64,000 nucleotides of DNA, taken from NCBI GenBank assembly GCA_045643265.1, contig JAZUKK010000026.1, forward strand, positions 9,250 through 73,249. Direction: 5' to 3'. The stretch comes from Elusimicrobiaceae bacterium (GTDB lineage: Bacteria; Elusimicrobiota; Elusimicrobia; Elusimicrobiales; Elusimicrobiaceae). The notes under the pieces were generated by a model. The model searched no databases and had not been told where the DNA came from. It saw nothing but the letters and a program-made list of their open reading frames with translations. Every line of letters starts with the position of its first letter. The first letter of the stretch is position 1. The position numbers and the translations under genes were made by a program. This document shows, piece by piece, positions 1 to 64,000 of the stretch.

Positions 1-600
1 TACCAACTTATTGAAGACATACAAGAGGCCGAAAAAGCAACAGATGTGTTAGAGCATAAAATCAATGTGTATTTAACAAAACTGACACATGGAAACTTAT
101 CGCGCCACGCCGTAGCGCAATCGTTTATGCTCTTTGATGTAGTAACCAGCATTGAACGGATGGGCGATTGCGGTGAAAAAATCGCACGCATTTTGGAAAA
201 ATTCCATACCAAAGAACCTTTTTCGCCCGCTGATATTGAAGATCTGGAAACGATTACCCGCACCGTAAAAGAAATTACTAAACGCCCCCGCCGTTTGCTA
301 ATAGAGGCGACCCAGAAATCGCCGGAATCTGCCGAAACGAACCGCCAACAGTTTGAGCAGGCCGTTAAAGAAGAAAATAACCTTAACACGTTGCGTAAAC
401 AACTCTTACGGGATAGACGGGACCGCATTTTAGACGGCCGGCAAAATTCGTCGCCGGACGCCATTACGGCGTATGCCGATATTGTTAACAATTTAGAGCG
501 TATTGGCGATTATGCATTACGCATTGATGAGAATTTATTAGGATTTCACGCACAAGACAGTATCCCTGTGCTTGAAAAGGAGACTCCGTATGAAATTTAG
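1..600 (+). CDS. Na/Pi cotransporter family protein, C-terminal PhoU-like domains (5' partial)
   Basis: Frame is open from base 1 (YQLIEDIQEAEKATDVLEHKIN). Two PhoU-like helical repeats, ending in DVVTSIERMGD and DIVNNLERIGDY. Confidence 0.65.
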   Translation, partial: YQLIEDIQEAEKATDVLEHKINVYLTKLTHGNLSRHAVAQSFMLFDVVTSIERMGDCGEKIARILEKFHTKEPFSPADIEDLETITRTVKEITKRPRRLLIEATQKSPESAETNRQQFEQAVKEENNLNTLRKQLLRDRRDRILDGRQNSSPDAITAYADIVNNLERIGDYALRIDENLLGFHAQDSIPVLEKETPYEI

Positions 601-919
601 TCCGCTGGTTGTATTAACTGATCTTAAAACCTTTTTCCCCATGGTGTGGGCCATCCTGCGCGGCAAGTATAAAATGCCGTGGGGCACGCTTATTTGGGCG
701 CTTGTATGCGCGGTGTATTTAATTAGTCCGACGGATGTCGTGCCGGACATTTTGCCGCTATTAGGTATTACGGACGACGGGGCTTTCCTGGTTTGGGTGC
801 TGATGTTACTGCACAAAGACTTGGGAACGTTTCGCCAACAACAAATCGCCAAACCGGCGGTTATTTTAGACGCTGAGGTTATTAAAACAGATAAAGATAC
901 GGCTGTTGAAAAAAAATGA
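590..919 (+). CDS. YkvA/DUF1232 family small membrane protein
   Basis: YLISPTDVVPDILPLLGITDD signature. AAGGAG precedes the ATG at 590. Confidence 0.85.
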   Translation: MKFSPLVVLTDLKTFFPMVWAILRGKYKMPWGTLIWALVCAVYLISPTDVVPDILPLLGITDDGAFLVWVLMLLHKDLGTFRQQQIAKPAVILDAEVIKTDKDTAVEKK

Positions 920-3159
920 TGAAAAAACCCGCTCAATTAGTCATTAAAATTATATTGGTTTTAGCAGTTCTGTCCGTGCTGGGCTTATTGGCCCTTCGCT
1001 TGATGTTCCCGCCGGAAAGAATCAAGCAAATGACGCTCAATTACGCCAAAAACACCTTGCACCGCGAAATCAAATTTGACCGGATATCTTTTAATCTGAT
1101 TGGCATTACGTTAACAAACTTTGCCATGTCCGAAGAAGATTCTTTCGCAAACGGTACTTTTATTAAAGCAGACCGCGTGGAAGCCAAGGCCGCGCTGGGG
1201 CCGTTACTCAAAAAACGGGTAGAAATTGCCACCATACGCATAGACGGATTGGACGTTTTTACTCAAAAGAATAAAGACGGCTCTTTTAATTTTGGGCTCT
1301 TATCTTCGTCCGAAGAAACCGAACCCAATATACCCGCCGACGAAAAAGCCAAATCAAGCGACGAACCCGCGTTTGCGGTTACCGCCCAATTTATCAAAAT
1401 ACACGATTGCGATTTTTATTACAAAGATTTGCAAAGCGGCTTTTCCGGCAGTTTAGAAGACATAGATATTCAACTGGCCCATGTGGCTTTAGATAAACCG
1501 TTCCCGGTTACCGTTTCTTTAACCAGCCAAGCCACCGATTCGGACGGGAGGACGGTTTCTATTCCCGTTACCGTCAATTTAACGGTCTTTTTGGCTAATT
1601 TGGTACAACCGCAAGCGTATGCAGAAATTACCCATACACAAGCCCAGTACAATCACGTTACGTTTACCCTGCAAGGCAAGGTGGAAAATTTTGAAAATCC
1701 GCAAGTTAATTTATCCGGTTCGCTGTCCGGGGTAGACAATACGGCTCTTGAAGATTTATTGCCAAACTTACCCAACTTTGCACTTCCTACCTTATCTTTT
1801 GCGTTGCAAGTTTCGGCTAATTTGCAAGACGCCGCCGCACATATTCAAAATTTGGCCCTGCACATACAGGACAGCGCGTTGCGTGTCAAAGGCGATCTGG
1901 GGTGGGGGGAAGAAACCGTCACCTATAATTTGAACGGAGAAATACAAGCCAATATTGCCCAACTGGTCAAAATGACCGACGACACCGGTTTTGACCACCC
2001 GAAAGGCACCCTAACGGCCACGCTTAGTGCTACGGACAAAAAAGACGGCAAAGACGTCCGCGGTACGCTCACGCTCCAAGATCTAAGCGCGCTTTATCCG
2101 CCGTTTGCACTTACCCAAACAAACGGTACGATTTCAATTAAATCATTAGATGATATTTCTTGTTCCTCTCTTACCGGACGCTTAAACAACGAAAAATTCA
2201 CGTCCTCGTTTGCGTATAAGAATATCAAAGAGGTACTAGATTTAACGCTCAAAGCCAATTTAGAAAAACTTACTTTGGACAAACTGCCCTTTTCCTCAGG
2301 CACCCCGGACGAGTCAACCCAACCCGATTCTTCCGCGGCGGCTTCCCAAACGGGGAAGGAACAAACCTATATGAATATCAACGCAGATGTTACGGTGGGC
2401 GAAGTAAATATCCCGTATTTCCGCACAGAAGGGACCAACGTACAAGCCGCCTTACAACGGGTAAGTGCCGATATGCAAAAAGCCAACGGTACGGTTTCGT
2501 TTACCTTGCAACCCGGTGCCGTTACCGATATGGACACGCTGCTTACCCAAAGCAAAATTGTTAAAATTATTCTTCTGCCGATAGGGTTACTTAATAAAGT
2601 GGGCAAAAAATTAAATATCAATCTTTTTGAAGAAGAAACGCAAGCCAAAAAAGGTAAAATTGACTTCACAAAAGCCGAAGGAAAATACACGTTTACAAAC
2701 GGGGTAATGAATTTAGATTCCACTACGTTTGAATCGGAACTGACAAACCTTAATGCAACCGGTACCGTAGATTTTACCACCCACGCACTGGATATGAAAG
2801 TATCGGCTACGTTGCTGACTAAACAAACCCCGGCCATCATTAAAATTGGCGGTACCATGGAAAACCCAACGGGAAAATTAGATGTACTCCATACGGTTAC
2901 TTCGATAGTGGGGGGATTGTTAACGTATCAAACCGCTAAAGACGCCGTAACCGGCAGTGCGGATGTGGCGGCCGCAGCCGGAACAAGTGCCGCAAAAGCG
3001 ACCGCGCAGGTCGCTACCGATACAGCCAAAGGCGTTTCATCCATGGCAACCGGTACCGCCAAAAATACGGCTAACGCCGCCAAGGCAACCTTTAAGGCCA
3101 TCGGTAATTTATTTAAGAAAAGCGAACCAACTGACGAAGAACAACCCGCTACCAACTAA
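916..3159 (+). CDS. AsmA family protein
   Basis: N-terminal membrane anchor, beta-rich body (LLKKRVEI, NKDGSFNF), AsmA-like C-terminus (LNATGTVDF, IKIGGTMENP) and an Ala/Thr/Lys-rich tail. Confidence 0.8.
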   Translation: MMKKPAQLVIKIILVLAVLSVLGLLALRLMFPPERIKQMTLNYAKNTLHREIKFDRISFNLIGITLTNFAMSEEDSFANGTFIKADRVEAKAALGPLLKKRVEIATIRIDGLDVFTQKNKDGSFNFGLLSSSEETEPNIPADEKAKSSDEPAFAVTAQFIKIHDCDFYYKDLQSGFSGSLEDIDIQLAHVALDKPFPVTVSLTSQATDSDGRTVSIPVTVNLTVFLANLVQPQAYAEITHTQAQYNHVTFTLQGKVENFENPQVNLSGSLSGVDNTALEDLLPNLPNFALPTLSFALQVSANLQDAAAHIQNLALHIQDSALRVKGDLGWGEETVTYNLNGEIQANIAQLVKMTDDTGFDHPKGTLTATLSATDKKDGKDVRGTLTLQDLSALYPPFALTQTNGTISIKSLDDISCSSLTGRLNNEKFTSSFAYKNIKEVLDLTLKANLEKLTLDKLPFSSGTPDESTQPDSSAAASQTGKEQTYMNINADVTVGEVNIPYFRTEGTNVQAALQRVSADMQKANGTVSFTLQPGAVTDMDTLLTQSKIVKIILLPIGLLNKVGKKLNINLFEEETQAKKGKIDFTKAEGKYTFTNGVMNLDSTTFESELTNLNATGTVDFTTHALDMKVSATLLTKQTPAIIKIGGTMENPTGKLDVLHTVTSIVGGLLTYQTAKDAVTGSADVAAAAGTSAAKATAQVATDTAKGVSSMATGTAKNTANAAKATFKAIGNLFKKSEPTDEEQPATN

Positions 3160-3197
3160 AAACCCCTACACGGTTAGTTGATATACAAAAGTTATTT

Positions 3198-3228
3198 CAA
3201 AAGGCCCAGAGAGAATCTGGGCCTTTTG
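3198..3228 (+). terminator. Intrinsic terminator
   Basis: CAAAAGGCCCAGA-gagaa-TCTGGGCCTTTTG after the asmA-like gene. Confidence 0.75.
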
Positions 3229-3279
3229 ACTCTTGGCATAACGCTCTATTCCCTTTATACTCATGGAAAGGAGAATGTT

Positions 3280-4821
3280 ATGAAAAAATTTTTGATTTGT
3301 TTATTAACAAGCCTTTTTATAGCGGTATCTATCCCTGCCTCCGCCCAAATCCCCAAGGGAGCCAAACAGGTTTGCAGAGCCTTCACCGCAACACCTCTCG
3401 TTGTTAAGGGTGGTTCTTCATACAAAATTCCCTCTAGTGGCGTGCGTACTCGTTTTACCAATAACGCCACACCCCTAACCGAGTCGGGCGCAACAACGCA
3501 GACGCCGTTATCAACTACCGTACAGCAACGTGTAGAGGAACTGGAACCATTGTCTTGCGAAACGTTACACTGGCCTTTCTTTCGCCACCACACGTTCAGT
3601 AGAAAAAATTTTCCGCAGGGAACGTACAAATTAAATTTGCCCAAAGATAACCGCTCCTTGGCCGAAATGTGGGGGCTTCTTTCCTATCCCATAAACTCGT
3701 TCCTCCCGGCGCATGTCAACCTTCTGGAAATTTCCAAACTATTGGATAACATTAAATTTGCGATCAAAATAACGCCCGAGCAGGCCCAGCGGCTCCAATC
3801 CTCCCACCCGATAACTGCTACGTCTTCGTTACAGTTAACCCCCAAGCAACTCCAACGCGTTCAAGAGGCAGAAATCTACTTCCGCTCACTTACGTTAGAG
3901 GAAGCCTCGCAGTTTGACGTGCAGTTTTCCCCGGAATTTCGTAAACATGCTTCCGTCTTACGCGCGCCACAAGCGACCGAATACGCGTATTATATCCAAG
4001 GTTCAGGTTTTGAAAACATATATCAACAGACCAAAGAATACAATGGAGAATTAATTTCTGAAGAAGAAGGCTACATCCCCTATTTTATCGGAGATCCAGA
4101 AAAAGGTTGTACTTTAACGCAAATCAATCAAGTTTTTTCAAACGCCCCAAAAACGGATAAACCACTTTTTGTACAAGTAGCGGCTCACGGGAATACAGAT
4201 ACTATCGGCAGATTTCGGGTATATTTTAATGGTGAACCGGTTTATACGCAAAGTCTCATCGCGAGCGTCCAACGCTTACGCCAACAAACGGGTGCGCCGG
4301 AAGTCAACGTGCAGATAGATTCTTGCTCAGGCGGGGCTTGTTTGCTAGAATTTTCCCAGTTACCGGCCGAACAACGCGAAGGAATCAACTTGTTTGTTTT
4401 GGCAGGAACCAACAATTATAACTATACTGATGCATTTACGCTAGCGGCACGGTCCCGCGGTAATACTTCTTATGATATAGCGTTGAATTTAACCGCAGCC
4501 CTGTTAAAAAGTATCGCAAGCGGAAAATTATTAGTTGGAGCGCACATACGCGGGCAATTATTTATGCCTCTAACGGATACCATAAAAGACCCCAGGTTAT
4601 CTAGCATAGGGAGAGAATTGTACAGCTTATTATTGGAAGAACAAACAACCTTCATGGCGTATAACAGAAATTCCGCCCAAATCCTGGATAACCTGCTGAA
4701 TACTTTACGTTCGGATGAACGGTATATCCGTCCCATATATAACGCCGCCGTAGCACAAGGGCGGAGAATTTTCGGCCCCGATTTTGACCGCCTGCTAGCC
4801 GAAGAAGACATCCACCTGTAA
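3280..4821 (+). CDS. Secreted hypothetical protein with a caspase/legumain-like (clan CD) His-Cys motif pair
   Basis: AAGGAG then ATG at 3280. Signal peptide MKKFLICLL...ASA. Motifs LFVQVAAHG and VNVQIDSCSGG, with His and Cys 46 codons apart. Confidence 0.6.
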   Translation: MKKFLICLLTSLFIAVSIPASAQIPKGAKQVCRAFTATPLVVKGGSSYKIPSSGVRTRFTNNATPLTESGATTQTPLSTTVQQRVEELEPLSCETLHWPFFRHHTFSRKNFPQGTYKLNLPKDNRSLAEMWGLLSYPINSFLPAHVNLLEISKLLDNIKFAIKITPEQAQRLQSSHPITATSSLQLTPKQLQRVQEAEIYFRSLTLEEASQFDVQFSPEFRKHASVLRAPQATEYAYYIQGSGFENIYQQTKEYNGELISEEEGYIPYFIGDPEKGCTLTQINQVFSNAPKTDKPLFVQVAAHGNTDTIGRFRVYFNGEPVYTQSLIASVQRLRQQTGAPEVNVQIDSCSGGACLLEFSQLPAEQREGINLFVLAGTNNYNYTDAFTLAARSRGNTSYDIALNLTAALLKSIASGKLLVGAHIRGQLFMPLTDTIKDPRLSSIGRELYSLLLEEQTTFMAYNRNSAQILDNLLNTLRSDERYIRPIYNAAVAQGRRIFGPDFDRLLAEEDIHL

Positions 4822-4881
4822 GAGAATAACTCTACCCGAATAATACAAACAACCCGTATAAAATTTCATATAATAATTTAT

Positions 4882-6162
4882 ATGGGTTTGTTTTTATTAG
4901 GACTAACTAATCTAATTTTCCCGCTAGGCGCGTTAGGCGTTCTGTTCGGGTTTTTATTTTCCGGCCGGCGCGGACTGCTCAAACACTTGGGGCAGGAACT
5001 GCGGGAACGGTTCGGATTAGAAAAAGAAGGTACGCTTATCCAAGGCGCTGTTTGGTTGCATTGCGCCAGCGTAGGCGAAGTGTTATCTATCAAAGAAGTA
5101 ATCACCCAACTTCACGATTTTTACCAACGCGATATTTTAATTACTACCTCTACCCAAGCCGGCAAAGAAACCGCCCTAAAAAATCCGCTCGTCAAACAAG
5201 CCGTTTTAGTGCCGCTTGATTTTTATCCCTCGTGCCGCCGCTTTATCCGCTTAGCCAACCCGTACCGCTTATTTGTAGTGGAACGTGAGATTTGGCCCAA
5301 CTTATTGGAAGCAGCCTATCAAGCCGGCGTACCTACCGCCCTGCTCAACGGCCGTATTTCCAAAAAATCGGCCCGGGCCTATACTTTAATTAAACCGCTT
5401 TTTACGCGTTTACTGACGCACTTAACTTTTGCCGCCTTACAAACTCCAGAAGATGCCAAGCGTTACCGTGCGTTGGGTTTACCCGACGACAAATGCCACG
5501 TCTGCGGCAATGTAAAGTATGACTCGTTAAACGAAAGCCCCGCCAAGACCGAGGAAGTGGACACCTTACTTACCGGATTGGGTTGGCAAGGTAAACCGTT
5601 ACTCGTTTTGGGCAGTACGCACCCGCAGGAAGAAACCATGCTGTTACGGGCCGCGCCGGAACTGATTGAAAAAGGAATTAAAATTATTTTTGCCCCGCGC
5701 CATTTAGAACGCCGGGAAGAAATCCGCCAGGCGTTACGCCAAAGTACGCTGCCCCACGCATTTATGAGTGATGCTTCCATAACCAAACCCATTGATATAC
5801 TCTGCGCTGACGTTATGGGCTTATTACCGGCCTTATACGCGCGCGCTACGCTTAGTTTTGTAGGCGGCTCGGTAGCCCCGCGCGGCGCGCATAATCTATT
5901 AGAACCGGCTATTTTAGCCAAAACCGTACTCTTTGGAAAACATTTTTTCAATACCCCGTCAACCGCGCAAGCCCTGCTAGAAAACGGAGGGGGTATTTTA
6001 GTCAACGAATATACCTTTAAGTCCACCGTGCTGCGTTTAATGCAAGACCCGGAACAGCTGGATAATATGTCCCAAAAGGCCAGACGAACCGCTTTAAGTT
6101 TCAAAGGAGCAATAACAAAAATCAATCAAGTGGTGCAAAATTATGAACGAAAATCAAACTGA
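4882..6162 (+). CDS. waaA: 3-deoxy-D-manno-octulosonic acid (Kdo) transferase
   Basis: VWLHCASVGEV, EREIWPN, GNVKYD, GSTH, PRHLER and HNLLEPA motifs. Confidence 0.92.
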   Translation: MGLFLLGLTNLIFPLGALGVLFGFLFSGRRGLLKHLGQELRERFGLEKEGTLIQGAVWLHCASVGEVLSIKEVITQLHDFYQRDILITTSTQAGKETALKNPLVKQAVLVPLDFYPSCRRFIRLANPYRLFVVEREIWPNLLEAAYQAGVPTALLNGRISKKSARAYTLIKPLFTRLLTHLTFAALQTPEDAKRYRALGLPDDKCHVCGNVKYDSLNESPAKTEEVDTLLTGLGWQGKPLLVLGSTHPQEETMLLRAAPELIEKGIKIIFAPRHLERREEIRQALRQSTLPHAFMSDASITKPIDILCADVMGLLPALYARATLSFVGGSVAPRGAHNLLEPAILAKTVLFGKHFFNTPSTAQALLENGGGILVNEYTFKSTVLRLMQDPEQLDNMSQKARRTALSFKGAITKINQVVQNYERKSN

Positions 6163-7702
6163 AAAACAACCCAATATATTAGTGATCCGCTTATCGTCTT
6201 TAGGCGATATTGTGCTTTCGTCCCCCGTGTACAAAAACATCAAGGCCGCCTGGCCTCAAGCCCGCATTACGCTAATGGTCAAACCCCAATTTGCGCAAGT
6301 GCTGGCCGGACATCCGTACATTGACGAAATTATGGTCGCCAAAAAGGGCTTGTGGGCTAATGTGCGCCAAATTCGCGCCGGCAACTTTACCCACTTGCTG
6401 GATTTACACGTAACGTCCAAAACCATTTTGCTCAGTTTCTTTAGCCGCGTGCCTAACCGCGCCCGCTACGACAAAAACTCCCTCGCCCGGCGGTTATTTG
6501 TACATTTCCGCAAAATGTCGCCCGTGCTTAAAGACAGCCACAATTTAGACAAATACTTGGCTTCGTTAAAAGTGTGGGATATCCCCATAAAATACCGCGA
6601 ATTTCAACTGGGCGATTGGGCCTATAAAAATGTAGAAGGCAACGGCAAAAAAATTAACACTATTGCTATTTTCCAAACTTCGTTTATCGGCGATAGCGTA
6701 CTTACTACGCCGCTGATTAAAAAAACGGCCAAACTGTTCCCGGACGCTAAAATTGTCGTCATTACCCGCCCACAAACGCAAGACATTTTCCGCCCGCTCA
6801 AAGAAGTATCGCAAATTATTTTGAACGATAAAAAAGGGTGGAACAAAATTGCCGGCGTATGGAAAACCGCCAAAGCCATCCGCGATACGCAAGCCGATAT
6901 TTTGCTCGTTCCGCACCGCAGTTTTAGAAGCGCACTGATTGCGTGGCTTTCGCGCGTGCCGATACGGATTGGGTTTACGTCTAGCGAAGGGTGGTTCTTC
7001 TATACGAAAACGGTGCCGTTCTCTTGGATGATTCACGACGCGGAACGCAATTTATCGCTCTTGCAAGGGATTGCCAAAGAAAACTTTACCGCCGAAAAAT
7101 TAAATATGAATTACGCGCCTTCCGCCGAAGAAAACGTAGATCGTTTAATGAAAGATTTTAACTTGGAAGGTAAAACGCTGATCGGTATTCACGCCGGTAG
7201 CGCGTGGCCGACCAAATGCTGGCCCATGGAGTATTTTGTAAAACTAATCAGCCGTTTGCAAACCGAACTGGGCGTGCAAGTGGTGCTGATCGGCGGCGGA
7301 AAAAAAGATACGGACTTGGGCGAAAAAATCTGCCAACTTTCTATTGGACACGCCGCCAGTTTATGCGGCAAAACCAGTTTGGCCGATTTAATGGCCCTTA
7401 TGCAACATTTCAAACTGTTTATTACCAATGATTCCGGCCCTATGCATATTGCCACGGCTTTTGGCGTGCCGACCCTCGCCATCTTCGGGCCGACCACGCG
7501 CGAACTGGGTTTCTTCCCGTATGGGGAAGGCCACCGCGTCATGGAAGTAAAAGACCTGCCCTGCCGCCCGTGTGCTTTGCACGGGGGGAAGAAATGCCCG
7601 AAAAAACACTTCAAATGTATGCGCGACATTTCGCCGGACTTAGTTTTTGAAAACGCCAAAAAAATGTTAGAAAAAGCCGGCGTAATTCCGGTAAAAAAAT
7701 AA
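6143..7702 (+). CDS. GT9 LPS heptosyltransferase with a duplicated N-terminal domain (WaaF-like)
   Basis: RLSSLGDIVL starts domain N1 and QTSFIGDSVL starts domain N2. Only one C-domain is present (GSAWPTKCWP, TNDSGPMHIA, FGPT). Confidence 0.85.
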   Translation: MNENQTEKQPNILVIRLSSLGDIVLSSPVYKNIKAAWPQARITLMVKPQFAQVLAGHPYIDEIMVAKKGLWANVRQIRAGNFTHLLDLHVTSKTILLSFFSRVPNRARYDKNSLARRLFVHFRKMSPVLKDSHNLDKYLASLKVWDIPIKYREFQLGDWAYKNVEGNGKKINTIAIFQTSFIGDSVLTTPLIKKTAKLFPDAKIVVITRPQTQDIFRPLKEVSQIILNDKKGWNKIAGVWKTAKAIRDTQADILLVPHRSFRSALIAWLSRVPIRIGFTSSEGWFFYTKTVPFSWMIHDAERNLSLLQGIAKENFTAEKLNMNYAPSAEENVDRLMKDFNLEGKTLIGIHAGSAWPTKCWPMEYFVKLISRLQTELGVQVVLIGGGKKDTDLGEKICQLSIGHAASLCGKTSLADLMALMQHFKLFITNDSGPMHIATAFGVPTLAIFGPTTRELGFFPYGEGHRVMEVKDLPCRPCALHGGKKCPKKHFKCMRDISPDLVFENAKKMLEKAGVIPVKK

Positions 7703-7716
7703 AGTTGTTTTTCAGT

Positions 7717-7752
7717 AAAAGCACCCCGGGTTTTCACCCGGGGTGTTCTTTT
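7717..7752. terminator. Bidirectional intrinsic terminator
   Basis: AAAAGCACCCCGGG-ttttca-CCCGGGGTGTTCTTTT between convergent genes. Confidence 0.75.
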
Positions 7753-7799
7753 AATACCCAGAACGTATATTTGGGTTATCCAATCCGTTTTTCCAGTTA

Positions 7800-8261
7800 C
7801 TAAAAATCGTCCTCGGGATGTTCATCCAGTGCTTCGCGCGTGGCCCGGAACAACGCCTTAATTTCTTTCATTTTTTCAAGCGGCAGCCAAATCCCTTTTT
7901 TCGTCCATCCTTTATCTTCTTCCCATTGGCGCAAGGCCAGCCCGCGGTGATTTTTGAAACTCGCCACTTCCACAACTACGCAAATACCGGGCCGCTTGGC
8001 AAATTTGCCCACCGGGCCGTTTTTGATTTCTTGTTCCGTATCCGGCAAAGCGGCAATCCGCGGTTCTAATACACGCACAATCTCCGGCGAGAGCGTGAGC
8101 CCGTCGCGCATAGGCGTCCACAAACCGTCCAAATTCACATACCGCCGGATAGATACATAATGGAAATTCCGGTACACATCAATATTAAACCGGATTTCGC
8201 CGGTATTATCCAACCCCAACGTTCCTATTTCGCGCAATACAGTAAAACTGCTTTCTCCCAT
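7800..8261 (-). CDS. Tandem PC4/YdbC-like putative ssDNA-binding protein
   Basis: Two PC4-like units (YVSIRRY...PMRDGLTL and LALRQW...TKKGIWL) and an acidic C-terminus DEHPEDDF. Start set at MGESS. Confidence 0.6.
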   Translation of the reverse strand: MGESSFTVLREIGTLGLDNTGEIRFNIDVYRNFHYVSIRRYVNLDGLWTPMRDGLTLSPEIVRVLEPRIAALPDTEQEIKNGPVGKFAKRPGICVVVEVASFKNHRGLALRQWEEDKGWTKKGIWLPLEKMKEIKALFRATREALDEHPEDDF

Positions 8262-8423
8262 ACAATTCACCCCACCGGCCCCCATAATATTCCCTCTGTT
8301 ACGAAACCGGAAAATATGATATGATGTTACTAGTTATATTTTAATGTTGGCGGACCATAAAATCAAGTCGTTTTTATGTGTACCCCGGAAAACAATTTTT
8401 GAATTTATTTTTGCAGGGAATTT

Positions 8424-10733
8424 ATGAGCAGTGATACGCCTTCGTTAGTGGGGAAAATCATATCCGGCTGTGAAATCTTAGAGAAAACAGCCGAAGGCGG
8501 CATGGGTGCTGTTTACCGTGCCAAACACCGTGCATTAAACCGTATTGTATGCGTTAAAATTTTGAGTCCGGCCTTGTCTAACGACAAAAAAGCGGTGGAA
8601 CTTTTCTTAACCGAAGCCCGCGCTATTGCGGAACTGGACCACCCCAACATTGTCAACGTATATAATGTAGGAAAAGAACACGGATATTATTTTATCGTCA
8701 TGTCCTTCGTAGAAGGGATAACGCTTTCGGCCTTGCTCAAGAAAAATAAAATTCTCCCTATCAGAACAGTGTTGGATTTGTTTGACGGCGTATTGCAAGG
8801 ATTAGAAGCGGCTCACGCCAAAGGCATTATCCACCGTGATATTAAACCCTCTAACATTTTAATCAATCAGCAAGGTCAAGCCAAACTGGTGGACTTTGGT
8901 ATTGCTAAAAAAGTAGATAAAACCGGTTCCGCCAAAATCAATGAATTGGCCGGTACCGCGTATTTTATCGCACCCGAACAAGCCCTAGGTAAAAACTTGG
9001 ATACCCGGGCCGATTTATATTCTGTCGGAGCCAGTTTATACTACGTCTTGACCGGACAATTCCCCTATAACGGAAAAGATACCATTGAAATTATCCAAAA
9101 ACACATCCGCGACCAGGTACCAAACCCCAGCGACCTGCGCAAAGATTTGCCCGCTTGGTTGGGGCCGGCTATTCAAAAGTTGATGAGCAAAAGCCCCGAC
9201 GAACGTTTCCAAACCGCTAAAGAAACCTATTTGTATTTCCGCAAGATGCGCGCGGAAGACCAACTGCGCTTGGAATCCGGCAGCGGCGGAAAAGCCGTTG
9301 ATTTAGGGGGGGAAGCGGCCATGATGGTTGTTAAAGAAGAACGCCACTCCACCCAAACTTGGCGTGCCAAGCAAGAAGATTTATCCGATAAAACGCCGAC
9401 GATGCCAACGACAAATAATTTGTTCATGCCGCAGATTAACGAAAACGTCTCGCCGGAAAAATACCAAACCGAATTAACACAACACAAATTGGACGCGCAA
9501 GTGCCGTCTGTCCAAATGTTAAAAACCGATTCGGCCAAACCGGATAATTCGTTTACGAAAAGCCAAGGCCACGGCCCGCATTTTATATCCCCTTCGCAAC
9601 GGAAAATTTTATCGTTCCTGCTTTGGATGCCGTTATTTGCGGTATTTGCAGGAGCCATTGCGTATGCGTTTTATTCGTTAGGGCATATATGTTCGGTCCA
9701 TGTATCGGCTAGCGCCGGGCTATGGGATAATATCGTAGGGTCGTTCTTTGCTGCGCCGTATGCACCCAACCAGTTGATGATGTTGCTGCTTTGCGTCGTT
9801 ATGTTAATTTTAATTTTTGCCTCCGCCTCCGTGAAGGCCTATGCGCATTCCACCACGTTATTGCTATTTTTGGCGGGTTCGTCGTATGTAGCCGGGTTAT
9901 TTACCCCGGGAGTACCGTTTATGGAAATGGACAAAATGTCCCAATTTTTATTCTCGCCGGAATATTCTTTGTGTTATTTAATACTGGCATTATCGTGGGG
10001 CCTTTCCTTGTGCTGGACAATCAACCGTTCACTCGCCCAAGGGATATTGGGGGCTACGCTTGTTATTTTCTGCATGAGTTTGGCTTATGCGGCGGCCAAT
10101 TTGTCCATTGCCCCCAACAGCCAAGATATATTTTTTAAGGCCTTGCTTTACTTTTCTATATTCTGTGGAATATGCACCGTTTATTATTTGGTTTCCCGTA
10201 CCTACAAAGATGCCATCGTACTGCCGTTCTTGTTGTTTTTGGTAGCCGTATTTGGTATATGGAGTTACACCGTATCCGGGCTGGCTACTTCGGTAGAGAA
10301 TACCTCGCTGGCACTCATTTCCCATATTGAAGTGGCTTCCTACGGGCAACGGCCGACGTCTTCAGCGTTACAAGACCAGTTGGAGCTCTCGTCCCCAAAC
10401 AACGGATTACAAAATGTAGATAAGTCTAACGAATTTACGCCGCTAACACTCAATGAAGTGGCCGAAAAACTGGCACCCCGTATTGAAAAAACGACGCCTA
10501 ACGTGTTTAATGACCAAACCCGTATGCTTTTCGCCCGTTTGATGGCTCCGTACTATCAAGGGGGGAAACAACCTATGAAATTCGCGATATGGGGGTTTGC
10601 ACTTACCTATCCCATATCCCATTTCAACGAAAATGCAACGCAAAATGATGCGTACTTCTTTTTGATGGCTATGCTGTATTGTTTTAGTATCTTGGGATGC
10701 GCCAGCACGCTAATCGTGGGAGATAACCTATGA
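8424..10733 (+). CDS. Hanks-type Ser/Thr protein kinase with a polytopic membrane C-terminus
   Basis: GGMGAVY, VCVKIL, HRDIKPSN, DFG and APEQ motifs. About 8-9 hydrophobic segments in the C-terminal half. Confidence 0.92.
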   Translation: MSSDTPSLVGKIISGCEILEKTAEGGMGAVYRAKHRALNRIVCVKILSPALSNDKKAVELFLTEARAIAELDHPNIVNVYNVGKEHGYYFIVMSFVEGITLSALLKKNKILPIRTVLDLFDGVLQGLEAAHAKGIIHRDIKPSNILINQQGQAKLVDFGIAKKVDKTGSAKINELAGTAYFIAPEQALGKNLDTRADLYSVGASLYYVLTGQFPYNGKDTIEIIQKHIRDQVPNPSDLRKDLPAWLGPAIQKLMSKSPDERFQTAKETYLYFRKMRAEDQLRLESGSGGKAVDLGGEAAMMVVKEERHSTQTWRAKQEDLSDKTPTMPTTNNLFMPQINENVSPEKYQTELTQHKLDAQVPSVQMLKTDSAKPDNSFTKSQGHGPHFISPSQRKILSFLLWMPLFAVFAGAIAYAFYSLGHICSVHVSASAGLWDNIVGSFFAAPYAPNQLMMLLLCVVMLILIFASASVKAYAHSTTLLLFLAGSSYVAGLFTPGVPFMEMDKMSQFLFSPEYSLCYLILALSWGLSLCWTINRSLAQGILGATLVIFCMSLAYAAANLSIAPNSQDIFFKALLYFSIFCGICTVYYLVSRTYKDAIVLPFLLFLVAVFGIWSYTVSGLATSVENTSLALISHIEVASYGQRPTSSALQDQLELSSPNNGLQNVDKSNEFTPLTLNEVAEKLAPRIEKTTPNVFNDQTRMLFARLMAPYYQGGKQPMKFAIWGFALTYPISHFNENATQNDAYFFLMAMLYCFSILGCASTLIVGDNL

Positions 10734-11554
10734 GCCAATTTGATATAGAATTTGCGGCTGTTACTGATATTGGCAAAATCCGCGAAAAGAACGAAGATAA
10801 CGTGCTTATTTCTTCCAACCTGAGTCTGGGCATCGTGGCCGACGGGATGGGGGGGCATAGTGCCGGGGAAGTAGCCAGCAACATTGCCGTATCGGTACTG
10901 ACCGAAACCGTACGCAAAGTAAATAACGGACAGCTCAAAATTCCAAGTTCATTTTTACCCAACCTGGATTACACCGAGCGAAAAATGCTTATGGCGGCCA
11001 ATTTGGCGAATATCGCTATTTATTCTACGGCCCAATCTTCCGACTTATATAAGATGATGGGTACTACCATGACCGGGGTAATTTTTGACCGCGATTGTGC
11101 AATTGCCGTACATGTGGGCGATTCCCGCTTATACTTGTTCCGGGATGATAAAATCGTACAAATCACTACCGATCACTCGTTGGCAAACGAGCAGGTTCGC
11201 CGCGGGTTACTGACCCGGGCCGAAGCCGACCGCTCCAAAAGCCAAAACATTCTTACGCGGGCCATGGGTATTAAGAAAAACATTGAATTTGACTTACTTA
11301 GATTTCCTGTCAAACCCGGGGATGAAATTTTGCTTTGCTCCGACGGATTATACAAAGGTCTGCGCGAAAGCAACATAGCCGATATTCTGCGCGCCTACAA
11401 AGAAACCTCTATCGTTAAACGGTGCAAACAATTGGTGCAACGCGCGAACGAAAAAGACGGGCAAGATAACATTTCCGCGGTACTCATCAAAATTTTACCG
11501 CCTGGACCGCTTACGCTTAAACAGCGTGTAAAACAGTTTTTCACTACCAAATAA
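10730..11554 (+). CDS. PP2C/Stp1-family Ser/Thr phosphatase
   Basis: REKNED, VADGMGGH, HVGDSR, LCSDGL and DGQDNIS motifs. ATGA overlap with the kinase gene. Confidence 0.92.
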   Translation: MSQFDIEFAAVTDIGKIREKNEDNVLISSNLSLGIVADGMGGHSAGEVASNIAVSVLTETVRKVNNGQLKIPSSFLPNLDYTERKMLMAANLANIAIYSTAQSSDLYKMMGTTMTGVIFDRDCAIAVHVGDSRLYLFRDDKIVQITTDHSLANEQVRRGLLTRAEADRSKSQNILTRAMGIKKNIEFDLLRFPVKPGDEILLCSDGLYKGLRESNIADILRAYKETSIVKRCKQLVQRANEKDGQDNISAVLIKILPPGPLTLKQRVKQFFTTK

Positions 11555-11587
11555 ACGGCTTTTTTTACTAAAAAAAGAAACTCTTTT

Positions 11588-11661
11588 TTAGCACTCGTAA
11601 ATTAGGGTTGACAATTATGTACAGATATGCTAAATTAGCATTATGCTTAGGCGAGTGCTAA
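11588..11661 (+). promoter_or_regulatory. Sigma70 promoter of groESL with CIRCE (HrcA operator)
   Basis: TTGACA 11608-11613, 17 nt, then TG-n-TAAATT at 11631-11636. CIRCE TTAGCATTA-N9-GAGTGCTAA at 11635-11661. Extra perfect half-site TTAGCACTC at 11588-11596. Confidence 0.85.
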
Positions 11662-11719
11662 AAACAACGCCGTCAAGCACGCAGACTTTAAATTCCGATA
11701 AACAAGGAGTATAGGAACT

Positions 11720-12013
11720 ATGGCAGAAGTTAAAATTAAACCGTTGGGTGACCGTGTAATTGTCAAACCCATTGAAAGAGAAACGATGAAAGGGGGCATC
11801 ATTATTCCTGACACCGCTAAAGAAAAACCGATGGAAGGCGAAGTGTTAGCCGTCGGGCCGGGCAAATTAAATGATAAAGGCGAACGGGCCGCTATGGACG
11901 TGAAAAAAGGCGACCGCGTGCTTTATGGTAAATACTCCGGCACGGAAGTAAAATTAGATGATGAAACATATTTAATTATTCACCAAGACGAAATCTTGGG
12001 TATTTTGGGGTAA
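11720..12013 (+). CDS. groES: Co-chaperonin GroES
   Basis: [21 protein letters not shown] and YSGTEVK motifs. Confidence 0.98.
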
Positions 12014-12031
12014 ATAAAGAGGAATTAAAAC

Positions 12032-13669
12032 ATGGCAAAACAAATTGTGTATGGCGATGAAGCCCGCGCCAAAATGAAATCGGGCATTGAAAAAGTAGCC
12101 AATGCAGTAAAAGTAACCTTAGGGCCGAAGGGCCGCAGTGTTGTGTTAGAAAAAAAGTTCGGCTCTCCGCTTATCATTGACGACGGCGTAACGATTGCCA
12201 AAGACATTGAATTAGAAGATAAATTTGAAAATATGGGCGCGCAACTCATCCGCGAAGTTGCCTCCAAAACCAACGACGTAGCCGGGGACGGTACCACTTC
12301 AGCCACTGTATTGGCTAACGCCATGCTGACCGAAGGCATTAAAAACATTACCGCCGGTGCTAACCCGACGTTAGTTAAAAAAGGGATTGAAATGGCCGTA
12401 GAAGCCACCAAAGAGCAACTTAACAAAATGCACAAACCGGTCAAAACCAAAGAAGAAAAAGCGCAAATTGCCACCATTTCTTCCAACGACCGCGAAATCG
12501 GTAATATGATTGCCGAAGCGATTGAAAAAGTCGGCGCGGAAGGGGTAATTACCGTAGAAGAAGGTAAAACCGCTACCACGCAATTAGATGTAGTAGAAGG
12601 GATGCAATTTGACCGTGGTTACATTTCCCCTTATTTCGTAACCGATTCCGAACGCATGGAATGTGTTTTGGAAAATCCCTATGTCATCATTACCGACAAG
12701 AAAGTATCTTCCATGAACGAACTTTTGCCGGTGCTTGAAAAAGTAGTACAAAGCGGCAAACAATTCTTAATCATTGCCGAAGATGTGGACGGCGAAGCGT
12801 TGGCCACTTTAGTAGTCAACAAATTACGCGGCACCTTGAAAGGGTGCGCGGTCAAAGCCCCGGGCTTTGGCGACCGCCGCAAAGAAATGTTAGAAGATAT
12901 TGCTATTTTGACGGGCGGAGATGTACTCGCGGAAGAACGCGGTATTAAGTTAGATAAAGCCGAACTAGCCATGCTCGGCCAATGCGCCCGCGTCGTAATT
13001 GACAAAGAAAATACCACCATTGTCAGCGGGAAAGGCAGCAAAGAAGCCATTGCCGCCCGCTCGGAACAAATCCGCAAACAAATTGAAAACTCCAAGAGCG
13101 AATACGACCGCGAAAAACTCCAAGAACGCTTAGCCAAATTGTCCGGCGGTGTAGCCGTCATCAGCGTAGGGGCCGCTACCGAAACCGAACTCAAGGCCAA
13201 AAAAGCCAAAGTGGAAGATGCCAAAAACGCCACCAAAGCCGGCGTGGAAGAAGGCATTGTGCCCGGCGGCGGTGTGGCCTTAGCGCGCTGCCAAGCCGTA
13301 TTAGATAATTTGACCGCCGATAACGACGATGTCCGCACCGGTATCAACATTGTGCGCAAAGCGTTAACCGCTCCTTTGAAACAAATTGCGGTCAATGCGG
13401 GTTTAGACGGTGCCGTAGTAGTGGACAAAGTACTTTCCATGAAAGGCGCGGCCGACGGCTATGATGCCGAAAAAGATGAATATTGCGACCTGTTAAAAGC
13501 GGGCGTAGTAGATCCGGCCAAAGTAGTACGCACCGCGCTTGAAAATGCGGCGTCTATTACCGGTACGGTATTACTGACCGAAGCGTTAGTAGCCGACGCA
13601 CCGGAAAAAGAACATAACCACGGCGGCCCGGCGATGGGCGGCATGGGTGGTATGCCCGGCATGATGTAA
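12032..13669 (+). CDS. groEL: Chaperonin GroEL
   Basis: GDGTT and EGMQFDRGY motifs and a GGM tail. Confidence 0.99.
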
Positions 13670-13694
13670 GGCCTGGACGCAACTATCAAATTGC

Positions 13695-13731
13695 AAAAAC
13701 TCCCAAAACAAATTTGTTTTGGGAGTTTTTT
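13695..13731. terminator. Bidirectional intrinsic terminator
   Basis: AAAAACTCCCAAAACAAA-TTTGTTTTGGGAGTTTTT between groEL and the pilin gene. Confidence 0.8.
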
Positions 13732-13758
13732 ATAAATGAATAATAAAACCGATTTCCG

Positions 13759-14661
13759 TTAGGGAATTAAATAGATATTCTCTCTTGTCCAAGACTCTAT
13801 CGGACTTCCGCCCATTCCTTTACAAACCTGATTGGTAATTGTATTGTCCTTCGCGGCACGGCAATAATATTTACCTTGTGAATTTCCCCTAAAAAAATAA
13901 TTTAACTGCATACTACCATTTGGAACAGGTAACACCGCCGTAATCCATTTGTTGGAAACTTCTAAGACATAATGAGTTCTATTGGGTAATATGAGTTTGT
14001 CATTTTCGTTCATATATGTTGAATACCGCGCGCCCGGCCATTCTATCGGCAAGACGGTAAAATCGGTGGGGTAAGCACCCGTTTCCAAGTAAACGGCATT
14101 GACGGCCGTTTCAAGGGTCTTGATATTAACCAACACTTCGCTGATCCGGCTACGTACAACCGCTTTTTGATACTGCGGTAACGCCACCGCCGCCAGTATG
14201 CCAATGATTAAAACGACGACTAGTAATTCAATAAGTGTAAAACCGCTGTTATCAAAAAAGCGGTGAGATTCCAAATCAAGTTTGCAATGACTATTATATT
14301 TTTTGCTATCATCCCGAACGCCTAAAGTGCCGTCACCCTGAACTTGATTCAGGGTCTCGCCGTTCTCTTTTCCCCTGCCGTCATGCTGAACTTGTTTCAG
14401 CATCTCGTCGTTGTCTTTCCTGTTGTCATCCCCGAGTGTTTCTATCGGGGATCTCCTCCTTATAGTTGTTCCCAAGCGGTGGAGATTCCCGATTACAAAT
14501 TTCGGGAATGACCTTATTTTATTTATGCTGTCATCCCGTACGCCCAAAGTGTTGTCATCCCGGACTTGATCCGGGATCGCGTTGTTCACTACAATAAGGT
14601 GAGACTCTGAATCAAGTTCAGAGTGACGGCAAGAACAACTGCCTAATATTTTATTTTCCAT
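13759..14661 (-). CDS. Type IV prepilin (PilE-like) with a 140-aa REP-derived leader
   Basis: G|FTLIELLVVVLIIGILAAVALPQY at G140|F141 (F codon at 14241). C-terminal Cys pair (YYC...VCK). AAGGAG lies 9 nt before the ATG at 14661. Confidence 0.85.
   Translation of the reverse strand: MENKILGSCSCRHSELDSESHLIVVNNAIPDQVRDDNTLGVRDDSINKIRSFPKFVIGNLHRLGTTIRRRSPIETLGDDNRKDNDEMLKQVQHDGRGKENGETLNQVQGDGTLGVRDDSKKYNSHCKLDLESHRFFDNSGFTLIELLVVVLIIGILAAVALPQYQKAVVRSRISEVLVNIKTLETAVNAVYLETGAYPTDFTVLPIEWPGARYSTYMNENDKLILPNRTHYVLEVSNKWITAVLPVPNGSMQLNYFFRGNSQGKYYCRAAKDNTITNQVCKGMGGSPIESWTRENIYLIP
14266..14628. repeat. Cluster of 9 GTCA-tagged REP-like hairpins inside the pilin leader
   Basis: Units at 14266-14291, about 14308-14329, 14331-14357, 14379-14405, 14424-14454, 14483-14512, about 14529-14551, 14553-14578 and 14602-14628. 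Confidence 0.9.
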
Positions 14662-14812
14662 ATTCTTTCGCTCCTTTTTAATAAAATTCCCATTTATTAA
14701 AAATTAGCAAAAAAAAAAACAAAGTCAAGTATTATTTTTATTTCTCAAAATATACTCCTTTTGAAACACAATTTTGTAGAATATAAAAAATTACTTACTC
14801 AAGGAGAAAACA

Positions 14813-15607
14813 ATGAAAAACCCTATGTTAAACGAGGCCGCCTTTGAGCGTGCAAAAAGGGAACAATTCGCACCCGGCGCCGAAGAACAAAATGATTTAC
14901 TTGCCCAAGGTTTTTCACCGCGCTACCGCGCCAAAGCCGATAGCCAAGTAATGACCTTGCAAGGCACTATCAATAAAACATTTATCTTGCTTACCTTATG
15001 CGTGGCGGGGGGATATATCGGTTGGACAAAACTGGCGGCGTGGGGCTCAGCGTCGTGGATGATATTAGGTATAGGCGCATTTGTGCTTGGGCTGTGGACA
15101 AGTTTTAAGCCGTCCGTCTCGCCCGTTACCGCCCCGATTTATGCGTTAGCAGAAGGCGGTGCGTTGGGCGCAGTCTCTGCCATATATAACGTGATGTATC
15201 AAGGCATTGTATTAAACGCTGTCTTGATTACCGCGCTTGTGTTTGCGGTGATGTTGTTTATATATAAAACAGGCATTATCAAAGTAACACAAGGGTTTAC
15301 TACGGCGGTTGTTTCTGCCACTGTGGCCATTGCTATTATGTACCTAGGGTCATGGATCTTCTCGCTTTTTGGGGGGAACATTGATTATTTAGTTTCGTCG
15401 TCTAAATTATCTATTGGCATTAGCATAGTCGTGTGCGTGGTAGCCGCGCTTAACCTGATGTTAGATTTCCAATTCATCTGGGTAATGTCCGAGCAGGGCG
15501 ATGCACCGAAATTTATGGAGTGGTACGGCGGATTTGGTTTATTGGTAACCATTGTATGGCTTTACATTGAAATTTTGAAATTGCTTGCCAAATCAAAACG
15601 CCGTTAA
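14813..15607 (+). CDS. Bax inhibitor-1/YccA family membrane protein
   Basis: MTLQGTINKT, PIYALAEG, LNLMLDF and EWYGGFGLLVTIVWLYIEIL motifs. Confidence 0.88.
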   Translation: MKNPMLNEAAFERAKREQFAPGAEEQNDLLAQGFSPRYRAKADSQVMTLQGTINKTFILLTLCVAGGYIGWTKLAAWGSASWMILGIGAFVLGLWTSFKPSVSPVTAPIYALAEGGALGAVSAIYNVMYQGIVLNAVLITALVFAVMLFIYKTGIIKVTQGFTTAVVSATVAIAIMYLGSWIFSLFGGNIDYLVSSSKLSIGISIVVCVVAALNLMLDFQFIWVMSEQGDAPKFMEWYGGFGLLVTIVWLYIEILKLLAKSKRR

Positions 15608-15677
15608 GCCAAATTTTGTAAAATAGAATCGTAACGGTTCTGTAAAGAGCCGCAACTTTACATAAGGAGTCAAACGT

Positions 15678-16871
15678 ATGAATTTTAATAGCATTAAAAA
15701 AATGCAAGATATGGATCTGAAAAATAAAAAAGTCTTGGTGCGCGTAGATTATAACGTGCCGCTTAAAGACGGAAAAGTAGATAATACGAAACGTATTGTC
15801 GCTACCGAAAAAACAATCAAACATTTACTTGAAAATAATTGCCGCGTAGTGCTTATTGCCCACTTGGGCCGCCCGAAAGGCAAAGTCTGCCCGGAATTTA
15901 GTTTGGCCCCCGTTGCCGCCGAAGTAGAAAAATTATTCGGCGTGCCGGTACACTTTGCTAAAGACTGCGTCGGCCCGGAAGCCGATAAAATAGTTGCCGA
16001 AACGAAAAACGGCGAAATTGCCCTTTTGGAAAATTTACGTTTCCACGCCGAAGAAGAAAAAAACGATCCGGAGTTTGCCAAACAACTGGCCAAACATGGT
16101 GAAATTTTTGTGCAAGAAGCGTTCGGCACCGTGCACCGCGCCCACGCCTCTACCAGTGCCGTAGCGCAATTACTCCCCAGCGGGGCGGGGTATCTCGTAC
16201 AAAAAGAAGTAGAATTTTTAGGCAAAGCCCTTGAAAACCCGGCCCGTCCGTTTGCGGCGGTAATCGGCGGGGCGAAAGTGTCCGACAAAATTTTGTTGCT
16301 CAACAACTTATTAGATAAAGTCAACGTGTTGATTATCGGCGGCGGTATGGCTTATACGTTCTTAAAAGCCAAAGGCATAGAAGTTGGCAAATCGCTTTTG
16401 GATGAAACCAAAATTGAAGAAGCCAAACAAGTGATGGATAAAGCCGCGGCCAAGGGCGTTAAAATGTTGATGCCGGTAGATTTCCGCGTAGCAAAAGAAT
16501 TTTCCGAAACAGCAACGGCTACGGAAACGGACGTCATCCCGGCCGACATGGAAGCCATGGATATCGGCCCGAAAACCGAAAAAATGTTTGCAGACGAACT
16601 CTTAAAATGCAAAACGATTTTCTGGAACGGCCCGATGGGCGTGTTTGAATTCCCGAACTTTGCCAAAGGCAGTTTTGCTATTGCCCAAGCCATGATTGCA
16701 GCCACCAAAGCCGGCGCGATTTCCATTATCGGCGGGGGAGACAGCGTCAACGTGCTAAAGAAAGGGAAAATCAACTCCAAAGATTTCTCGCACGTATCCA
16801 CCGGCGGTGGTGCAAGTATGGAGTTCGTGGAAGGGAAGGAACTCCCTGGACTTGTCGCCCTCGCGAAATAA
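15678..16871 (+). CDS. pgk: Phosphoglycerate kinase
   Basis: RVDYNVP, HLGRPKG, LENLRF, GGAKVSDK, WNGPMGVFE, GGGDS and STGGGAS motifs. Confidence 0.98.
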   Translation: MNFNSIKKMQDMDLKNKKVLVRVDYNVPLKDGKVDNTKRIVATEKTIKHLLENNCRVVLIAHLGRPKGKVCPEFSLAPVAAEVEKLFGVPVHFAKDCVGPEADKIVAETKNGEIALLENLRFHAEEEKNDPEFAKQLAKHGEIFVQEAFGTVHRAHASTSAVAQLLPSGAGYLVQKEVEFLGKALENPARPFAAVIGGAKVSDKILLLNNLLDKVNVLIIGGGMAYTFLKAKGIEVGKSLLDETKIEEAKQVMDKAAAKGVKMLMPVDFRVAKEFSETATATETDVIPADMEAMDIGPKTEKMFADELLKCKTIFWNGPMGVFEFPNFAKGSFAIAQAMIAATKAGAISIIGGGDSVNVLKKGKINSKDFSHVSTGGGASMEFVEGKELPGLVALAK

Positions 16872-16878
16872 AAATTTA

Positions 16879-17192
16879 GGTCATGCTGAACTTGTTTCAG
16901 CATCTAAACCGCTTAAACAAACCAGCCCCGCGTCATATAGCGGGGCTGGTTTTATATCTGCCGTTATAAAAAAGTCCGTCATGCCGAAAGATTGTTATCC
17001 GGCATCTTCTTATGGTATGAACAACGAGATCCCGTATCAAGTACGGGATGACAGCCCTTTGGAGTACGGAATGACCAGCAGGGGGAAGTCATAAAATAAT
17101 GTCACCCTGAACTAAAAAAAGACGTCACCATGAACTTGATTTAGGGTCTCACCTTATTGCCGTTGCAAAAAAGGGTGCGGCCCGCAGGGTTT
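16879..17192. repeat. REP-like cluster (about 7 units)
   Basis: Units at 16879-16905, 16977-17007, 17027-17053 (rev), about 17057-17076 (rev), 17100-17112 (partial), 17123-17149, and a loop-module copy at 17177-17191. Confidence 0.85.
16919..16953 (+). terminator. pgk terminator
   Basis: AACCAGCCCCGC-gtcatata-GCGGGGCTGGTTTT. Confidence 0.8.
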
Positions 17193-17214
17193 GCGCCTCA
17201 TAATTCCATTAAAA

Positions 17215-17238
17215 ATGCCCTTGCTAATGCAAGGGCAT
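17215..17238 (-). terminator. Intrinsic terminator
   Basis: ATGCCCTTGC-taat-GCAAGGGCAT preceded by an A-run, downstream of the minus-strand gene. Confidence 0.65.
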
Positions 17239-17258
17239 GTTGAGGTACTTAAAGAGTC

Positions 17259-17837
17259 TTAGTCTGCAATTTCCGGTACACACGCTTTGGTGGCTTCTAA
17301 AACGCGCATAAATACCGTCGGATTTAGGGCGATCGTATGCGCTTGGAATTGAATCTTCGCAGATTGCGTTGACGCCGTTTCCTCGGTAACTTGCGTGGTA
17401 ACTTCCGTAGAAACTTGCGGTGCTTGCATCAAATTAAGCGTAACGCCGGGCTCGGCCCAGTTAGGATGTTTCGCCAAGATCTGTTTCCAACTCTGCAAAA
17501 TAGAAATTGCTTTTTGATCTTGTTGCTCGCACACACACGTATGATACCCGGCTAACACATCCGCTTTGCCTTGCAAACAAGCACTCAAATAAGATAAGTC
17601 TTGCAAAGAATGATTAAGTGCTAAAAAATCAGGTGCATCTTCGGCACTTACTTGAACAATCTGCGGCATAACAGGGAGCGGAGCCGGCGCAGGGGTGCTT
17701 GCTTGCGTCGCGGCCGGCATTTGTACCGGGGCTAATTTAGCAACTTGCACCGACGGTTTTTTCGTCGTAGTGTAATACGCATATCCTACCCCGACAAGCA
17801 CAATCAATACAACTAACATTCCTACTATTTTTTTCAT
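17259..17837 (-). CDS. Hypothetical membrane-anchored exported protein
   Basis: AAGGAG before MKKIVG. N-terminal TM helix, Pro/Ala linker and four Cys residues. Confidence 0.7.
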   Translation of the reverse strand: MKKIVGMLVVLIVLVGVGYAYYTTTKKPSVQVAKLAPVQMPAATQASTPAPAPLPVMPQIVQVSAEDAPDFLALNHSLQDLSYLSACLQGKADVLAGYHTCVCEQQDQKAISILQSWKQILAKHPNWAEPGVTLNLMQAPQVSTEVTTQVTEETASTQSAKIQFQAHTIALNPTVFMRVLEATKACVPEIAD

Positions 17838-17978
17838 AATAACTCCTTGATTTATTTTATACATCTAACTGGTATTTTATAAATTTTTATTATTTGGTCG
17901 CAGAAAACAACAAATGAGAAATTTTTTTCCTAAAAAATTTGTATAATGTAGTATCATCAGGAAAGGAGAAGGCATTTC

Positions 17979-18272
17979 ATGTACGGACTTATTTTGACAT
18001 TGCATTTTATCGTTTGTATATTGTTGATTTTGTTAGTTCTTTTACAAAGCGGCAAAGGATCTGCGGCCGGTATTTTCGGCGCGTCCGGGGCGGACAATTT
18101 GTTTGCCAGCCCGACGGCCTTTAACGCAGTTAATAAATTTACGGCTATTTTAGCGGCGATTCTGATGGCTACGTCTATTGTGTTGACGATTGTGTCCAAC
18201 AAAAAAGCGGCCTCGTCGGTTATGGATAAAGTTACGATTCCGGCTCACGCTCCGGTGAACGCAGGAAAATAG
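17979..18272 (+). CDS. secG: Preprotein translocase subunit SecG
   Basis: LVLLQSGKGS and GIFGASG motifs, two TM helices, and the typical secG-tRNA-Leu arrangement. Confidence 0.93.
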   Translation: MYGLILTLHFIVCILLILLVLLQSGKGSAAGIFGASGADNLFASPTAFNAVNKFTAILAAILMATSIVLTIVSNKKAASSVMDKVTIPAHAPVNAGK

Positions 18273-18364
18273 TAATTTTTCGTCGGCGAGTTGTCATCCG
18301 TATTATTTTTTAGTAGAATAGAAGTAGAGAAGTTCTTTTAATTCCTCGTCGTAAAAGTTTTTTC

Positions 18365-18446
18365 GCGCAGGTGGCGGAATTGGTATACGCGTGCGTTTGA
18401 GGGGCGCATGCCGCAAGGCTTGAGGGTTCGAGTCCCTCTCTGCGCA
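18365..18446 (+). tRNA. tRNA-Leu(GAG)
   Basis: GCGCAGG/TCTGCGC acceptor stem, TGCGT-TT-GAG-GG-GCGCA anticodon arm, long variable arm GCC-GCAA-GGC, GAGGG-TTCGAGT-CCCTC T arm. CCA is not encoded. Confidence 0.95.
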
Positions 18447-18657
18447 TAAATTAAAAACCGAGCATTAGCTCGGTTTTTTTATGTGCAGAAGCGCACCAAC
18501 TGCTTGGTGCGCGTGAGGGGACGAGAAGCCCGCAGCGTTGTACGAGTTTGCGTGCATGTGCTATGCCGTGCCGCAAGGCGAGTACCGCGAGGGCGGGCCC
18601 GGCTGAAACCTCCGTCAGGAAATTTACATAGGGCGAGTCTTTACCCTCTCTGCGCAT
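18434..18657. repeat. tRNA-linked structured element bounded by a 14-bp direct repeat of the tRNA 3' end
   Basis: CCCTCTCTGCGCAT at 18434-18447 and 18644-18657. Variable-arm 11-mer TGCCGCAAGGC recurs at 18569-18579. Several stems lie in between. Confidence 0.65.
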
Positions 18658-18663
18658 GAGAGC

Positions 18664-18701
18664 AAAAAATTCCCCGGAAACAACTTCTTCCGGGGAATTT
18701 T
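18664..18701. terminator. Bidirectional intrinsic terminator
   Basis: AAAAAATTCCCCGGAA-acaacttc-TTCCGGGGAATTTT. Confidence 0.75.
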
Positions 18702-18717
18702 TCAACAAACTGTCAAT

Positions 18718-19968
18718 CTATTCATCTACGCTAGTGTTGCCGGGTACGTGTAAAAACACATCCGCGCCAAGCAACGCAGGCATTTGGGAATCTTGCGGCC
18801 AAGCAAAGCCATGCGAAGAAGTTAATTTACTTTGCAACTCGCTAGGCAGTAAACTTTCCGTACGGGACGGGGCTTGCGGGGAGGAAAGTTGTAACACGTT
18901 CACGGTTTCACCCTGTTGGGCAAGCGGGGCCGTAACCGAGTTAAACCCGTTATACGTTACATACGTACTGGGACCCCACAGTATGATAAGTGCCGTTGGA
19001 TTTTCCTGACGGTATTGGTTGATAACGCGCATCAAATACTTTTGTTGTTCGGATTGTCCCAAAGCAGTCATTTCAAAAGAACTACCCGCACGCGTAAACG
19101 GGTTAGCATACGAGATCGTATTTAAGCCAGAAGTTTTCCCGTGCGACGAGATAGCCGTTCCTACCACCGTAATTTGGAGTTCTCGGGCCTTTCCCAATAC
19201 ATCTTGAGCGGCTACGGGCGACACTCCTTGCGCTTGCAGAGATTGCGTAACTACATTTCCATTAACGCCTCGCACGAACGGCGTAATAAGCACGATAGGC
19301 CGGTGATACATTAAATTATGCGCATAATCCAAAAACGATTTCACCAGATCTACCCCTTGTTGGGAGTAAAAATGGGGTTCCTGCCCAATACCTATGACAC
19401 TTGCCCCGCGGTTAAACAGTTGTTCAACTATCCATTCGTCGGTCTCAAAGCGGTGTAAGAGTTGTGCCGAACGGTCAATTTCGTTGCTGATATTTTCGGC
19501 CTGTTGTTCAAGTGAAAGCCGAAGTTGTTCGTTTGCTTCGGCGCGCGAAATAATGGCATTATTTTCCATAGCCCCCAACGCCTCGCTGGCTTGCAGCAAA
19601 GGGTAGCGGGGAATATAGTTGCGTTCTCCCCAACTTAAAGGAGTTAAAGGAGGGGTTACTTTCACGGCACTAAAACGCTCTATGGACGAGACAGGGCCCC
19701 GGACGCCTAGCCGTGTTAAGTTCTCTTGGCTAGAAAGTGAGCTAACTTCAGAGGCTTTCGTCATCAAATCAAAACTGCCCCTGGATAAACGCGAAATCAG
19801 AGGAGGGCTTAAACGAAGCAAGGACGCTCTAGGCAAGGAGAAAGATGCTGAGGGCACGCCTTTCCCGGCGAGTGCCCGACAAACCCTATTAGCCAACTCC
19901 AACCGGTTTTGGGCCAATACCGGAAGGGTACATAAACACAACATTCCACACGTTAAACATTTTTTCAT
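18718..19968 (-). CDS. Secreted hypothetical protein, possibly a degenerate EreA/ChaN/TIKI-like fold
   Basis: Signal peptide MKKCLTCGML...VLA. Segments SVIGIGQEPH...IVLITPF and PTALIILWGPSTYV. Confidence 0.55.
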   Translation of the reverse strand: MKKCLTCGMLCLCTLPVLAQNRLELANRVCRALAGKGVPSASFSLPRASLLRLSPPLISRLSRGSFDLMTKASEVSSLSSQENLTRLGVRGPVSSIERFSAVKVTPPLTPLSWGERNYIPRYPLLQASEALGAMENNAIISRAEANEQLRLSLEQQAENISNEIDRSAQLLHRFETDEWIVEQLFNRGASVIGIGQEPHFYSQQGVDLVKSFLDYAHNLMYHRPIVLITPFVRGVNGNVVTQSLQAQGVSPVAAQDVLGKARELQITVVGTAISSHGKTSGLNTISYANPFTRAGSSFEMTALGQSEQQKYLMRVINQYRQENPTALIILWGPSTYVTYNGFNSVTAPLAQQGETVNVLQLSSPQAPSRTESLLPSELQSKLTSSHGFAWPQDSQMPALLGADVFLHVPGNTSVDE

Positions 19969-20125
19969 AATTCTTAAAAATAAACCTCCGCTTTGTATAG
20001 TTTACTTTACTATTTCCCTATAAACCAGGGTATTAAGACCTAAAACGCACCTGGGTCTAATCGTCCCTCCAAATTGCCGCAATTAGTCTTTCCTTTCCCG
20101 TCTATAATTAAGTACAATAGAGTAT

Positions 20126-21013
20126 ATGACAAAATTATCGCCCTTGTTGGCCATTTGGCTGTCCTGTTTATGCACCGCCACAAATGTAGTGATTTCCAAA
20201 ATAGCCACTCCGTTTGTTACCTCGGCTTTGTTTTTATTAGTTGCCTGTTTTACGGCGTGTGTAGTATTGTCGGGCACGGTGGGAACGCGCGGTTGGAAAC
20301 GTATTTTATCGGCCGACGTACGCTGGAAAGGACTGGGCATGGGGACGTTCGGTACGGCCTTAACCATGACGGTATTTATGGTGGCCCTCAACTATACCAC
20401 TCCCGTCAACAGTGCTGTTGATAACCAATTTGAAATTATTTACTCGCTCATCTTGTCGGCTTTGATTTTGAAAGAACGCCCGACGCTTAAACAAATCGGC
20501 GGGTCGTTGCTTATTTTGCTGGGAGTTATTTTGATTGTGCTTAAAGGCGGCTACACGCAAGCCAAAGGCGATTTCTTAATTTTAGGCAGTTTGTGGATGT
20601 TTCAAGTCAGCCATATTTTTGCTAAAAAATTACCGGCCGATTTAACCGCCCCGCAAATTGCCGCGGCCCGCGCTTTTTATGCTATGCCGGCGTTGGCGGT
20701 GTTACTGGGCGCGTTGTATTTGATTCAAGGGCCGCTTCTGTTTAACGGAACGGCAATCCTATGGGGAACAATTATCGGCAGCGCGGTCATCAATTACGTA
20801 ATCGGCAACATTTTGTGGTATCACGCCATACGTAATATGGACTTAAGCAAAGCCACCGCTATTATCTTATGTTATCCGGTATTTACATTTATCCTATCGG
20901 TCTTATGCGGGCAAGACACCCTTTCTTTATATAAAATATTCGGTATGACACTTGCGGTAGGCGGAGCGTATCTGGTTACCAACAGTGCCAAAAAACAAGG
21001 AGCTCATGTATGA
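20126..21013 (+). CDS. EamA/DMT family transporter
   Basis: About 10 TM helices with two EamA repeats (ILKERPT, WYHAIRNMDLSKA). Confidence 0.9.
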   Translation: MTKLSPLLAIWLSCLCTATNVVISKIATPFVTSALFLLVACFTACVVLSGTVGTRGWKRILSADVRWKGLGMGTFGTALTMTVFMVALNYTTPVNSAVDNQFEIIYSLILSALILKERPTLKQIGGSLLILLGVILIVLKGGYTQAKGDFLILGSLWMFQVSHIFAKKLPADLTAPQIAAARAFYAMPALAVLLGALYLIQGPLLFNGTAILWGTIIGSAVINYVIGNILWYHAIRNMDLSKATAIILCYPVFTFILSVLCGQDTLSLYKIFGMTLAVGGAYLVTNSAKKQGAHV

Positions 21014-21864
21014 AAAAACTCGTTTTATTTGATTTAGACGGAACATTGATAGATGCCGGCGGATGCGGCCGCCACGCGTTAGAACGCGCCGTAAAAACTT
21101 TATACGGCAAAACAGTCAAGTTAGATTCCGCCCTCCTTTCGGGCCGGACGGATTTAGATAATTTTTCCATTGCGTATGACTTATTGCATCCGGGCAAAAA
21201 AACTACCGCCCCCGAAATAAAAAAACTGAAAGCCAAGTATTTGGAAATTTTACCGCAAGAAATACAGGTCTCTGTGCGCGGAAAAAAATACAAACTGGTG
21301 CCGGGCATCAAAAAATTTTTGACATTTTTAAGCCAAGACAAAGAAATTATTTTAGGTTTAGGTACCGGCAATTTGCAAGAAAGTGCCGCCCTTAAATTAG
21401 CCCCCAGCGGGCTGATGCCTTTCTTTTCCGTCGGCGGATATGGCGAGGACGGGCACACCCGCGAAGAAATGTTGCAAGCCGCCGTCAAACGGGCCGAAAA
21501 GAAATATAAAACCCGCCTTACGCCCGACCAGGTATTTGTAATTGGGGACACGCACCGCGATATTGTCGCCGCCAAAAACTGCGGGTTTCATAATGCTGTT
21601 TTAACAACCGGGTTTGGCGAAGTACAAAAAATACAACGGGCGGCCGCCGAATTGGAAGCCAAAGATTTTACGAAAGATTTTGCTTTATTTTGCGTATGGT
21701 TGTGCGTCAAAAAAGACCCCAAAGGCGTCAAACGCGGCAGCTATATCATGCCAGCGACTGCCATTGAACACGTATTTTTCAGCCGAACCGGTATTGACGA
21801 AGACCGCTTAAAAATGTTGCGTATTAAAAAATACGAAGATTTAGAATCCGGTACAATTATGTAA
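21010..21864 (+). CDS. HAD-superfamily hydrolase
   Basis: LFDLDGTLID, LGTGN and VIGDTHRD motifs, plus an extension of about 55 aa at the C-terminus. Confidence 0.9.
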   Translation: MKKLVLFDLDGTLIDAGGCGRHALERAVKTLYGKTVKLDSALLSGRTDLDNFSIAYDLLHPGKKTTAPEIKKLKAKYLEILPQEIQVSVRGKKYKLVPGIKKFLTFLSQDKEIILGLGTGNLQESAALKLAPSGLMPFFSVGGYGEDGHTREEMLQAAVKRAEKKYKTRLTPDQVFVIGDTHRDIVAAKNCGFHNAVLTTGFGEVQKIQRAAAELEAKDFTKDFALFCVWLCVKKDPKGVKRGSYIMPATAIEHVFFSRTGIDEDRLKMLRIKKYEDLESGTIM

Positions 21865-21876
21865 GGAGCTAGCCCC

Positions 21877-22446
21877 ATGGAATGGTTTGCCGCCGCAGAA
21901 CACTTTACCGCCGCTTTGGCCTCGTCCGACCCGACCCCGGGAGGGGGGGCCGCGGCCGCTCATAGCGCGGCGATGGGATGCGCGCTTGTGCAGATGTCCG
22001 CCGCTACTACGCTTAAACGTAAAACGACTTTACCGGAAACAAAAGTCCGGTTGGAAAAAGCCCTGCGCAAATTATCTTCTCTTAAAACCCAGTTGAACAG
22101 TTACGTCCGGCAAGACGGCGAGGCCTATACCGCCTATTTAACCGCCAAAAAATTACCCAAAGAGGACCCGGCCCGCGCCCAAGCCATGCAAGATGCCCTG
22201 GCTTTTGCGGCCCGCGTTCCGGCCGCTACGGCTACCACCGCCGTAGAGGTACTCAAGGAAATGGAAATGATCCGACCGGATATCGCCCCGATTATATTGT
22301 CCGACATGAGTTGTGCTAAACACTTGTTGCAAGCCGCCATACGTTGCGCGGTAGAAAATATCCGGGCCAATGTGGCTTTTATCCAAAACGAAGATCTGAA
22401 AAATTCGTTTGAAAAACAAATCACCGTTTTTCTAAAATCGTGTTGA
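21877..22446 (+). CDS. Cyclodeaminase/cyclohydrolase (FTCD_C/FchA-like) family protein
   Basis: LASSDPTPGGGAAAA, DGEAY, AARVP, SD and NIRAN motifs. Confidence 0.88.
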   Translation: MEWFAAAEHFTAALASSDPTPGGGAAAAHSAAMGCALVQMSAATTLKRKTTLPETKVRLEKALRKLSSLKTQLNSYVRQDGEAYTAYLTAKKLPKEDPARAQAMQDALAFAARVPAATATTAVEVLKEMEMIRPDIAPIILSDMSCAKHLLQAAIRCAVENIRANVAFIQNEDLKNSFEKQITVFLKSC

Positions 22447-22453
22447 GGAAAAT

Positions 22454-24016
22454 ATGACCGAAAAATCAATCTTACGCAGCGGTATGTTAAACGCCATTTA
22501 TACCATGCTCCCGGCGATTGATGACGATTACGCCGCCCGCTTGGTTTATACATTAGAGGACAAAAAAACCGTTGCCCAACTCCAACAGGAAATTGCCGAT
22601 ATCGCCGCCCAACTCAGTTCCGATTCTCCGGCCGCCGACACGTTAGTTGCCAAAATGTTGCTAGACGAAATAACCCTTCCTGCCGCACTGCGGCAACTGC
22701 GCATTTACAACAATGCCATGTCCATTACCGAATTGTGCGAGTCGTTGGATATCTCCGCCGCAGACACGCAAAAACTTATAGATGTGTATGCGTCTTTTTC
22801 TTCCCGTAAATACTTTGACCAAGAATTTGCCAACGCATTAAAAACATTATCCACGGACAAAAAATTATCCGACACCGAAAAAGCCCAACACGCCGTTTTG
22901 GATTTGTTGCAACAGGCCGGAAACTGGCTCACCCAACAAACCCCGCTCGTCAAGCAAAATAAACAAGCCGTTTTTACGGCGGCGGACAAGTACCATTTAT
23001 CTATCCAAACAACCGATACTCTATGCCGGTTATATACCCAACCGGGCAGTATCGCTTTTGAACCGGAAATGACCCGTTTGGTGCAACAAATACAAACCCA
23101 AAATCCTAATCTTCCTCTGTGCGCTTCGCTAGCGGCCCAAGTGATGATGGGGCACATGACGCTTAAAGATGCCCAAGATACGGCGTTAGTATCTAAACTG
23201 TTAAACGGACAAATTATTGAAGAAGATTTACGCATTATTGCTTGCCGGTACTTAAAAGCAAAAACCCCGGCAGATATCGTCCATACTTTTACGGCCGTAT
23301 TAGACAAATTGCCCCATGTAGATAATGCGGCCGAAAATTTAGGGTTAGCCGTCCGCGTGTTTTTGGACGGAACACCCGAAAGTTTTACGCGGGCTGTACG
23401 GACGGCCACCCTTCGCCAAGAACGGGAAATTTTGCGCAGGGAACTGTCCAAAAATGATTTGTACGCCGGATACGAATATGATTTATCGGATAAATTCGGC
23501 GGGAAACAAACAGCCGACCAATTACATGATGCCTTACAAGATACGCTTAAAAATTTACCCTATTGCGTAGATAAAACCGAAAACAAAGAACTGGCTTGCA
23601 AGGTGCTTTTAGGCACGTTAAGCCCCGAAGAAGCCGCGAAGCAAGCCCAATACTTGCGGGACTTAAAAGCCAAGTCGCTTACGCAAGGGCTGGCCCCGGA
23701 ACTGATGAAAAGTTATTTGGGTACAAAACCGGCAGATGAAATTTTGAAATTTTTTGAAACCGTCTTGGCACCGTACACCTTTTGGAAATCCGACCAAGAC
23801 AAACACGCCTTCGTTTTGCGCGTGCTGGTGGGGGAATTAAACGGCAATTATAACCGCCAAATTTCCCGGTTTGTATTGGATATGTTGGAAAACGGCTCGT
23901 CGTTAGAATTGATGACAGACATGCTCAGCAACATCCAAACCCGTAAGACCAGCCAGGAAGATTTGGATAAACTGCTTGCTTTGTATAAACAAGCCCGGGT
24001 GTCTTCCAAGTCTTAA
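22454..24016 (+). CDS. Hypothetical all-helical internal-repeat protein
   Basis: About 6 degenerate repeats ending in LAxxVxLG/D-like motifs. No signal peptide or TM helix. Confidence 0.7.
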   Translation: MTEKSILRSGMLNAIYTMLPAIDDDYAARLVYTLEDKKTVAQLQQEIADIAAQLSSDSPAADTLVAKMLLDEITLPAALRQLRIYNNAMSITELCESLDISAADTQKLIDVYASFSSRKYFDQEFANALKTLSTDKKLSDTEKAQHAVLDLLQQAGNWLTQQTPLVKQNKQAVFTAADKYHLSIQTTDTLCRLYTQPGSIAFEPEMTRLVQQIQTQNPNLPLCASLAAQVMMGHMTLKDAQDTALVSKLLNGQIIEEDLRIIACRYLKAKTPADIVHTFTAVLDKLPHVDNAAENLGLAVRVFLDGTPESFTRAVRTATLRQEREILRRELSKNDLYAGYEYDLSDKFGGKQTADQLHDALQDTLKNLPYCVDKTENKELACKVLLGTLSPEEAAKQAQYLRDLKAKSLTQGLAPELMKSYLGTKPADEILKFFETVLAPYTFWKSDQDKHAFVLRVLVGELNGNYNRQISRFVLDMLENGSSLELMTDMLSNIQTRKTSQEDLDKLLALYKQARVSSKS

Positions 24017-24104
24017 AACCAGCAAAAAAGACTGTTAAAATATCGCATAATTTGATATGCTGTTATCATACTGTTTTATATTTATGTGCTAAGGTGAAAA
24101 TATC

Positions 24105-26765
24105 ATGAAATATTGGGTTTATCTTAATGAGAAAGTAACAGGGCCATTTACAGCCGACAAACTGGTAACGCTTAACGGCTTTACCCCGGATACTTTGATT
24201 TGCTCGGAAGAATCCGCCAACAGCGGGAACCAGGCATGGGTCAAAGCGTCTAGCATATTTGAATTTGAACAATCTGCGCCCGCCTCTATGGCCGCACCCG
24301 TTGCGGCGGCCGCGGCTACAACCGCCGCCGGTAACGACTCCCTCACTTCCATGTTGCTCGCCAAAATAGAGGCCTTGACAACACAATTAAGCGGCATGCA
24401 ATCTAAATTGGACGGCGTACAGTCTAAATTAGACGAATCTATTTCTTCACAACAAAAAGCCGCCCAAGAATCGGCCGAACGGGCAAACGAACTGGCGAAG
24501 CAGTTTAATTCCTTAGCGAGCTCGCAACACGATTTGATGGCCCAAATTCCCAAACCCGTGACGAATATTCCCACCGAAGATTTGACAGAGCAAACCGAGG
24601 ATTTAGCCCATACACTTCCGACAGCGGCTCAAGACGTCCAACCGGCCTTGCAAGAAAACACCCAAACGGCCCAACCGGAAGAAACCCCTAGCACCCAAGG
24701 AACTCCGGCTCCGGCAACAGAAACTCTTGCCGGTCTCCCGCCCGCAGAAGATGACTTGTTAGGCGGCAAGGAAGGATATGAGGTTGTATTAAATTCGGCC
24801 TTAAACTCGTTACGCAGTAAAATGCAGGCTCCTGTAACGCCTAAAAAAGAAGAGATCTTCCAAGATTTACTGACTCCGGCTCAAGCGCAAACATCCGCTA
24901 AAGAAACCGATAAAAAGCCGGAAGAAAACGCCCAAAAAGAAGCGGTGGTTAACGAATTAACAAAAACCCCGAAAGAAGATGTGGTGGATCAAGTTATCCG
25001 CGAAAAAGAAGAAGATAAACATAAAAAATCTGTAACCATGATGAGTCTGTTATCGGGTGCAGCCGCCTTGGTGGGCTTGAAAAAGAAATTAGACGATACC
25101 AAAATTCAAGTATCATCCGAACAAGATTTACCCGTTTTGGAAACTAAATCTACGCAAGAACAACCGGCTCCGGCCCCAGCCGACCAACCGGCAGAAAAAC
25201 AACCGTTAGATTTTGACCAAAACATTGCAGATGCTCCGGCTCTAACCGTAGCCAATGCAACACCCGTGGCGGAACAACCCGCTGAGCAACCTGTCCAAGA
25301 AGAGCCGGTGCAAGAAGTATCCTTGGAACTGACCCAAGCAGAACCGGAACCAACGCAAGACATGGGCGTAGTGGAAATGCTCCCGCCGTTCCCGAGCGAA
25401 TTAGAAGCCCAATCCCAACCACAAGAACAACCGGCTCCGGCCCAAGCAGAAAGCGAACCGGTTCAAGAAGGTGTTTTGCCTTCCTTGGACATGTCCGATA
25501 GTCCTGTAGCGAAGGCGGACCCCGCGCAAGAGCAACCGGAAGAAGTGCTGGAAGAATTAGTACCTAACGCGCAAGTCACCCAACGCGACGACATCATCAC
25601 AGATGCAGATTTGAAAGACGCGTTTACAGAACGCAAAAATCAAGACGATAAATCGGTAGAACAACTGTTTGGCTTAGCCAGTGCCAGTACAGCCGTAGCC
25701 GCTTCGGCGGCCAGTGCCGAACAAACGAATCCGGGCACCCCGGAAGAAAGCGTTTTACCGTCATTGGATGAAACCAATAACGAAGATCCGCTGGCGCAGG
25801 AACATCCCAAAGTCAATCCTAATGATATGACGGAAGTGGAACTTAAACCCGGATCCACCTATTTAATTTCGGACTTTGTTCCTCCGACGCTGTCTACTCC
25901 CGAAACGGGACAAGCAGAAGCGGCCCAACAGCCTAACGAAAAAGAAAACAAAAAAGAGGAAACAACCTCTGCTGGCTTAGTAGAAATGGTTACGCCGACC
26001 GCCCAAACGATAAAAACAAACGAACAAAAAGGCGAGGCAAACGAACCAACCGTGTCGCAGATTGTGTTGGAAAACCCCATTAAAGCCAAACGCGGGGCAG
26101 CTTTAGATATCAAAACCGTCCCCATGGTACCCGAACCGGCCGATTCCGACCGCCTGTCCGTGGATGGATTAGACGATATCAACGCCCAACACGATTTAAA
26201 AAGTGCCGACGCTGAACCCACCGGTAAAAAGACCAAAGCCGCCGTATGGCTGTTGATACTGCTGTTATTGGCGGGGGCCATTTACGCGATGTTGGCTTTC
26301 ATGAATATTATTCCACCGCAATTCAACGTCTTACCCGGCCAAAAGAAAGCGGCCGTACAAGCCCAGCAAGAAGAACAATTAAACGAAATGCTGGCCCCGA
26401 CGGAAGCGCAACTGCCCATCCAAACCGTGGATGAGAACACCCCGGTAGCGGTGGGAAACCCGCAAGACGCCATTTTGGAGGAAGTGAAGAATTATACGCT
26501 CCCCAATGCCGTGACGTTGAAAAGTTTTATAGAGTCCAAACATCCGGCCGCTACGGAACTGATTACTTGGGAAATTTCTACCGCGGTAGATCCGGACAAT
26601 TACTCTATCTTGGTTAAAGTACCGCCGGAGAATCCGCAAAGTTTCAAGATCTCGTACCGCTTTAACTACAATGCGGTAACCAAGGCGTTAGACCCGACTA
26701 TTTCAGATGCTAAAAATCTGTTAGATTCGGCCCAAGCGCAAGTAGTACAACAAGCCGCACAATAA
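24105..26765 (+). CDS. GYF_2-domain bitopic membrane protein with a long acidic disordered region
   Basis: YWVYLNEKVTGPFTADKL, a coiled coil, E/Q/P/A-rich low-complexity sequence, TM AVWLLILLLLAGAIYAML and a compact C-terminal domain. Confidence 0.75.
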   Translation: MKYWVYLNEKVTGPFTADKLVTLNGFTPDTLICSEESANSGNQAWVKASSIFEFEQSAPASMAAPVAAAAATTAAGNDSLTSMLLAKIEALTTQLSGMQSKLDGVQSKLDESISSQQKAAQESAERANELAKQFNSLASSQHDLMAQIPKPVTNIPTEDLTEQTEDLAHTLPTAAQDVQPALQENTQTAQPEETPSTQGTPAPATETLAGLPPAEDDLLGGKEGYEVVLNSALNSLRSKMQAPVTPKKEEIFQDLLTPAQAQTSAKETDKKPEENAQKEAVVNELTKTPKEDVVDQVIREKEEDKHKKSVTMMSLLSGAAALVGLKKKLDDTKIQVSSEQDLPVLETKSTQEQPAPAPADQPAEKQPLDFDQNIADAPALTVANATPVAEQPAEQPVQEEPVQEVSLELTQAEPEPTQDMGVVEMLPPFPSELEAQSQPQEQPAPAQAESEPVQEGVLPSLDMSDSPVAKADPAQEQPEEVLEELVPNAQVTQRDDIITDADLKDAFTERKNQDDKSVEQLFGLASASTAVAASAASAEQTNPGTPEESVLPSLDETNNEDPLAQEHPKVNPNDMTEVELKPGSTYLISDFVPPTLSTPETGQAEAAQQPNEKENKKEETTSAGLVEMVTPTAQTIKTNEQKGEANEPTVSQIVLENPIKAKRGAALDIKTVPMVPEPADSDRLSVDGLDDINAQHDLKSADAEPTGKKTKAAVWLLILLLLAGAIYAMLAFMNIIPPQFNVLPGQKKAAVQAQQEEQLNEMLAPTEAQLPIQTVDENTPVAVGNPQDAILEEVKNYTLPNAVTLKSFIESKHPAATELITWEISTAVDPDNYSILVKVPPENPQSFKISYRFNYNAVTKALDPTISDAKNLLDSAQAQVVQQAAQ

Positions 26766-26781
26766 GTGTTTTAAGCACACC

Positions 26782-26812
26782 AAAGCCCGGACAAAAAGTC
26801 CGGGCTTTTTTT
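26782..26812. terminator. Bidirectional intrinsic terminator
   Basis: AAAGCCCGGAC-aaaaa-GTCCGGGCTTTTTTT. Confidence 0.8.
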
Positions 26813-26814
26813 GC

Positions 26815-26865
26815 AGATGCTGAATCGGCTGCCCGCAGGGTTTCAGCATGACGACAAAGGCAAAA
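26815..26865 (-). repeat. Single REP-like unit with an expanded loop
   Basis: Reverse strand reads CGTCA-TGCTGAA-accctgcgggcagccga-TTCAGCA-TCT. Confidence 0.8.
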
Positions 26866-26928
26866 CAAGTTGTCCATATAAAAAACAGCCCCACACCAGG
26901 TGCGGGGCTATACTTGAAATTACCTAAT

Positions 26929-28164
26929 TTATTTTACGGCATTTTTGGCAATACTTTCCAAGATATGGAAGGCCTTTTCCGCCCAATTCATACTCAGCCA
27001 TTCGTACGGCCCGTGGGGGTTTTCGTACCCAGCAAAGATATTAGGCGTAGGCAACCCCCGCAAAGAAAGTTGCGCTCCGTCGGTACCGCCGCGTGCTTGC
27101 GTCAAATGGTACTCAATTTTATTTTCTTTTAGCGCACCTTCCAACAGTTCCATGGCTTGTGGATGGGCGCGCAATACATCACGCATATTGCGGTACTGCT
27201 TTTTGAAAATAAGTTCCATCGTAGCCGCCGGATATTTGGCACGCTTGGTGTTCATTAAAGCCACTAAATCTTTTTTGAATTGCTCAAACTTATTGAGGTC
27301 GTGTTCGCGCACGATCCCTTGAATTTCGGCTTTTTCCAGCCCGCCGGTAATATCTTTGAATAAAATAAATCCGTCCTCGCCGTCCGTTGTTTCGGGCAGT
27401 TTATCCGTCGGCCAAGAAGAAATAATATCCGCCGCAATACGTACCGGGTTAGCCATAAATCCTTTGGCAGAACCGGGGTGGCACGATTTACCGGTAATTT
27501 TAAGTACAAACGAATCGGCGTTAAAATTGCCGCAATCAATATCGCCCAAGAGCGCGCCGTCCACCGTATAGGCAAAATCGGCCGCAAAGCGTTCCACATC
27601 AAAATATCCGATACCGGTTCCGGTTTCTTCGTCAATCGTAAACGCGGCTTTTAACGGCCCGTGTTTAATTTCCGGGTGTGCGATAAAATGTTCTGCCAGC
27701 GTCATAATAACCGCAATACCGATTTTATCGTCCGCCCCTAACAGCGTATTTCCGTCCGCCGTTACGATATTATCGCCAATACATAATTTCAAATTGGGGG
27801 CGGTTTTGGGGGATAAAAGCATCTGCTTTTCTTCGTTAATAACTAACGTACCGCCGTCATAATTTTCATGTAAAACCGGGTGGATATCTTTTCCGTTGTA
27901 ATCGCATACAGTGTCCATGTGGGCAAAGAACCCGATAGTAGGCACTTGTTGCGACGTGTTAGACGGGATAACCCCGGTTACAAAACCGTATTCATCCATT
28001 TCCACATCTTGAAATCCAATTTGTTTCATTTCGGCGGCTAACGTATGTGCAAAAGAAATTTGGGAGGACGTCGTCGGTATAGAGGAACTTTCCGGGTCGC
28101 TGGTGGTTTCCACCGCAACATAGCGCACAAAGCGGTCATAAATTTTTTGTTGTAAGGGATTCAT
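26929..28164 (-). CDS. pepT: Peptidase T (M20B tripeptidase)
   Basis: FAHMDT, LGADDKIG, FTIDEE, YTVDG, GKSCHPG, RGGTDG and GLPTPNIF motifs. AGGAGA precedes MNPL. Confidence 0.95.
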   Translation of the reverse strand: MNPLQQKIYDRFVRYVAVETTSDPESSSIPTTSSQISFAHTLAAEMKQIGFQDVEMDEYGFVTGVIPSNTSQQVPTIGFFAHMDTVCDYNGKDIHPVLHENYDGGTLVINEEKQMLLSPKTAPNLKLCIGDNIVTADGNTLLGADDKIGIAVIMTLAEHFIAHPEIKHGPLKAAFTIDEETGTGIGYFDVERFAADFAYTVDGALLGDIDCGNFNADSFVLKITGKSCHPGSAKGFMANPVRIAADIISSWPTDKLPETTDGEDGFILFKDITGGLEKAEIQGIVREHDLNKFEQFKKDLVALMNTKRAKYPAATMELIFKKQYRNMRDVLRAHPQAMELLEGALKENKIEYHLTQARGGTDGAQLSLRGLPTPNIFAGYENPHGPYEWLSMNWAEKAFHILESIAKNAVK

Positions 28165-28231
28165 AAATTTTCTCCTATTTATTCTCTTTTTATTATACAA
28201 TTATTTAAAGACATATTTCTTCGGAGGATGT

Positions 28232-28696
28232 ATGAAAAAAATACTGACTGTGTTAGCCGGGCTCGTCTTGCTGGGGGCTTGCGCCGGCGTACAAGAAGCC
28301 CAAAATTTAGCCAACTGCAAATATGCACTACGCAACGTGGAACTGACCGATTACAATTTAACGTCGCTAGGGTTTACGGTGGTGGTATCTATTACTAACT
28401 TGAACAAGAAACAAGCCGCCCAATTAAAACGCTTTGAGGGGGAACTGACCGTCAACGAAGAACACATGGCAGATGTTACGTTAAAAGATATTTACATTGA
28501 GCCGGATTCTACCAAAAATGCCAAAGCCAAATTTGTCGTACCGCTCAGTATGTTTAACAGCAAACTGATGGGACTACTGAGCATGAAAAGTGCCACCTTG
28601 GACTATCACTTGACGGGTACTATGTATTTTGAAGGCCCGCTAGGGGCCGAAATTCCCATGCCGGTGGACATTGGCCGCTTCGGTAGCGGGAAATAA
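28232..28696 (+). CDS. LEA type 2 / WHy-domain lipoprotein
   Basis: Lipobox LLGA-C. Beta-rich pattern (ITNLN...FEGELTVN...YHLTG). Confidence 0.7.
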   Translation: MKKILTVLAGLVLLGACAGVQEAQNLANCKYALRNVELTDYNLTSLGFTVVVSITNLNKKQAAQLKRFEGELTVNEEHMADVTLKDIYIEPDSTKNAKAKFVVPLSMFNSKLMGLLSMKSATLDYHLTGTMYFEGPLGAEIPMPVDIGRFGSGK

Positions 28697-28720
28697 TTTT
28701 CTATACACACCACACGCTTT

Positions 28721-28758
28721 AAGCCGGGCCGGAGGAAACACCTTCGGCCCGGTTTTTT
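28721..28758 (+). terminator. Intrinsic terminator
   Basis: AAGCCGGGCCGGAGG-aaaca-CCTTCGGCCCGGTTTTTT. Confidence 0.8.
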
Positions 28759-28862
28759 GTGGGTCTAAAGGCCTATTTAGGCAGTGGGGCCAAATCACCA
28801 CTTGGCAACCCGCTCCAAAACGACTATACTAATAGAAGTAGAATACATTATCAGGAGAAAAT

Positions 28863-29654
28863 ATGATAAAACGGTTAATTGCAATGTTGTGTGTTTTGTT
28901 TGTATATGCTCCCTTTGTGCCAAGCGCAATGGGGCAGGTTGTTACCCCGAAAAATATAACGAGAAGAGCAGGACAAGCAGAAAGCGACCATGTCAAATTG
29001 AAACTACTTAGGCGTATCGCACTGACCGAACAATCTCGGATTTCGCAGGAAGAGGATAATAGACTACGCATAATAAGCCAAATCGTTGACACTGTTCCTA
29101 ACGAAAAAAGATTTGAACGCGTCGTGGAAATGGCACAAAATTTGGCGCAATCCCGCATACAAGTAGAAATGTGCCGACGGGACGACTCCTATGAACCGTC
29201 TGAGCATTTTCTTGAGCAACTATGTATGGAGAAACAACAAAAAACAGAAATGGCGCAACGCATAGAAAACCAAGAAAAGGCCCATGACGTCCTCTTATAT
29301 GCAAGTTTGCTAACGTGCCTTGGTCCCGATGAAACCGATTATATCTTTGAAGCCCTGGAGGCGTTCTTAGCGGTACCGAAAGATTACCCCGTACCGACCT
29401 ACCGCGCATCTACTGCGGCTAGCAACGAAAAAGCGAGCCGTGCAACCCTTATTTTGGCTGCCGTGTTAGAAGAACAAACAAGAGAAAATTGGGAATTTTG
29501 GGATGAAAACCGTTCTGTTTTAGTCCGGTTTTTACTTGAACAAGGGGCCGATCCTTTTGCCCAACGCACGGATATTAATGTGAATCTTACCGAAGCGGCT
29601 ATTATTAAATACGGTAGAAATTCACTTACGGTTAAGGCTTTATTAAGCAAATGA
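28863..29654 (+). CDS. Secreted hypothetical protein with an ankyrin-like C-terminal remnant
   Basis: AGGAGA RBS, signal peptide, and LVRFLLEQGADPFA. Confidence 0.6.
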   Translation: MIKRLIAMLCVLFVYAPFVPSAMGQVVTPKNITRRAGQAESDHVKLKLLRRIALTEQSRISQEEDNRLRIISQIVDTVPNEKRFERVVEMAQNLAQSRIQVEMCRRDDSYEPSEHFLEQLCMEKQQKTEMAQRIENQEKAHDVLLYASLLTCLGPDETDYIFEALEAFLAVPKDYPVPTYRASTAASNEKASRATLILAAVLEEQTRENWEFWDENRSVLVRFLLEQGADPFAQRTDINVNLTEAAIIKYGRNSLTVKALLSK

Positions 29655-29672
29655 TATAAAAAATAGTAACAA

Positions 29673-29700
29673 TAAACCCCCGGGCAAAACCAGGGGTTTA
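29673..29700. terminator. Bidirectional intrinsic terminator
   Basis: TAAACCCCcGG-gcaaaa-CCaGGGGTTTA between convergent genes. Confidence 0.65.
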
Positions 29701-29722
29701 TTTTGTTTAACACAAAGCGTTC

Positions 29723-31657
29723 TTACAACAAAATCATCCTCAACACAACCCCGGTTGTCAGGGCCAGCCCCAACGTCAAGGCAACTACGCGCAGCGTATC
29801 TTTCCAGCCGTTCTCACGCAACATGACAAAAAACGTAGCGATACACGGCAAATACAGGGCCATAAATACGCACGCTACCACCAACATCTGCGCCGAAAGA
29901 TTAAACGGCTCTAACAGGGCAATCGCCACATCTTTACGCAAGAACCCCAAAATTAAAAGCGAAGTCGTATCCGCGGGTAACCCCAATATATGTTCCACCG
30001 GATAACGGGATAACCGCGTAATAAAATCAGTTACGCCCGACAGTTGCATTAAATCTACAAATAACACCCCGCACAAAATAAGCGGTAACGCGTCGGCCAA
30101 ATACTCCTTCATCCGCAACCATAATTTGCGCCCCAACGCACGCCAATGCGGCATTTGCCACGACGGGATTTCCATAAACAGTTCCGGGGCCGAACCGTTA
30201 AGCAAGCGGTTCAAAATACTGCCGGCTATAATACCGTTTAGCACCAGTACCCCAAACACAAGCAGTACATATTTTAAGCCGTGGGGGGACAAAATGGAAA
30301 TAATCATCGCCGTTTGAGAAATACACGGCGCCAGCACTAACACCAACGCTAGCGCAATCACACGCTCGCGCCGCGTTTCCAGTACGCGCGCGCCCATCAC
30401 CGCGGGCACTTTACACCCAAAACCGAGCATAATGGGAAGAGCCCCGTAACCGTGCAAACCGATTTTATGCAGTATGCCATCTAATAAAATAGCCAACCGC
30501 GGCAGATAGCCGATATCCCCTAAAAAGCCAAACAATGCGTAAAACGCCAGTACATAACTCATCACATCTACCAAGGCAATTTTTAGGCCGTCGGTCAGCA
30601 CTCCAAAATAGGTTGCACCGCCGTCGCCCACCAACAATAGCCCCAGCCAACTATTGCGCCAAGCTCCGAATAATTTTTCTATAAACGGGAAATAATAATT
30701 TTCGTACAGCGGATCCACAAAACCAATTATACTTTCGCCCACCAAACGAACCAAAAAGAAAGAAATAACCAACACGCCCAGCGCAATCGGAAGGCCCGTT
30801 AGCGGGGTGGTGGCCCATGCTTGAATATGTTCTAAAACCGACGGGTGTTTGTGTCTTACCTCTTGCACTTGACCGATAATTTTACCAATCGTCTGCCATT
30901 TTTCCTCGTCTGTTTTGGGAATAGTAATTTGCGGCCGGTTGGAGTCTAACCGCTCCACCGTATTGGACAGTTCTTTCAACCCTTCCCCAGTGGTCGCCAC
31001 CGTAGGAATTACGGGCATCCCCAATAATTTAGACAATTTTTTCACGTCAATCAAAATACCCTTGCGCTGGGCTTCGTCAAACTTGTTAAGCATCAGCACA
31101 ATGGGTTTATTAAGCGACAACAACTCCAACAAAAAATACAAATTACGCTCTAAATGCGAAGCATCCGCTACACAGATAATAAAATCATACTCCAACTCGT
31201 GAAACAGGTGGTGTTTTTTGCCTTCCATCTGCCATTCTTCTTCCAAGCGGTACAAGCCTGGAATATCAATGATGTCGTAAGATTCTCCGTTAAATTGGGT
31301 CGTGCCGTAATTAAGGCCAACGGTCGTGCCGGGAAAGTTGGACGAAATCACACCCACCCCCGTCAAGCGCGAGAAAATCAAACTCTTGCCCACATTGGGG
31401 TTTCCGGCGAGCAAAAACGTATTTTTTTTGGAAGTAACGATAATTTTTTTGGCGGTTTCGCGCCCGATAGCCACTTCCGTACCCGATACATTTACGAGCA
31501 CCGGACTATTCCCCGGTTGGCGTTTGATAAATTGCCCGCGGACTATGCCCATAGCGGCTAATTTTTCGGTCATGGCGGCGTCGGTCTGAAGCATTTTAAC
31601 TTGGGCAGATTGTCCGGGTTTTAATTGATAAAGCGAACGAAAATTGTTTTTTTCCAT
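29723..31657 (-). CDS. feoB: Fused FeoA-FeoB ferrous iron transporter
   Basis: FeoA domain (LYQLKPGQSA, LAAMGI, VAIGRETA), then GNPNVGKS, SNFPGTTV, DIPG, NKFD, MLGFGCKVP, PCISQ and LYLPCIAT. Confidence 0.93.
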   Translation of the reverse strand: MEKNNFRSLYQLKPGQSAQVKMLQTDAAMTEKLAAMGIVRGQFIKRQPGNSPVLVNVSGTEVAIGRETAKKIIVTSKKNTFLLAGNPNVGKSLIFSRLTGVGVISSNFPGTTVGLNYGTTQFNGESYDIIDIPGLYRLEEEWQMEGKKHHLFHELEYDFIICVADASHLERNLYFLLELLSLNKPIVLMLNKFDEAQRKGILIDVKKLSKLLGMPVIPTVATTGEGLKELSNTVERLDSNRPQITIPKTDEEKWQTIGKIIGQVQEVRHKHPSVLEHIQAWATTPLTGLPIALGVLVISFFLVRLVGESIIGFVDPLYENYYFPFIEKLFGAWRNSWLGLLLVGDGGATYFGVLTDGLKIALVDVMSYVLAFYALFGFLGDIGYLPRLAILLDGILHKIGLHGYGALPIMLGFGCKVPAVMGARVLETRRERVIALALVLVLAPCISQTAMIISILSPHGLKYVLLVFGVLVLNGIIAGSILNRLLNGSAPELFMEIPSWQMPHWRALGRKLWLRMKEYLADALPLILCGVLFVDLMQLSGVTDFITRLSRYPVEHILGLPADTTSLLILGFLRKDVAIALLEPFNLSAQMLVVACVFMALYLPCIATFFVMLRENGWKDTLRVVALTLGLALTTGVVLRMILL

Positions 31658-31798
31658 AAAAGTTAGTTTTTCCTTACTTTTATATTGTACCATTCTAACC
31701 CTTTTTCAGCAAGTGTTTTTATCCGACGGACGCGGCCCGCCCGATTATTTTTTTGTATAATTTAAGAGTAACTCAATATCTTATTAGGAGAAAATACT

Positions 31799-31969
31799 AT
31801 GGCTTATAAAGTAAATCCGGAAGTTTGCATTAACTGCGGTGCTTGCGAATCTGCCTGCCCCGTAACTGCTATTTGCGAAAAAGACGCCAAACGCAACATT
31901 GACGGCTCTAAATGCGTTGAATGCGGTGCGTGCGCGGGAACCTGCCCGGTAAGCGCTATCGCTCTGTAA
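31799..31969 (+). CDS. 2[4Fe-4S] ferredoxin (56 aa, absent from the ORF track)
   Basis: MAYKVNPEVCINCGACESACPVTAI...CVECGACAGTCPVSAIAL has two CxxCxxCxxxCP motifs. TAGGAG RBS and TGTATAAT upstream. Confidence 0.97.
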   Translation: MAYKVNPEVCINCGACESACPVTAICEKDAKRNIDGSKCVECGACAGTCPVSAIAL

Positions 31970-31986
31970 ATTGCAGTTATTTATAT

Positions 31987-32014
31987 AAAGCCCCGCCTAG
32001 TGCGGGGTTTTTTT
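31987..32014 (+). terminator. Ferredoxin terminator
   Basis: CCCCGC-ctagt-GCGGGG followed by a T-run. Confidence 0.85.
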
Positions 32015-32017
32015 GCG

Positions 32018-32111
32018 CAAAAAAAGAGTCGGGCTTTACGCCCAACTCTTTTGTTCAGAACCGTTCGGGGGGTAAATCGAAGGTCCTGGAGGGTAAAAAC
32101 GGTTACTTCTT
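32018..32111 (-). ncRNA. Candidate small RNA (about 95 nt) with two C-rich motifs
   Basis: Minus-strand TTGCAA-17-TATCAT promoter (32146 to 32118). 7-bp stem enclosing UUUACCCUCC and UUUACCCCCC. Terminator GAGUUGGGC/GCCCGACUC + U7 pairs fully only on the minus strand. Confidence 0.55.
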
Positions 32112-32257
32112 TTTTTTATGATACATTGTACAAATCAAAATTGCAAGTTTTTTCGCTAAAATAAAGGTTTATTTATATCTAATTATTTTAGATTATTATA
32201 AAAAAATCCGTCCAACTTCGGCGCGGATTGCTATAATATATTCATATAGGAGGTTGT

Positions 32258-34117
32258 ATGAAAATCACCAAATTGCAAATGACATTAGCGTTGTCGTTTA
32301 CCTCATTACCCATCTTAGTAACGGGCGCCCCCGCACCGGAAGATAATTTAATTTTAGGCGGAAGTTCCCGTTCGGCCACCAGTGCCATTACCCAACAAGC
32401 CACCACCCAACCCGGCGATATTTACCGCGGAACGGTCTTTGGGGCAGAACAGAAAAGTTATCACAGTGATGTACCCGGCGCACGTCCGCTAGCCAAGTCC
32501 AAACTCGTTTATGACACGTCGCTCATCCGCGCCGTTAAAATCAATGATGCCGACCGCGTACGCACCCTTTTGTATGCCCATGCCGACGTCAACGAAAAGA
32601 ACTATGCCGGTATTACTCCGCTAACCATTGCCGGAGAAAAGGGTAATGTAGAAATTTTGCGTCTGCTCATAGAAGACGGCAAAGCCGACGTCAATGAGAA
32701 ATCCAGTTACGGCGTTACCCCGTTAATTGCAGCGGCCGCCGCCGGAAAAGGAGAAGCCGTAACTTATCTGTTACAGCACGGGGCCGATTCCACCCTCAAA
32801 GACGACATGGGGAAAACCGCCCTCATTTACGCCGCCAATTTTAACGATACTAAAACACTGGCCGATTTAACCGCCTTGGATAAAACCTCCCTGAATATTC
32901 CCGACAATTCGGGCAATACCCCGCTGATTTATTCGGCCCAAAGCGGCTATCTGGACAACGTAAAAGTATTACTGGCCAACGGAGCCAACGTAGATTACCG
33001 TAACCCAACCACCGGGTTAAGTGCCTTATCTGCCGCCAGTGCCGAAGGTCATATGCCCGTCGTAAAGTGGTTACTTAAAAATGCGCAGGCCGACATCAAC
33101 TTGCCCGATACCGCCGGACGTACTCCGTTGTTCTACGCCATAGAAAAAGACCAAACCGAAATGGTCCGTTTTCTGTTAGCGAACGGTGCCAACCCAAATG
33201 CCCAAGACCATACGGGCGTTTCCCCGTTGATGCGGGCCTCGGCTACCAACAAACAAGAGATCCAAAAGTTATTACTTCGCCAAAAAGGAATTGACGTAAA
33301 CGCGCAAGACAATTTGGGCCGCAGTGTGCTTGCCTACAGTGTGTATGCCGAAGACCCCACCCCGACGCAAACCTTGCTAAGCGCAAAAGCCGACATCAAT
33401 GTCGCAGATGCCAAAGGCAACACGCCGCTAATGAACGCTATTAAAGCCCAAAAAGACCGCACCGCCGTATTTTTAATTCAACAAGGTGCGTTATTAACCG
33501 CGGTCAACCAATCCGGAGAAACCGCCTTTACACTGGCCAATCAATTTTTGCCTACTTCAGCGACCGCCAACGTACTGGGTGTTAAACGCCAATTGGTGGA
33601 ACAACAAGCCCTGCAAGTAGAAAAGGAAAAATTGGCAGAGGTACAGGCCTTGGAAGAACAACTCAAACAGGCCGAAGCCGCCGTATCTCAATTAAAAGAA
33701 GCGCAAGAAATTCAACTCCAAGAAGAAGCCGCCCAAAGAGAAGCGGCCTTGCGGGAACAAATTGCCCAAGAATTTGAAGAGCAACAAGCCGCATTAGAAG
33801 AAGACTTGGAAATCCAACGCCTGCAACAACAATTGGAACAAGCCAAAGCCAAAAAATCTGCGGCCCTGCAAGCACAAATTGACCAACGGGTAGATGAACA
33901 ACTGGGCCGCGCTACCACCGTTAAAAACACGGCCGTCAAGCAAACGCAAGCGGCCAAAACAACGGCAAAAAAACAAGTAAAACGCGTGCAAACGAAAGCG
34001 ACCGCCAAAGCAAGAGCCGCCAAACAAACGGCTAACAAAACAGCCAAAGCGGTAAAAGCGCAAGCCGCCTCTACCCAAAAAACAGTCGCGCAAACAACCG
34101 CTACTCTTTTGCAATAA
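32258..34117 (+). CDS. Secreted ankyrin-repeat protein with a coiled coil and Lys/Ala/Thr-rich tail
   Basis: Signal peptide and about 10 GxTPL/TAL ankyrin repeats. Confidence 0.9.
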   Translation: MKITKLQMTLALSFTSLPILVTGAPAPEDNLILGGSSRSATSAITQQATTQPGDIYRGTVFGAEQKSYHSDVPGARPLAKSKLVYDTSLIRAVKINDADRVRTLLYAHADVNEKNYAGITPLTIAGEKGNVEILRLLIEDGKADVNEKSSYGVTPLIAAAAAGKGEAVTYLLQHGADSTLKDDMGKTALIYAANFNDTKTLADLTALDKTSLNIPDNSGNTPLIYSAQSGYLDNVKVLLANGANVDYRNPTTGLSALSAASAEGHMPVVKWLLKNAQADINLPDTAGRTPLFYAIEKDQTEMVRFLLANGANPNAQDHTGVSPLMRASATNKQEIQKLLLRQKGIDVNAQDNLGRSVLAYSVYAEDPTPTQTLLSAKADINVADAKGNTPLMNAIKAQKDRTAVFLIQQGALLTAVNQSGETAFTLANQFLPTSATANVLGVKRQLVEQQALQVEKEKLAEVQALEEQLKQAEAAVSQLKEAQEIQLQEEAAQREAALREQIAQEFEEQQAALEEDLEIQRLQQQLEQAKAKKSAALQAQIDQRVDEQLGRATTVKNTAVKQTQAAKTTAKKQVKRVQTKATAKARAAKQTANKTAKAVKAQAASTQKTVAQTTATLLQ

Positions 34118-34139
34118 ACAAAGACGTTATACACAAAAT

Positions 34140-34168
34140 AAACCCCTGGGTTTACCCCAGGGGTTTTT
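34140..34168. terminator. Bidirectional intrinsic terminator
   Basis: AAACCCCTGGG-tttac-CCCAGGGGTTTTT. Confidence 0.8.
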
Positions 34169-34209
34169 AATTGTACGTAACGAACAATACAACGTATAAA
34201 AAACCGGAA

Positions 34210-35649
34210 TTATTTTTTTCGCACGCGCGCCACGAATTGTTGCCACGTTGCGTGCAATTCCCCAGCGGCCTGAGTAGGAAGCGAGGGGGAAACTTTAGCA
34301 AATACCGGTGCAAAATGGCTTGTTACGCCCAGTTGGCTAAAAGCCAACTGCGCCGCGCCCAGTACCGTAGCATCTGCTTGGTGAGAAACTTCTAGCGGCA
34401 GTTGTAAGACGTCCGCTTGAAAAGATGTTAAATAATTACAGTGCGACAACCCGCCCGATACTTGCACCGGCCCTTCCACGGGACACCCGTTATCCCGTAA
34501 ATAAGCCGCAATATCAGCAAGCAAAAACGCAATTGCGCGCACCACGCCGGCTACCCAATCGGGCTTGCGGGTGCGGGGGGATAGATGGTCTATAGATGTG
34601 GGGGTTTCAAAATCCCAATACGGCGCACCTAACCCGCCAAACGCCGGCAAAAATAATACCGGATGTTGCGCACCCGTACATAAAGTATCCAATTCGGCTT
34701 CTTCAAACAAAATACCTTGCGCCTTGAGCCACAAAAGCGCGCTGGCCGCCGCATTGACCGGGCCTTCCAATAAATAATCGCCCGCGTGTGTGCGTGTACT
34801 GGCCGCTAGCGACGTAAGCATCCCCGGCAAAAACTGGGCGTCCGCGCCGGTGTTATACAACCAAAAAGCCCCCGTGCCGTAATTGATTAAACTTTTGTGT
34901 TTGGCCAGTTGAAAATAAACCGCCGCGGCTTGTTGATCGCCCACGCACGCGCAAATGGGAATAGAAACGCCCCGATACGCATAAGTTCCGTAATCACCGG
35001 CCGACGGTTGCAGGGAAGGTAAAATTTCACGCGGCACGCTAAAGGCGTTGCACAAGGCCTCACTCCAAGACAACATTTGTACGTCAAACAGCAGGGTCCG
35101 TTGGGCTAACGTATAATCGGCAGCAAAAGTTTTCCCGCCCGTCAGTTTCCAAATAATGTAGGATGCTATCGGCGCGGCCACCAACTTTCCTTGAGAAACT
35201 AAACTGATGGCTTGCGGTACGTTTTGCAAACTCCACGCTATTTTAGGAGCAGAAAAAAACGGAGTTTTATAAAGCCCGGTTTTGAGATGTATTTCTTCTT
35301 GGCTGACCGGAGCGTCTTGCGCTTGCAACCGGGCGCGGCCGTCCTCCCACGTAAGCACCGGGCCAACCGGCTCGCCCGTGTCGCGGTTCCATAACACAAC
35401 GCTGGAACGCTGGGAAGTAACAGCCAAAGCGGCGGCGTTTTGCGGGCCGATTTTATCCAGCACCGCATGAATAGATCGCTCGGCCGCCTGAAAAAGCGTG
35501 TCTGCCTGATACTCGGATAATCCAACCGCCGGACGCGCCGGAAATAGCGCAACATAGTGTTGCGCCGCAACCGTGCCGTCGGCCCGCACCGCCGCCGCGC
35601 GGCAGCCAGACGTACCCATATCTAACGCAATTACTATATCCTTTACCAT
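34210..35649 (-). CDS. FGGY-family carbohydrate kinase (glycerol kinase-like)
   Basis: LDMGTSG, TSQRSS, GDQQAA, YGTGAF, GLGAPYWD and FQAD motifs. Confidence 0.88.
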   Translation of the reverse strand: MVKDIVIALDMGTSGCRAAAVRADGTVAAQHYVALFPARPAVGLSEYQADTLFQAAERSIHAVLDKIGPQNAAALAVTSQRSSVVLWNRDTGEPVGPVLTWEDGRARLQAQDAPVSQEEIHLKTGLYKTPFFSAPKIAWSLQNVPQAISLVSQGKLVAAPIASYIIWKLTGGKTFAADYTLAQRTLLFDVQMLSWSEALCNAFSVPREILPSLQPSAGDYGTYAYRGVSIPICACVGDQQAAAVYFQLAKHKSLINYGTGAFWLYNTGADAQFLPGMLTSLAASTRTHAGDYLLEGPVNAAASALLWLKAQGILFEEAELDTLCTGAQHPVLFLPAFGGLGAPYWDFETPTSIDHLSPRTRKPDWVAGVVRAIAFLLADIAAYLRDNGCPVEGPVQVSGGLSHCNYLTSFQADVLQLPLEVSHQADATVLGAAQLAFSQLGVTSHFAPVFAKVSPSLPTQAAGELHATWQQFVARVRKK

Positions 35650-35670
35650 TTAGCCGATCTCTTTTTTATA

Positions 35671-36897
35671 TTAAGACGATTTTTCCACCCGCAAACGTAG
35701 TTCTTGGGTGATATGTATCCACTTGCGCAGTTGTGCTTTATCCGACTCGGGCACCGTAGCATCCGTAAGTAAACGGGCAATCGTGGTGGGCGTAGGCGCG
35801 AGCGTTTTATCCAGTAAGTGTAACGCTTGGAGTAACGTCACCAGTTTTGTTTTATCCGTTAGTGAAATTTTATCTGCGCAAAAGATTTCCACCTTAAATT
35901 GTTTACCAAAGTGCCGTTCAAATTTGTTTTTTTGCAAGAGTGCTAAAATTTCCTGTTCCAATTTTTTTTGTTCTTCGTTTATCGCACCTAAACGGTCAAT
36001 TTTTTCCGTCAGCAATTCCGGCTCATTTTTAATCGGTTGCGCCGCGGACAGGGTAGCGGCCAAAGGGGGCGTAACACTTGCCGGTTTGCGCGCCCCGTAG
36101 CCGGTGGGGCCGTTATATTCTTTTCCCGTAAACACCGGGCAGAGATTACGGTAATCGCACCAACGGCATTGGTTTTCGCCGGGAGTGGGGGCAAATTGAC
36201 CCGCCCGGATTTTATCGGCAATTTGCAAGACCCCCTGCCAAAATTCAAAAATTTCTTTATCCGAAGCACGTTCAAATTTAAGTTCCGTCAACGTAGGCAA
36301 ATGATAAAAACTCAATTCGCTCACCTGTACGTTTTTGACCGACGGATCTTTGGCCTGCACAAGGGCTTTAATGACGGGGGAATTTTCCACTACTTTTTGG
36401 TACATATACAATTGGTCCGGCTCGCGCTGGACGGTTTTGCCGGTTTTATAATCCAAAATTTTAATTTTCCCGTCGCCTAAATAGTCCATACGGTCCAAAA
36501 TGCTGATTAAACTCAGCCCGTCCATATCCAAAGTGCTTTTGATTTCTACAGAAAGCGGGTGTTTGAACGTAGCGGCGTTGGCGGCATAAAAAGTTTCTAA
36601 AATGCGGCGGCCCTCGGCATAGCCCTCTAATTCTTTGTCCACCGAGGAATATCCTTTTTGTTCAAAAGAGGTTTTGTTCCAAGTAGTATCAAAAAAAGCG
36701 AGTGCTTCCGCCAACGTGGGGAACACCGGTTTAGTGGGGTTATAAATAAATTCCATGACGGCATGCAGAGCCGAACCAAACGCAAAATAACATTTGGGTT
36801 GCTCGGGCAACATGTGGACGTAGCGGAACTTGTACTTTTGCGGACACTCCTTGTACATCCCCATTTTAGAATAAGAAAACGACAAATTTTTAGCCAT
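35671..36897 (-). CDS. PD-(D/E)XK nuclease (RecB/AddB/Cas4-like, Fe-S staple)
   Basis: ECPQKY, LDRMD, LDYKTG, QLYMY and CRWCDYRNLC motifs. Confidence 0.88.
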   Translation of the reverse strand: MAKNLSFSYSKMGMYKECPQKYKFRYVHMLPEQPKCYFAFGSALHAVMEFIYNPTKPVFPTLAEALAFFDTTWNKTSFEQKGYSSVDKELEGYAEGRRILETFYAANAATFKHPLSVEIKSTLDMDGLSLISILDRMDYLGDGKIKILDYKTGKTVQREPDQLYMYQKVVENSPVIKALVQAKDPSVKNVQVSELSFYHLPTLTELKFERASDKEIFEFWQGVLQIADKIRAGQFAPTPGENQCRWCDYRNLCPVFTGKEYNGPTGYGARKPASVTPPLAATLSAAQPIKNEPELLTEKIDRLGAINEEQKKLEQEILALLQKNKFERHFGKQFKVEIFCADKISLTDKTKLVTLLQALHLLDKTLAPTPTTIARLLTDATVPESDKAQLRKWIHITQELRLRVEKSS

Positions 36898-36995
36898 ATA
36901 TTTCCCCGAAAACAAGATAGTCTTATTGTAGCATTTTAGCGCGGGTCTTATTTTTTTTGTGTATTTCGTCAATTTTTAGTAGAATAATCGTATGA

Positions 36996-37067
36996 GCCCC
37001 CATAGCTCAATGGATAGAGCACCCGCCTTCTAAGCGGATGATATAGGTTCGATTCCCATTGGGGGTA
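36996..37067 (+). tRNA. tRNA-Arg(TCT)
   Basis: GCCCCCA/TGGGGGT acceptor stem, GCTC/GAGC D stem, CT-TCT-AA loop and TTCGATT T loop. One mismatch each in the anticodon and T stems. Confidence 0.9.
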
Positions 37068-37149
37068 TTTTTTTGCCCCCTAAGAAATCTCTTGCAGCGG
37101 GCCTAACGAAGTTGTATCATTATGTAGAAACTGTGGAAATGGTTACCTA

Positions 37150-38292
37150 ATGACAAACCCGTTAATTACCGTTATCACTTCTTACTATAACGACCAGGAT
37201 TTCTTGGCCGATGCTATTTCGTCAGTTTTGGCCCAAACATATACCAATTTTGAATATATTTTAGTTAACCACGCTTCTACGGATAAAAGCCGGACTATTG
37301 CCCACTCATTTAATGACCCGCGTATTAAACATATAGACTGCTCCATAAATTATGGAGCTTCCGGCAACATTTTACTGCAAAAAGCGTTAGAAATTGCCCA
37401 AGGAACTTTTATAAAATTACTGAGTGCCGATGACACATTACGGGTACAAGGCTTGGAAATTTTACTTAAAATAGCACAAAAAGAACAGGCAGATTTAGTA
37501 TTTGGCAATGTTGCCTTCGTAAATAAACAAAATGAACCTCTAGGCAAAAATTGGTGGGAAACAACCTCCCCACAACTATTCTCAGCCAGCTACCATTTAC
37601 AACAATTAATACATGGAAAATCTACTCTCCCGTACGGGGGGAATTTCATACGTACAGACGCATTAAAGCAAATTCAATTTGATAATGTCAGTGTACAAGT
37701 AGCAGACATGGGACTATGGGTATCTTTACTTCTACAGAATGCCACCTTGGCTTGTACAATGGAAGTAGTGGCCAATTATCGTATTCATGATGCTCAAATG
37801 TGCAGTTCTGCCAACTTAGATATCATTGGTTTACGCTGCCAATTTGAACATTTTTTGTTTTACCAACATTTCTTAAATATAAATCCATCGCTAGAACTGT
37901 TGCAAGCACTTTTTCCAAAAGACAATATCGTTGCAAATCTCACAAACGAAGATAAGGATTTTTTCCCCTTTTGCATGGCATATGCCCTATATCATTTGCA
38001 ACCCAAGCCTGCATGCACACTTCTATGTAGATTCAAAATTGCCAATATGCTCAACGATTATACCTTTCACCAACGGTTAGAAAAACGATTTGGTTTCACT
38101 ATTCGTAACTTACGCCAAGACATTGTAAAACATCCCATTTTATTATGTCCGATGTCGTACCCGATTTCCGAGCACTCAAATGGAAAAATTCAACAATTAT
38201 TCTTCCATTCCTTACGAAAAGTCATCTCTTTCTGTTTATTTATCATTTGGAAACTACACAATAAAACAGCAAAACCTAACAACATTGTATAG
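37150..38292 (+). CDS. GT2 family glycosyltransferase
   Basis: SSVLAQTYTNFEYILVNHASTD, LLSADD and ADMGLW motifs. Visibly AT-richer than its neighbours. Confidence 0.88.
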   Translation: MTNPLITVITSYYNDQDFLADAISSVLAQTYTNFEYILVNHASTDKSRTIAHSFNDPRIKHIDCSINYGASGNILLQKALEIAQGTFIKLLSADDTLRVQGLEILLKIAQKEQADLVFGNVAFVNKQNEPLGKNWWETTSPQLFSASYHLQQLIHGKSTLPYGGNFIRTDALKQIQFDNVSVQVADMGLWVSLLLQNATLACTMEVVANYRIHDAQMCSSANLDIIGLRCQFEHFLFYQHFLNINPSLELLQALFPKDNIVANLTNEDKDFFPFCMAYALYHLQPKPACTLLCRFKIANMLNDYTFHQRLEKRFGFTIRNLRQDIVKHPILLCPMSYPISEHSNGKIQQLFFHSLRKVISFCLFIIWKLHNKTAKPNNIV

Positions 38293-38338
38293 TTTACAAT
38301 CAACATAGTCATCCCCTAATAACATGGGAAGAGATTTT

Positions 38339-39856
38339 TTACTTTGAAAACGGCAGGTGTAGTTTGAGTGCAATTTCCCGCACGACATCCCACTCAAAAC
38401 GGTTCAGCACAAACGCCGCCATGACGGCTCCATATACCGCTACAACGCAAACGCCGTGCGCGCAAAAACTGCTCCAAGTAGGTAGCACGGGCCAATAGTG
38501 CCATACCACCTCTAAAACGCATAGCACTCCAGCACTCCAGCACAGTATCGGACGTAAAGCACGGAAAAATTTACCTACTTGCAACCCAATTTTATGGTAA
38601 TATCCATTGGCTAACAGCCCCTGCACCACGCACGTGCTAAGCACAAACGCCACCGCACAGCCCATGGTGCCGTAACGCCTGACGAGCGAGAAAGCCAGCA
38701 GTACATTTAGCAGGGTCGTTGCCAGCAGTACACAAGCAAAAAAACGGTATTTATTGATAGCCATCAGCACCGAGCCGGACACACTTTGCCCAATGTTCAC
38801 TAACGAGCCAATCATCAACACAACGGCTAGGCCGTAGCACACCTCGTTTCCCGGCCCAAGCCATAAATATAAAAATACTTTTCCAAGCAGTACAAACCCT
38901 ATTAAAATCAGCGTGGCCACTATTGTTTGCAACCGTCCGGTTTTACAAAAAATATCGTTATGCGTTTGCAACGAAAGTTCTTTGGCAAAATCGCCGGACA
39001 ATTTCGGTAAAAAGACAGAACCTATCAAAGTAGGTATCATGGTAAAGGCCATTAACAGTTGCGAGGCTATATAATAATTCGCTACCGCCAATGCACCCGC
39101 TAACAGCCCCAGCACTAAAGGCCCCAAGCGGGAAGAAATCTGCCCGGCAATATTTCCTAAAAAAACAAAAAAAGAAAACCCGAGCAACTGTTTCAACAAA
39201 GCCATATTATGATACTGCGGCCGCACGCGTATATGTAGCCGGATTTTGCAATACAGATAGTAGCCGATCACCAAACATACATTAGTCGCCGTTTGTACCC
39301 ACACGACGCCCACCACGTTGGCTTTCCAACACAGTACTCCCCAAATTAGCAAAGGAGTAAGGATAGTAGTACACAAATAAAGTTGTTGTAAAAATACAAA
39401 TTTTTCTTTGGCCTGCACGAGTCCCAAAAACAAATTGCCCGGCACGCAAACCGCAAAATTAAGTATGAGTATCCAATAAATTTGTTGGGCGGTAATTAAA
39501 TCGGCGGGGGACAACGTCCTTCCATACACAGGGGCTATTAAAAAATAACCGCCGATCCCCAACGCCATCAACAACCCCGTAAGCAACAGGTATAAAAAGG
39601 ACGCCGCGTTAATAACTTGGGAAACTTTTTCTGATTCGCGGGTGGCTTCCAACCGTGCCACAAACCGCGTTACGGTAGCACACAGCCCAAAATCTAATAC
39701 GGCTATCACGCCAATAAAAGAACCTATCATCTGATAAATGCCATACTGTTCTTTAGATACATAATGCAGCAGCATGGGCACATAGGCCAGCATAATCAGC
39801 GCGTTGATACCCAGATTTAAGTAGGAAAGCAAGATGCCGGTTTTCCGCTCGTTCAT
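38339..39856 (-). CDS. Wzx-like oligosaccharide flippase
   Basis: About 12-14 TM helices, with EQYGIYQ, LDFGL, FLPKLS and WLG motifs. Confidence 0.88.
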   Translation of the reverse strand: MNERKTGILLSYLNLGINALIMLAYVPMLLHYVSKEQYGIYQMIGSFIGVIAVLDFGLCATVTRFVARLEATRESEKVSQVINAASFLYLLLTGLLMALGIGGYFLIAPVYGRTLSPADLITAQQIYWILILNFAVCVPGNLFLGLVQAKEKFVFLQQLYLCTTILTPLLIWGVLCWKANVVGVVWVQTATNVCLVIGYYLYCKIRLHIRVRPQYHNMALLKQLLGFSFFVFLGNIAGQISSRLGPLVLGLLAGALAVANYYIASQLLMAFTMIPTLIGSVFLPKLSGDFAKELSLQTHNDIFCKTGRLQTIVATLILIGFVLLGKVFLYLWLGPGNEVCYGLAVVLMIGSLVNIGQSVSGSVLMAINKYRFFACVLLATTLLNVLLAFSLVRRYGTMGCAVAFVLSTCVVQGLLANGYYHKIGLQVGKFFRALRPILCWSAGVLCVLEVVWHYWPVLPTWSSFCAHGVCVVAVYGAVMAAFVLNRFEWDVVREIALKLHLPFSK

Positions 39857-39991
39857 GGTATTATTGTAACATTTAATTTGCCGGACATCATGTTATATGT
39901 AAATTATCTTTTTCCAAATGCGCCGTATTAACCGCCTCATTTTTGTATAATATAAAAGAAGTTATTCTATTTCATTTTTAGGAGATGCAAC

Positions 39992-41677
39992 ATGTCTGCA
40001 AAGAAATGTGCTTGTTCACCCTTGCAACAGCACCGCGCGAAATTTCAGCCCGTGCTGCCTGACGTACTTAAAAAAGGGCCGGCGTTTGTTAAACCCAAAT
40101 TGGGCAAAGCCACCCAATCGGTTGCCGACCAAGCCACCGTCAAAAAGATTTTCCCCAATACGTACGGACTTCCGGCAGTTACGTTTGTTAAAGGCAACAG
40201 CACCGCGTTGTGCAAAAAAGCGGTGCGCGTGGGTGTCGTGCTTTCCGGCGGACAAGCCCCGGGCGGACATAATGTTATCGGCGGTTTATTAGACGGACTC
40301 AAAAAAGCCAACGCCAAAAACAAATTATTCGGTTTTTTAGGCGGGCCCAGCGGAATTGTAGATAATAAATTCATGGAAATTACTCCGGCTTTAATGCAAG
40401 ATTACCGCAATACGGGCGGGTTTGATTTAATTCAATCCGGCCGCACGAAAATTGAAACGGACGAACAATTAGCCGCCGCCAAAAACAATCTGCTTAAAAA
40501 TAAATTAGATGCGCTCGTAGTGGTAGGGGGGGATGACTCCAACACCAACGCGTGCGTCATTGCCGAATACTTGAAACAACAAGGTGTGGACATCAGCGTT
40601 ATCGGCGTACCCAAGACCATTGACGGCGACCTTAAAAATGAACATATTGAGGCCTCTTTCGGGTTTGATACCGCCACCAAAATTTATGCCGAACTCGTAG
40701 GCAACATTGAACGCGATATGAACTCCGCGCGCAAATACTGGCACTTTGTACGCTTAATGGGACGCAGTGCTTCGCATATCACGCTAGAAGTAGCACTTAA
40801 AACGCATCCCAACGCCGTGCTTATCGGGGAAGAAGTCCTCGCCAAAAGAATGACGCTCGGGCAAGTGGTTAAAAACTTAGTGGACCTCATTGTCAAACGC
40901 GCCAAAGCAGGCAAAAACTACGGTATTGTGCTCATACCGGAAGGATTGATTGAATTTATCCCGGAAATGAAGGAACTGATTAGCGCACTCAATGATGCGC
41001 TGGCCGATTACGAAACGGCCCTGGCTAAACTCACAACCCCCGCCGAAAAGAAAGCGTTTATCTTAACCAAACTTCCTAAAAAACTAGCCGACTTGATGTG
41101 CTCTTTGCCCGACGGTATCGCCCGCCAACTCATGTTGGACCGCGACCCGCACGGCAATGTGCAAGTATCGCTGATTGAGACGGAAAAACTTTTGGTAGAA
41201 ATGATTAAAACCGAACTGGCCTCCCTTAAAAAAGCGGGTAAATATACGGGCAAATTCGCTACGATTACCCACTTCTTTGGTTACGAGGGACGCTGCGGGG
41301 TTCCGTCCACGTTTGATGCCACCTACACGTATGCGTTGGGTTACAACGCCGCGGTGTTGGCTTTGAATAAATGCTCGGGGTATTTGTCCTCGGTGCGTAA
41401 ACTCACCCGCAAAGCGCAAGACTGGCAAGTCGGCGGCGTGCCGCTTACCATGATGATGAATATTGAACGGCGCAAAGGCAAAGAAAAACCGGTTATCAAA
41501 AAAGCCCTGGTGGAACTCAAGGGCGAACCGTTCAAATACCTCGTCAAGAACCGCCCGGTGTGGGCCGAACAAGATGTGTTTGTTTTCCCGGGACCGATTC
41601 AATTTTTCGGTCCGGCCGAAGTAACCGACATCACCACCTATACCCTGATGTTGGAACAAGGTAAAAAGATTAAATAG
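39992..41677 (+). CDS. pfp: Pyrophosphate-dependent phosphofructokinase (long clade)
   Basis: GGQAPGGHN, GGDDSNTN, PKTIDGD, MGRSASH and FFGYEGR motifs. Confidence 0.96.
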   Translation: MSAKKCACSPLQQHRAKFQPVLPDVLKKGPAFVKPKLGKATQSVADQATVKKIFPNTYGLPAVTFVKGNSTALCKKAVRVGVVLSGGQAPGGHNVIGGLLDGLKKANAKNKLFGFLGGPSGIVDNKFMEITPALMQDYRNTGGFDLIQSGRTKIETDEQLAAAKNNLLKNKLDALVVVGGDDSNTNACVIAEYLKQQGVDISVIGVPKTIDGDLKNEHIEASFGFDTATKIYAELVGNIERDMNSARKYWHFVRLMGRSASHITLEVALKTHPNAVLIGEEVLAKRMTLGQVVKNLVDLIVKRAKAGKNYGIVLIPEGLIEFIPEMKELISALNDALADYETALAKLTTPAEKKAFILTKLPKKLADLMCSLPDGIARQLMLDRDPHGNVQVSLIETEKLLVEMIKTELASLKKAGKYTGKFATITHFFGYEGRCGVPSTFDATYTYALGYNAAVLALNKCSGYLSSVRKLTRKAQDWQVGGVPLTMMMNIERRKGKEKPVIKKALVELKGEPFKYLVKNRPVWAEQDVFVFPGPIQFFGPAEVTDITTYTLMLEQGKKIK

Positions 41678-41702
41678 CCCGTAAAACTAATCTTTTACGA
41701 GC

Positions 41703-41735
41703 GAAAGGCCGCCTCCTGCTCCTGGCGGCCTTTTT
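41703..41735 (+). terminator. pfp terminator
   Basis: GAAAGGCCGCC...GGCGGCCTTTTT. Confidence 0.8.
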
Positions 41736-41838
41736 CTATGGGCAACTACCGGAAAAAATACTTAAATAAAAATGCTTGCACATCCTTAGTTTTTATTGTA
41801 TGTTATTAGTAGCAGTAAACTAAAAAGGAGAGTGAGTT

Positions 41839-42156
41839 ATGAACGCATTAAAGACGTATTTAGTAGATCCGATTAAAAATCACTATGTAGATTTCAAAGG
41901 GCGTGCTACTCGCAAACAATACTGGTTATATGTATTGTTCGTATGGGTTATTTTGTGGGTAATCGGCCTGTTTGGCGACGTTGGAGCTAAAATTTCCGGC
42001 ATCTGCTCGTTAGCGGTATTGTTGCCTTCTTTGGCAATTGCGGCGCGCCGCTTGCGCGACGGCGGATTTAGCCCGTGGCTTTTGTTGCTTGGCTTAATAC
42101 CGGTCATCGGTTGGATTGTACTATTGATACTTTACTGCTTACCGTCCAAGAACTAA
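41839..42156 (+). CDS. DUF805 (YhaH-like) membrane protein
   Basis: YVDFKGRATRKQYW and LAIAARRLRD motifs. Confidence 0.92.
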   Translation: MNALKTYLVDPIKNHYVDFKGRATRKQYWLYVLFVWVILWVIGLFGDVGAKISGICSLAVLLPSLAIAARRLRDGGFSPWLLLLGLIPVIGWIVLLILYCLPSKN

Positions 42157-42170
42157 TTAACAGATTCGCA

Positions 42171-42203
42171 AAAAAATACCGCCCGAAAAGGCGGTATTTT
42201 TTT
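42171..42203. terminator. Bidirectional intrinsic terminator
   Basis: AAAAAATACCGCC-cgaaaa-GGCGGTATTTTTT. Confidence 0.8.
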
Positions 42204-42216
42204 ATGCGTGCCATGC

Positions 42217-42945
42217 TTACAATTCTTTTTCCAACGCGGCAAAAAAGTGCGTCGCTGGTTGGGAAAAATAATAATCGGCAATGGTACTGGTAAATGATGA
42301 GGGCTGCGGGTTGACTTCAATAATTTTAGCCCCAAACTCTTTGGCTACCAGCGGCATACTGCACGCGGGCATCACTTGTCCGGCCGTACCAACTACTATC
42401 ATCACATCACAATTTTGCGCCATTTCTAACGAGTTTTGATACGCGGCGGAGGGGATGCCTTCGCCATAAAATACAAAGTTCGGTTTCAACACGCCTCCGC
42501 ACGAACAGCACGGCGGGTCTTGGGATAAATCTATATCGGTCAAGCGGTATTGTTTACCGCACTGCTCGCACGAAAGCGTATAAATTGTGCCGTGAAATTC
42601 CTGCACGTTTTTACTGCCGGCTTTTTGGTGTAATCCGTCAATGTTTTGGGTAATAACACCCGTAAAATTCCCGCGCTTTTCCAACGCCGCCACCACTTCA
42701 TGCGCTTTGTTGGGCGTTGCATCGTGCATATCATTAAAGAAAATTTTTTTCATTTCGCGCCAACTTTCTTGCGGCTGGGCTCTAAAAAAATTGATTTCAA
42801 TATATTTTGGATCGTACTGGTTCCACAAACCGCCCGCGCCCGTAAACGGTGCAATCCCGCTCTCCACGCTGATTCCCGCCCCGGTAAAAGCTACGCCGGA
42901 CGAGGCATTTTTAATTAGTTTTACGGCCTCTTGAAATTCGCTCAT
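42217..42945 (-). CDS. cobB: NAD-dependent protein deacylase (sirtuin)
   Basis: TGAGISVESGI, TQNIDGLH, EFHG, CxxC...CxC, LKPNFV and EVN motifs. Confidence 0.93.
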   Translation of the reverse strand: MSEFQEAVKLIKNASSGVAFTGAGISVESGIAPFTGAGGLWNQYDPKYIEINFFRAQPQESWREMKKIFFNDMHDATPNKAHEVVAALEKRGNFTGVITQNIDGLHQKAGSKNVQEFHGTIYTLSCEQCGKQYRLTDIDLSQDPPCCSCGGVLKPNFVFYGEGIPSAAYQNSLEMAQNCDVMIVVGTAGQVMPACSMPLVAKEFGAKIIEVNPQPSSFTSTIADYYFSQPATHFFAALEKEL

Positions 42946-42948
42946 AAT

Positions 42949-44193
42949 TCACTCCTGCTCATCTAAAGCGGGTTTGTCTTTGGCCTTCAATCCATTATAA
43001 TTATACTCGCCACGCTTGAGTAAACGCGTATTGTCTTTGGTCAGCGGTACTTCGTAGATATCCACAATGCGTTGCGCTACGTTAATAAGCGAACCTTTGT
43101 TTCCGTCAACATGACCGCGCGCAATTTTGACCGACTCTGCCGCGTTCGTAATGGCCTGTTCGGCCCGCGCAAAATTGACAAGAAAATCGTTAAACTTTTC
43201 CATCAGTTTCAAAATATCTTCCTTCAAATCTTCCATGTACTCATGTTGTTTATCAATGTCCCACAGTTTAGAAACCATTTTAAGCGTACTCATTAGCGAC
43301 GTAGCCGACACTAACGCAATGTTGTTTTTCCACGCTTCGCTTAAAATATCCGGGTCGGCCTCAACGGCGGCCAACAGCGCACTTTCCGGGTACACAAACA
43401 TCAACGTATAATCGGGCTGGACTTTTTCGCATTGGTCTTGGAATTTTTTATAATACTTTTTCGCGCTTAAATCTTTAATTGTTTTTTTAATATCTTTAAC
43501 GTGTTCGGTAAGGGCGTCTTTTTTCTCTTTGGGAGTTTGGGCGTTAAAATAATGCACATAATGGTTAAACAGCGTTTTGGCATCTACCACAATCCAACGA
43601 TCACCCGGCAAGGCCACTTGCACATCTACGCGTTTTCCCTCGTCGGCTACTTGTTGGAAATAATCTACACCCTCTTGCATCCCGGCCGCATCTAAAATAC
43701 GTTTGAGCGTTTCTTCGCCCCAACTGCCGCGCACGATAGATTCGCCTTTAATGGCATTTGTCAGGTGGACGGCACTTTGATCCACTTTCTCGGTAGATTT
43801 AATCACGTCCCCAAGGCCTTTTTCTAAACGCGCTTGGGCGGCGGTATTTTGGCGTTCCATATTATCTACTTTTTTGACAAAGTTTTCCAAATCCTGGCGC
43901 AAGGGGGCTAAAATTTCCGCATTTTTTGTTTCCAATCCTTTCGTTTTATCGTCTAAAATTTTGGCGGCCAACTCGCTAAATTGCGCTTTGTAGGTAGCAG
44001 ATAAAGCTTGGAAATTGCGCTCTATCAACTCTTTTTCACGTTTCAAACTGCGGTTTTCTTCTTCTAAACGGGCCTTATCTACCGCCAGTGCGCCCGTATG
44101 AGCCGCCAACAGCGTTTTTACTTGGGCCACGTGCCACCCGTACATCAGCCCGCCGCCGATAAATATACCGATACATAAAATTAAAATAGTCAT
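42949..44193 (-). CDS. rmuC: DNA recombination protein RmuC
   Basis: RGSWGEETL, RVDVQVALPG, VDAK, HVKDIKK and DYTLMF motifs. N-terminal TM helix plus coiled coil. Confidence 0.92.
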   Translation of the reverse strand: MTILILCIGIFIGGGLMYGWHVAQVKTLLAAHTGALAVDKARLEEENRSLKREKELIERNFQALSATYKAQFSELAAKILDDKTKGLETKNAEILAPLRQDLENFVKKVDNMERQNTAAQARLEKGLGDVIKSTEKVDQSAVHLTNAIKGESIVRGSWGEETLKRILDAAGMQEGVDYFQQVADEGKRVDVQVALPGDRWIVVDAKTLFNHYVHYFNAQTPKEKKDALTEHVKDIKKTIKDLSAKKYYKKFQDQCEKVQPDYTLMFVYPESALLAAVEADPDILSEAWKNNIALVSATSLMSTLKMVSKLWDIDKQHEYMEDLKEDILKLMEKFNDFLVNFARAEQAITNAAESVKIARGHVDGNKGSLINVAQRIVDIYEVPLTKDNTRLLKRGEYNYNGLKAKDKPALDEQE

Positions 44194-44306
44194 TTGATTC
44201 TCCTTAAGGTATGTTTTTATTGTACAAACTTTTTTTGTAAGAGAAAAAAGTAAAAAATTTTATAAAATAAAAGAGTATTAACTTATTTACACAAAAGGAG
44301 TGTATC

Positions 44307-44621
44307 ATGAAAAAAATAGCCTTACTTACTTTGGCATTAGCTACTGTTGGCTGTGCCACCACGGGTACGACGACCGCCGCCAATACCCAATCTGCCGCCC
44401 AAACTTTTACGTTACAGCAGGCCTTGGAAAAATCGGCCGAAACCCGCCAAAAATTGCTGGACGCCAAACAACAATACCAGCAAGCCAAAACGGCGGCTGA
44501 AGTAGCCAGCGGCAAAAAGACCGCGGCGCAAGCGGCACAAGAACAATTGCAAAACCAATTGGATTCCGCCAAACAACAGCTTCAAAACGAAAAAAACGCC
44601 TGGGCTGAATTGTTGAAATAG
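44307..44621 (+). CDS. Small helical lipoprotein
   Basis: AAGGAG RBS, lipobox TVG-C, Ala/Gln-rich coiled coil. Confidence 0.75.
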   Translation: MKKIALLTLALATVGCATTGTTTAANTQSAAQTFTLQQALEKSAETRQKLLDAKQQYQQAKTAAEVASGKKTAAQAAQEQLQNQLDSAKQQLQNEKNAWAELLK

Positions 44622-44715
44622 TAGTTGTTATTAAAGTGCTAAAAACACACTTTCAAAATACAGAAAGTGTGTTTTTTCTTTGTTTCTATCCGGCCTGACG
44701 GCAAAAACCATACAT

Positions 44716-44765
44716 GCCATCCCGTACACCCAAAGTGTTGTCATCCCGGACTTGATCCGGGATCT
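44716..44765 (+). repeat. REP-like doublet
   Basis: GCCATCCCGTACACCCAAAGTG plus TGTCA-TCCCGG-acttgat-CCGGGA-TCT. Confidence 0.85.
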
Positions 44766-44793
44766 CACCGCTTTCTATAACGGCCCCTTAGAT

Positions 44794-44829
44794 AAAATTC
44801 CACCCCCGATTTTGCCGGGGGTGGGTTTT
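44794..44829. terminator. Bidirectional intrinsic terminator
   Basis: CCACCCCCG-attttgc-CGGGGGTGG flanked by A- and T-runs. Confidence 0.7.
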
Positions 44830-44845
44830 ACAAGCAGCCAATTTT

Positions 44846-45415
44846 TTAGTCGTCTATATGTTTCGGGCCGGGTACTTTATGATCCTTCGGATGTTTTTGG
44901 AACTTCCCGTTTTTAGGCCCCTTGAAAAATGGACGCGTACCTTTTCCTTGGCGCATATCGCGGGCGGGGCGGTCAAACAGAACTCCTAAATCGCCTTCTG
45001 CTTTAATCAAGGCCTCGGTTTTTTCTTCCACCCACGCCTTTTTGGCTTGCGCGGTTTGGGCTTGTTCCAAATTCTTTTTCATTTCGTCCAAGCGTTTGAC
45101 AAAATTATCCAGTTGCGCCTGTTTGAACTTTAATTGTTCCTCATGGATTTTTTCCACATCAGCCATAATTTCAGCTTTTTTGGCTTCCTGTTTTTTGCCT
45201 TTGAGTTTTTGATACTCTTGGACTAGTTTTTCCATTTTTTCTTCGGTGGCTTTCATTTTTTTGCGTTGTTCTTTTTGCGCTTTCAAAAACTCACCTTTCT
45301 TTTGCGCCATCGCCGGAAGTTCATCCGCTTTGGCGGGAACAGCCACTTCTTCAGCGGCAAAGGCCGGGATAAATAAACCCACAGCCAAGAGCGACAACAT
45401 TACTTTCTTATTCAT
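44846..45415 (-). CDS. Periplasmic Lys/Glu-rich helical protein (third gene of the ECF operon)
   Basis: Signal peptide ending AFA, highly charged helices, AGGAGG RBS. Confidence 0.7.
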   Translation of the reverse strand: MNKKVMLSLLAVGLFIPAFAAEEVAVPAKADELPAMAQKKGEFLKAQKEQRKKMKATEEKMEKLVQEYQKLKGKKQEAKKAEIMADVEKIHEEQLKFKQAQLDNFVKRLDEMKKNLEQAQTAQAKKAWVEEKTEALIKAEGDLGVLFDRPARDMRQGKGTRPFFKGPKNGKFQKHPKDHKVPGPKHIDD

Positions 45416-45424
45416 AATTTCCTC

Positions 45425-45820
45425 CTAGAAATAATTTTCCAGATCTGTTAAGTCCTGCGCAAAGGCTGCGAAATCATCCTCTGCGGAAGCATTCATATAC
45501 GCCACTAAACCGTGTGCGTCAAACGCGGTATTAACGGGTAAAAACGTCCATACACAAGCCGCACATGCGGCGGCGGCCAATCCCGCCAGTTCCCACTTAA
45601 AACGCGCCCAGAGCGGTTTTTTGCGCGTCGTACGGGCAAACAACGCATCTATCATAGATGCCGGAGCCGGCGTGGGGGTTAATCCTTCGGCTACTTGGGC
45701 CAAAAAACGCCGCTCCACTTGGCAAGCCGGGCAAGATTTCAAATGCGTTTCAAACGCTTCTTTTTCGGCCGGGCCCAATTCCCCTTGCACATATAATAAA
45801 AGTTGTTCACACGGTTTCAT
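45425..45820 (-). CDS. zf-HC2 anti-sigma factor
   Basis: FETHLKSCPAC motif and a single TM helix. Overlaps the sigma gene. Confidence 0.85.
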   Translation of the reverse strand: MKPCEQLLLYVQGELGPAEKEAFETHLKSCPACQVERRFLAQVAEGLTPTPAPASMIDALFARTTRKKPLWARFKWELAGLAAAACAACVWTFLPVNTAFDAHGLVAYMNASAEDDFAAFAQDLTDLENYF

Positions 45821-46407
45821 ATTGTTTCCTCTTGCGCTGTTTGTTGCGCGATTAACTGCCTTAATTTTTTAACGGCCCGATGGCAATCGGCTAGGACCGT
45901 CCCTAACGGTCTGCCAACGGTATCCGCAATTTCTTGAAACGACATAAACTGCCGCAAATAAATCATTTCCCGTTGGCGGGGGGGTAATTGCTCCGCCGCC
46001 AAAGCGACCGCGCGCTCTAATTCTTTGCCGGTTAATTCCTCTAACGCTGATCGGGAATTATCGGCGAGTGTTTCCTGCCAAAAAGCGTTTCCGTCGTCGT
46101 CAGTCTGGTCCAGGGAAATGGTCTGCTTAACATCACGCCAGTAATTACACACTTTGTTGCGCGCCGTTAAAAACAGCCACGACTTAAATTTCCCTTGCGC
46201 CTGATATGTTTTAGCGTGCTTAAATAACGAAATAAACACCTCTTGAAACAGATCTTCGGCCACACTTTCGTTTTTTACCAGCGAGAGGATATATTGGTAA
46301 AGCGCATTTTTATACCGAAATACAAGTTCCTCAAACGCTTGGTTATTACCTGCACAAAACGCGGCGACTAACGCATCATCATTTTGTCTGTCTTTATTGG
46401 AATCCAT
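45817..46407 (-). CDS. ECF RNA polymerase sigma factor
   Basis: AEDLFQEVF, FKSWLFLTARN, LPPRQRE and EIADTVGRPLGTV motifs. Confidence 0.93.
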   Translation of the reverse strand: MDSNKDRQNDDALVAAFCAGNNQAFEELVFRYKNALYQYILSLVKNESVAEDLFQEVFISLFKHAKTYQAQGKFKSWLFLTARNKVCNYWRDVKQTISLDQTDDDGNAFWQETLADNSRSALEELTGKELERAVALAAEQLPPRQREMIYLRQFMSFQEIADTVGRPLGTVLADCHRAVKKLRQLIAQQTAQEETI

Positions 46408-46544
46408 AGTTATATAACACCCAACCTACAATTTTTATTGCACTTTCCAAAATTATAATAAATTCTCAATATCCGGAGGCCTTTATGTTATATAATAAAA
46501 AGAAATCTGCCGGGACATCACATGATAACGGAGTTTGAAATAAT

Positions 46545-47516
46545 ATGTCGTTAAGCAAAAAAACAGAAATTTGGGTTCGGGCCCAACTGATTTCCTGTGA
46601 ACAACAAACTAGGATTTTAGACTTTGAAAGAACCCACGGGAACCACACATTTTGGAACGTCGCCATGGGAATTGCCGGCAGTTTAATCGGACTGGGATTT
46701 TGTTTACTTATTGCGGCCAATTGGGACCATTTACCCAACGTAGTTAAACTGATAGGCGATTTTGCGTTGTTAGGCGGATTTTTTTACGCCACTTATTGGA
46801 GCCTACAAAACAAACGCAACGGATTAAAAGAGTTTTTTGCCATTTTGTCGTTTCTGGGAATAGGAGCCACCATTGGACTGGTGGGACAAATTTTTCAACT
46901 TTCCGGCGGTTGGCCAAAGGCGGCCTTGTTTTGGGCCGTATTAAGTTTACCGTTTGTATTTGTCAGCCGGTTGACCCTTTTTAATACGGTTTGGCTAGTG
47001 TTACTGGCTAGCTCGTTCCCCTTGAAGTGGTTGAGCGATTTTTACGAGGCAGTTTTTAAGGAACTTACCCTCACTACCGTATTGACTCTTGCGGGGATGT
47101 ACGCAGTTTATAGGGGGCTTTACCGGTTTAGCCGCTATACCGAAAAATACACGTGGTTACCCACCGTGTTGGCCAAACTCACCTTAGCGGCTGTTTATGT
47201 GACCGTTTGTTTTATCGGCCTAAACTGGGGGATCTCGTCCACGGGCGACGCACTAATTTCGCTAGGGGCCCATATCATTGTATTTGGCTTTTTTGCGTTG
47301 CGGATATTTGAGGCGGTACGGCAACAAAATTTGACGTCTTTTAAGCGAAACGCCATTTGGGCAGAAATTTATATTTTCTTAATTTTTTCTTCTCATCTTA
47401 CGCATTTAGGGCTGTCCGGATTAGGGTTTATCGGCGGGGGGCTGTTGATTTTATTTTTCATTTGGGTCTTACGCCGCACCAGTAGGTATATCAAACAAAT
47501 GGAGATTTTCAAATGA
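46545..47516 (+). CDS. DUF2157 membrane protein
   Basis: LIAANWDHLP...VK and IGLVGQIFQLSG motifs; polytopic. Confidence 0.85.
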   Translation: MSLSKKTEIWVRAQLISCEQQTRILDFERTHGNHTFWNVAMGIAGSLIGLGFCLLIAANWDHLPNVVKLIGDFALLGGFFYATYWSLQNKRNGLKEFFAILSFLGIGATIGLVGQIFQLSGGWPKAALFWAVLSLPFVFVSRLTLFNTVWLVLLASSFPLKWLSDFYEAVFKELTLTTVLTLAGMYAVYRGLYRFSRYTEKYTWLPTVLAKLTLAAVYVTVCFIGLNWGISSTGDALISLGAHIIVFGFFALRIFEAVRQQNLTSFKRNAIWAEIYIFLIFSSHLTHLGLSGLGFIGGGLLILFFIWVLRRTSRYIKQMEIFK

Positions 47517-47965
47517 AAAAACGCACCTTAGCCCTTGTATTTTTTGTACCGTGGGTACTGTTGGCCGGGTGGGTGGTGGGCCTTGCCTGCTTGCGCGCTG
47601 GCGGAAGTGAGGTAACGGTAAGTATTACCGGGTACGATCCGCGCGATTTACTTTCCGGGCGGTATATTGCTTATCAAATTGACTGGGAACAAACAGATTG
47701 CACGCAATTTCCGGGTAAAAAGTGTCCGCCGGGAAAAGAGTTCTGCACCGACGACACTTGGGGCCGTTCCTGCCGTTTTTATATATCGGAAACGTCCGCA
47801 GACGGGCTAGACCGATTGTTCCGCCAACGAAATGAATCGCTCCGTTTTGAAGTGGTTTATTCCTACGCACCGCACAAAAAACCCATTGCCAAAAAGTTAC
47901 TGATCAACGGGCAAAACTGGCAAGATTATTTACGCCAAAACCCCGGACTTGTAAAGGGAAAATAA
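47513..47965 (+). CDS. GDYXXLXY-domain protein
   Basis: GYDPRDLLSGRYIAY motif and an N-terminal TM helix. Typical partner of DUF2157. Confidence 0.8.
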   Translation: MKKRTLALVFFVPWVLLAGWVVGLACLRAGGSEVTVSITGYDPRDLLSGRYIAYQIDWEQTDCTQFPGKKCPPGKEFCTDDTWGRSCRFYISETSADGLDRLFRQRNESLRFEVVYSYAPHKKPIAKKLLINGQNWQDYLRQNPGLVKGK

Positions 47966-48015
47966 CCCCGTCGTTTCACATAACACACGCCTAAGCAAAC
48001 TCATTTATACACAGA

Positions 48016-48043
48016 AAAACGGCCGCGTAAAAGCGGCCGTTTT
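48016..48043. terminator. Bidirectional intrinsic terminator
   Basis: AAAACGGCCGC-gtaaaa-GCGGCCGTTTT. Confidence 0.8.
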
Positions 48044-48064
48044 AGCGTAAACTGGACGACTTGC

Positions 48065-49291
48065 CTATTCGTAGCGTAACGCATCAATAGGCGTTAATTT
48101 AGAGGCCTTATAGGCCGGGTAAAAGCCGAAGAACACACCCGTAGCGGCAGAAAATCCGGCAGATATCAAAATAGACCACACGCTTAAACTGGTTTGCAAG
48201 GACATATATTTAGACACAAACAGCGAAAACAGAATCCCCAGCAAAATACCAATTAAACCGCCCATACAAGACAAGGTAACCGCTTCGCCTAAAAACTGCA
48301 TACGGATATTCCAACTCGTCGCGCCAATAGCCATACGGATACCGATTTCGCGCGTACGTTCGGTGACCGACACTAACATAATGTTCATCACCCCGATACC
48401 ACCCACCACGAGCGAAATAACCCCAATTACCCCTAAAAACAAACTAATCGTGCTAGCGGTACTTTTGGCTTGTTCCACGAACGAGGCCATATCGTCTAAC
48501 TGGAAATCGTCCTTTCCAAGCGGATGGATGCGGTGGGTATTGCGTACCGTATTGGAAATATCTACTTTCATATTTTCAATTCGGTCAAAATCAGCCACTT
48601 TAATCACTACGCGGTCTAATGCGCGGCGGCTGGTACTACTCCAACCGGAACTCATTTTTACTTTTCCGGTCGTGTAGGGAATCAGCGCCCCTTCGTCCAT
48701 ATTAAACCCAAACCCGGTAGAACCCGTTTTTTTGGTAATGCCCACTACGGTAAACGGGATATTATCCAAAACCACCGTTTTATTTAGCGGGTCCACATCC
48801 CCAAAAATAGTTTGGGCCGAAGTGGCCCCTAACACCATAACTTGGGCATAATTGGCAATTTCACGCTCGGTCATTTCGCGCCCTTTTTCTACGACCCAAT
48901 CATACGCCTTAAAAATATCGGTATCGGTAGCCAAAACGCTCAAAGACACGCTCGTATTTTTGTATTTAACATCAAAACTGCGTTGGATATACGGGGCTAC
49001 GGCATCCACGCCTTCCACCTCGCGAATTGCATGCACGTCGTCCATGGTTACGTCTTTGGGGGAAGAAATACTTTCGTCCAAATTCCACGGTTGGCGTAAA
49101 AATAAAATGTTCGTACCCATGTTGGAAAACCGGTCGGTAATGCTCTTTTTCGTGGCCGCCCCAACCGCCAACACCGTAATTACCGCCGCTACCCCGATAA
49201 TGATACCTAAACTCGTCAACGCGGCACGCATTTTGTTAGCCAAGATAGATTTTAAGGAAATTTTGAAAATGGAACAAAAAGAATCCCACAT
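48065..49291 (-). CDS. MacB/FtsX-family ABC permease
   Basis: LTSLGIIIG, GGIGVMNIMLVSVTERTREIGIR and PIDALRYE motifs. Confidence 0.95.
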   Translation of the reverse strand: MWDSFCSIFKISLKSILANKMRAALTSLGIIIGVAAVITVLAVGAATKKSITDRFSNMGTNILFLRQPWNLDESISSPKDVTMDDVHAIREVEGVDAVAPYIQRSFDVKYKNTSVSLSVLATDTDIFKAYDWVVEKGREMTEREIANYAQVMVLGATSAQTIFGDVDPLNKTVVLDNIPFTVVGITKKTGSTGFGFNMDEGALIPYTTGKVKMSSGWSSTSRRALDRVVIKVADFDRIENMKVDISNTVRNTHRIHPLGKDDFQLDDMASFVEQAKSTASTISLFLGVIGVISLVVGGIGVMNIMLVSVTERTREIGIRMAIGATSWNIRMQFLGEAVTLSCMGGLIGILLGILFSLFVSKYMSLQTSLSVWSILISAGFSAATGVFFGFYPAYKASKLTPIDALRYE

Positions 49292-49292
49292 A

Positions 49293-49976
49293 TTATTTTA
49301 CCTCGTCGCTGATTTTGTTGCCGTCTTTGAATTTGATAAGCCGCGACGCATATTCGGCAATATCCGGCTCGTGCGTAATTAAAATGATGGTCTTGCCCAT
49401 TTCTTTATTAAGCCGGGTGAAAAGTTCCATCACTTCAATACTCATTTTAGTATCCAAATTGCCGGTAGGTTCGTCGGCAAAGATAATCGGCGCGTCGCAC
49501 ACTAAACTGCGCGCAATAGCCACACGCTGTTGCTGTCCGCCGGAAAGTTGGTTGGGCAAGTGAAATGCCCGTTTATCCAGGCCGACCGCTTGGAGAGCCG
49601 CCAACGCCTTTTCCCGCCGCTCGTGTGCGGGCGTATGATTATAAATCATGGGCAGTTCTACGTTTTCCACCGCCGTTGTACGCTTAATCAAGTTAAACCC
49701 TTGGAACACAAACCCGATTTTGCGGTTGCGTACACCGGCCAGTTTAGACAAATCAGTCGCGGTTACATCAATACCGTCTAACATATACGAGCCGCTAGTC
49801 GGTTTATCCAAACACCCTAAAATGTTCATAAACGTAGACTTACCCGAACCGGAAGGCCCCATGACCGCCACAAATTCGCCTTTCTCAATAGACACGCTGA
49901 CCCCGTTTAGGGCGCGTACTTCTACATCGCCGAGTTTATAAATTTTATACAAATCACGTGTATCAATCAACGCCAT
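49293..49976 (-). CDS. MacB/LolD-family ABC ATPase
   Basis: GPSGSGKS, LSGGQQQR and FADEPTGNLD motifs. AGGAG precedes MALID. Confidence 0.95.
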   Translation of the reverse strand: MALIDTRDLYKIYKLGDVEVRALNGVSVSIEKGEFVAVMGPSGSGKSTFMNILGCLDKPTSGSYMLDGIDVTATDLSKLAGVRNRKIGFVFQGFNLIKRTTAVENVELPMIYNHTPAHERREKALAALQAVGLDKRAFHLPNQLSGGQQQRVAIARSLVCDAPIIFADEPTGNLDTKMSIEVMELFTRLNKEMGKTIILITHEPDIAEYASRLIKFKDGNKISDEVK

Positions 49977-49992
49977 ACGCGGCTCCTGTATG

Positions 49993-51246
49993 TTAGCGAC
50001 GGCGTCCGCCGTTACCACCGGGCCGGGGAACATTCATAGTCGCGCCCGCCACCGCTTTCAAATTATTTTCACCTACAATAATTTTATCGCCCTCTTGGAT
50101 ATCGCCCGACATAATTTCCGTATTTTTAGCCGCAATAATACCAATCGTTACATCCACGCGTTGGGGTGCTTGCCCGCGTACCGATTTCCACACGCCCGTA
50201 TTTTCGTACGTGCGTTTGTTGGTAGAGGGGGAAAAGCGCAACGCTTCGTTGGGTACCATGAGTACGTCCTCTTTCTGTTGGGTAAAAATCGTCATGGTGG
50301 CGGTCATACCAGGTTTTAACCGCAGGTCCTCGTTGTTCACGTCCACGATAACGGTATAAGAAGTACCGCCCGTTGCAGAAGAAGAATCTACATAATTGGT
50401 GCGGACTTGGCGAACTACCCCTTTGAATTTTTCGCCCATATACCCGTCTAACGTAAATTCGGCCTGTTGTCCGGCCTGTATTTTAACAATATCGGCCTCG
50501 GAGACTTTGGCCTCAATTTGCATTTTGGTTAAATCTTGCGCCACCACAAATAATTCCGGCGTAGAAAACCCGGCCGTAATGGTTTGGCCTTCGCTTACTT
50601 TGCGGGTCAACACGACCCCGTCAATCGGTGAAACGATTTTGGTATTGGAAAGGTTTTTCTCAGCCGTATCTACATTGGCTTGCGCACGGATCACGCTGGC
50701 CTGTGCGGAATTTAACGAACTTTTGGCGTTAGCGTAGGACAATTCATGTTCTTCTAAATCCACTTTAGACACATAATTTTTGTCAAACAAGGCCTGATAA
50801 CGCTCGTAATTTTTCTTCGCCAACCGGTACGATACTTCGGACGACTCCAACCCTTCTTTGGCAGACGATAAACTTGCCCGGGCTTCGGCTAACGACGCCA
50901 AAATTTGCGTTTGGTCAATCACGGCCATTAAATCACCTTTTTTGACTTCGCTGTTATAGTCCACATAAATTTTCAAAATCTCGCCGGAAACCAACGCACC
51001 GACTTGCGTGGTATTCACCGGGTTAATCGGTCCGGACGCTTCCACCATATCGGCGATAGACCCTTTCTTAACCGTTGCCAAGCGAAATTGCGGCGTCGGG
51101 CTACTCTTAACAAAACATCCTTTCAGGCCCCATACCGCCACTAATAATACCGCCAAAACGAGCAGTTTTTTCAACCAGCTCATTGTCCAAAACATGCGCC
51201 ATACACCCACGCAAAAATTTTTTAATTTTACGAATAATTGTTTCAT
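49993..51246 (-). CDS. MacA-like periplasmic adaptor subunit
   Basis: VGALVSG, SPIDGVV, SEADI and LKPGMTA motifs. Confidence 0.93.
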   Translation of the reverse strand: MKQLFVKLKNFCVGVWRMFWTMSWLKKLLVLAVLLVAVWGLKGCFVKSSPTPQFRLATVKKGSIADMVEASGPINPVNTTQVGALVSGEILKIYVDYNSEVKKGDLMAVIDQTQILASLAEARASLSSAKEGLESSEVSYRLAKKNYERYQALFDKNYVSKVDLEEHELSYANAKSSLNSAQASVIRAQANVDTAEKNLSNTKIVSPIDGVVLTRKVSEGQTITAGFSTPELFVVAQDLTKMQIEAKVSEADIVKIQAGQQAEFTLDGYMGEKFKGVVRQVRTNYVDSSSATGGTSYTVIVDVNNEDLRLKPGMTATMTIFTQQKEDVLMVPNEALRFSPSTNKRTYENTGVWKSVRGQAPQRVDVTIGIIAAKNTEIMSGDIQEGDKIIVGENNLKAVAGATMNVPRPGGNGGRRR

Positions 51247-51247
51247 A

Positions 51248-52627
51248 TCAGTTAGTCCCCATTGCTTGTTTCAAATCGGCCACGGCCGACGCATAATCAT
51301 ACCGTGCGGTCAGTAAACTCAGTTCCGCATCCGTATAAGCCACTTCCGCATCTTTTAATTCAATAACATCTCCGATACCTTCGTTATAGCGGCCTTGGGA
51401 AAGCTCCAAATTTTCTTTGGCTTTTTCCACGTTCAGTTCAGCCAGCGGGATACTTTCCGCGGCTTCCTGCATGGCGATATAAGCGTTTTGCACCTCTAAA
51501 AAGACATCATTAAGTAAACTGCGGTTAGAGTTATTGATTCTTTCTAAATTTAACTGCGCCTGTTTGACGCTGTTGTACGTTTTGAACGCACTGAAAATCG
51601 GCACGTCCACCGACAACATCAACTTTGTTTCTTCGTTATCCAAACGCAAATCGTCGCTGTATTTACTAAATCCGGCCGAAAACGAAAACGTCGGGAAGTA
51701 ACCGGCTTTGGCCTGGTTAACTCTAATTTGGCCGATCTTGGCATTTGTTTTGGACGATAAAACATCCGGCCGGTTTTCGTAAGCAGTTTTAACTGCCTCG
51801 TTAAAGGGCATATCCAGGGGTTGCACGTCCGTTACTTGCACGACTTTCAACTGCCGGGGGGTGGTAATCCCCAACGTATTAGCCAAATTGGCAGACGTCG
51901 TTTTGACTAAATTTTGTGCGCGGATGAGGCGCAACTTTTCGTTATTCAAATTGACTTCCGCCGTCGTAACATCTATTTTCGGGCGCATCCCTTGGTTATA
52001 AAATTCGGCGGCGCGGTCGTACTGTTCTTGGTACAAATCGCGCGACTGGGTGCGAATAGCCACCGCGCGCTGGGCAGAAGCCAACGCGTAATAAGCCTTT
52101 TTAACATTACGGGCAATGGAATTGGTTTGGTTGGTCAAATCTAACTTGGCCTGCTCCAACTGCATATTGCTGATTTTAACCGCGCGGACTTTATCGGTAA
52201 ATCCGGAAATGGCTAATTGCGCTTGCGCTTGCGCGTTGTGCGTGCCAAAGTCGGACGTCGATTGTCCGGCCGGATTAGACACGGTGTAACCTTGCGAAGC
52301 TCCGGCCTTAACCGTCGGCAAAAACTCGCCGCGGGCTAAATTAACTTGCACTTGCGCTTCTTGCACCGCCAGTTGCGAACTCACCACTTTAGGACTACGC
52401 GCCAGCGCGATACGGATACAATCTTCTACCGTCAGCGTATCGGCGAGCAATGCGTCTATTTCTTCTTTGGTGGCCGGAGTCAGGCGCAAAGGGTCTTTGT
52501 CCTGCTCCGTTGCGTCCTGCGCGTACAGCCCCGCGGCGTACAACAAATCGTCCGCCGAGCGCACGTCAGATGCGAGCACAATAAACAAGCCAAAAAATAA
52601 AAATAAAGTTATTTTTCTCATATACAT
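51248..52627 (-). CDS. TolC-family outer membrane efflux protein
   Basis: Two OEP repeats (FLPTV, RPDV, YFPT, RYNEG). Confidence 0.92.
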   Translation of the reverse strand: MYMRKITLFLFFGLFIVLASDVRSADDLLYAAGLYAQDATEQDKDPLRLTPATKEEIDALLADTLTVEDCIRIALARSPKVVSSQLAVQEAQVQVNLARGEFLPTVKAGASQGYTVSNPAGQSTSDFGTHNAQAQAQLAISGFTDKVRAVKISNMQLEQAKLDLTNQTNSIARNVKKAYYALASAQRAVAIRTQSRDLYQEQYDRAAEFYNQGMRPKIDVTTAEVNLNNEKLRLIRAQNLVKTTSANLANTLGITTPRQLKVVQVTDVQPLDMPFNEAVKTAYENRPDVLSSKTNAKIGQIRVNQAKAGYFPTFSFSAGFSKYSDDLRLDNEETKLMLSVDVPIFSAFKTYNSVKQAQLNLERINNSNRSLLNDVFLEVQNAYIAMQEAAESIPLAELNVEKAKENLELSQGRYNEGIGDVIELKDAEVAYTDAELSLLTARYDYASAVADLKQAMGTN

Positions 52628-52716
52628 TATTATACAAATTTCGTAAAAAATTAAGTACGGCCTACTTATATTACAACCCCGCCCGCTACTTTTTTATTGC
52701 ACCGTTATAAAGAAAC

Positions 52717-53290
52717 GTACGGGTTGACAGCACTTTTGCCTTTGACGTCACCCTGAAACTCTGCGGGCCGCCGATTCAGGATCTCACCTTATTGTATGAA
52801 CGGCGAGATGCTGAAACAAGTTCAGCATGACGGCATTTTGGAGTTACGGGATGACAGCATAAAATAAAGTCATTCACGAAATTTGTAATCGGGAATCTCC
52901 ACCGCTTTAGAACAACTATAAGGAGGAGATCCCCGATAGAAACATTCGGGGATGACGATAGAAGAAGGACAACGGCAAAAAATAATGTCATTCCAAACTT
53001 GATTTGGAATCCCACCTTGTTGTAGAAAACAACGAGATCCCGTATCAAGTACGGGATGACAGCACTTTGGGTGTACGGGATGACAATATAAAATAAAAAG
53101 CCGTCCTGCTGGATAAAAAACAGGGTCATGCTGAACTTGTTTCAGCATCCGTCGTTATAATAACGGCAACAACAGACCCTGAATCAAGTTCAGGGTGACG
53201 GCTAGGGAGCAAACAACGAGATCCCGTATCAAGTACGGGTTGACGGCACTTTTTGCCTTTGTCGTCACCCTGAAACCCTGTGGCCCGCAG
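52717..53290. repeat. Large REP-like cluster (about 13 units) bounded by direct repeats of about 55 bp
   Basis: Hairpins at 52746, 52806, 52869, 52927, 52986, 53035, 53124, 53174, 53219 and others. 52717-52771 is nearly identical to 53233-53288. Confidence 0.9.
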
Positions 53291-53340
53291 GTTATGGGGG
53301 GATGTTCCACTACCGCTGGCAAGTTATATATAATATAAAT

Positions 53341-53673
53341 ATGTTAAAACCAATTATCCTACTGTGTATTGCTAACCTGTTTATGACGGTGGCATGGTAC
53401 GGACATCTTAAATTCAAAAATGCCGCGTTGTGGCTAGTAATTATCGCCAGTTGGGCGATTGCCTTTGTAGAGTATTGCTTTCAAGTGCCCGCTAACCGGA
53501 TGGGAGCGCAGTATTTTTCCGTTACGCAATTAAAAGTAATGCAAGAAGTAATTACGCTACTGGTATTTGCCGGATTTTCCGCCGTTTATTTTAAGGAAAG
53601 TTTTAAGTGGAATCACCTGGTCGGTTTTTTATGTCTGGTAGCCGCCGTATTTTTTGTGTTCAAAAAATGGTAA
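53341..53673 (+). CDS. Small DMT-family protein (DUF486-like)
   Basis: FMTVAWYGHLK, EYCFQVPANR and QLKVMQEVITL motifs. Confidence 0.9.
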   Translation: MLKPIILLCIANLFMTVAWYGHLKFKNAALWLVIIASWAIAFVEYCFQVPANRMGAQYFSVTQLKVMQEVITLLVFAGFSAVYFKESFKWNHLVGFLCLVAAVFFVFKKW

Positions 53674-53706
53674 TCTATTGCGCCATACATAAACTATAAT
53701 AAGAGT

Positions 53707-54231
53707 ATGAAAAACAAACACAGATTATTTATCAAAATGGCAGAACTGGTGGAGCAACAATCTACCTGTTCACGTTTACAAGTCGGCGCGGTGTTAGTGA
53801 AAGAAAACCGCGTCATCAGCATTGGTTTTAACGGTACCGCTTCGGGCCAACAACATTGCGAAGACTATTTCAAAGAACTTTACGAGAAAGAATATAAACA
53901 AGAATTTCCCACGCTAAAAGACTTTATGGCCAGCCGCACCTTTTACGATTTGCACGGCAAATTCTCTATTGATAACGAATTGCACGCCGAGCAGAACGCT
54001 ATTTCCTTTGCGGCCAAAAACGGTATCGCCACGCAAGGGGGGACAATTTATGTAACGTGGTCGCCCTGTGTGCATTGTGCTAAAGTAATTGTCAGCGCGG
54101 GCATTAAAAAAGTATTTTTCAAAAACTTATATGACCGCAGCCAAGAGGGCATTTATTTCCTACAAAGAAACGGGATTGAATGCCGCCAACTCACCCCTCA
54201 AGATTTAGACGAGTGTGTGCATCCCTGCTAA
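53707..54231 (+). CDS. dCMP deaminase (ComEB/DctD family)
   Basis: STCSRLQVGAV, GFNG, HAEQNA and PCVHC motifs. Confidence 0.92.
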   Translation: MKNKHRLFIKMAELVEQQSTCSRLQVGAVLVKENRVISIGFNGTASGQQHCEDYFKELYEKEYKQEFPTLKDFMASRTFYDLHGKFSIDNELHAEQNAISFAAKNGIATQGGTIYVTWSPCVHCAKVIVSAGIKKVFFKNLYDRSQEGIYFLQRNGIECRQLTPQDLDECVHPC

Positions 54232-54250
54232 ATTTACTATAATATAATAT

Positions 54251-54910
54251 ATGAAAAACCAAACTACCGCTGCCGCGGAGAATAAAGATTTTTTAACGGA
54301 GTTCTTAACCAAGTCCGTCCGTTTCTGTAAACAACACCGCAAGCCCGTGCTTGCCACCGTAGTAATTGTCATCCTGTTAGGTGTAGGGATTTCTTGCTAT
54401 GTTAATCATTGTAAACAAGTAACCGAGGACTCTTGGGCCGCCTATTACAACGCGCAAATTGCGTTCTTGCAAGAAGGCCAAGAAGCCGCTTTTGCCCAAT
54501 TAGATACATTGACTAGCGACTTCAAAGGCACTCCGGCTGCCGCGTATGCCCAACTGTTAAAAGCAAACCTTTTGTACGCGCAAGAAAATTTTGCGCAAGC
54601 CGCCACTATATATAAGGAACTGGCGAACCACAAAAACGAAACGGTCCGCACCGAAGCCGCCCTTTCGCATGCGGCCGCGTTGCAAGCCGCCAAAGATTAT
54701 AACGGTTCTATTCAAGCGGCGAAAAGTTTTATTGAAAAAAATTCCAAAAGTTTTGCGCTTCCGCAAGCGTATTTGACGCTCGCCATGAGCCAAGAACTCG
54801 CCGGGGACAAACCCGCCGCCTTGGAAAGTTACAAATATCTCTTGGAAAATTACACTAAAACCTACTTTGGCACACTGGCTAAAGATAAAATCTCACAATT
54901 ACAGAAATAG
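54251..54910 (+). CDS. Membrane-anchored TPR protein (YfgM-like)
   Basis: N-terminal TM helix and TPR-like helices (AYAQLLKANLLY, PQAYLTLA). Confidence 0.75.
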   Translation: MKNQTTAAAENKDFLTEFLTKSVRFCKQHRKPVLATVVIVILLGVGISCYVNHCKQVTEDSWAAYYNAQIAFLQEGQEAAFAQLDTLTSDFKGTPAAAYAQLLKANLLYAQENFAQAATIYKELANHKNETVRTEAALSHAAALQAAKDYNGSIQAAKSFIEKNSKSFALPQAYLTLAMSQELAGDKPAALESYKYLLENYTKTYFGTLAKDKISQLQK

Positions 54911-54991
54911 AAATCAAAAAACACCCGTTTTATCGGCTTTGTAGCGAGAAATGGGTGTTTTCTCGTCTTAAAATTCAATAAAGGAAGTCTT

Positions 54992-56245
54992 ATGAAAAAA
55001 ATAGTTACACTAATATGTACCCTTCTGCTGACCGAGTTGTCTTTCGGCGCAGGATTTGCCCTGTATGAATTCAGTGGCCGTTCTACCGCTATGGGTGGAG
55101 CCGTAATAGCTAATAAGGCAGAGCCGGCCTCTTTGGCACTCAACCCTTCTCTCATTACCGAGTTAGAAGGTATGCAAATGCAAACCAACGTAACGGCGGT
55201 TCGCCCGCATGCTACCGCTAGCGTAAACGGAGACGCCCGCGATATTAAAGACAAGAATTGGTTTTTACCCAGTTTATATTTAACGCACAAATGGAGTGAG
55301 GACATTTCCTTCGGGTTAGGCGTATTTTCCCGCTACGGGCTCGGCGGAACATACGAAAATCACGCCGGATGGACGGGATCTTATTTGGCCTATGAAGTAA
55401 GTTTGGAAACTATTTCCATTACTCCGGAACTTGCCGTTAAAGCAAGTGATGAACTCTCTTTGGCCATGGGGCTAGAAGCCATGACCATTAAATTTAATCA
55501 AAAATTAACAAACTCAGAAACAACAGATACTGATATTCCAAAACCAAACTTTGGCAAAGATTTTGAAATGGAAGGCGACGGCATCAGTTGGGGGGGAAAT
55601 TTCTCCTTAAATTACCACCCACAATGGGCCCCTAAGTGGAAATTTGGCGCCGCCTATAAAACCAAAATCAAACACAATATGAAGGGCTCTTTTCGCACCC
55701 AAGACCCCACTTGGGGAAACAATCTAGACGATTATATACATACCGGTCCGGTCAATGGGGCGATTAACTTTCCGGACAGTGTATCGGCGGGACTTTCTTT
55801 TACTCCAACAGAAGACTGGATTTTAGAAGCCGGCATTGTGGGTACATTTTGGAGTGCGTATGATCAGCTCGTCATTGAATACAGAGATACCGAACAAGCG
55901 CCTGAAATCCGTAACAAAAAATTGTACAAAGATGTGTACCGCTTAAATTTGGGGGTGGAGCATAAACTCAATGAAAACTGGGCCTTTCGCGGTAGCTATG
56001 TATATGATAAATCGCCCATTAACGAAAAAGCCATGGACACCCTTTTACCGGTGGATGACCGCCATATTGTCAGCGTAGGGCTTGGTTATCAAACAGATAC
56101 TTGGAGCGCTGACTTTGCTTATTCACACATTTTTTCTAAGGACTTAAAAGGCAAAAGTTACCCGAAGAAGGGACATTCCTTTGATATGGAATACACCAAT
56201 GGTAGCAGTGACATATTGGCGCTGTCCTTCGGTTATAAATTCTAG
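54992..56245 (+). CDS. FadL/OmpP1 outer membrane transporter
   Basis: GAGFALYEFSG...AMGG, NPS and RYGLG motifs, with a C-terminal GYKF. Confidence 0.92.
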   Translation: MKKIVTLICTLLLTELSFGAGFALYEFSGRSTAMGGAVIANKAEPASLALNPSLITELEGMQMQTNVTAVRPHATASVNGDARDIKDKNWFLPSLYLTHKWSEDISFGLGVFSRYGLGGTYENHAGWTGSYLAYEVSLETISITPELAVKASDELSLAMGLEAMTIKFNQKLTNSETTDTDIPKPNFGKDFEMEGDGISWGGNFSLNYHPQWAPKWKFGAAYKTKIKHNMKGSFRTQDPTWGNNLDDYIHTGPVNGAINFPDSVSAGLSFTPTEDWILEAGIVGTFWSAYDQLVIEYRDTEQAPEIRNKKLYKDVYRLNLGVEHKLNENWAFRGSYVYDKSPINEKAMDTLLPVDDRHIVSVGLGYQTDTWSADFAYSHIFSKDLKGKSYPKKGHSFDMEYTNGSSDILALSFGYKF

Positions 56246-56262
56246 TATTAGCCGTATAGTAT

Positions 56263-56292
56263 AAAAACCCATCCGCAAGGGTGGGTTTTTTT
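56263..56292 (+). terminator. Intrinsic terminator
   Basis: ACCCATCC-gcaa-GGGTGGGT followed by a T-run. Confidence 0.75.
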
Positions 56293-56328
56293 CGTATAAT
56301 AATTGAACCCAAAGGGGAGGAACGTAAA

Positions 56329-57291
56329 ATGAAAAATTGCGAAACGAACGACCGTAAAGTAGCCGTTATCGGCTGTGGGTTTGTAGGAGCCGCGAGCGCG
56401 TTTGCGCTTATGCAAAGCGGACTTTTTAGTGAAATGGTATTACTAGACGCCAACCAAAGCAAGGCAGAGGGCGAAGCCATGGACATTTCCCACGGCGAGG
56501 CCTACGCCCGCCCCATGAAAATTTACGCTGGCACCTATGACGATATCACCGACGCGGCGATTATCATTATTACCGCCGGAGCCAACCAAAAACCGGGCGA
56601 AACGCGTTTAGATTTAGTGCAAAAAAATGTGGGCATTTTCAAAACGATTATCCCGGAAATCAAAAAACGCAATTACAAAGGCATTTTGCTCGTCGTAGCC
56701 AACCCGGTGGATATTCTTACCTATACCGCGCTAAAATTAAGCGGACTACCCGAAAACCGCGTAATCGGTTCGGGTACTGTATTAGACACGGCACGCTTTC
56801 GTGAAATTTTAGGCAACCATTTAGAGGTAGATGCCCGCAGTGTACACGCGTTTATCGTGGGCGAACATGGCGACAGCGAAATTGCCGTTTGGAGTACAGC
56901 CAATGTGGCAGGTGTACCGATACACAAATTTTGCAGTTTGCGCGGATTTCATAATCACGACGAGCAAATGAAAAAAATTGCGGAGGAAGTTAAACAAAGC
57001 GCGTACGAAATTATCAAGCGCAAAAAAGCCACTTACTTCGGTATTGCTATGGCGGTAAAGCGGATATGCGAAGCGATCGTGCGCGACGAAAAATCAGTAC
57101 TGCCCGTTTCTAATTTAATGCACGGCGCGTACGGTATTAACGATATTACATTAAGTATGCCCGCCGTCGTTGGCCGTAACGGGGTGGAACTCCAAATGCC
57201 GATTTCCTTAGACGGCAACGAGGCCTTGGCGTTAAAGGCGTCTGCCGACATGCTAAAAAAAATTGCCAAAGAATCCGGCGTAGAAAATTAA
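56329..57291 (+). CDS. ldh: L-lactate dehydrogenase
   Basis: GCGFVG, GANQKPGETRLDL, ANPVD, LDTAR, GEHGDS and ATYFG motifs. Confidence 0.94.
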   Translation: MKNCETNDRKVAVIGCGFVGAASAFALMQSGLFSEMVLLDANQSKAEGEAMDISHGEAYARPMKIYAGTYDDITDAAIIIITAGANQKPGETRLDLVQKNVGIFKTIIPEIKKRNYKGILLVVANPVDILTYTALKLSGLPENRVIGSGTVLDTARFREILGNHLEVDARSVHAFIVGEHGDSEIAVWSTANVAGVPIHKFCSLRGFHNHDEQMKKIAEEVKQSAYEIIKRKKATYFGIAMAVKRICEAIVRDEKSVLPVSNLMHGAYGINDITLSMPAVVGRNGVELQMPISLDGNEALALKASADMLKKIAKESGVEN

Positions 57292-57453
57292 ATTTATTAG
57301 TGGATATAACCGCTAATTAAAATTAGTATAATAAGTGGGTCAGGCGGTTTTTACTGCCTGGCCTATAATTTATTCTGTTTTTTTGGGAATCTGCAAAGAT
57401 TACGGTTTTGCGATGAGCAAAACAGTACACAAACCAAAAAACAGTCGTTATAA

Positions 57454-57572
57454 AAGCATAAGATAAACGGCCTAATTACCCGATTATTTTATGCTTAATG
57501 TCTGCCGTTTGCAAAAACGGCAGACTACGGCTGTTGTTTTATGCGTTTGTGTACTCATAAAGCAACGGCCGT
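57454..57572 (+). other. Three tandem hairpins in the leader of the methylase operon
   Basis: Stems 57454-57466/57484-57496, 57500-57510/57515-57525 and 57527-57543/57556-57572. TATAAT boxes at 57327 and 57364. Confidence 0.5.
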
Positions 57573-57615
57573 TTTTTATGGCTATATTCCCGAAAACAAA
57601 AAGGGAGTAGGGAAT

Positions 57616-58659
57616 ATGGCAAATCAACGCCTCACCCAAGCACGCAAAAATAAAAGTGATGAGTTTTATACGCAACTGATAGATATTGAAAACGAGTTAA
57701 AACATTACAAAGAACATTTCAAGGGAAAAACCGTTTTTTGTAATTGCGACGACCCCTACGAAAGTAACTTCTTTAAGTATTTTGCCGTCAATTTTAACCA
57801 TTTAGGGCTTAAAAAACTGATTGCCACTTGTTATAACGGCTCGCCTGTCAGCGGTACCCATTTCCCTCTTTTTGAAGAACATAAAGAAATTACAAAAACT
57901 GCCCACAAGATTGTCATTACCGAAGTAAAAGACGAAAACAACGACGGAGCAATTGATTTAAGTGATGTGGAACACTTAATTAAAAACAAGAAAAATGTAC
58001 TCACCCAATTAAAAGGGGACGGCGATTTTAGGAGTAAGGAATGTAGCGAATTATTAAAACAAGCCGATATTGTAGTAACTAATCCGCCCTTTAGTTTGTT
58101 TCGGGAATATGTGGCCCAACTGGTGGAATATAATAAAAAGTTTCTCATCATAGGAAATCAAAATGCTATTACCTACAAGGAAATTTTTAAGTTAATTAGA
58201 AATAATCAACTGTGGTTGGGAGCAAGTATTCATAATGGCGATAGAGAATTTATGGTACCTAAAGGATATGATATTTCTAAAAATTGCCGTTATGATGAAA
58301 AAGGAAATAAATATATTCGTGTTAGAGGACCGCGTTGGTTCACAAATTTAGATTATAGAGAACGACACGAAGATTTAGTCTTATACAAAAAATACACACC
58401 GGAAGAATACCCTACCTACGATAATTACGACGCTATCAATGTAAATAAAACCGCTGATATCCCCTACGATTACGACGGCGTTATGGGCGTACCCATCACT
58501 TTTTTAGATAAATACAACCCCAATCAATTTGAAATTTTAGACCTAAATCCGCATTTCTTTACCTTGCAAGAACAAGGACTTCCAAAAATCAAGCAATTAA
58601 CACTTAAAAAAGTGGGGGAAAAGGATCCTTATGCTCGTATTTTAATCAAACGGAGATAA
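57616..58659 (+). CDS. Adenine-specific DNA methyltransferase, EcoRI family
   Basis: DEFYT, VFCNCDDP, GDGDFRS, TNPPFSLFREY and GVMGVPITF motifs. Confidence 0.92.
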   Translation: MANQRLTQARKNKSDEFYTQLIDIENELKHYKEHFKGKTVFCNCDDPYESNFFKYFAVNFNHLGLKKLIATCYNGSPVSGTHFPLFEEHKEITKTAHKIVITEVKDENNDGAIDLSDVEHLIKNKKNVLTQLKGDGDFRSKECSELLKQADIVVTNPPFSLFREYVAQLVEYNKKFLIIGNQNAITYKEIFKLIRNNQLWLGASIHNGDREFMVPKGYDISKNCRYDEKGNKYIRVRGPRWFTNLDYRERHEDLVLYKKYTPEEYPTYDNYDAINVNKTADIPYDYDGVMGVPITFLDKYNPNQFEILDLNPHFFTLQEQGLPKIKQLTLKKVGEKDPYARILIKRR

Positions 58660-58660
58660 T

Positions 58661-59755
58661 ATGCAAATAAAATTACACGAAATCACCATCAAGGACTTAT
58701 TCAACGGATATCGCAATAACGACGAAGAAGGTGTTTTTGGCTATGGCGGGAAATTAAACATCCGCCCGCCCTATCAGCGCGAGTTTATCTACAAGGAACA
58801 ACAACGCGACGAAGTTATCAAAACCGTACAGAAGAATTTTCCGCTTAACATTATGTATTGGTGCGAAAACGACGACGGTACCTTTGAATTGCTAGACGGC
58901 CAGCAACGCACTTTAAGCATTTGCGAATACTGCGCGGGCAATTTTTCCCTAGATTCTAAGTATTTCCACAGTTTAACGCAAGATAAACAAAACGAAATCT
59001 TACAATATAAACTAATGGTCTATATCTGCAAGGGCGAGCAATCGGAAAAATTAGATTGGTTCAAAACTATCAATATCGCCGGGGAAGAATTGACCGACCA
59101 GGAACTGCGCAACGCCATTTATACGGGCCCTTGGCTTAGCGACGCTAAAAAATTATTCAGTAAAACAGGTTGCTTGGCCTATAAGATTGGGAGCAATTAT
59201 TTAAGCGGAGTGGCTATCCGTCAGGACTATTTGGAAACGGCTTTAAGGTGGCTCTGCAACCAAAAGGGCTATGACACGATTGAAGATTACATGAGCAAAA
59301 ATCAATTTGCACCCAACGCTAACGAATTGCGGTTATACTTCCAAAATGTTATATCGTGGGTGGAAACCGTTTTCCCCAAATACCGCAAAGAAATGAAAGG
59401 AATTGAGTGGGGAATTTTATACAACCAATACAAAGACACCCCACAAGACAGTAAAAAGTTAGAAAAAGAAATTTCTACCTTGATGCAAGACGACGACGTA
59501 ACCAACAAAAAGGGTATTTATGCCTACTTGCTAACGCATGACGAAAAACACCTAAATATCCGTGCCTTTAGCCCCAGCATGAAACGGCAAGCATACGAAC
59601 GGCAAAAAGGCATTTGCGCCAAGTGCCATAAGCATTTTGAGTTGGAAGAAATGGAGGCCGACCACATTACTCCTTGGTGTGAGGGGGGCAAGACAAACGC
59701 CGAAAATTGCCAAATGCTCTGCAAGCACGACAACCGCACCAAGTCCGATAAATAA
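58661..59755 (+). CDS. DUF262 (ParB-like, GmrSD/SspE N-domain)-HNH endonuclease fusion
   Basis: RPPYQREF, LLDGQQR, FKTINIAG and ELRNA, then CAKC...EADHITPW..GGKT...NCQMLC..DN. Confidence 0.9.
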   Translation: MQIKLHEITIKDLFNGYRNNDEEGVFGYGGKLNIRPPYQREFIYKEQQRDEVIKTVQKNFPLNIMYWCENDDGTFELLDGQQRTLSICEYCAGNFSLDSKYFHSLTQDKQNEILQYKLMVYICKGEQSEKLDWFKTINIAGEELTDQELRNAIYTGPWLSDAKKLFSKTGCLAYKIGSNYLSGVAIRQDYLETALRWLCNQKGYDTIEDYMSKNQFAPNANELRLYFQNVISWVETVFPKYRKEMKGIEWGILYNQYKDTPQDSKKLEKEISTLMQDDDVTNKKGIYAYLLTHDEKHLNIRAFSPSMKRQAYERQKGICAKCHKHFELEEMEADHITPWCEGGKTNAENCQMLCKHDNRTKSDK

Positions 59756-59783
59756 GGGCTCTAATTCAAAACGCCCTAAATGC

Positions 59784-59896
59784 TGTCATCCCGGACGCAT
59801 TAAATGCTGTCCTCCCCGAGGATTTCTATCGGGGATCTCCTCCTTATAGTTATTCCAAAGCGGTGGGGATTCCCGATTACAACTTTCGGGAATGAC
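59784..59896. repeat. REP-like cluster containing the 89-bp dyad
   Basis: Partial unit at 59784 and a dyad at 59808-59896 matching 14424-14512. Confidence 0.88.
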
Positions 59897-59931
59897 TTTA
59901 TATTATGCCGTTATTACAAATCGGTATGTTT

Positions 59932-60942
59932 TTAGATCTTTTCCAACAGTTTTTGCACCAGACGGGGAACCGCGTACGAAGAAAGAGCCGCTTTTTTTAT
60001 GCGTAAAAACTCCGTCGGCACTTTAGCCGAGGGGGGAAGAACTACCTTATATAACCGTGCCCACAAAATACGGTGCGACAACACATGTTTGACAGGCTCA
60101 CCCACCGTCGTCAATTTAGTACGACCGCACCAAGTCGGTTTTTTGGTAAGCACGCCCCCGCGGGTAGTTTCCACCAGGGGTAATTCATACAAATTTTGCC
60201 AAATATCACCCGCCCCGCGCTTGTGCAGCCACACATACGTCCCTTGCTCTACATATATATAGTGGAAAAACCGCTCGGACACTTTTGGCTTTTGCGCCTT
60301 AACAGGCAATTTCTCTATACAGTTCGTTTTGCGCGCGTGGCACTTTTTAGCAAATGGACACGCCTTACATTGGGGAACTTGCGGGGTGCAGACTAGCGCG
60401 CCAAAGTCCATAATGGCCTGATTAAAATCTCCGGGAGATTTTTTATCCAACAATTTTTGCGCCAAGGCGGTAAACTGTTTTTTCCCGTCGGTAGAGTCAA
60501 TGGGCGTTTCCACGCCAAACACGCGCGACAATACCCGATAGACATTTCCGTCCACCACCGCATAAGGCATATTGTATGCCATGGAACAAATCGCCGCCGC
60601 GGTATAGTCGCCCACGCCCTTTAAGGCGCGCACACCGTCATAAGTAGTGGGGAATTTTCCGTTCATACTCTTGGCGGCCGCATGCAAATTACGCGCGCGC
60701 GAATAATAGCCGAGCCCTTGCCACAGTTTTAAGACGGTATCTTCGTCCGCCGAGGCCAGCGCGGCAGGCGTAGGAAATTTTGCGGCAAATTTCTCGTAAT
60801 ACGAAAGCCCTTGCGAAATGCGCGTCTGCTGAAAAATAATTTCCGACAACCAAATCAAATACGGATTGTGCGTATCACGAAACGGCAAGCTGCGTTTATT
60901 TTTTTGATACCACGCGAGCAAAGTGGGGGAAAAATCTTTCAT
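59932..60942 (-). CDS. mutY: A/G-specific adenine glycosylase
   Basis: WLSEIIFQQT, WQGLGYYSRARNL, GVGDYTA, VDGNV and the Cx6Cx2Cx5C Fe-S motif. Confidence 0.96.
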   Translation of the reverse strand: MKDFSPTLLAWYQKNKRSLPFRDTHNPYLIWLSEIIFQQTRISQGLSYYEKFAAKFPTPAALASADEDTVLKLWQGLGYYSRARNLHAAAKSMNGKFPTTYDGVRALKGVGDYTAAAICSMAYNMPYAVVDGNVYRVLSRVFGVETPIDSTDGKKQFTALAQKLLDKKSPGDFNQAIMDFGALVCTPQVPQCKACPFAKKCHARKTNCIEKLPVKAQKPKVSERFFHYIYVEQGTYVWLHKRGAGDIWQNLYELPLVETTRGGVLTKKPTWCGRTKLTTVGEPVKHVLSHRILWARLYKVVLPPSAKVPTEFLRIKKAALSSYAVPRLVQKLLEKI

Positions 60943-60963
60943 AAACTTATTTTACTACTTTTC

Positions 60964-61108
60964 TACGGGATGACGGCGGGGGAAAGGGCACGACAAAAAA
61001 TAAAACAATGTCATTCCAAACTTGATTTGGAATCTCACCTTGTTGGAGAAAACAACGAGATCCCGGATCAAGTCCGGGATGACAACACTTTGGGGTTACG
61101 GGATGACG
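60964..61108. repeat. REP-like cluster (4 units)
   Basis: Units at 60964-60974 (half), 61009-61035, 61058-61084 (rev) and 61086-61108 (rev). Confidence 0.88.
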
Positions 61109-61424
61109 GCGGGGATTATCTTGTTTGCGCGTTTTTCTTCGCCGCAAAATCGCACCCGATTTTGCAAAATCCGTTTTTATGCTCACGCGGGGGGATAAAA
61201 CCCTTTTTTTTAATAAAATGCGGCAAAAAAATTATCCCCGTTTTTTGCCACACCCGCTAAACCAAAAATCTAAGCCAGATTATTATATTAGATTTTTTAC
61301 CCCATATATCACGCTTATTTTTGACAAACCAAACTCAATTTTTACACGCCTTATTTCTTTTTTCTCGTCTGGAAAATGGCTTTATCCCCAAGTTTTGGCA
61401 TAAAAAGACATAAAACAACATATA

Positions 61425-61487
61425 TTGACATATGACACAAAAAATTTTATTATATGTCTATTCCACGTGGATAACTCCTGTGGAAAA
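61425..61487 (+). promoter_or_regulatory. Sigma70 promoter followed by two DnaA-box-like 9-mers
   Basis: TTGACA 61425-61430, 17 nt, TATTAT 61448-61453. Minus strand has TTATCCACG (61466-61474) and TTTTCCACA (61479-61487). Confidence 0.55.
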
Positions 61488-61516
61488 CTTTTTAAGCGGC
61501 ATCCGGAACTAAACCT

Positions 61517-62185
61517 ATGAACGAAACAGACAAGACCCAAAAAATCAGGTTCAAATTTGCCAATGGCGAGGAATTTGAGGCCGAAGGATCATTAGATTTT
61601 GTAGAAACACAACGCGACTATTTCTTATCTTTAATCAAAAAGAAACCGTTGTCCCGCCCCACCCAAACAGGGGGAATAAATTCATCCGCAACAGCCGGAT
61701 CTGCCGCGTTGCAAGAGGACGCGTCCGTATCCGGCACGCTTACCCCGCGCCTATACGCTACGGCCCCCGGCTCCTACGCGTATGAGCCAGCAACCCCAGC
61801 CAAACCGGCCCCCACAACAGACGTGCCATCTAATGACGGGCCTTTTTTGGGTACGCATTTATGGGAACAACTGCTTGTACAAGAGGGGGATAACCTATAT
61901 TTACGACGCAAATTTCACCTATCCGCCGACGACGCCGCACTGATTTTGTTGGCGGGGGGAAAAGAATTGCTACGCAAGGACGGTTGCAGCGCGCTGTGGC
62001 TTTCCCGTGCTCTAGCCAAATCCGGCTTTGAAACGGGGCGTTTGGACCGTCTGCTAGCCCCGGCCCAAAAACTCAATTTCTTACTCTGCCAAGGGGTCAA
62101 ACGCAGTCGTCTGTATATGCTCACCCCGGCCGGGCTGGCGCACGCCTTTGTACTAGCCGAGAAAAAGGCCCAAAACACGCTATAA
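61517..62185 (+). CDS. Hypothetical protein with a probable C-terminal winged helix
   Basis: N-terminal IRFKFANGEEFEAEG module, a Pro/Thr linker, and a C-terminal RLYMLTPAG wing-like motif. Confidence 0.6.
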   Translation: MNETDKTQKIRFKFANGEEFEAEGSLDFVETQRDYFLSLIKKKPLSRPTQTGGINSSATAGSAALQEDASVSGTLTPRLYATAPGSYAYEPATPAKPAPTTDVPSNDGPFLGTHLWEQLLVQEGDNLYLRRKFHLSADDAALILLAGGKELLRKDGCSALWLSRALAKSGFETGRLDRLLAPAQKLNFLLCQGVKRSRLYMLTPAGLAHAFVLAEKKAQNTL

Positions 62186-62374
62186 GTTAAAAAGTGGGGG
62201 GAGGCCCCCTTGTCGGCCACCCCATGGCCAAGACTCTTTGGATAAAGGAAACCCCCGCCAGCCCCCGCGGTTTATCCTAGCCGGTTACCCCCTTTCTTTT
62301 GTGCCCGTTTTAACCCCTTTTTGAACTCATTTTACACCCCCTCATCCAAACGAGGTGGAAAACATTTTTTGCGC

Positions 62375-62401
62375 AAAATCTAATTTGACAAATTAGATTT
62401 T
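62375..62401. promoter_or_regulatory. Perfect 27-bp operator-like palindrome
   Basis: AAAATCTAATTTG-a-CAAATTAGATTTT, containing TTGACA. Confidence 0.45.
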
Positions 62402-62495
62402 TAACATTTTCACAAATTTTAATGATGCAAGACCATCCGGTTTACAAAACTCATATTTTTAGGGTAAAAGAGGGGTTATTTGTCAGGTTTATTTT

Positions 62496-62523
62496 ACTAA
62501 CGATAATTTTTATTATGTTAATA
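62496..62523. other. dif-like XerC/D site
   Basis: ACTAACGATAA-TTTTTA-TTATGTTAATA. The right arm matches 9/11 of the E. coli XerD arm TTATGTTAAAT, and the ATAA-N6-TTAT core is intact. Confidence 0.45.
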
Positions 62524-63264
62524 AAAGCAGGGAAAAACGGGCGTAAACTATAACTATATTCATTATTTAATTTATTTGTTTTATACATAATATTTAAAAC
62601 TTTTTCATATAAAACTTATACGATTTATAGAATTTATTTTTTAGCAGTATTCGCACCAAAATAAAGGCATCAAAAAGGCATTTTATTTTTATTTTCAAAC
62701 TTCAAATCAGAGCCGATTTTTGTAAAATAAAATTTTATAAAAAATGCAAATTTAATTCAAATTTTGCATTTTTTTACAAAACGCGCTAAAACGCCCCAGA
62801 ACGATTTGGAGGTACCTAGGGATATGGGGAAAATAAAATGGGCGATTTTAGAAATACTTAAAATTTAAGGTTTTTTATCATTTTTACCATCCCCCCTTGT
62901 TTTTGGGGGCGGAACAAAGGTAACTTCCCTTATTTTTGGTTAGTTAGGACTTCCGGACAAAAGGTCTCTTACGCACTTTGGGCCTTTTAATAGGTTACGG
63001 GATATGAGGTTTTGAGCGCGCGCTGAGCCTTGGCGTTTGCCTTGATTTGGACTCTTGCATTTGGTACGCGGTGATGCGTTGCGTACGCGGGGTTTTACGA
63101 GTTCTTTGTGTGATTTTATTTTTTTGTATGGGGGGTATAAGGCCCCCCAGAGCACGTTTTCGGGCAGTTTTGTGTGCGATTTATAAGGGGGGAAATACAG
63201 GAAAAAGGGGAGGAACCCCCTATTTTTGCAGGTTCTCCCCCCATCATTTACCGCCCCAAAATGC

Positions 63265-63657
63265 TGTCATCCCGTACTTGATACGGGATCTCATCGTTGT
63301 CCCTCGTCCGTTCATCCAATAAGAAGATGCCGGACACCAACCTTCCGGCATGACAACTCTTTTTTAACAGCAGATCCTGAATCAAGTTCAGGATAACGCA
63401 AGAGGGCGGGAATGACATTGTTTTTTGCCGTTGTCCCGGGCGCACTAAATGTTGTCATCCCCGAATGTTTCTATCGGGGATCTCCTCCTTATAACTGTTT
63501 CTAAGCGGTGGGGATTCCCGATTACGACTTTCGGGAATGACATTGTTTTATTTCTCGCCGTTCCTTTTCCCCCCGCCGTCATCCCGTAACCCTGCGGGCC
63601 GCACAAGATAAAACCCTGAATCAAATTCAGGGTAACATTATGTTAGTTTGGAATGAC
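63265..63657. repeat. REP-like cluster (about 8 units) containing the 89-bp dyad
   Basis: Units at 63265-63291, 63325-63355, 63372-63398, dyad 63453-63541, 63577-63602, 63611-63637 and half units. Confidence 0.88.
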
Positions 63658-63696
63658 TTTGTTTTATGTGGTGCGTATGTGCAAATACAATTTTTA

Positions 63697-64000
63697 CTAT
63701 TTCAATTTTGCAAGTAGCGCGGGGATAACGTCGTACAAATCCCCCTCTACGGCATAGGTAGCTGTTTTCATAATCGGCGCGTTAGGGTCTTTGTTAATTG
63801 CCACTATCACGGGCGAGCCGCCAATGCTGGCCGTATGATGCGTTTGGCCCGAAATACCGCACGCGATATAAAGTTTGGGCTTCACGGTTTTCCCCGTTAC
63901 GCCAATTTGGCGCGCGGAATCTATCCACCCGTTATCGGCCGCCGGACGAGTGCCTGCTACCACCCCGCCCAGACAATCGGCTAATTTTTGTAGTAGTTCA
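63697..64000 (-). CDS. etfA: Electron transfer flavoprotein alpha subunit (5' partial)
   Basis: ELLQKLADCLGGVVAGTR, QIGVTGKTVKPKLYIACGISG, AINKDPNAPI and GDL motifs. Confidence 0.93.
   Translation of the reverse strand, partial: ELLQKLADCLGGVVAGTRPAADNGWIDSARQIGVTGKTVKPKLYIACGISGQTHHTASIGGSPVIVAINKDPNAPIMKTATYAVEGDLYDVIPALLAKLK

What the first reader, a model, noticed from the sequence alone, without database searches (positions are those of the whole stretch)
14266..63657. GTCA-tagged REP-like family with covarying stems and a conserved 89-bp dyad
Seen: about 45 units in 8 loci share (C/T)GTCA-stem-loop-stem-TCT. Stems vary with full compensation (TGCTGA/TCAGCA, CCCTGA/TCAGGG, CTCTGA/TCAGAG, TCCCGG/CCGGGA, TCCCGT/ACGGGA, TTCCAA/TTGGAA) around a constant ACTTGAT-like loop. 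A convergent pair with a fixed spacer recurs at exactly 89 bp four times (14424-14512, 52869-52957 rev, 59808-59896, 63453-63541), and its spacer carries CCTCCTTATA, the complement of a perfect Shine-Dalgarno. Known: CGTC/GTAG-tagged REPs and REPIN dyads are linked to HUH Y1 (RAYT/TnpA-REP) transposases acting on ssDNA hairpins. Inference: structure-selected, non-autonomous mobile units whose enzyme lies outside this window.
Basis: partly seen in the sequence, partly recalled or inferred. Interest (0 to 1): 0.7.

Follow-up and report, generated by a model that had tools for sequence, protein, structure and literature searches.

The report
Cross-phylum hairpin repeats invading pilin leaders
A small gut Elusimicrobium-like genome carries about 250 copies of a 25-base DNA hairpin, found in many bacterial phyla, with no matching REP-type transposase, and a third of the copies sit in frame inside the cleaved leader peptides of pilin genes.

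Summary
The window holds 26 model hits plus related units, in 7 clusters. There are 18 exact GTCA-N6-ACTTGWT-N6-TC matches against 0 expected. The whole 1.42 Mb genome has about 248 units in 72 arrays, including 30 dyads that are all exactly 89 nt.

The stems are discrete compensated subfamilies (5 of 8 pairs covary). Neighbouring inverted units never share a stem (0 of 40).

The family is dynamic. A sister species (96% PGK identity) has none and shows empty sites. Copy number in the genus runs from 0 to 151.

The RAYT/HUH reading fails:
- The genome's two Y1 proteins are IS200 transposases and are not flanked by units.
- Y1 does not track the repeat in the genus or across phyla.
- IS91 (Y2) and IS110 enzymes are absent.

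Two findings are new:
- The same hairpin, with the same loop and often identical stems, is multi-copy in Sphingomonadales, Bacteroidota, Treponema, CPR, Chloroflexi and others.
- 84 units lie in frame between the start MENKILG and the G|FTLIE cleavage site of 25 prepilin paralogs, each unit type read in one fixed phase.

Best reading: a NIME/BIME-like mosaic hairpin family spread by recombination, and tolerated, RPE-like, in a leader peptide that is cut off.

The parts
14256..14640 (-). Repeat array lying in frame inside the leader-peptide codons of a type IV prepilin gene. Units: A- 14267-14291, half-unit 14307-14331, A+ 14332-14356, A+ 14380-14404, 89-nt dyad 14424-14512, half-unit 14529-14553, A+ 14554-14578, A- 14603-14627.
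   Evidence: the frame stays open from ATG 14661 to the G|F site at 14244
13759..14661 (-). Prepilin gene (P0001, 300 aa): start MENKILGS, a 140-aa repeat-built leader, the N_methyl motif GFTLIELLVVVLIIGILA at residues 138-161, then a mature part of about 160 aa.
   Evidence: PF07963, 5.4e-8
14671..14699 (-). Conserved 5' cassette TAATAAATGGGAATTTTATTAAAAAGGAG (an inverted repeat plus the SD, 9 nt before the ATG). 21 pilin paralogs share it, with or without an array.
16874..17159 (.). Intergenic array downstream of pgk: A+ 16880-16904, A- 17028-17052, imperfect A+ 17124-17148. Sister species G020 has a short-leader pilin gene at this place.
44715..44775 (+). Half-unit plus one A unit (44740-44764), intergenic.
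52734..53293 (.). Large intergenic array between the TolC-like OEP gene and the DMT_6 gene. It holds 7 A units, one dyad (52869-52957, reverse) and two GTCACCCTGAAAC..GCGGGCC units. It has stops in all six frames. In sister species G020 the same gap is only 83 nt.
59760..59906 (+). Half-units plus a dyad (59808-59896) at the end of a 2.6-kb methylase/HNH island (57295-59943) that G020 lacks.
60965..61150 (.). Block of about 190 nt upstream of mutY: A+ 61010-61034, A- 61059-61083, bounded by direct repeats TACGGGATGACGGCGGGG. Absent in G020. It is 92% identical over 106 nt to 52979-53084.
   Evidence: (D7)
63241..63657 (.). Array: A+ 63266-63290, D- 63327-63354, A- 63374-63397, dyad 63453-63541, one GTCATCCCGTAACCCTGCGGGCC unit, A- 63613-63636.

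Best explanation
What it is. The units are short, strand-asymmetric DNA hairpin modules. The main type has the form GTC-A-N6-A-CTTG(A/T)-T-N6'-T-C. There are also 28-nt relatives with 9-nt loops. They are assembled, in both orientations and with fixed spacings, into mosaic arrays. This resembles the BIMEs of E. coli and the NIMEs of Neisseria.

Shown:
- The hairpin is under selection.
- The stems fall into discrete compensated subfamilies, and inverted neighbours always carry different stems. This lets each unit fold on itself instead of making a long cruciform with its neighbour.
- The arrays are built from recurring composite blocks: the 89-nt dyad, a 106-nt A+/A- block, and 45/48/50/56/60-nt steps.
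- The family has bloomed in this species, while a sister species has none and shows empty sites.
- No Y1 (RAYT), Y2 (IS91) or IS110 enzyme goes with it.
- The same hairpin is multi-copy in many phyla.

Inferred mechanism:
- The family is seeded by horizontal transfer.
- It then spreads and grows by host recombination and replication acting on the arrays: block duplication, gene conversion between arrays, and recombination with incoming DNA. A self-encoded transposase is not involved.
- In the 25 prepilin paralogs the array lies between the start codon and the G|F cleavage site. Only frame-preserving, stop-free, hydrophilic readings survive there, because the leader is translated and then removed by the prepilin peptidase the genome encodes.
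- The leader is therefore a safe harbour, comparable to the in-frame palindromic elements of Rickettsia.
For: Hairpin selection:
- 97% of cells paired, and 5 of 8 pairs compensated.
- In the test that did not select for pairing, 137 of 162 hits are perfectly paired.
- 0 of 40 adjacent inverted A units share a stem, against 18% expected.

Block structure:
- All 30 dyads are 89 nt.
- Neighbour spacings fall in a few modal classes.
- A 106-nt block occurs twice in the window at 92% identity.

Dynamics:
- G020 (PGK 96% identical, 8 contigs) has 0 hits to the model.
- G020 has 83 nt where this genome has a 679-nt gap holding the array.
- The syntenic pilin has a 10-15 aa leader in G020, G005 and G043, against 140 aa here.
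- Copy number runs 0-151 in the genus. The pattern is in 14 of 63 genera of the phylum, with a reversed-pattern control of 0.

No cognate enzyme.

Cross-phylum spread:
- 140 of 158 hits have a perfect 8-bp stem, although the pattern leaves pairing largely free.
- 11-99 copies in 14 of 14 genomes tested, control 0.

Leader reading:
- 84 units lie in 25 leader ORFs.
- Same-strand spacing is a multiple of 3 in 20 of 21 cases inside leaders, against 15 of 33 outside.
- Each unit type is read in one phase: A+ 26/26, A- 25/25, B- 11/11, D+ 10/10.
- Among arrays with at least 2 units, 16 of 19 next to a pilin are open throughout. Nearly all long arrays elsewhere have stops in all six frames.
- Paralogs without an array read MENKILGG|FTLIE from the same promoter/SD cassette.
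- A Peptidase_A24 homologue is present.
Against: - No direct evidence shows how a unit or block gets to a new site. No target-site duplication or defined junction could be read from the two empty/filled comparisons.
- Recombination alone does not easily explain first arrival at sites with no prior homology.
- Recombination also does not explain why the loop ACTTGWT and the GTCA/TC flanks are the same across phyla. That points to some conserved partner, either a protein or a trans-acting element, which I did not find.
- Only Y1, Y2 and IS110 were tested. Other nucleases, or enzymes carried by phages or plasmids, remain possible.
- Translation and cleavage of the long leaders are inferred from sequence statistics only.
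- The comparisons are between species, not strains.
Confidence: 0.5

Rival explanations
1. This is a REPIN/RAYT system. A single-copy HUH Y1 transposase elsewhere in the genome recognises the GTCA tag and the hairpin on single-stranded DNA, and disperses units and dyads.
For: - The 5' tetranucleotide plus hairpin resembles GTAG-tagged REPs.
- As single-stranded DNA, the 89-nt dyad folds into one long imperfect hairpin, like a REPIN (-17.6 kcal/mol, z = -4.25).
- The genome has two Y1_Tnp hits.
Against: - Both Y1 proteins score as IS200 (143 and 110 bits) and fail the RAYT model (33 and 28 bits against a cut-off of 80).
- Neither is flanked by units.
- Y1_Tnp is absent from G015 (96 units) and G005 (35), and present in G002 (0 units).
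- It is absent from 9 of 14 hairpin-rich genomes of other phyla, including one with 99 copies.
- 0 of 26 Y1 loci carry a unit.
Confidence: 0.07
2. The hairpin is the substrate of a rolling-circle HUH Rep or relaxase supplied in trans by a passing ssDNA phage or plasmid. The loop ACTTG|AT would be its nick site.
For: - From my own knowledge, not tested here: CTTG|ATA is the nick motif of pC194/pUB110-type Rep proteins and of phiX174 gpA, and IS91 inserts next to CTTG/GTTC.
- A trans-acting, broad-host enzyme would explain an identical loop and flanks in many phyla.
- The hairpin also occurs on IMG/VR viral contigs.
Against: - IS91-type Y2_Tnp is absent from 19 of 20 hairpin-bearing or related genomes.
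- Half-units break after GTCA-N6-AC, not after CTTG.
- No shared neighbour gene was found across 120 loci from many phyla.
Confidence: 0.1
3. The arrays are functional, as proposed for Neisseria NIMEs. They would be recombination handles that promote exchange and variation of adjacent surface-protein genes (here 59 pilin paralogs). Alternatively they would be mRNA hairpins and an internal SD-like AAGGAGG that tune translation of the prepilins.
For: - 31 of 59 pilin genes have units within 700 nt upstream.
- The arrays sit between two conserved sequences: the promoter/SD cassette and the invariant N-terminal helix codons. Those could frame recombination.
- In leaders the dyad always has the orientation that puts AAGGAGG in the mRNA (C+ 11/12, B- 11/11).
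- Other species of the genus build long leaders from other hairpin units.
- NIME arrays are linked to variable surface-protein genes, and pilS cassettes lie within them (PMC1797815).
Against: - More than half of the arrays are nowhere near a pilin gene.
- Close relatives manage with 10-15 aa leaders.
- Module content differs freely between paralogs, as expected of tolerated rather than required sequence.
- No recombinase of the kind proposed for NIMEs is present.
Confidence: 0.2
4. The units are DNA uptake sequences recognised by a minor type IV pilin.
For: - The genome is rich in pilins.
- GCCGTCA..CTGAA loosely resembles the Neisseria DUS GCCGTCTGAA (a recollection, not a test).
Against: - The same sequence in many phyla is the opposite of a self-recognition tag.
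- The units are clustered in arrays, not dispersed.
- Sister species have none.
Confidence: 0.03

Closest known systems
Neisserial intergenic mosaic elements (NIME: dRS3 hairpins ATTCCC-N8-GGGAAT flanking RS units)
   Same: - Arrays of short inverted-repeat hairpins alternate with AT-richer spacers.
- Many sequence subfamilies.
- Arrays differ in length between relatives.
- Arrays lie next to surface-protein and pilin loci (PMC1797815).
- The 28-nt unit here, ATTCCCGA-N9-TCGGGAAT, even has the dRS3 ends ATTCCC..GGGAAT.
   Different: - The 2007 paper says NIMEs have not been seen outside Neisseria.
- The inner spacing here is 13 nt, not 8.
- The main unit here has a conserved asymmetric loop, ACTTGWT.
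- The IS110-type recombinase that targets dRS3 is absent from this genus.
- Here the arrays are also read as protein.
REP / BIME / REPIN-RAYT systems of Enterobacteria and Pseudomonas
   Same: - A 5' tetranucleotide tag plus an imperfect palindrome.
- Units in alternating orientation with distinct stem types, like the Y and Z REPs of BIMEs.
- An inverted doublet with a fixed spacer that can fold as one long hairpin, like a REPIN (PMC3116915, PMC3337134).
   Different: - There is no RAYT, and no Y1 gene is flanked by units. REPIN-RAYT systems are described as vertically inherited with one RAYT per genome (PMC5581495).
- This hairpin is shared by many phyla, and its loop rather than its stem is the conserved part.
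Rickettsia palindromic elements (RPE)
   Same: Short palindromic repeats are inserted in frame in protein-coding genes and kept as extra peptide segments (my own knowledge: Ogata et al. 2000; mentioned in the MITE review PMC10969869).
   Different: - Here whole arrays (up to 8 units, 186 aa) pile up at one specific place, the part of a class III signal peptide that is cleaved off.
- This happens in 25 paralogs of one gene family.
- Each unit type is read in a single fixed phase.

Membership tests
REPIN/RAYT (REP-associated tyrosine transposase system) | A RAYT gene (HUH Y1; NCBIfam NF047646) is present in the genome. | tested here: not met
   There are two Y1_Tnp genes. Both reach the IS200 model (143.5 and 110.2 bits, cut-off 55). 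On the RAYT model they score 32.8 and 28.5 bits against a cut-off of 80.
REPIN/RAYT (REP-associated tyrosine transposase system) | The RAYT gene is flanked by its own REPs or REPINs. | tested here: not met
   No unit lies within 1.5 kb of either Y1 gene of this genome, or of 24 Y1 genes in five hairpin-rich genomes of other phyla.
REPIN/RAYT (REP-associated tyrosine transposase system) | The repeat and the enzyme co-occur across related genomes. | tested here: not met
   In the genus: G015 has 96 units and 0 Y1, G005 has 35 and 0, G002 has 0 units and 2 Y1. Across phyla, 9 of 14 genomes with 11-99 copies lack Y1_Tnp.
REPIN/RAYT (REP-associated tyrosine transposase system) | Short palindromes with a conserved 5' tag, over-represented in extragenic space, partly as inverted doublets with a fixed spacer. 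| tested here: met
   18 matches against 0 expected in the window. 248 units in the genome. 30 dyads of exactly 89 nt. The dyad folds as a long hairpin.
NIME (Neisseria) | Arrays of 20-bp dRS3 inverted repeats, ATTCCC-N8-GGGAAT, flanking RS units. | tested here: inconclusive
   The array architecture is alike, and one unit type has the ends ATTCCC..GGGAAT. But the spacing is N13, and the main unit is different.
NIME (Neisseria) | A dRS3-specific IS110/Piv-type recombinase, as carried by the Nf prophages. | tested here: not met
   Transposase_20 (PF02371) is absent from all six genomes of the genus that were searched.
IS91/ISCR-type rolling-circle elements | A Y2 HUH transposase (PF04986). | tested here: not met
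   Absent from this genome and from 19 of 20 genomes searched.
RPE-like in-frame palindromic insertions | The repeat lies inside an ORF and keeps the reading frame, while orthologues or paralogues lack it. | tested here: met
   25 leaders hold 84 units. Spacing is a multiple of 3 in 20 of 21 cases. Paralogs without an array read MENKILGG|F. The syntenic genes of G005, G020 and G043 have 10-15 aa leaders.
RPE-like in-frame palindromic insertions | The inserted segment is actually translated. | not testable with these tools
No proteomic data are available.
Rfam RNA families | A match to a curated covariance model. | tested here: not met
   At gathering threshold only two tRNAs match in the window. 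At E <= 10 on one array only chance-level hits appear.

The most novel reading that the evidence does not exclude
The hairpin GTCA-stem-ACTTGWT-stem-TC is a pan-bacterial repeat superfamily that has not been formally described. It would be kept the same from Proteobacteria to CPR and Elusimicrobiota because it is handled by a conserved host function, or by a broad-host trans-acting element, and not by a cognate transposase. In this genus it has been co-opted as building blocks for exceptionally long, modular prepilin leader peptides. Those leaders would have a role of their own, for example control of pilin translation or export, or recombination between the 59-85 pilin paralogs.
Probability: 0.2. 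Interest if true: 0.85.

Novelty: new variant of a known kind. Interest (0 to 1): 0.62.

Why it matters
Three points make it matter.

- REP-like repeats are usually treated as lineage-specific partners of a RAYT. Here a hairpin with the same loop and flanks, and often the same stems, is multi-copy in many phyla, with no Y1, Y2 or IS110 enzyme to go with it. This reopens the question of what maintains and spreads such elements. It also gives a sharply defined motif for a genome-wide association search for the missing partner.
- The arrays show that a cleaved signal peptide can act as a neutral landing zone for selfish DNA. That produces 40-186 aa class III leaders, far longer than usual, in 25 paralogs. 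It is a natural experiment on what a prepilin peptidase substrate can tolerate.
- On the practical side, these arrays break assemblies, and they make gene callers predict odd long pilin ORFs and spurious peptides.

Tried and rejected
- RAYT, IS91 and IS110 as the cognate enzyme: searched and rejected. One search used a faulty regular expression; one search replaces it.
- Rfam: no family matches.
- Literature by sequence and by translated strings (CCGGACTTGATCCGG, MLKQVQHD and others): no paper found. A search for Elusimicrobia + pilin + repeat found nothing relevant.
- Shared neighbour gene across 240 loci from other genomes and viral contigs: none. The large clusters were spurious high-GC frames and related alphaproteobacterial prophage/GTA regions. 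A small GIY-YIG ORF lies beside the hairpin in 4 loci, but this genome has no homologue.
- Pilin association outside this lineage: not seen. Arrays in other phyla have stops in all frames.
- Covariation within the 89-nt dyad: the copies are too alike to choose between two local hairpins and one long hairpin. In one search the second helix was entered one column off.
- Openness of frames as an intrinsic property of the units: rejected, because long arrays away from pilins have stops in all six frames.
- Target-site duplications at the two empty/filled sites: none could be read.
- tRNA anticodon-arm mimicry and IHF sites were considered by eye and dropped. The ACTTGTT loop variant breaks U33, and there is no TTR in the right place.

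Full report
**1. Is it there?**

Yes. Reading the four places the finding names shows the units and the dyad as described.

- The pattern GTCA-N6-ACTTGWT-N6-TC occurs 18 times in the window, against 0.00 expected from shuffles.
- A covariance model (R1) built from 65 units of the genome finds 26 hits in the window. All lie in seven clusters: 14256-14640, 16874-17159, 44715-44775, 52734-53293, 59760-59906, 60965-61150 and 63241-63657.
- With the 28-nt units that have 9-nt loops, and the truncated half-units (GTCATCCCGNACGCCCAAAGTG), the total is about 40.

The window is C26:9250-73249 of a 1.42 Mb genome with 35 contigs, 47% G+C and 98.8% completeness. Genome-wide I count 248 units in 72 arrays: 173 of type A (loop CTTGA or CTTGT), 26 B, 33 C and 16 D. 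Several contigs end inside an array.

Its nearest named relatives among the fetched loci are Elusimicrobium and Avelusimicrobium MAGs, with about 75% DNA identity to the latter.

**2. Structure selection**

- On the 65-unit alignment, 97.3% of cells pair and 5 of 8 pairs change on both sides. Shuffled and slid controls are far lower.
- Those units had been chosen for pairing, so I repeated the test with anchors outside the stem only. Of 162 sites matching GTCA..CTTGW..TC, 137 are 8/8 paired and 22 are 7/8. With the loop alone as anchor the distribution is bimodal: 146 perfect, and a background peak at 1-2 pairs.
- The variation is not continuous. It consists of six main stem subfamilies.
- Adjacent units on opposite strands never carry the same stem: 0 of 40, against 18% expected. 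I read this as the reason for the stem diversity. Each unit can fold on itself, and long perfect inverted repeats are avoided. This is like the alternating Y and Z REPs of BIMEs.

**3. The dyad**

- Thirty full copies exist in the genome. Every one is exactly 89 nt, at 86-100% identity, and the CCTCCTT in the spacer is conserved.
- As single-stranded DNA the dyad prefers one long imperfect hairpin (-17.6 kcal/mol, z = -4.25). This is the REPIN architecture.
- The copies are too alike to give covariation for or against either fold.

**4. Dynamics**

- The model finds the family only in the window's own genus among 41 relatives, and there patchily: 153, 113, 96, 35, 25, 25, 23 and so on. Eleven of 25 genus members have none.
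- G020 is a sister species with 96% PGK amino-acid identity and only 8 contigs. It has none.
- At the orthologous site between the TolC-like gene and the DMT_6 gene, G020 has 83 nt where this genome has 679 nt holding the array. The flanks can be aligned up to ...TTTTTTATTGCACC and from AAGTTATATATAAT....
- The 190-nt block upstream of mutY is also absent in G020.
- Across the phylum the pattern is in 42 of 151 genomes and 14 of 63 genera. This genome has the highest count (151). The reversed-pattern control is zero everywhere.
- This is the picture of a repeat that blooms and is lost in separate lineages.

**5.

Y1 (RAYT):
- The genome has two Y1_Tnp genes.
- Both are IS200/IS605 transposases by NCBIfam and fail the RAYT model by a wide margin.
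- Their flanks show IS200-type hairpins and no GTCA units.
- Within the genus, Y1_Tnp and the repeat are uncorrelated.

Y2 and IS110:
- Y2_Tnp (IS91) is absent from 19 of 20 genomes searched.
- IS110-type Transposase_20 is absent from all six genus members searched.

On these tests the family is not a member of the REPIN/RAYT kind, although it looks like one.

**6. It is not lineage-specific**

- I scanned one genome per species with GTCAYNCYRNACTTGWTNYRGNRTC. I estimated about 17 chance hits for the whole collection.
- The loci come from Sphingomonadales, Rhizobiales, Burkholderiales, Bacteroidota, Ignavibacteria, Treponema, Patescibacteria, Melainabacteria, Chloroflexi, Desulfobacterota, Nitrospirota, Coxiellaceae, a Nanoarchaeota MAG and others.
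- The pattern leaves most pairing free, yet 140 of 158 hits have a perfect 8-bp stem. The units often come as convergent pairs with different stems, as they do here.
- In 14 of 14 such genomes the motif is multi-copy (11-99 copies), with control 0. The same stems (ATGCTGAA, ACCCTGAA, ATCCTGAA) recur in unrelated phyla.
- Nine of these 14 genomes have no Y1_Tnp. None of their 24 Y1 loci carries the hairpin.
- The motif is also on IMG/VR contigs.
- No neighbouring gene is shared across phyla.
- I found no Rfam family, and no paper holding these sequences or their translations.
- What keeps the loop and flanks constant is unexplained. Two leads rest on my own knowledge and were not tested. First, CUUG/CTTG is an unusually stable tetraloop. 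Second, CTTG|ATA is the nick motif of pC194-type Rep proteins and phiX174 gpA.

**7. One third of the units are read as protein**

- The genome has 59 type IV pilin-like genes.
- Twenty-one share a near-identical promoter/5' cassette and the start MENK(I/M)LG.
- Five of the genes with this start read MENK(I/M)LGG|FTLIELL..., a normal short leader.
- In 25 pilin genes, 84 units lie between the start and the G|F cleavage site. This gives leaders of 22-186 aa.
- The window's example is 13759-14661 on the minus strand, with a 140-aa leader and the N_methyl motif at residues 138-161.

That this is not chance is shown by four results:
- Among arrays with at least 2 units, 16 of 19 next to a pilin are open throughout in the gene's frame. 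Nearly all long arrays elsewhere have stops in all six frames.
- Same-strand spacing is a multiple of 3 in 20 of 21 cases inside leaders, against 15 of 33 outside.
- Every unit type is read in a single phase and orientation class: A+ 26/26, A- 25/25, B- 11/11, C+ 11/12, D+ 10/10. This holds even though a second phase of the A units is also stop-free.
- The syntenic pilin between groEL and the BaxI gene has a 10-15 aa leader in G020, G005 and G043.

Further points:
- A prepilin peptidase homologue is present.
- More distant species of the genus (G012 and G015, with 80-85 pilin genes each) also have long in-frame leaders, built from other hairpin units.
- Proteins like the leader exist only in this genome among 5.8 billion clusters, apart from one weak hit.
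I reached it independently and confirm it.
- In leaders the dyad always has the orientation that puts AAGGAGG in the mRNA, where it encodes I-R-R-R. No start codon follows at a usable distance, so it is not a ribosome-binding site for a downstream start.

**8. Reading**

- The closest known architectures are the NIME arrays of Neisseria and the BIMEs/REPINs of Enterobacteria and Pseudomonas. NIMEs are dRS3 hairpins plus spacers, next to surface-protein and pilS loci, and a 2007 paper says they had not been seen outside Neisseria (PMC1797815). The closest precedent for the in-frame copies is the Rickettsia palindromic element.
- I commit to this: a mosaic hairpin repeat family, seeded horizontally and expanded by host recombination and replication acting on the arrays, with no cognate transposase. 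It is tolerated in prepilin leaders because that segment is cut off.
- The descriptive parts are well supported. The mode of spread is inference.
- The constancy of loop and flanks across phyla is the main fact this reading does not explain.

**9. Limits**

- All comparisons are between species, not strains.
- Many of the genomes are MAGs.
- Only three enzyme families were screened.

Noticed in passing
window 14671-14760 (minus strand) and 20 other places in the genome: Pilin paralogs share a near-identical promoter/5' region: CTTGACTT-T11-GCTAAT, then the inverted repeat TAATAAATGGGAATTTTATTA, then AAGGAG and the ATG. The inverted repeat in the 5' UTR could be an operator or an RNA hairpin common to about 21 pilin genes.
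   Followed up: partly
window 57295-59943: The methylase plus DUF262/HNH two-gene island, with a repeat dyad at its end, is absent from sister species G020. There mutY directly follows the gene that ends at window 57295.
   Followed up: partly
L037:1051-1321, L312:2631-2943, L082:3525-3810, L024:2643-2949: A small GIY-YIG nuclease ORF (about 100 aa) lies 7-355 nt from the hairpin in 4 of 240 loci from other genomes. One is an Elusimicrobium MAG. This genome has no homologue. The ORF could be a selfish gene that targets the hairpin.
   Followed up: partly
G012 and G015 (loci L159-L188): Two other species of the genus have 80-85 pilin-like genes each. Many have 40-135 aa in-frame leaders built from different hairpin units, with peptides such as SFPSVVVGNL, RFPTTTLGND and SRIKTLRDD. 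In G012 many pilin genes start within 450 nt of a contig end, so assemblies break in these arrays.
   Followed up: partly
genome C23:8774-9642: The only Peptidase_A24 (prepilin peptidase) homologue lies directly beside a MENKMLGG pilin gene and a 3-unit array.
   Followed up: no
genome C32:36188 and C10:99550: Orphan leaders: ORFs with an MKNKMLGG.. or MEKEMLGG.. start that run through repeat units and stop without a pilin domain. They are probably decayed pilin 5' ends.
   Followed up: no
window 52745-52776, 53262-53293, 63576-63607: A further unit type, GTCACCCTGAAAC(T/C)CTG(C/T)GG(G/C)CCGC.., has the GTCA tag and the left stem of an A unit but a different, G+C-rich continuation. Its fold and its relation to the A units were not worked out.
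   Followed up: no
L095:1380-1800 and L099:0-420: In an Ignavibacterium MAG and an alphaproteobacterial MAG the same hairpins form regular tandem arrays (periods of 82 nt and 135 nt). All six frames have stops, so the in-frame use appears special to the Elusimicrobium-like genus.
   Followed up: partly

Follow-up and report, generated by a model that had tools for sequence, protein, structure and literature searches.

A mobile gene pair of an EcoRI-type methylase and a DUF262-HNH nuclease in an Elusimicrobiaceae genome, with a nuclease that may be guided by its methylase

Introduction

Several described systems share one or another component with the gene pair analyzed here. In the classical EcoRI system, the methylase belongs to the family PF13651 and the nuclease is a PD-(D/E)XK enzyme (PF02963). 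An orphan EcoRI-like enzyme, M.MpnI, methylates the asymmetric sequence CTAT (PMC3536716). For a further enzyme, M.BanLI of Bifidobacterium animalis subsp. lactis, the original description includes an alignment with M.EcoRI and gives as the target the asymmetric site RTCAGG, which is methylated on one strand; the nuclease encoded by the adjoining gene, R.BanLI (43.5 kDa), gave an EOP of about 0.1 (PMC3990576). The gene for R.BanLI is annotated as encoding a "DUF262 domain-containing protein" (REBASE Ban8145ORF124P; PMC13091528). The evidence on BanLI is genetic and methylomic only (PMC3990576). DUF262 is also present in GmrSD and BrxU, which attack modified DNA, and in SspE, which needs host phosphorothioate marks; none of these has a cognate methylase (PMC12707154).

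Here we describe a locus of an Elusimicrobiaceae bacterium in which an EcoRI-family N6-adenine methyltransferase gene is followed by a gene for a DUF262 (ParB-like) and HNH nuclease. The locus lies in the window, by which we mean the whole stretch of DNA that was analyzed (64,000 nt). It shares with EcoRI the methylase family, with 49% identity over the full length, and differs from it in the partner, which is a DUF262-HNH protein in place of a PD-(D/E)XK enzyme. With GmrSD, BrxU and SspE the nuclease has in common a DUF262 ParB/Srx-like domain with a DGQQR motif, a helical region and a His-Me-finger nuclease; however, those proteins are about 560–600 aa long (Foldseek target lengths) and carry DUF1524, whereas the window nuclease has 364 aa and a zinc-ribbon HNH domain and, unlike them, is tied to an m6A methylase.

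The closest likeness is to BanLI, where an EcoRI-like methylase (41.7 kDa) is likewise followed directly by the DUF262-annotated 43.5-kDa nuclease and where there is also a single methylase; the association of the BanLI element with an integrase may be listed among the likenesses. The BanLI authors read the single methylase as the loss of a second one, whereas in the family described here a single methylase is the rule, and the site of the window methylase may differ from RTCAGG methylated on one strand. BanLI appears to be a partly characterized member of this family, a membership suggested by size, annotation and gene order and not by sequence; no Bifidobacterium entry was present among the best 120 matches to an actinobacterial homologue of the nuclease, and next to the methylase gene of a B. 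breve megaplasmid there is no gene for a DUF262 protein. To this extent, a Type II system of the same architecture appears to have been partly characterized already, which tells in part against an initial sequence-only reading of the locus (PMC3990576; PMC13091528). That reading knew of no biochemical work on the pairing, and our literature search agrees, since no paper with biochemistry of the nuclease was found.

The gene pair and its genomic setting

The two genes, delimited by open reading frames and Pfam searches (Table 1), encode proteins of 347 aa and 364 aa. The 1-nt gap noted between them was confirmed, the junction reading TAA-t-ATG; GGAG is found about 8 nt 5′ of the nuclease ATG, and the nuclease is probably translationally coupled to the methylase. 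For the methylase, we prefer the start at 57616 to an upstream ATG at 57541, because the former is preceded by GGGAG..AGGGA and aligns with the N-terminus of M.EcoRI. A scan of the leader and cassette against Rfam gave no credible family.

Table 1. Features of the locus (window coordinates)
Feature	Position	Strand	Remarks
AT-rich leader between ldh and methylase	57292..57615	+	GC 0.364
ldh terminator hairpin	57335-57366		within leader
Second leader hairpin	57516-57535		perfect inverted repeat ahead of it, from about 57500
Shine-Dalgarno-like GGGAG..AGGGA			directly 5′ of methylase ATG, within leader
EcoRI-family (gamma-order) N6-adenine DNA methyltransferase	57616..58659	+	PF13651, PADLOC MTase_II
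V1 variable segment, aa 71-130	57826..58005	+	long variant, EF-hand-like loop DENNDGAIDLSDVEHL
V2 variable segment, aa 201-240, type V2.3	58216..58335	+	candidate target-recognition loop
V3 variable segment, aa 308-340, type V3.7	58537..58635	+	candidate target-recognition loop
DUF262 (ParB/Srx-like NTP-binding fold), helical middle and HNH nuclease; restriction component	58661..59755	+	
DGQQR motif, D79-R83, DUF262 domain	58895..58909	+	invariant in 81 homologues
HNH nuclease domain	59615..59752	+	D334-H335, N349, N358; Cys ligands C319, C322, C350, C354
Spacer toward convergent mutY gene	59756..59931	.	mostly copies of dispersed genomic repeats

The cassette had been described as richer in AT than its surroundings, and this is indeed the case: its GC content is 0.39, whereas the genome averages 0.47 ± 0.032, and only 2.9% of 2140-bp segments of the genome have a GC content as low. 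A REP cluster had also been placed 3′ of the pair. Repeats dispersed throughout the genome do occur there, with 14-mers of the spacer found 7–24 times each and the sequence CTGTCATCCCGGA about 164 times at ≤2 mismatches, so that the description is roughly right if REP is taken in a loose sense.

The cassette occupies the spacer between ldh and mutY. In a genome of the same genus (G003) this site is empty and consists of the ldh stop codon, 64 bp and the mutY stop codon, and in another (G004) it contains a different insert of 6.5 kb. Copies of the cassette within the genus are patchily distributed and only 44–68% identical, and one relative (G012) has only a truncated nuclease and no methylase. 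The pair was also seen on plasmids and in a few phages. The cassette is best explained as a horizontally acquired two-gene restriction-modification (R-M) unit inserted in the ldh-mutY spacer. The gene pair is real, but it is an ordinary representative of a mobile R-M type that is very common; to this genome it adds a further mobile R-M cassette, at a hotspot of insertion.

The patchy distribution and the truncated remnant in G012 would also suit a passenger that is selfish or in decay and that restricts weakly or not at all, as would the modest effect of BanLI, which amounts to only some 10-fold restriction in E. coli and to 1.8-fold when measured by transformation (PMC3990576). Against this stand the intact frames of both genes, with all catalytic motifs, and the very strong conservation of the nuclease across phyla. 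This conservation extends to hosts with other genetic codes: in a code-25 host an invariant Gly of the nuclease is encoded by TGA, and in a code-4 host TGA encodes Trp at seven sites, the majority of which are conserved across the family. We consider an inactive passenger improbable.

The methylase and the nuclease

The methylase matches the PF13651 (EcoRI_methylase) model over residues 6–346 of 347 (E 3.9e-148; 493.8 bits, cut-off 26.4) and the PADLOC MTase_II model PDLC03297 from end to end (E 9.7e-132). Motif I (CNCDDP, aa 42–47) and motif IV (TNPPF, aa 155–159) are invariant in the 41–63 homologues aligned, and the order of elements read from the sequence (motif I, motif IV, then a C-terminal variable region) is of the gamma type. 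Identity with the M.EcoRI that adjoins R.EcoRI on an E. coli plasmid is 49.4% over the full length. Judged by its sequence, the protein is a close relative of M.EcoRI with intact catalytic motifs. Its AF2 model has a pLDDT of 78, with V1 and V3 disordered, and Foldseek retrieved only generic Rossmann methyltransferases (E ≥ 9e-3), giving no mapping of V2 and V3 onto a DNA complex. Segment V1 shows weak matches to secretagogin and has low pLDDT at residues 78–93.

The nuclease had been read as a ParB-like domain with a DGQQR motif joined to an HNH/zinc-finger nuclease domain, an assignment that the Pfam searches and the alignment uphold. PF03235 (GmrSD_N/DUF262) matches residues 10–154 (E 6e-18; 66 bits, cut-off 33.2) and PF01844 (HNH) residues 319–364 (E 4e-10), and the PADLOC REase_II model PDLC03418 covers positions 1–364 of 372 (E 1.9e-139). 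In the homologue alignment, the HNH catalytic residues, C319 and C350 are invariant, and C322 and C354 are at least 90% conserved. The HNH domain matches the HNH of PDB 4h9d (E 5e-4). With the AF2 model (pLDDT 84), the Foldseek matches were ParB-CDP/CTP, Noc, BrxU and SspE for the N-terminal domain, and Gme HNH, McrA and Cas9 HNH for the C-terminal domain, all of them weak (E ≥ 1.6e-3); the best was ParB-CDP 6sdk (E 1.6e-3, TM 0.22–0.37). Regulation of the nuclease by NTP is inferred from this homology. Neither a helicase-like ATPase nor a PD-(D/E)XK domain was found in it by Pfam, NCBIfam or Foldseek, which revealed only the ParB-like and HNH domains.

These Pfam and PADLOC matches of two adjacent genes bear out the proposal that the locus is a defence pair composed of a methylase and a nuclease, and it is very probably a genuine R-M cassette of the EcoRI-type-methylase and DUF262-HNH family. 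The architecture is less novel than had been suggested, as PADLOC-DB already lists both genes, from end to end, as REase_II and MTase_II.

The GmrSD_N match, the weak Foldseek matches to BrxU and SspE and a weak PADLOC mREase_IV match (E 0.008) would fit a Type IV enzyme of the GmrSD/BrxU kind, directed against modified phage DNA, with the methylase serving some other purpose. Against this, the nuclease is near-obligately linked to a single methylase family, its gene abutting or overlapping that of the methylase; moreover, the C-terminal domain is a classical HNH, with no Pfam match to DUF1524 in the protein, and in the BanLI system DNA that had first been methylated by the methylase transformed better (PMC3990576). 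We regard the Type IV explanation as highly improbable.

Occurrence of the pair in other genomes

The sequence-only reading took the locus for an unusual hybrid in which a DUF262-HNH effector had replaced R.EcoRI. This view did not survive comparison with other genomes. Among 80 loci, selected as the best matches to the window nuclease and spread over many phyla of bacteria and two groups of archaea, an EcoRI-family methylase gene lies upstream of the nuclease gene on the same strand in 77, while in the other three there is no room upstream of the nuclease. The junctions are mostly ATGA overlaps or gaps of less than 25 nt. An unbiased sample of 401 genomes from the phylum of the host contains about 30 strong PF13651 genes, and at least 25 of these adjoin a DUF262-HNH nuclease gene; the others comprise one neighbour of an R.EcoRI homologue, one orphan and genes at contig ends. 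The pair occurs in roughly 8% of the genomes sampled from this phylum. In a tree of the methylases, M.EcoRI falls among enzymes that partner DUF262-HNH nucleases. In the two samples examined, then, the usual partner of M.EcoRI-like methylases is a DUF262-HNH protein and not R.EcoRI, which corrects a textbook impression.

No recurrent third gene (controller or second methylase) was found, and no other gene family was present in more than five flanks. The methylase and nuclease travel as a unit without a third gene, and a single methylase is the rule. An apparent case of a dead methylase beside an intact nuclease (G223) was ruled out by tblastn, which revealed that the methylase is intact.

The target of the methylase

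The sequence-only reading, which noticed GAATTC at 16647 and 55067, implied that this is the sequence recognized. The two sites are in fact the only ones in the window, where dinucleotide shuffling yields 17.7 ± 4.2 sites, with at least two in all 100 shuffled sequences, and the whole genome contains 75 GAATTC sites against 272 expected (O/E 0.28). However, five other palindromes are depleted equally or more strongly, and the O/E in the cassette-free G003 of the same genus is 0.53. For GAATTC, the pooled sequence of 80 carrier genomes (692 kb) gives an O/E of only 0.82, and nothing specific emerged from the pool. Avoidance of palindromes is uninformative as a guide to the target, since the cassette-free relative is depleted as well, in many palindromes.

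Compared with M.EcoRI, the window methylase is 67–70% identical in the core, and only 29% in V2 and 18% in V3. The comparison of M.EcoRI with the methylase of a relative in the same genus (G226, locus L116), each of which lies beside an R.EcoRI-family nuclease, gives 61–74% in the core, 73% in V2 and 86% in V3. The PF02963 nuclease of G226 was detected (E 2e-131), and this true EcoRI-type pair looks different from the window pair. A search of the present genome for PF02963 gave no match, although no control genome was positive in that search either. These comparisons make the implied EcoRI specificity unlikely, and the target is quite probably not GAATTC. By analogy with BanLI, it may be an asymmetric sequence of which one strand is methylated.

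Segment V1 does not track specificity, as it is only 22% identical between M.EcoRI and the G226 methylase. V2 and V3 are the candidate carriers of specificity, as suggested by the M.EcoRI/G226 pair, which serves as one positive control, and by cross-linking of M.EcoRI at residues that we take to be Y204 and C223; this numbering fits the M.EcoRI sequence.

Swapped methylase loops and a constant nuclease

Alignment revealed three indel-rich variable segments within the conserved methylase core and no hypervariable segment in the nuclease. Among 63 methylases we distinguished 11 types of V2 and 24 types of V3, in 39 combinations; type V3.7 is common to the window methylase and that of locus L069 only. 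Mapped on the nuclease tree, V2 changed 24 times and V3 changed 41 times. Across the loci, conservation is higher in the nuclease than in the methylase; the apparent constancy of the nuclease is inflated by the selection of the loci as best matches to that of the window. Independent of this selection is the case of two Flavobacterium loci (L029 and L038), whose nucleases differ in 2 of 360 residues (99.4% identity; DNA 92–100% identical), while their methylases have unrelated loops (V2 26% and V3 17% identical). Further pairs with a near-constant nuclease and swapped loops are L035/L047, L035/L068 and L022/L034.

Because the nuclease remains almost unchanged while the target-reading loops of the methylase are swapped, it probably takes its target from the methylase; that it is guided in this way, and does not read the site itself, is in our estimate an even call. 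A strict Type II nuclease would recognize a defined sequence unaided and cut at a fixed position, with no need of NTP or of the methylase; the comparative data argue against a specificity of this nuclease's own.

Several Type II enzymes, among them KpnI, Hpy99I and PacI, contain HNH domains, and in ordinary Type II pairs the pattern of conservation is the reverse of that seen here, the nuclease being less conserved than the methylase. The former point, together with the labels of the PADLOC models (REase_II and MTase_II) and the filing by REBASE of the BanLI-type nuclease as Type II with the site RTCAGG (as cited in PMC13091528), speaks for a classical Type II (IIP or IIS) system, in which the nuclease would read the sequence of the methylase itself and cut independently of it. 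Such a nuclease is hard to reconcile with 99.4% identical proteins that pair with methylases of unrelated V2 and V3, with the lack of a variable segment or with its better conservation relative to the methylase. In addition, a mark on one strand of an asymmetric site, as in BanLI, leaves one daughter duplex open to attack by a simple Type II enzyme (PMC3990576). A classical Type II system is rather unlikely.

That the nuclease hardly varies from one methylase type to another also fits a reader of the mark, which need not read sequence. In such an arrangement, DUF262 would sense host m6A largely independently of sequence, and the signal would either silence the nuclease on self DNA or activate it against foreign DNA, with no stable complex with the methylase. 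There are precedents in DUF262 enzymes such as SspE, in which the recognition of a DNA modification is coupled to nicking and to hydrolysis of NTP (PMC13251355; PMC12707154). On the other hand, neither Pfam nor Foldseek revealed a recognizable m6A-reader domain in the nuclease (364 aa), and the in-frame fusions of methylase and nuclease described below are more simply explained by a complex. Sensing of this kind has little likelihood.

A possible mode of action

The explanation that we favour, a mobile R-M cassette with a methylase-guided nuclease, is one that we would accept about as readily as doubt. In this scheme, the methylase would mark adenines in a short target read by the two swappable loops V2 and V3, and would form an M-R complex in which the nuclease, unable to recognize a sequence by itself, would be carried to unmodified sites; the ParB-like nucleotide-binding domain would act as a switch that licenses the HNH cut. 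The logic would be that of Type III and Type IIG systems, assembled from unrelated parts.

The constant nuclease, the shuffled loops, the single methylase and the fusions suggest a pair unlike what the Type II label implies. A broader proposal, on which we lean somewhat towards doubt, is that pairs of EcoRI-family methylases and DUF262-HNH nucleases are mis-filed as Type II and would form a separate, very widespread R-M class, in which a sequence-blind nuclease with a ParB-like NTP switch and an HNH domain is aimed by a methylase with combinatorially swappable loops, often with one-strand marking of an asymmetric site. Such a class would match Type III restriction in function but not in the origin of its components, and the classical EcoRI system would be a derived branch of its methylase lineage. 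If the methylase does guide the nuclease, specificity should be predictable from the V2 and V3 types alone, the system should be reprogrammable by loop swaps, and ParB-type nucleotide switches would gain a role in the restriction of unmodified DNA.

The proposed likeness to Type III (EcoP15I) and Type IIG/IIL (MmeI) enzymes lies in the methylase as the only target-recognition element, in possible one-strand methylation of asymmetric sites and in a nucleotide-dependent nuclease partner. There are also differences: the Res subunit of Type III systems has a helicase-like ATPase and a PD-(D/E)XK nuclease domain, neither of which is present in the window nuclease, and the gamma-type motif order of the window methylase sets it apart from the Type III, IIG and IIL enzymes. 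In Type III systems the methylase sets the specificity and the nuclease needs it; the constant nuclease, the swapped loops and the fusions point indirectly to the same relationship here.

Fusion of methylase and nuclease is a further feature in common with Type IIG. In-frame methylase::nuclease fusions are rare, forming three clusters (about 42% identical to each other) against hundreds of unfused clusters. In one of these clusters all motifs are intact under table 11, and one other has a degenerate methylase domain.

Gene content and genomic location

Two same-strand ORFs occupy the interval between ldh and the convergent mutY gene, according to the ORF calls in the window (see the table below). 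The methylase carries the motifs CNCDDP (aa 42–47) and TNPPF (aa 155–159). The nuclease consists of a DUF262/GmrSD_N domain (residues 10–154, with an invariant DGQQR at 79–83) and an HNH domain (319–364) containing D334-H335, N349 and N358, as well as cysteines C319, C322, C350 and C354. The genes meet at a TAA-t-ATG junction, and a GGAG sequence lies 5′ of the nuclease start. The descriptive statements of the sequence-only reading were all borne out, including the AT-rich character of the cassette (GC content 0.39 versus a genome mean of 0.47 ± 0.032) and the two GAATTC sites; the window has no further ones, against 17.7 ± 4.2 expected.

Coordinates of the cassette genes, their neighbours, the methylase variable segments and the fusion proteins
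Feature	Location	Strand	Description
ldh	56281-57291	+	ORF call; upstream neighbour of cassette
EcoRI-family methylase	57616-58659	+	347 aa; PF13651 EcoRI_methylase, E 3.9e-148; PADLOC MTase_II
DUF262-HNH nuclease	58661-59755	+	364 aa; DUF262/GmrSD_N and HNH domains
mutY	59932-60942	-	ORF call; convergent with cassette
V1	aa 71-130		methylase variable segment (alignment)
V2	aa 201-240		methylase variable segment (alignment)
V3	aa 308-340		methylase variable segment (alignment)
Fusion P0392	L120:3001-5154		table 11; all motifs intact
Fusion P0278	L118:2001-4067		code-4 host; methylase moiety degenerate, nuclease motifs intact
Fusion P0393			third cluster

The site where the cassette is inserted varies between relatives: only 64 bp separate ldh and mutY in the same-genus genome G003, and in G004 this spacer, which looks like an insertion hotspot, is filled by a different 6.5-kb insert (L092:1700-8100, G004:C15) with six ORFs of 238–480 aa without a credible Pfam match. 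The cassette is patchily distributed in the genus, and the other copies are just 44–68% identical to that of the window and thus stem from separate acquisitions.

The spacer 3′ of the cassette (59756–59931) consists mostly of dispersed genomic repeats. Such short repeats with hairpin potential fill the intergenic spacers on both sides of mutY (also 60950–61200); examples are CTGTCATCCCGGA (approx. 164 copies at ≤2 mismatches) and GGGATTCCCGATTACAACTTTCGGGAATGAC (approx. 26 copies). The methylase leader contains a near-perfect hairpin, GTCTGCCGTTTGCAAAAACGGCAGAC (57500–57535), 80 nt 5′ of the start codon, for which no Rfam match was obtained.

Distribution of the methylase-nuclease pair

Close homologues of the nuclease (approx. 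65–70% identity) number in the thousands (at least 8000 candidates); clustering at 50% identity gives 520 clusters with E ≤ 1e-30. Of 80 nuclease loci, 77 have an EcoRI-family methylase gene upstream in the same orientation; the remaining three have no upstream room. These loci span Bacteroidota, Spirochaetota, Patescibacteria, Campylobacterota, Pseudomonadota, Bacillota and two archaeal groups. The paired genes mostly overlap (ATGA) or lie a few bases apart, and no third gene recurring beside them was found in the flanks. In a census of 401 genomes of the host's phylum, selected independently of the nuclease, at least 25 of approx. 30 strong PF13651 genes adjoin a DUF262-HNH nuclease; two or three others lie at contig breaks, one is an orphan, and one (in G226, of the same genus) adjoins an R.EcoRI homologue. 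[quoted passage not shown]

The sequence-only reading had proposed a hybrid defence system; this interpretation is supported in part, since the defence pair stands but is no rare hybrid: the locus is an ordinary member of a widespread, catalogued family, and a PADLOC model labelled REase_II already covers the nuclease end to end. What this analysis adds is the link to BanLI, the same-genus EcoRI positive control, the fusions and a census of partners unbiased by the nuclease.

A divergent PF13651-like subfamily (G288:C28:97676-98431, G073:C33, G304:C24, G371:C151 and others; E approx. 1e-31 to 1e-37) matches only profile positions 2–283, within open frames of 400–500 aa, and has no DUF262-HNH gene nearby. 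In a Gracilibacteria MAG (L080:1157-2236), the nuclease gene is readable only in genetic code 25, because TGA stands at the family's invariant Gly247; this copy has adapted to a host with an altered code.

Comparison with EcoRI

Next to the G226 methylase lies a genuine homologue of R.EcoRI (65% identity; PF02963, E 2e-131). In the methylase tree, whose resolution is limited by recombination, M.EcoRI and the G226 enzyme are nested in a clade of methylases that partner DUF262-HNH nucleases (99% SH-aLRT). The methylase alignment reveals a 75–97% conserved core broken by three indel-rich segments, of which V2 and V3 are candidate target-recognition loops. M.EcoRI residues Y204 and C223, reportedly cross-linked to the recognition site in work of the Reich laboratory, lie in V2, and the numbering agrees with the sequence. 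Two methylases that both partner R.EcoRI-type nucleases, M.EcoRI and that of G226, serve as positive control: they are 73% identical in V2, 86% in V3, 61–74% in the core and 22% in V1. Between M.EcoRI and the methylase of the window, identity is 67–70% in the core, 29% in V2 and 18% in V3.

The GAATTC observed/expected ratio is 0.28 in the window's genome, 0.53 in the cassette-free G003 and 0.82 in the pooled carrier loci; TCGA, ATTAAT, CATATG and TTTAAA are depleted more strongly than GAATTC in the window's genome. The depletion of GAATTC in the genus could be attributed to circulating true EcoRI-type systems such as that of G226, and the target of the cassette is probably not GAATTC.

The EcoRI-type pair of G226 (L116:1136-2979, G226:C1), in which the methylase gene comes directly after that of the R.EcoRI homologue and its product shares 66% identity with M.EcoRI, sits between alanine racemase and mlaE. 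Several palindromes are far more depleted in the window's genome than in G003 (293-kb sample; observed/expected ratios in this order): TCGA 0.19/0.93, ATTAAT 0.20/0.78, CATATG 0.25/0.83, TTTAAA 0.26/0.81 and AGCT 0.32/0.85, a pattern suggesting that several other R-M systems have marked the past of this lineage in particular. V1 contains an EF-hand/dockerin-like loop, DENNDGAIDLSDVEHL (57928–57975; methylase aa 105–120), with weak PDB matches to secretagogin EF-hands (E 0.2–0.4); other V1 types have similar D-x-N-x-D-G-x-I-N/D loops.

A constant nuclease with exchanged methylase loops

Among the 63 methylases, 11 V2 types and 24 V3 types are combined in 39 ways, and mapping on the nuclease tree requires at least 24 changes of V2 and 41 of V3. 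The nuclease alignment contains no variable segment. In the Flavobacterium loci L029 and L038, which have unrelated flanks, the two nucleases agree at all but 2 of 360 residues (DNA 92–100% identical), whereas over the 3′-terminal half of the methylase gene DNA identity falls to 54–66% (protein identity 26% in V2, 17% in V3). An enzyme obliged to share the recognition site of its methylase could not have remained constant through this exchange of V2 and V3; from these alignments, the nuclease looks blind to sequence.

In the AF2 model of the nuclease (pLDDT 84), the N-domain gave weak but coherent Foldseek matches to CDP/CTP-bound ParB, Noc, BrxU and SspE, and the C-domain matched the Gme HNH nickase, McrA and the Cas9 HNH; no separate DNA-reading domain was detected by this approach.

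Probable relationship to BanLI

In BanLI of Bifidobacterium animalis subsp. lactis, described by O'Connell Motherway et al. (PMC3990576), a 41.7-kDa methylase, which the authors align to M.EcoRI, methylates one strand of the asymmetric RTCAGG in E. coli; the gene immediately downstream encodes the 43.5-kDa R.BanLI, annotated, according to a 2026 paper, as 'DUF262 domain-containing protein', with a Type II listing in REBASE (PMC13091528). The arrangement is that of the window's cassette, and by protein size, annotation and gene order BanLI very probably belongs to the same family. An already characterized Type II system of this architecture thus probably exists, although characterized only in part (PMC3990576, PMC13091528). 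The cloned BanLI pair lowered P1vir plating approx. 10-fold, and pre-methylation raised transformation 1.8-fold (PMC3990576). The BanLI authors regard the single methylase as the result of losing a second one (PMC3990576); contrary to this account, our gene-order comparisons show one methylase as the normal state of the family. M.MpnI, an EcoRI-like orphan, likewise methylates an asymmetric site, CTAT (PMC3536716).

Fusion proteins and proposed mechanism

Three clusters of in-frame methylase::DUF262-HNH single-chain fusions, approx. 42% identical to one another, were found; the degenerate methylase motifs of P0278 read CNAGDG and TFPSF. By the Rosetta-stone argument, the fusions hint that methylase and nuclease act as one complex. 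In such a complex, the methylase would locate its target via V2 and V3 and methylate it; on unmodified DNA, the ParB-like nucleotide switch of the methylase-bound nuclease would allow its HNH domain to cut. Were the sites asymmetric with a mark on just one strand, as BanLI has them, newly replicated DNA would escape cutting only under a Type III-like two-site or orientation rule. Competing readings, rated less likely, make the nuclease a classical Type II enzyme, a reader of the methylation mark like SspE or a Type IV enzyme next to an unrelated methylase, or regard the cassette as an inactive passenger.

P0392 is surrounded by Ter-type stress/defence genes (PRTase_2, TRSP, StiP, PELOTA_1, ATPgrasp_Ter), with a small HTH gene in front, and P0278 lies on a Mollicute-like contig (TGA = Trp at 7 Trp codons; Lipoprotein_17 neighbour). 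P0420 (L119:3001-4899; 632 aa) comprises two tandem EcoRI-family methylase modules with different V2/V3. It has no adjoining nuclease, and its contig is phage-like (NrS1-type polymerase, sigma factor, AAA_24, DUF669). P0420 may serve a phage as a counter-measure, or may methylate both strands of an asymmetric site.
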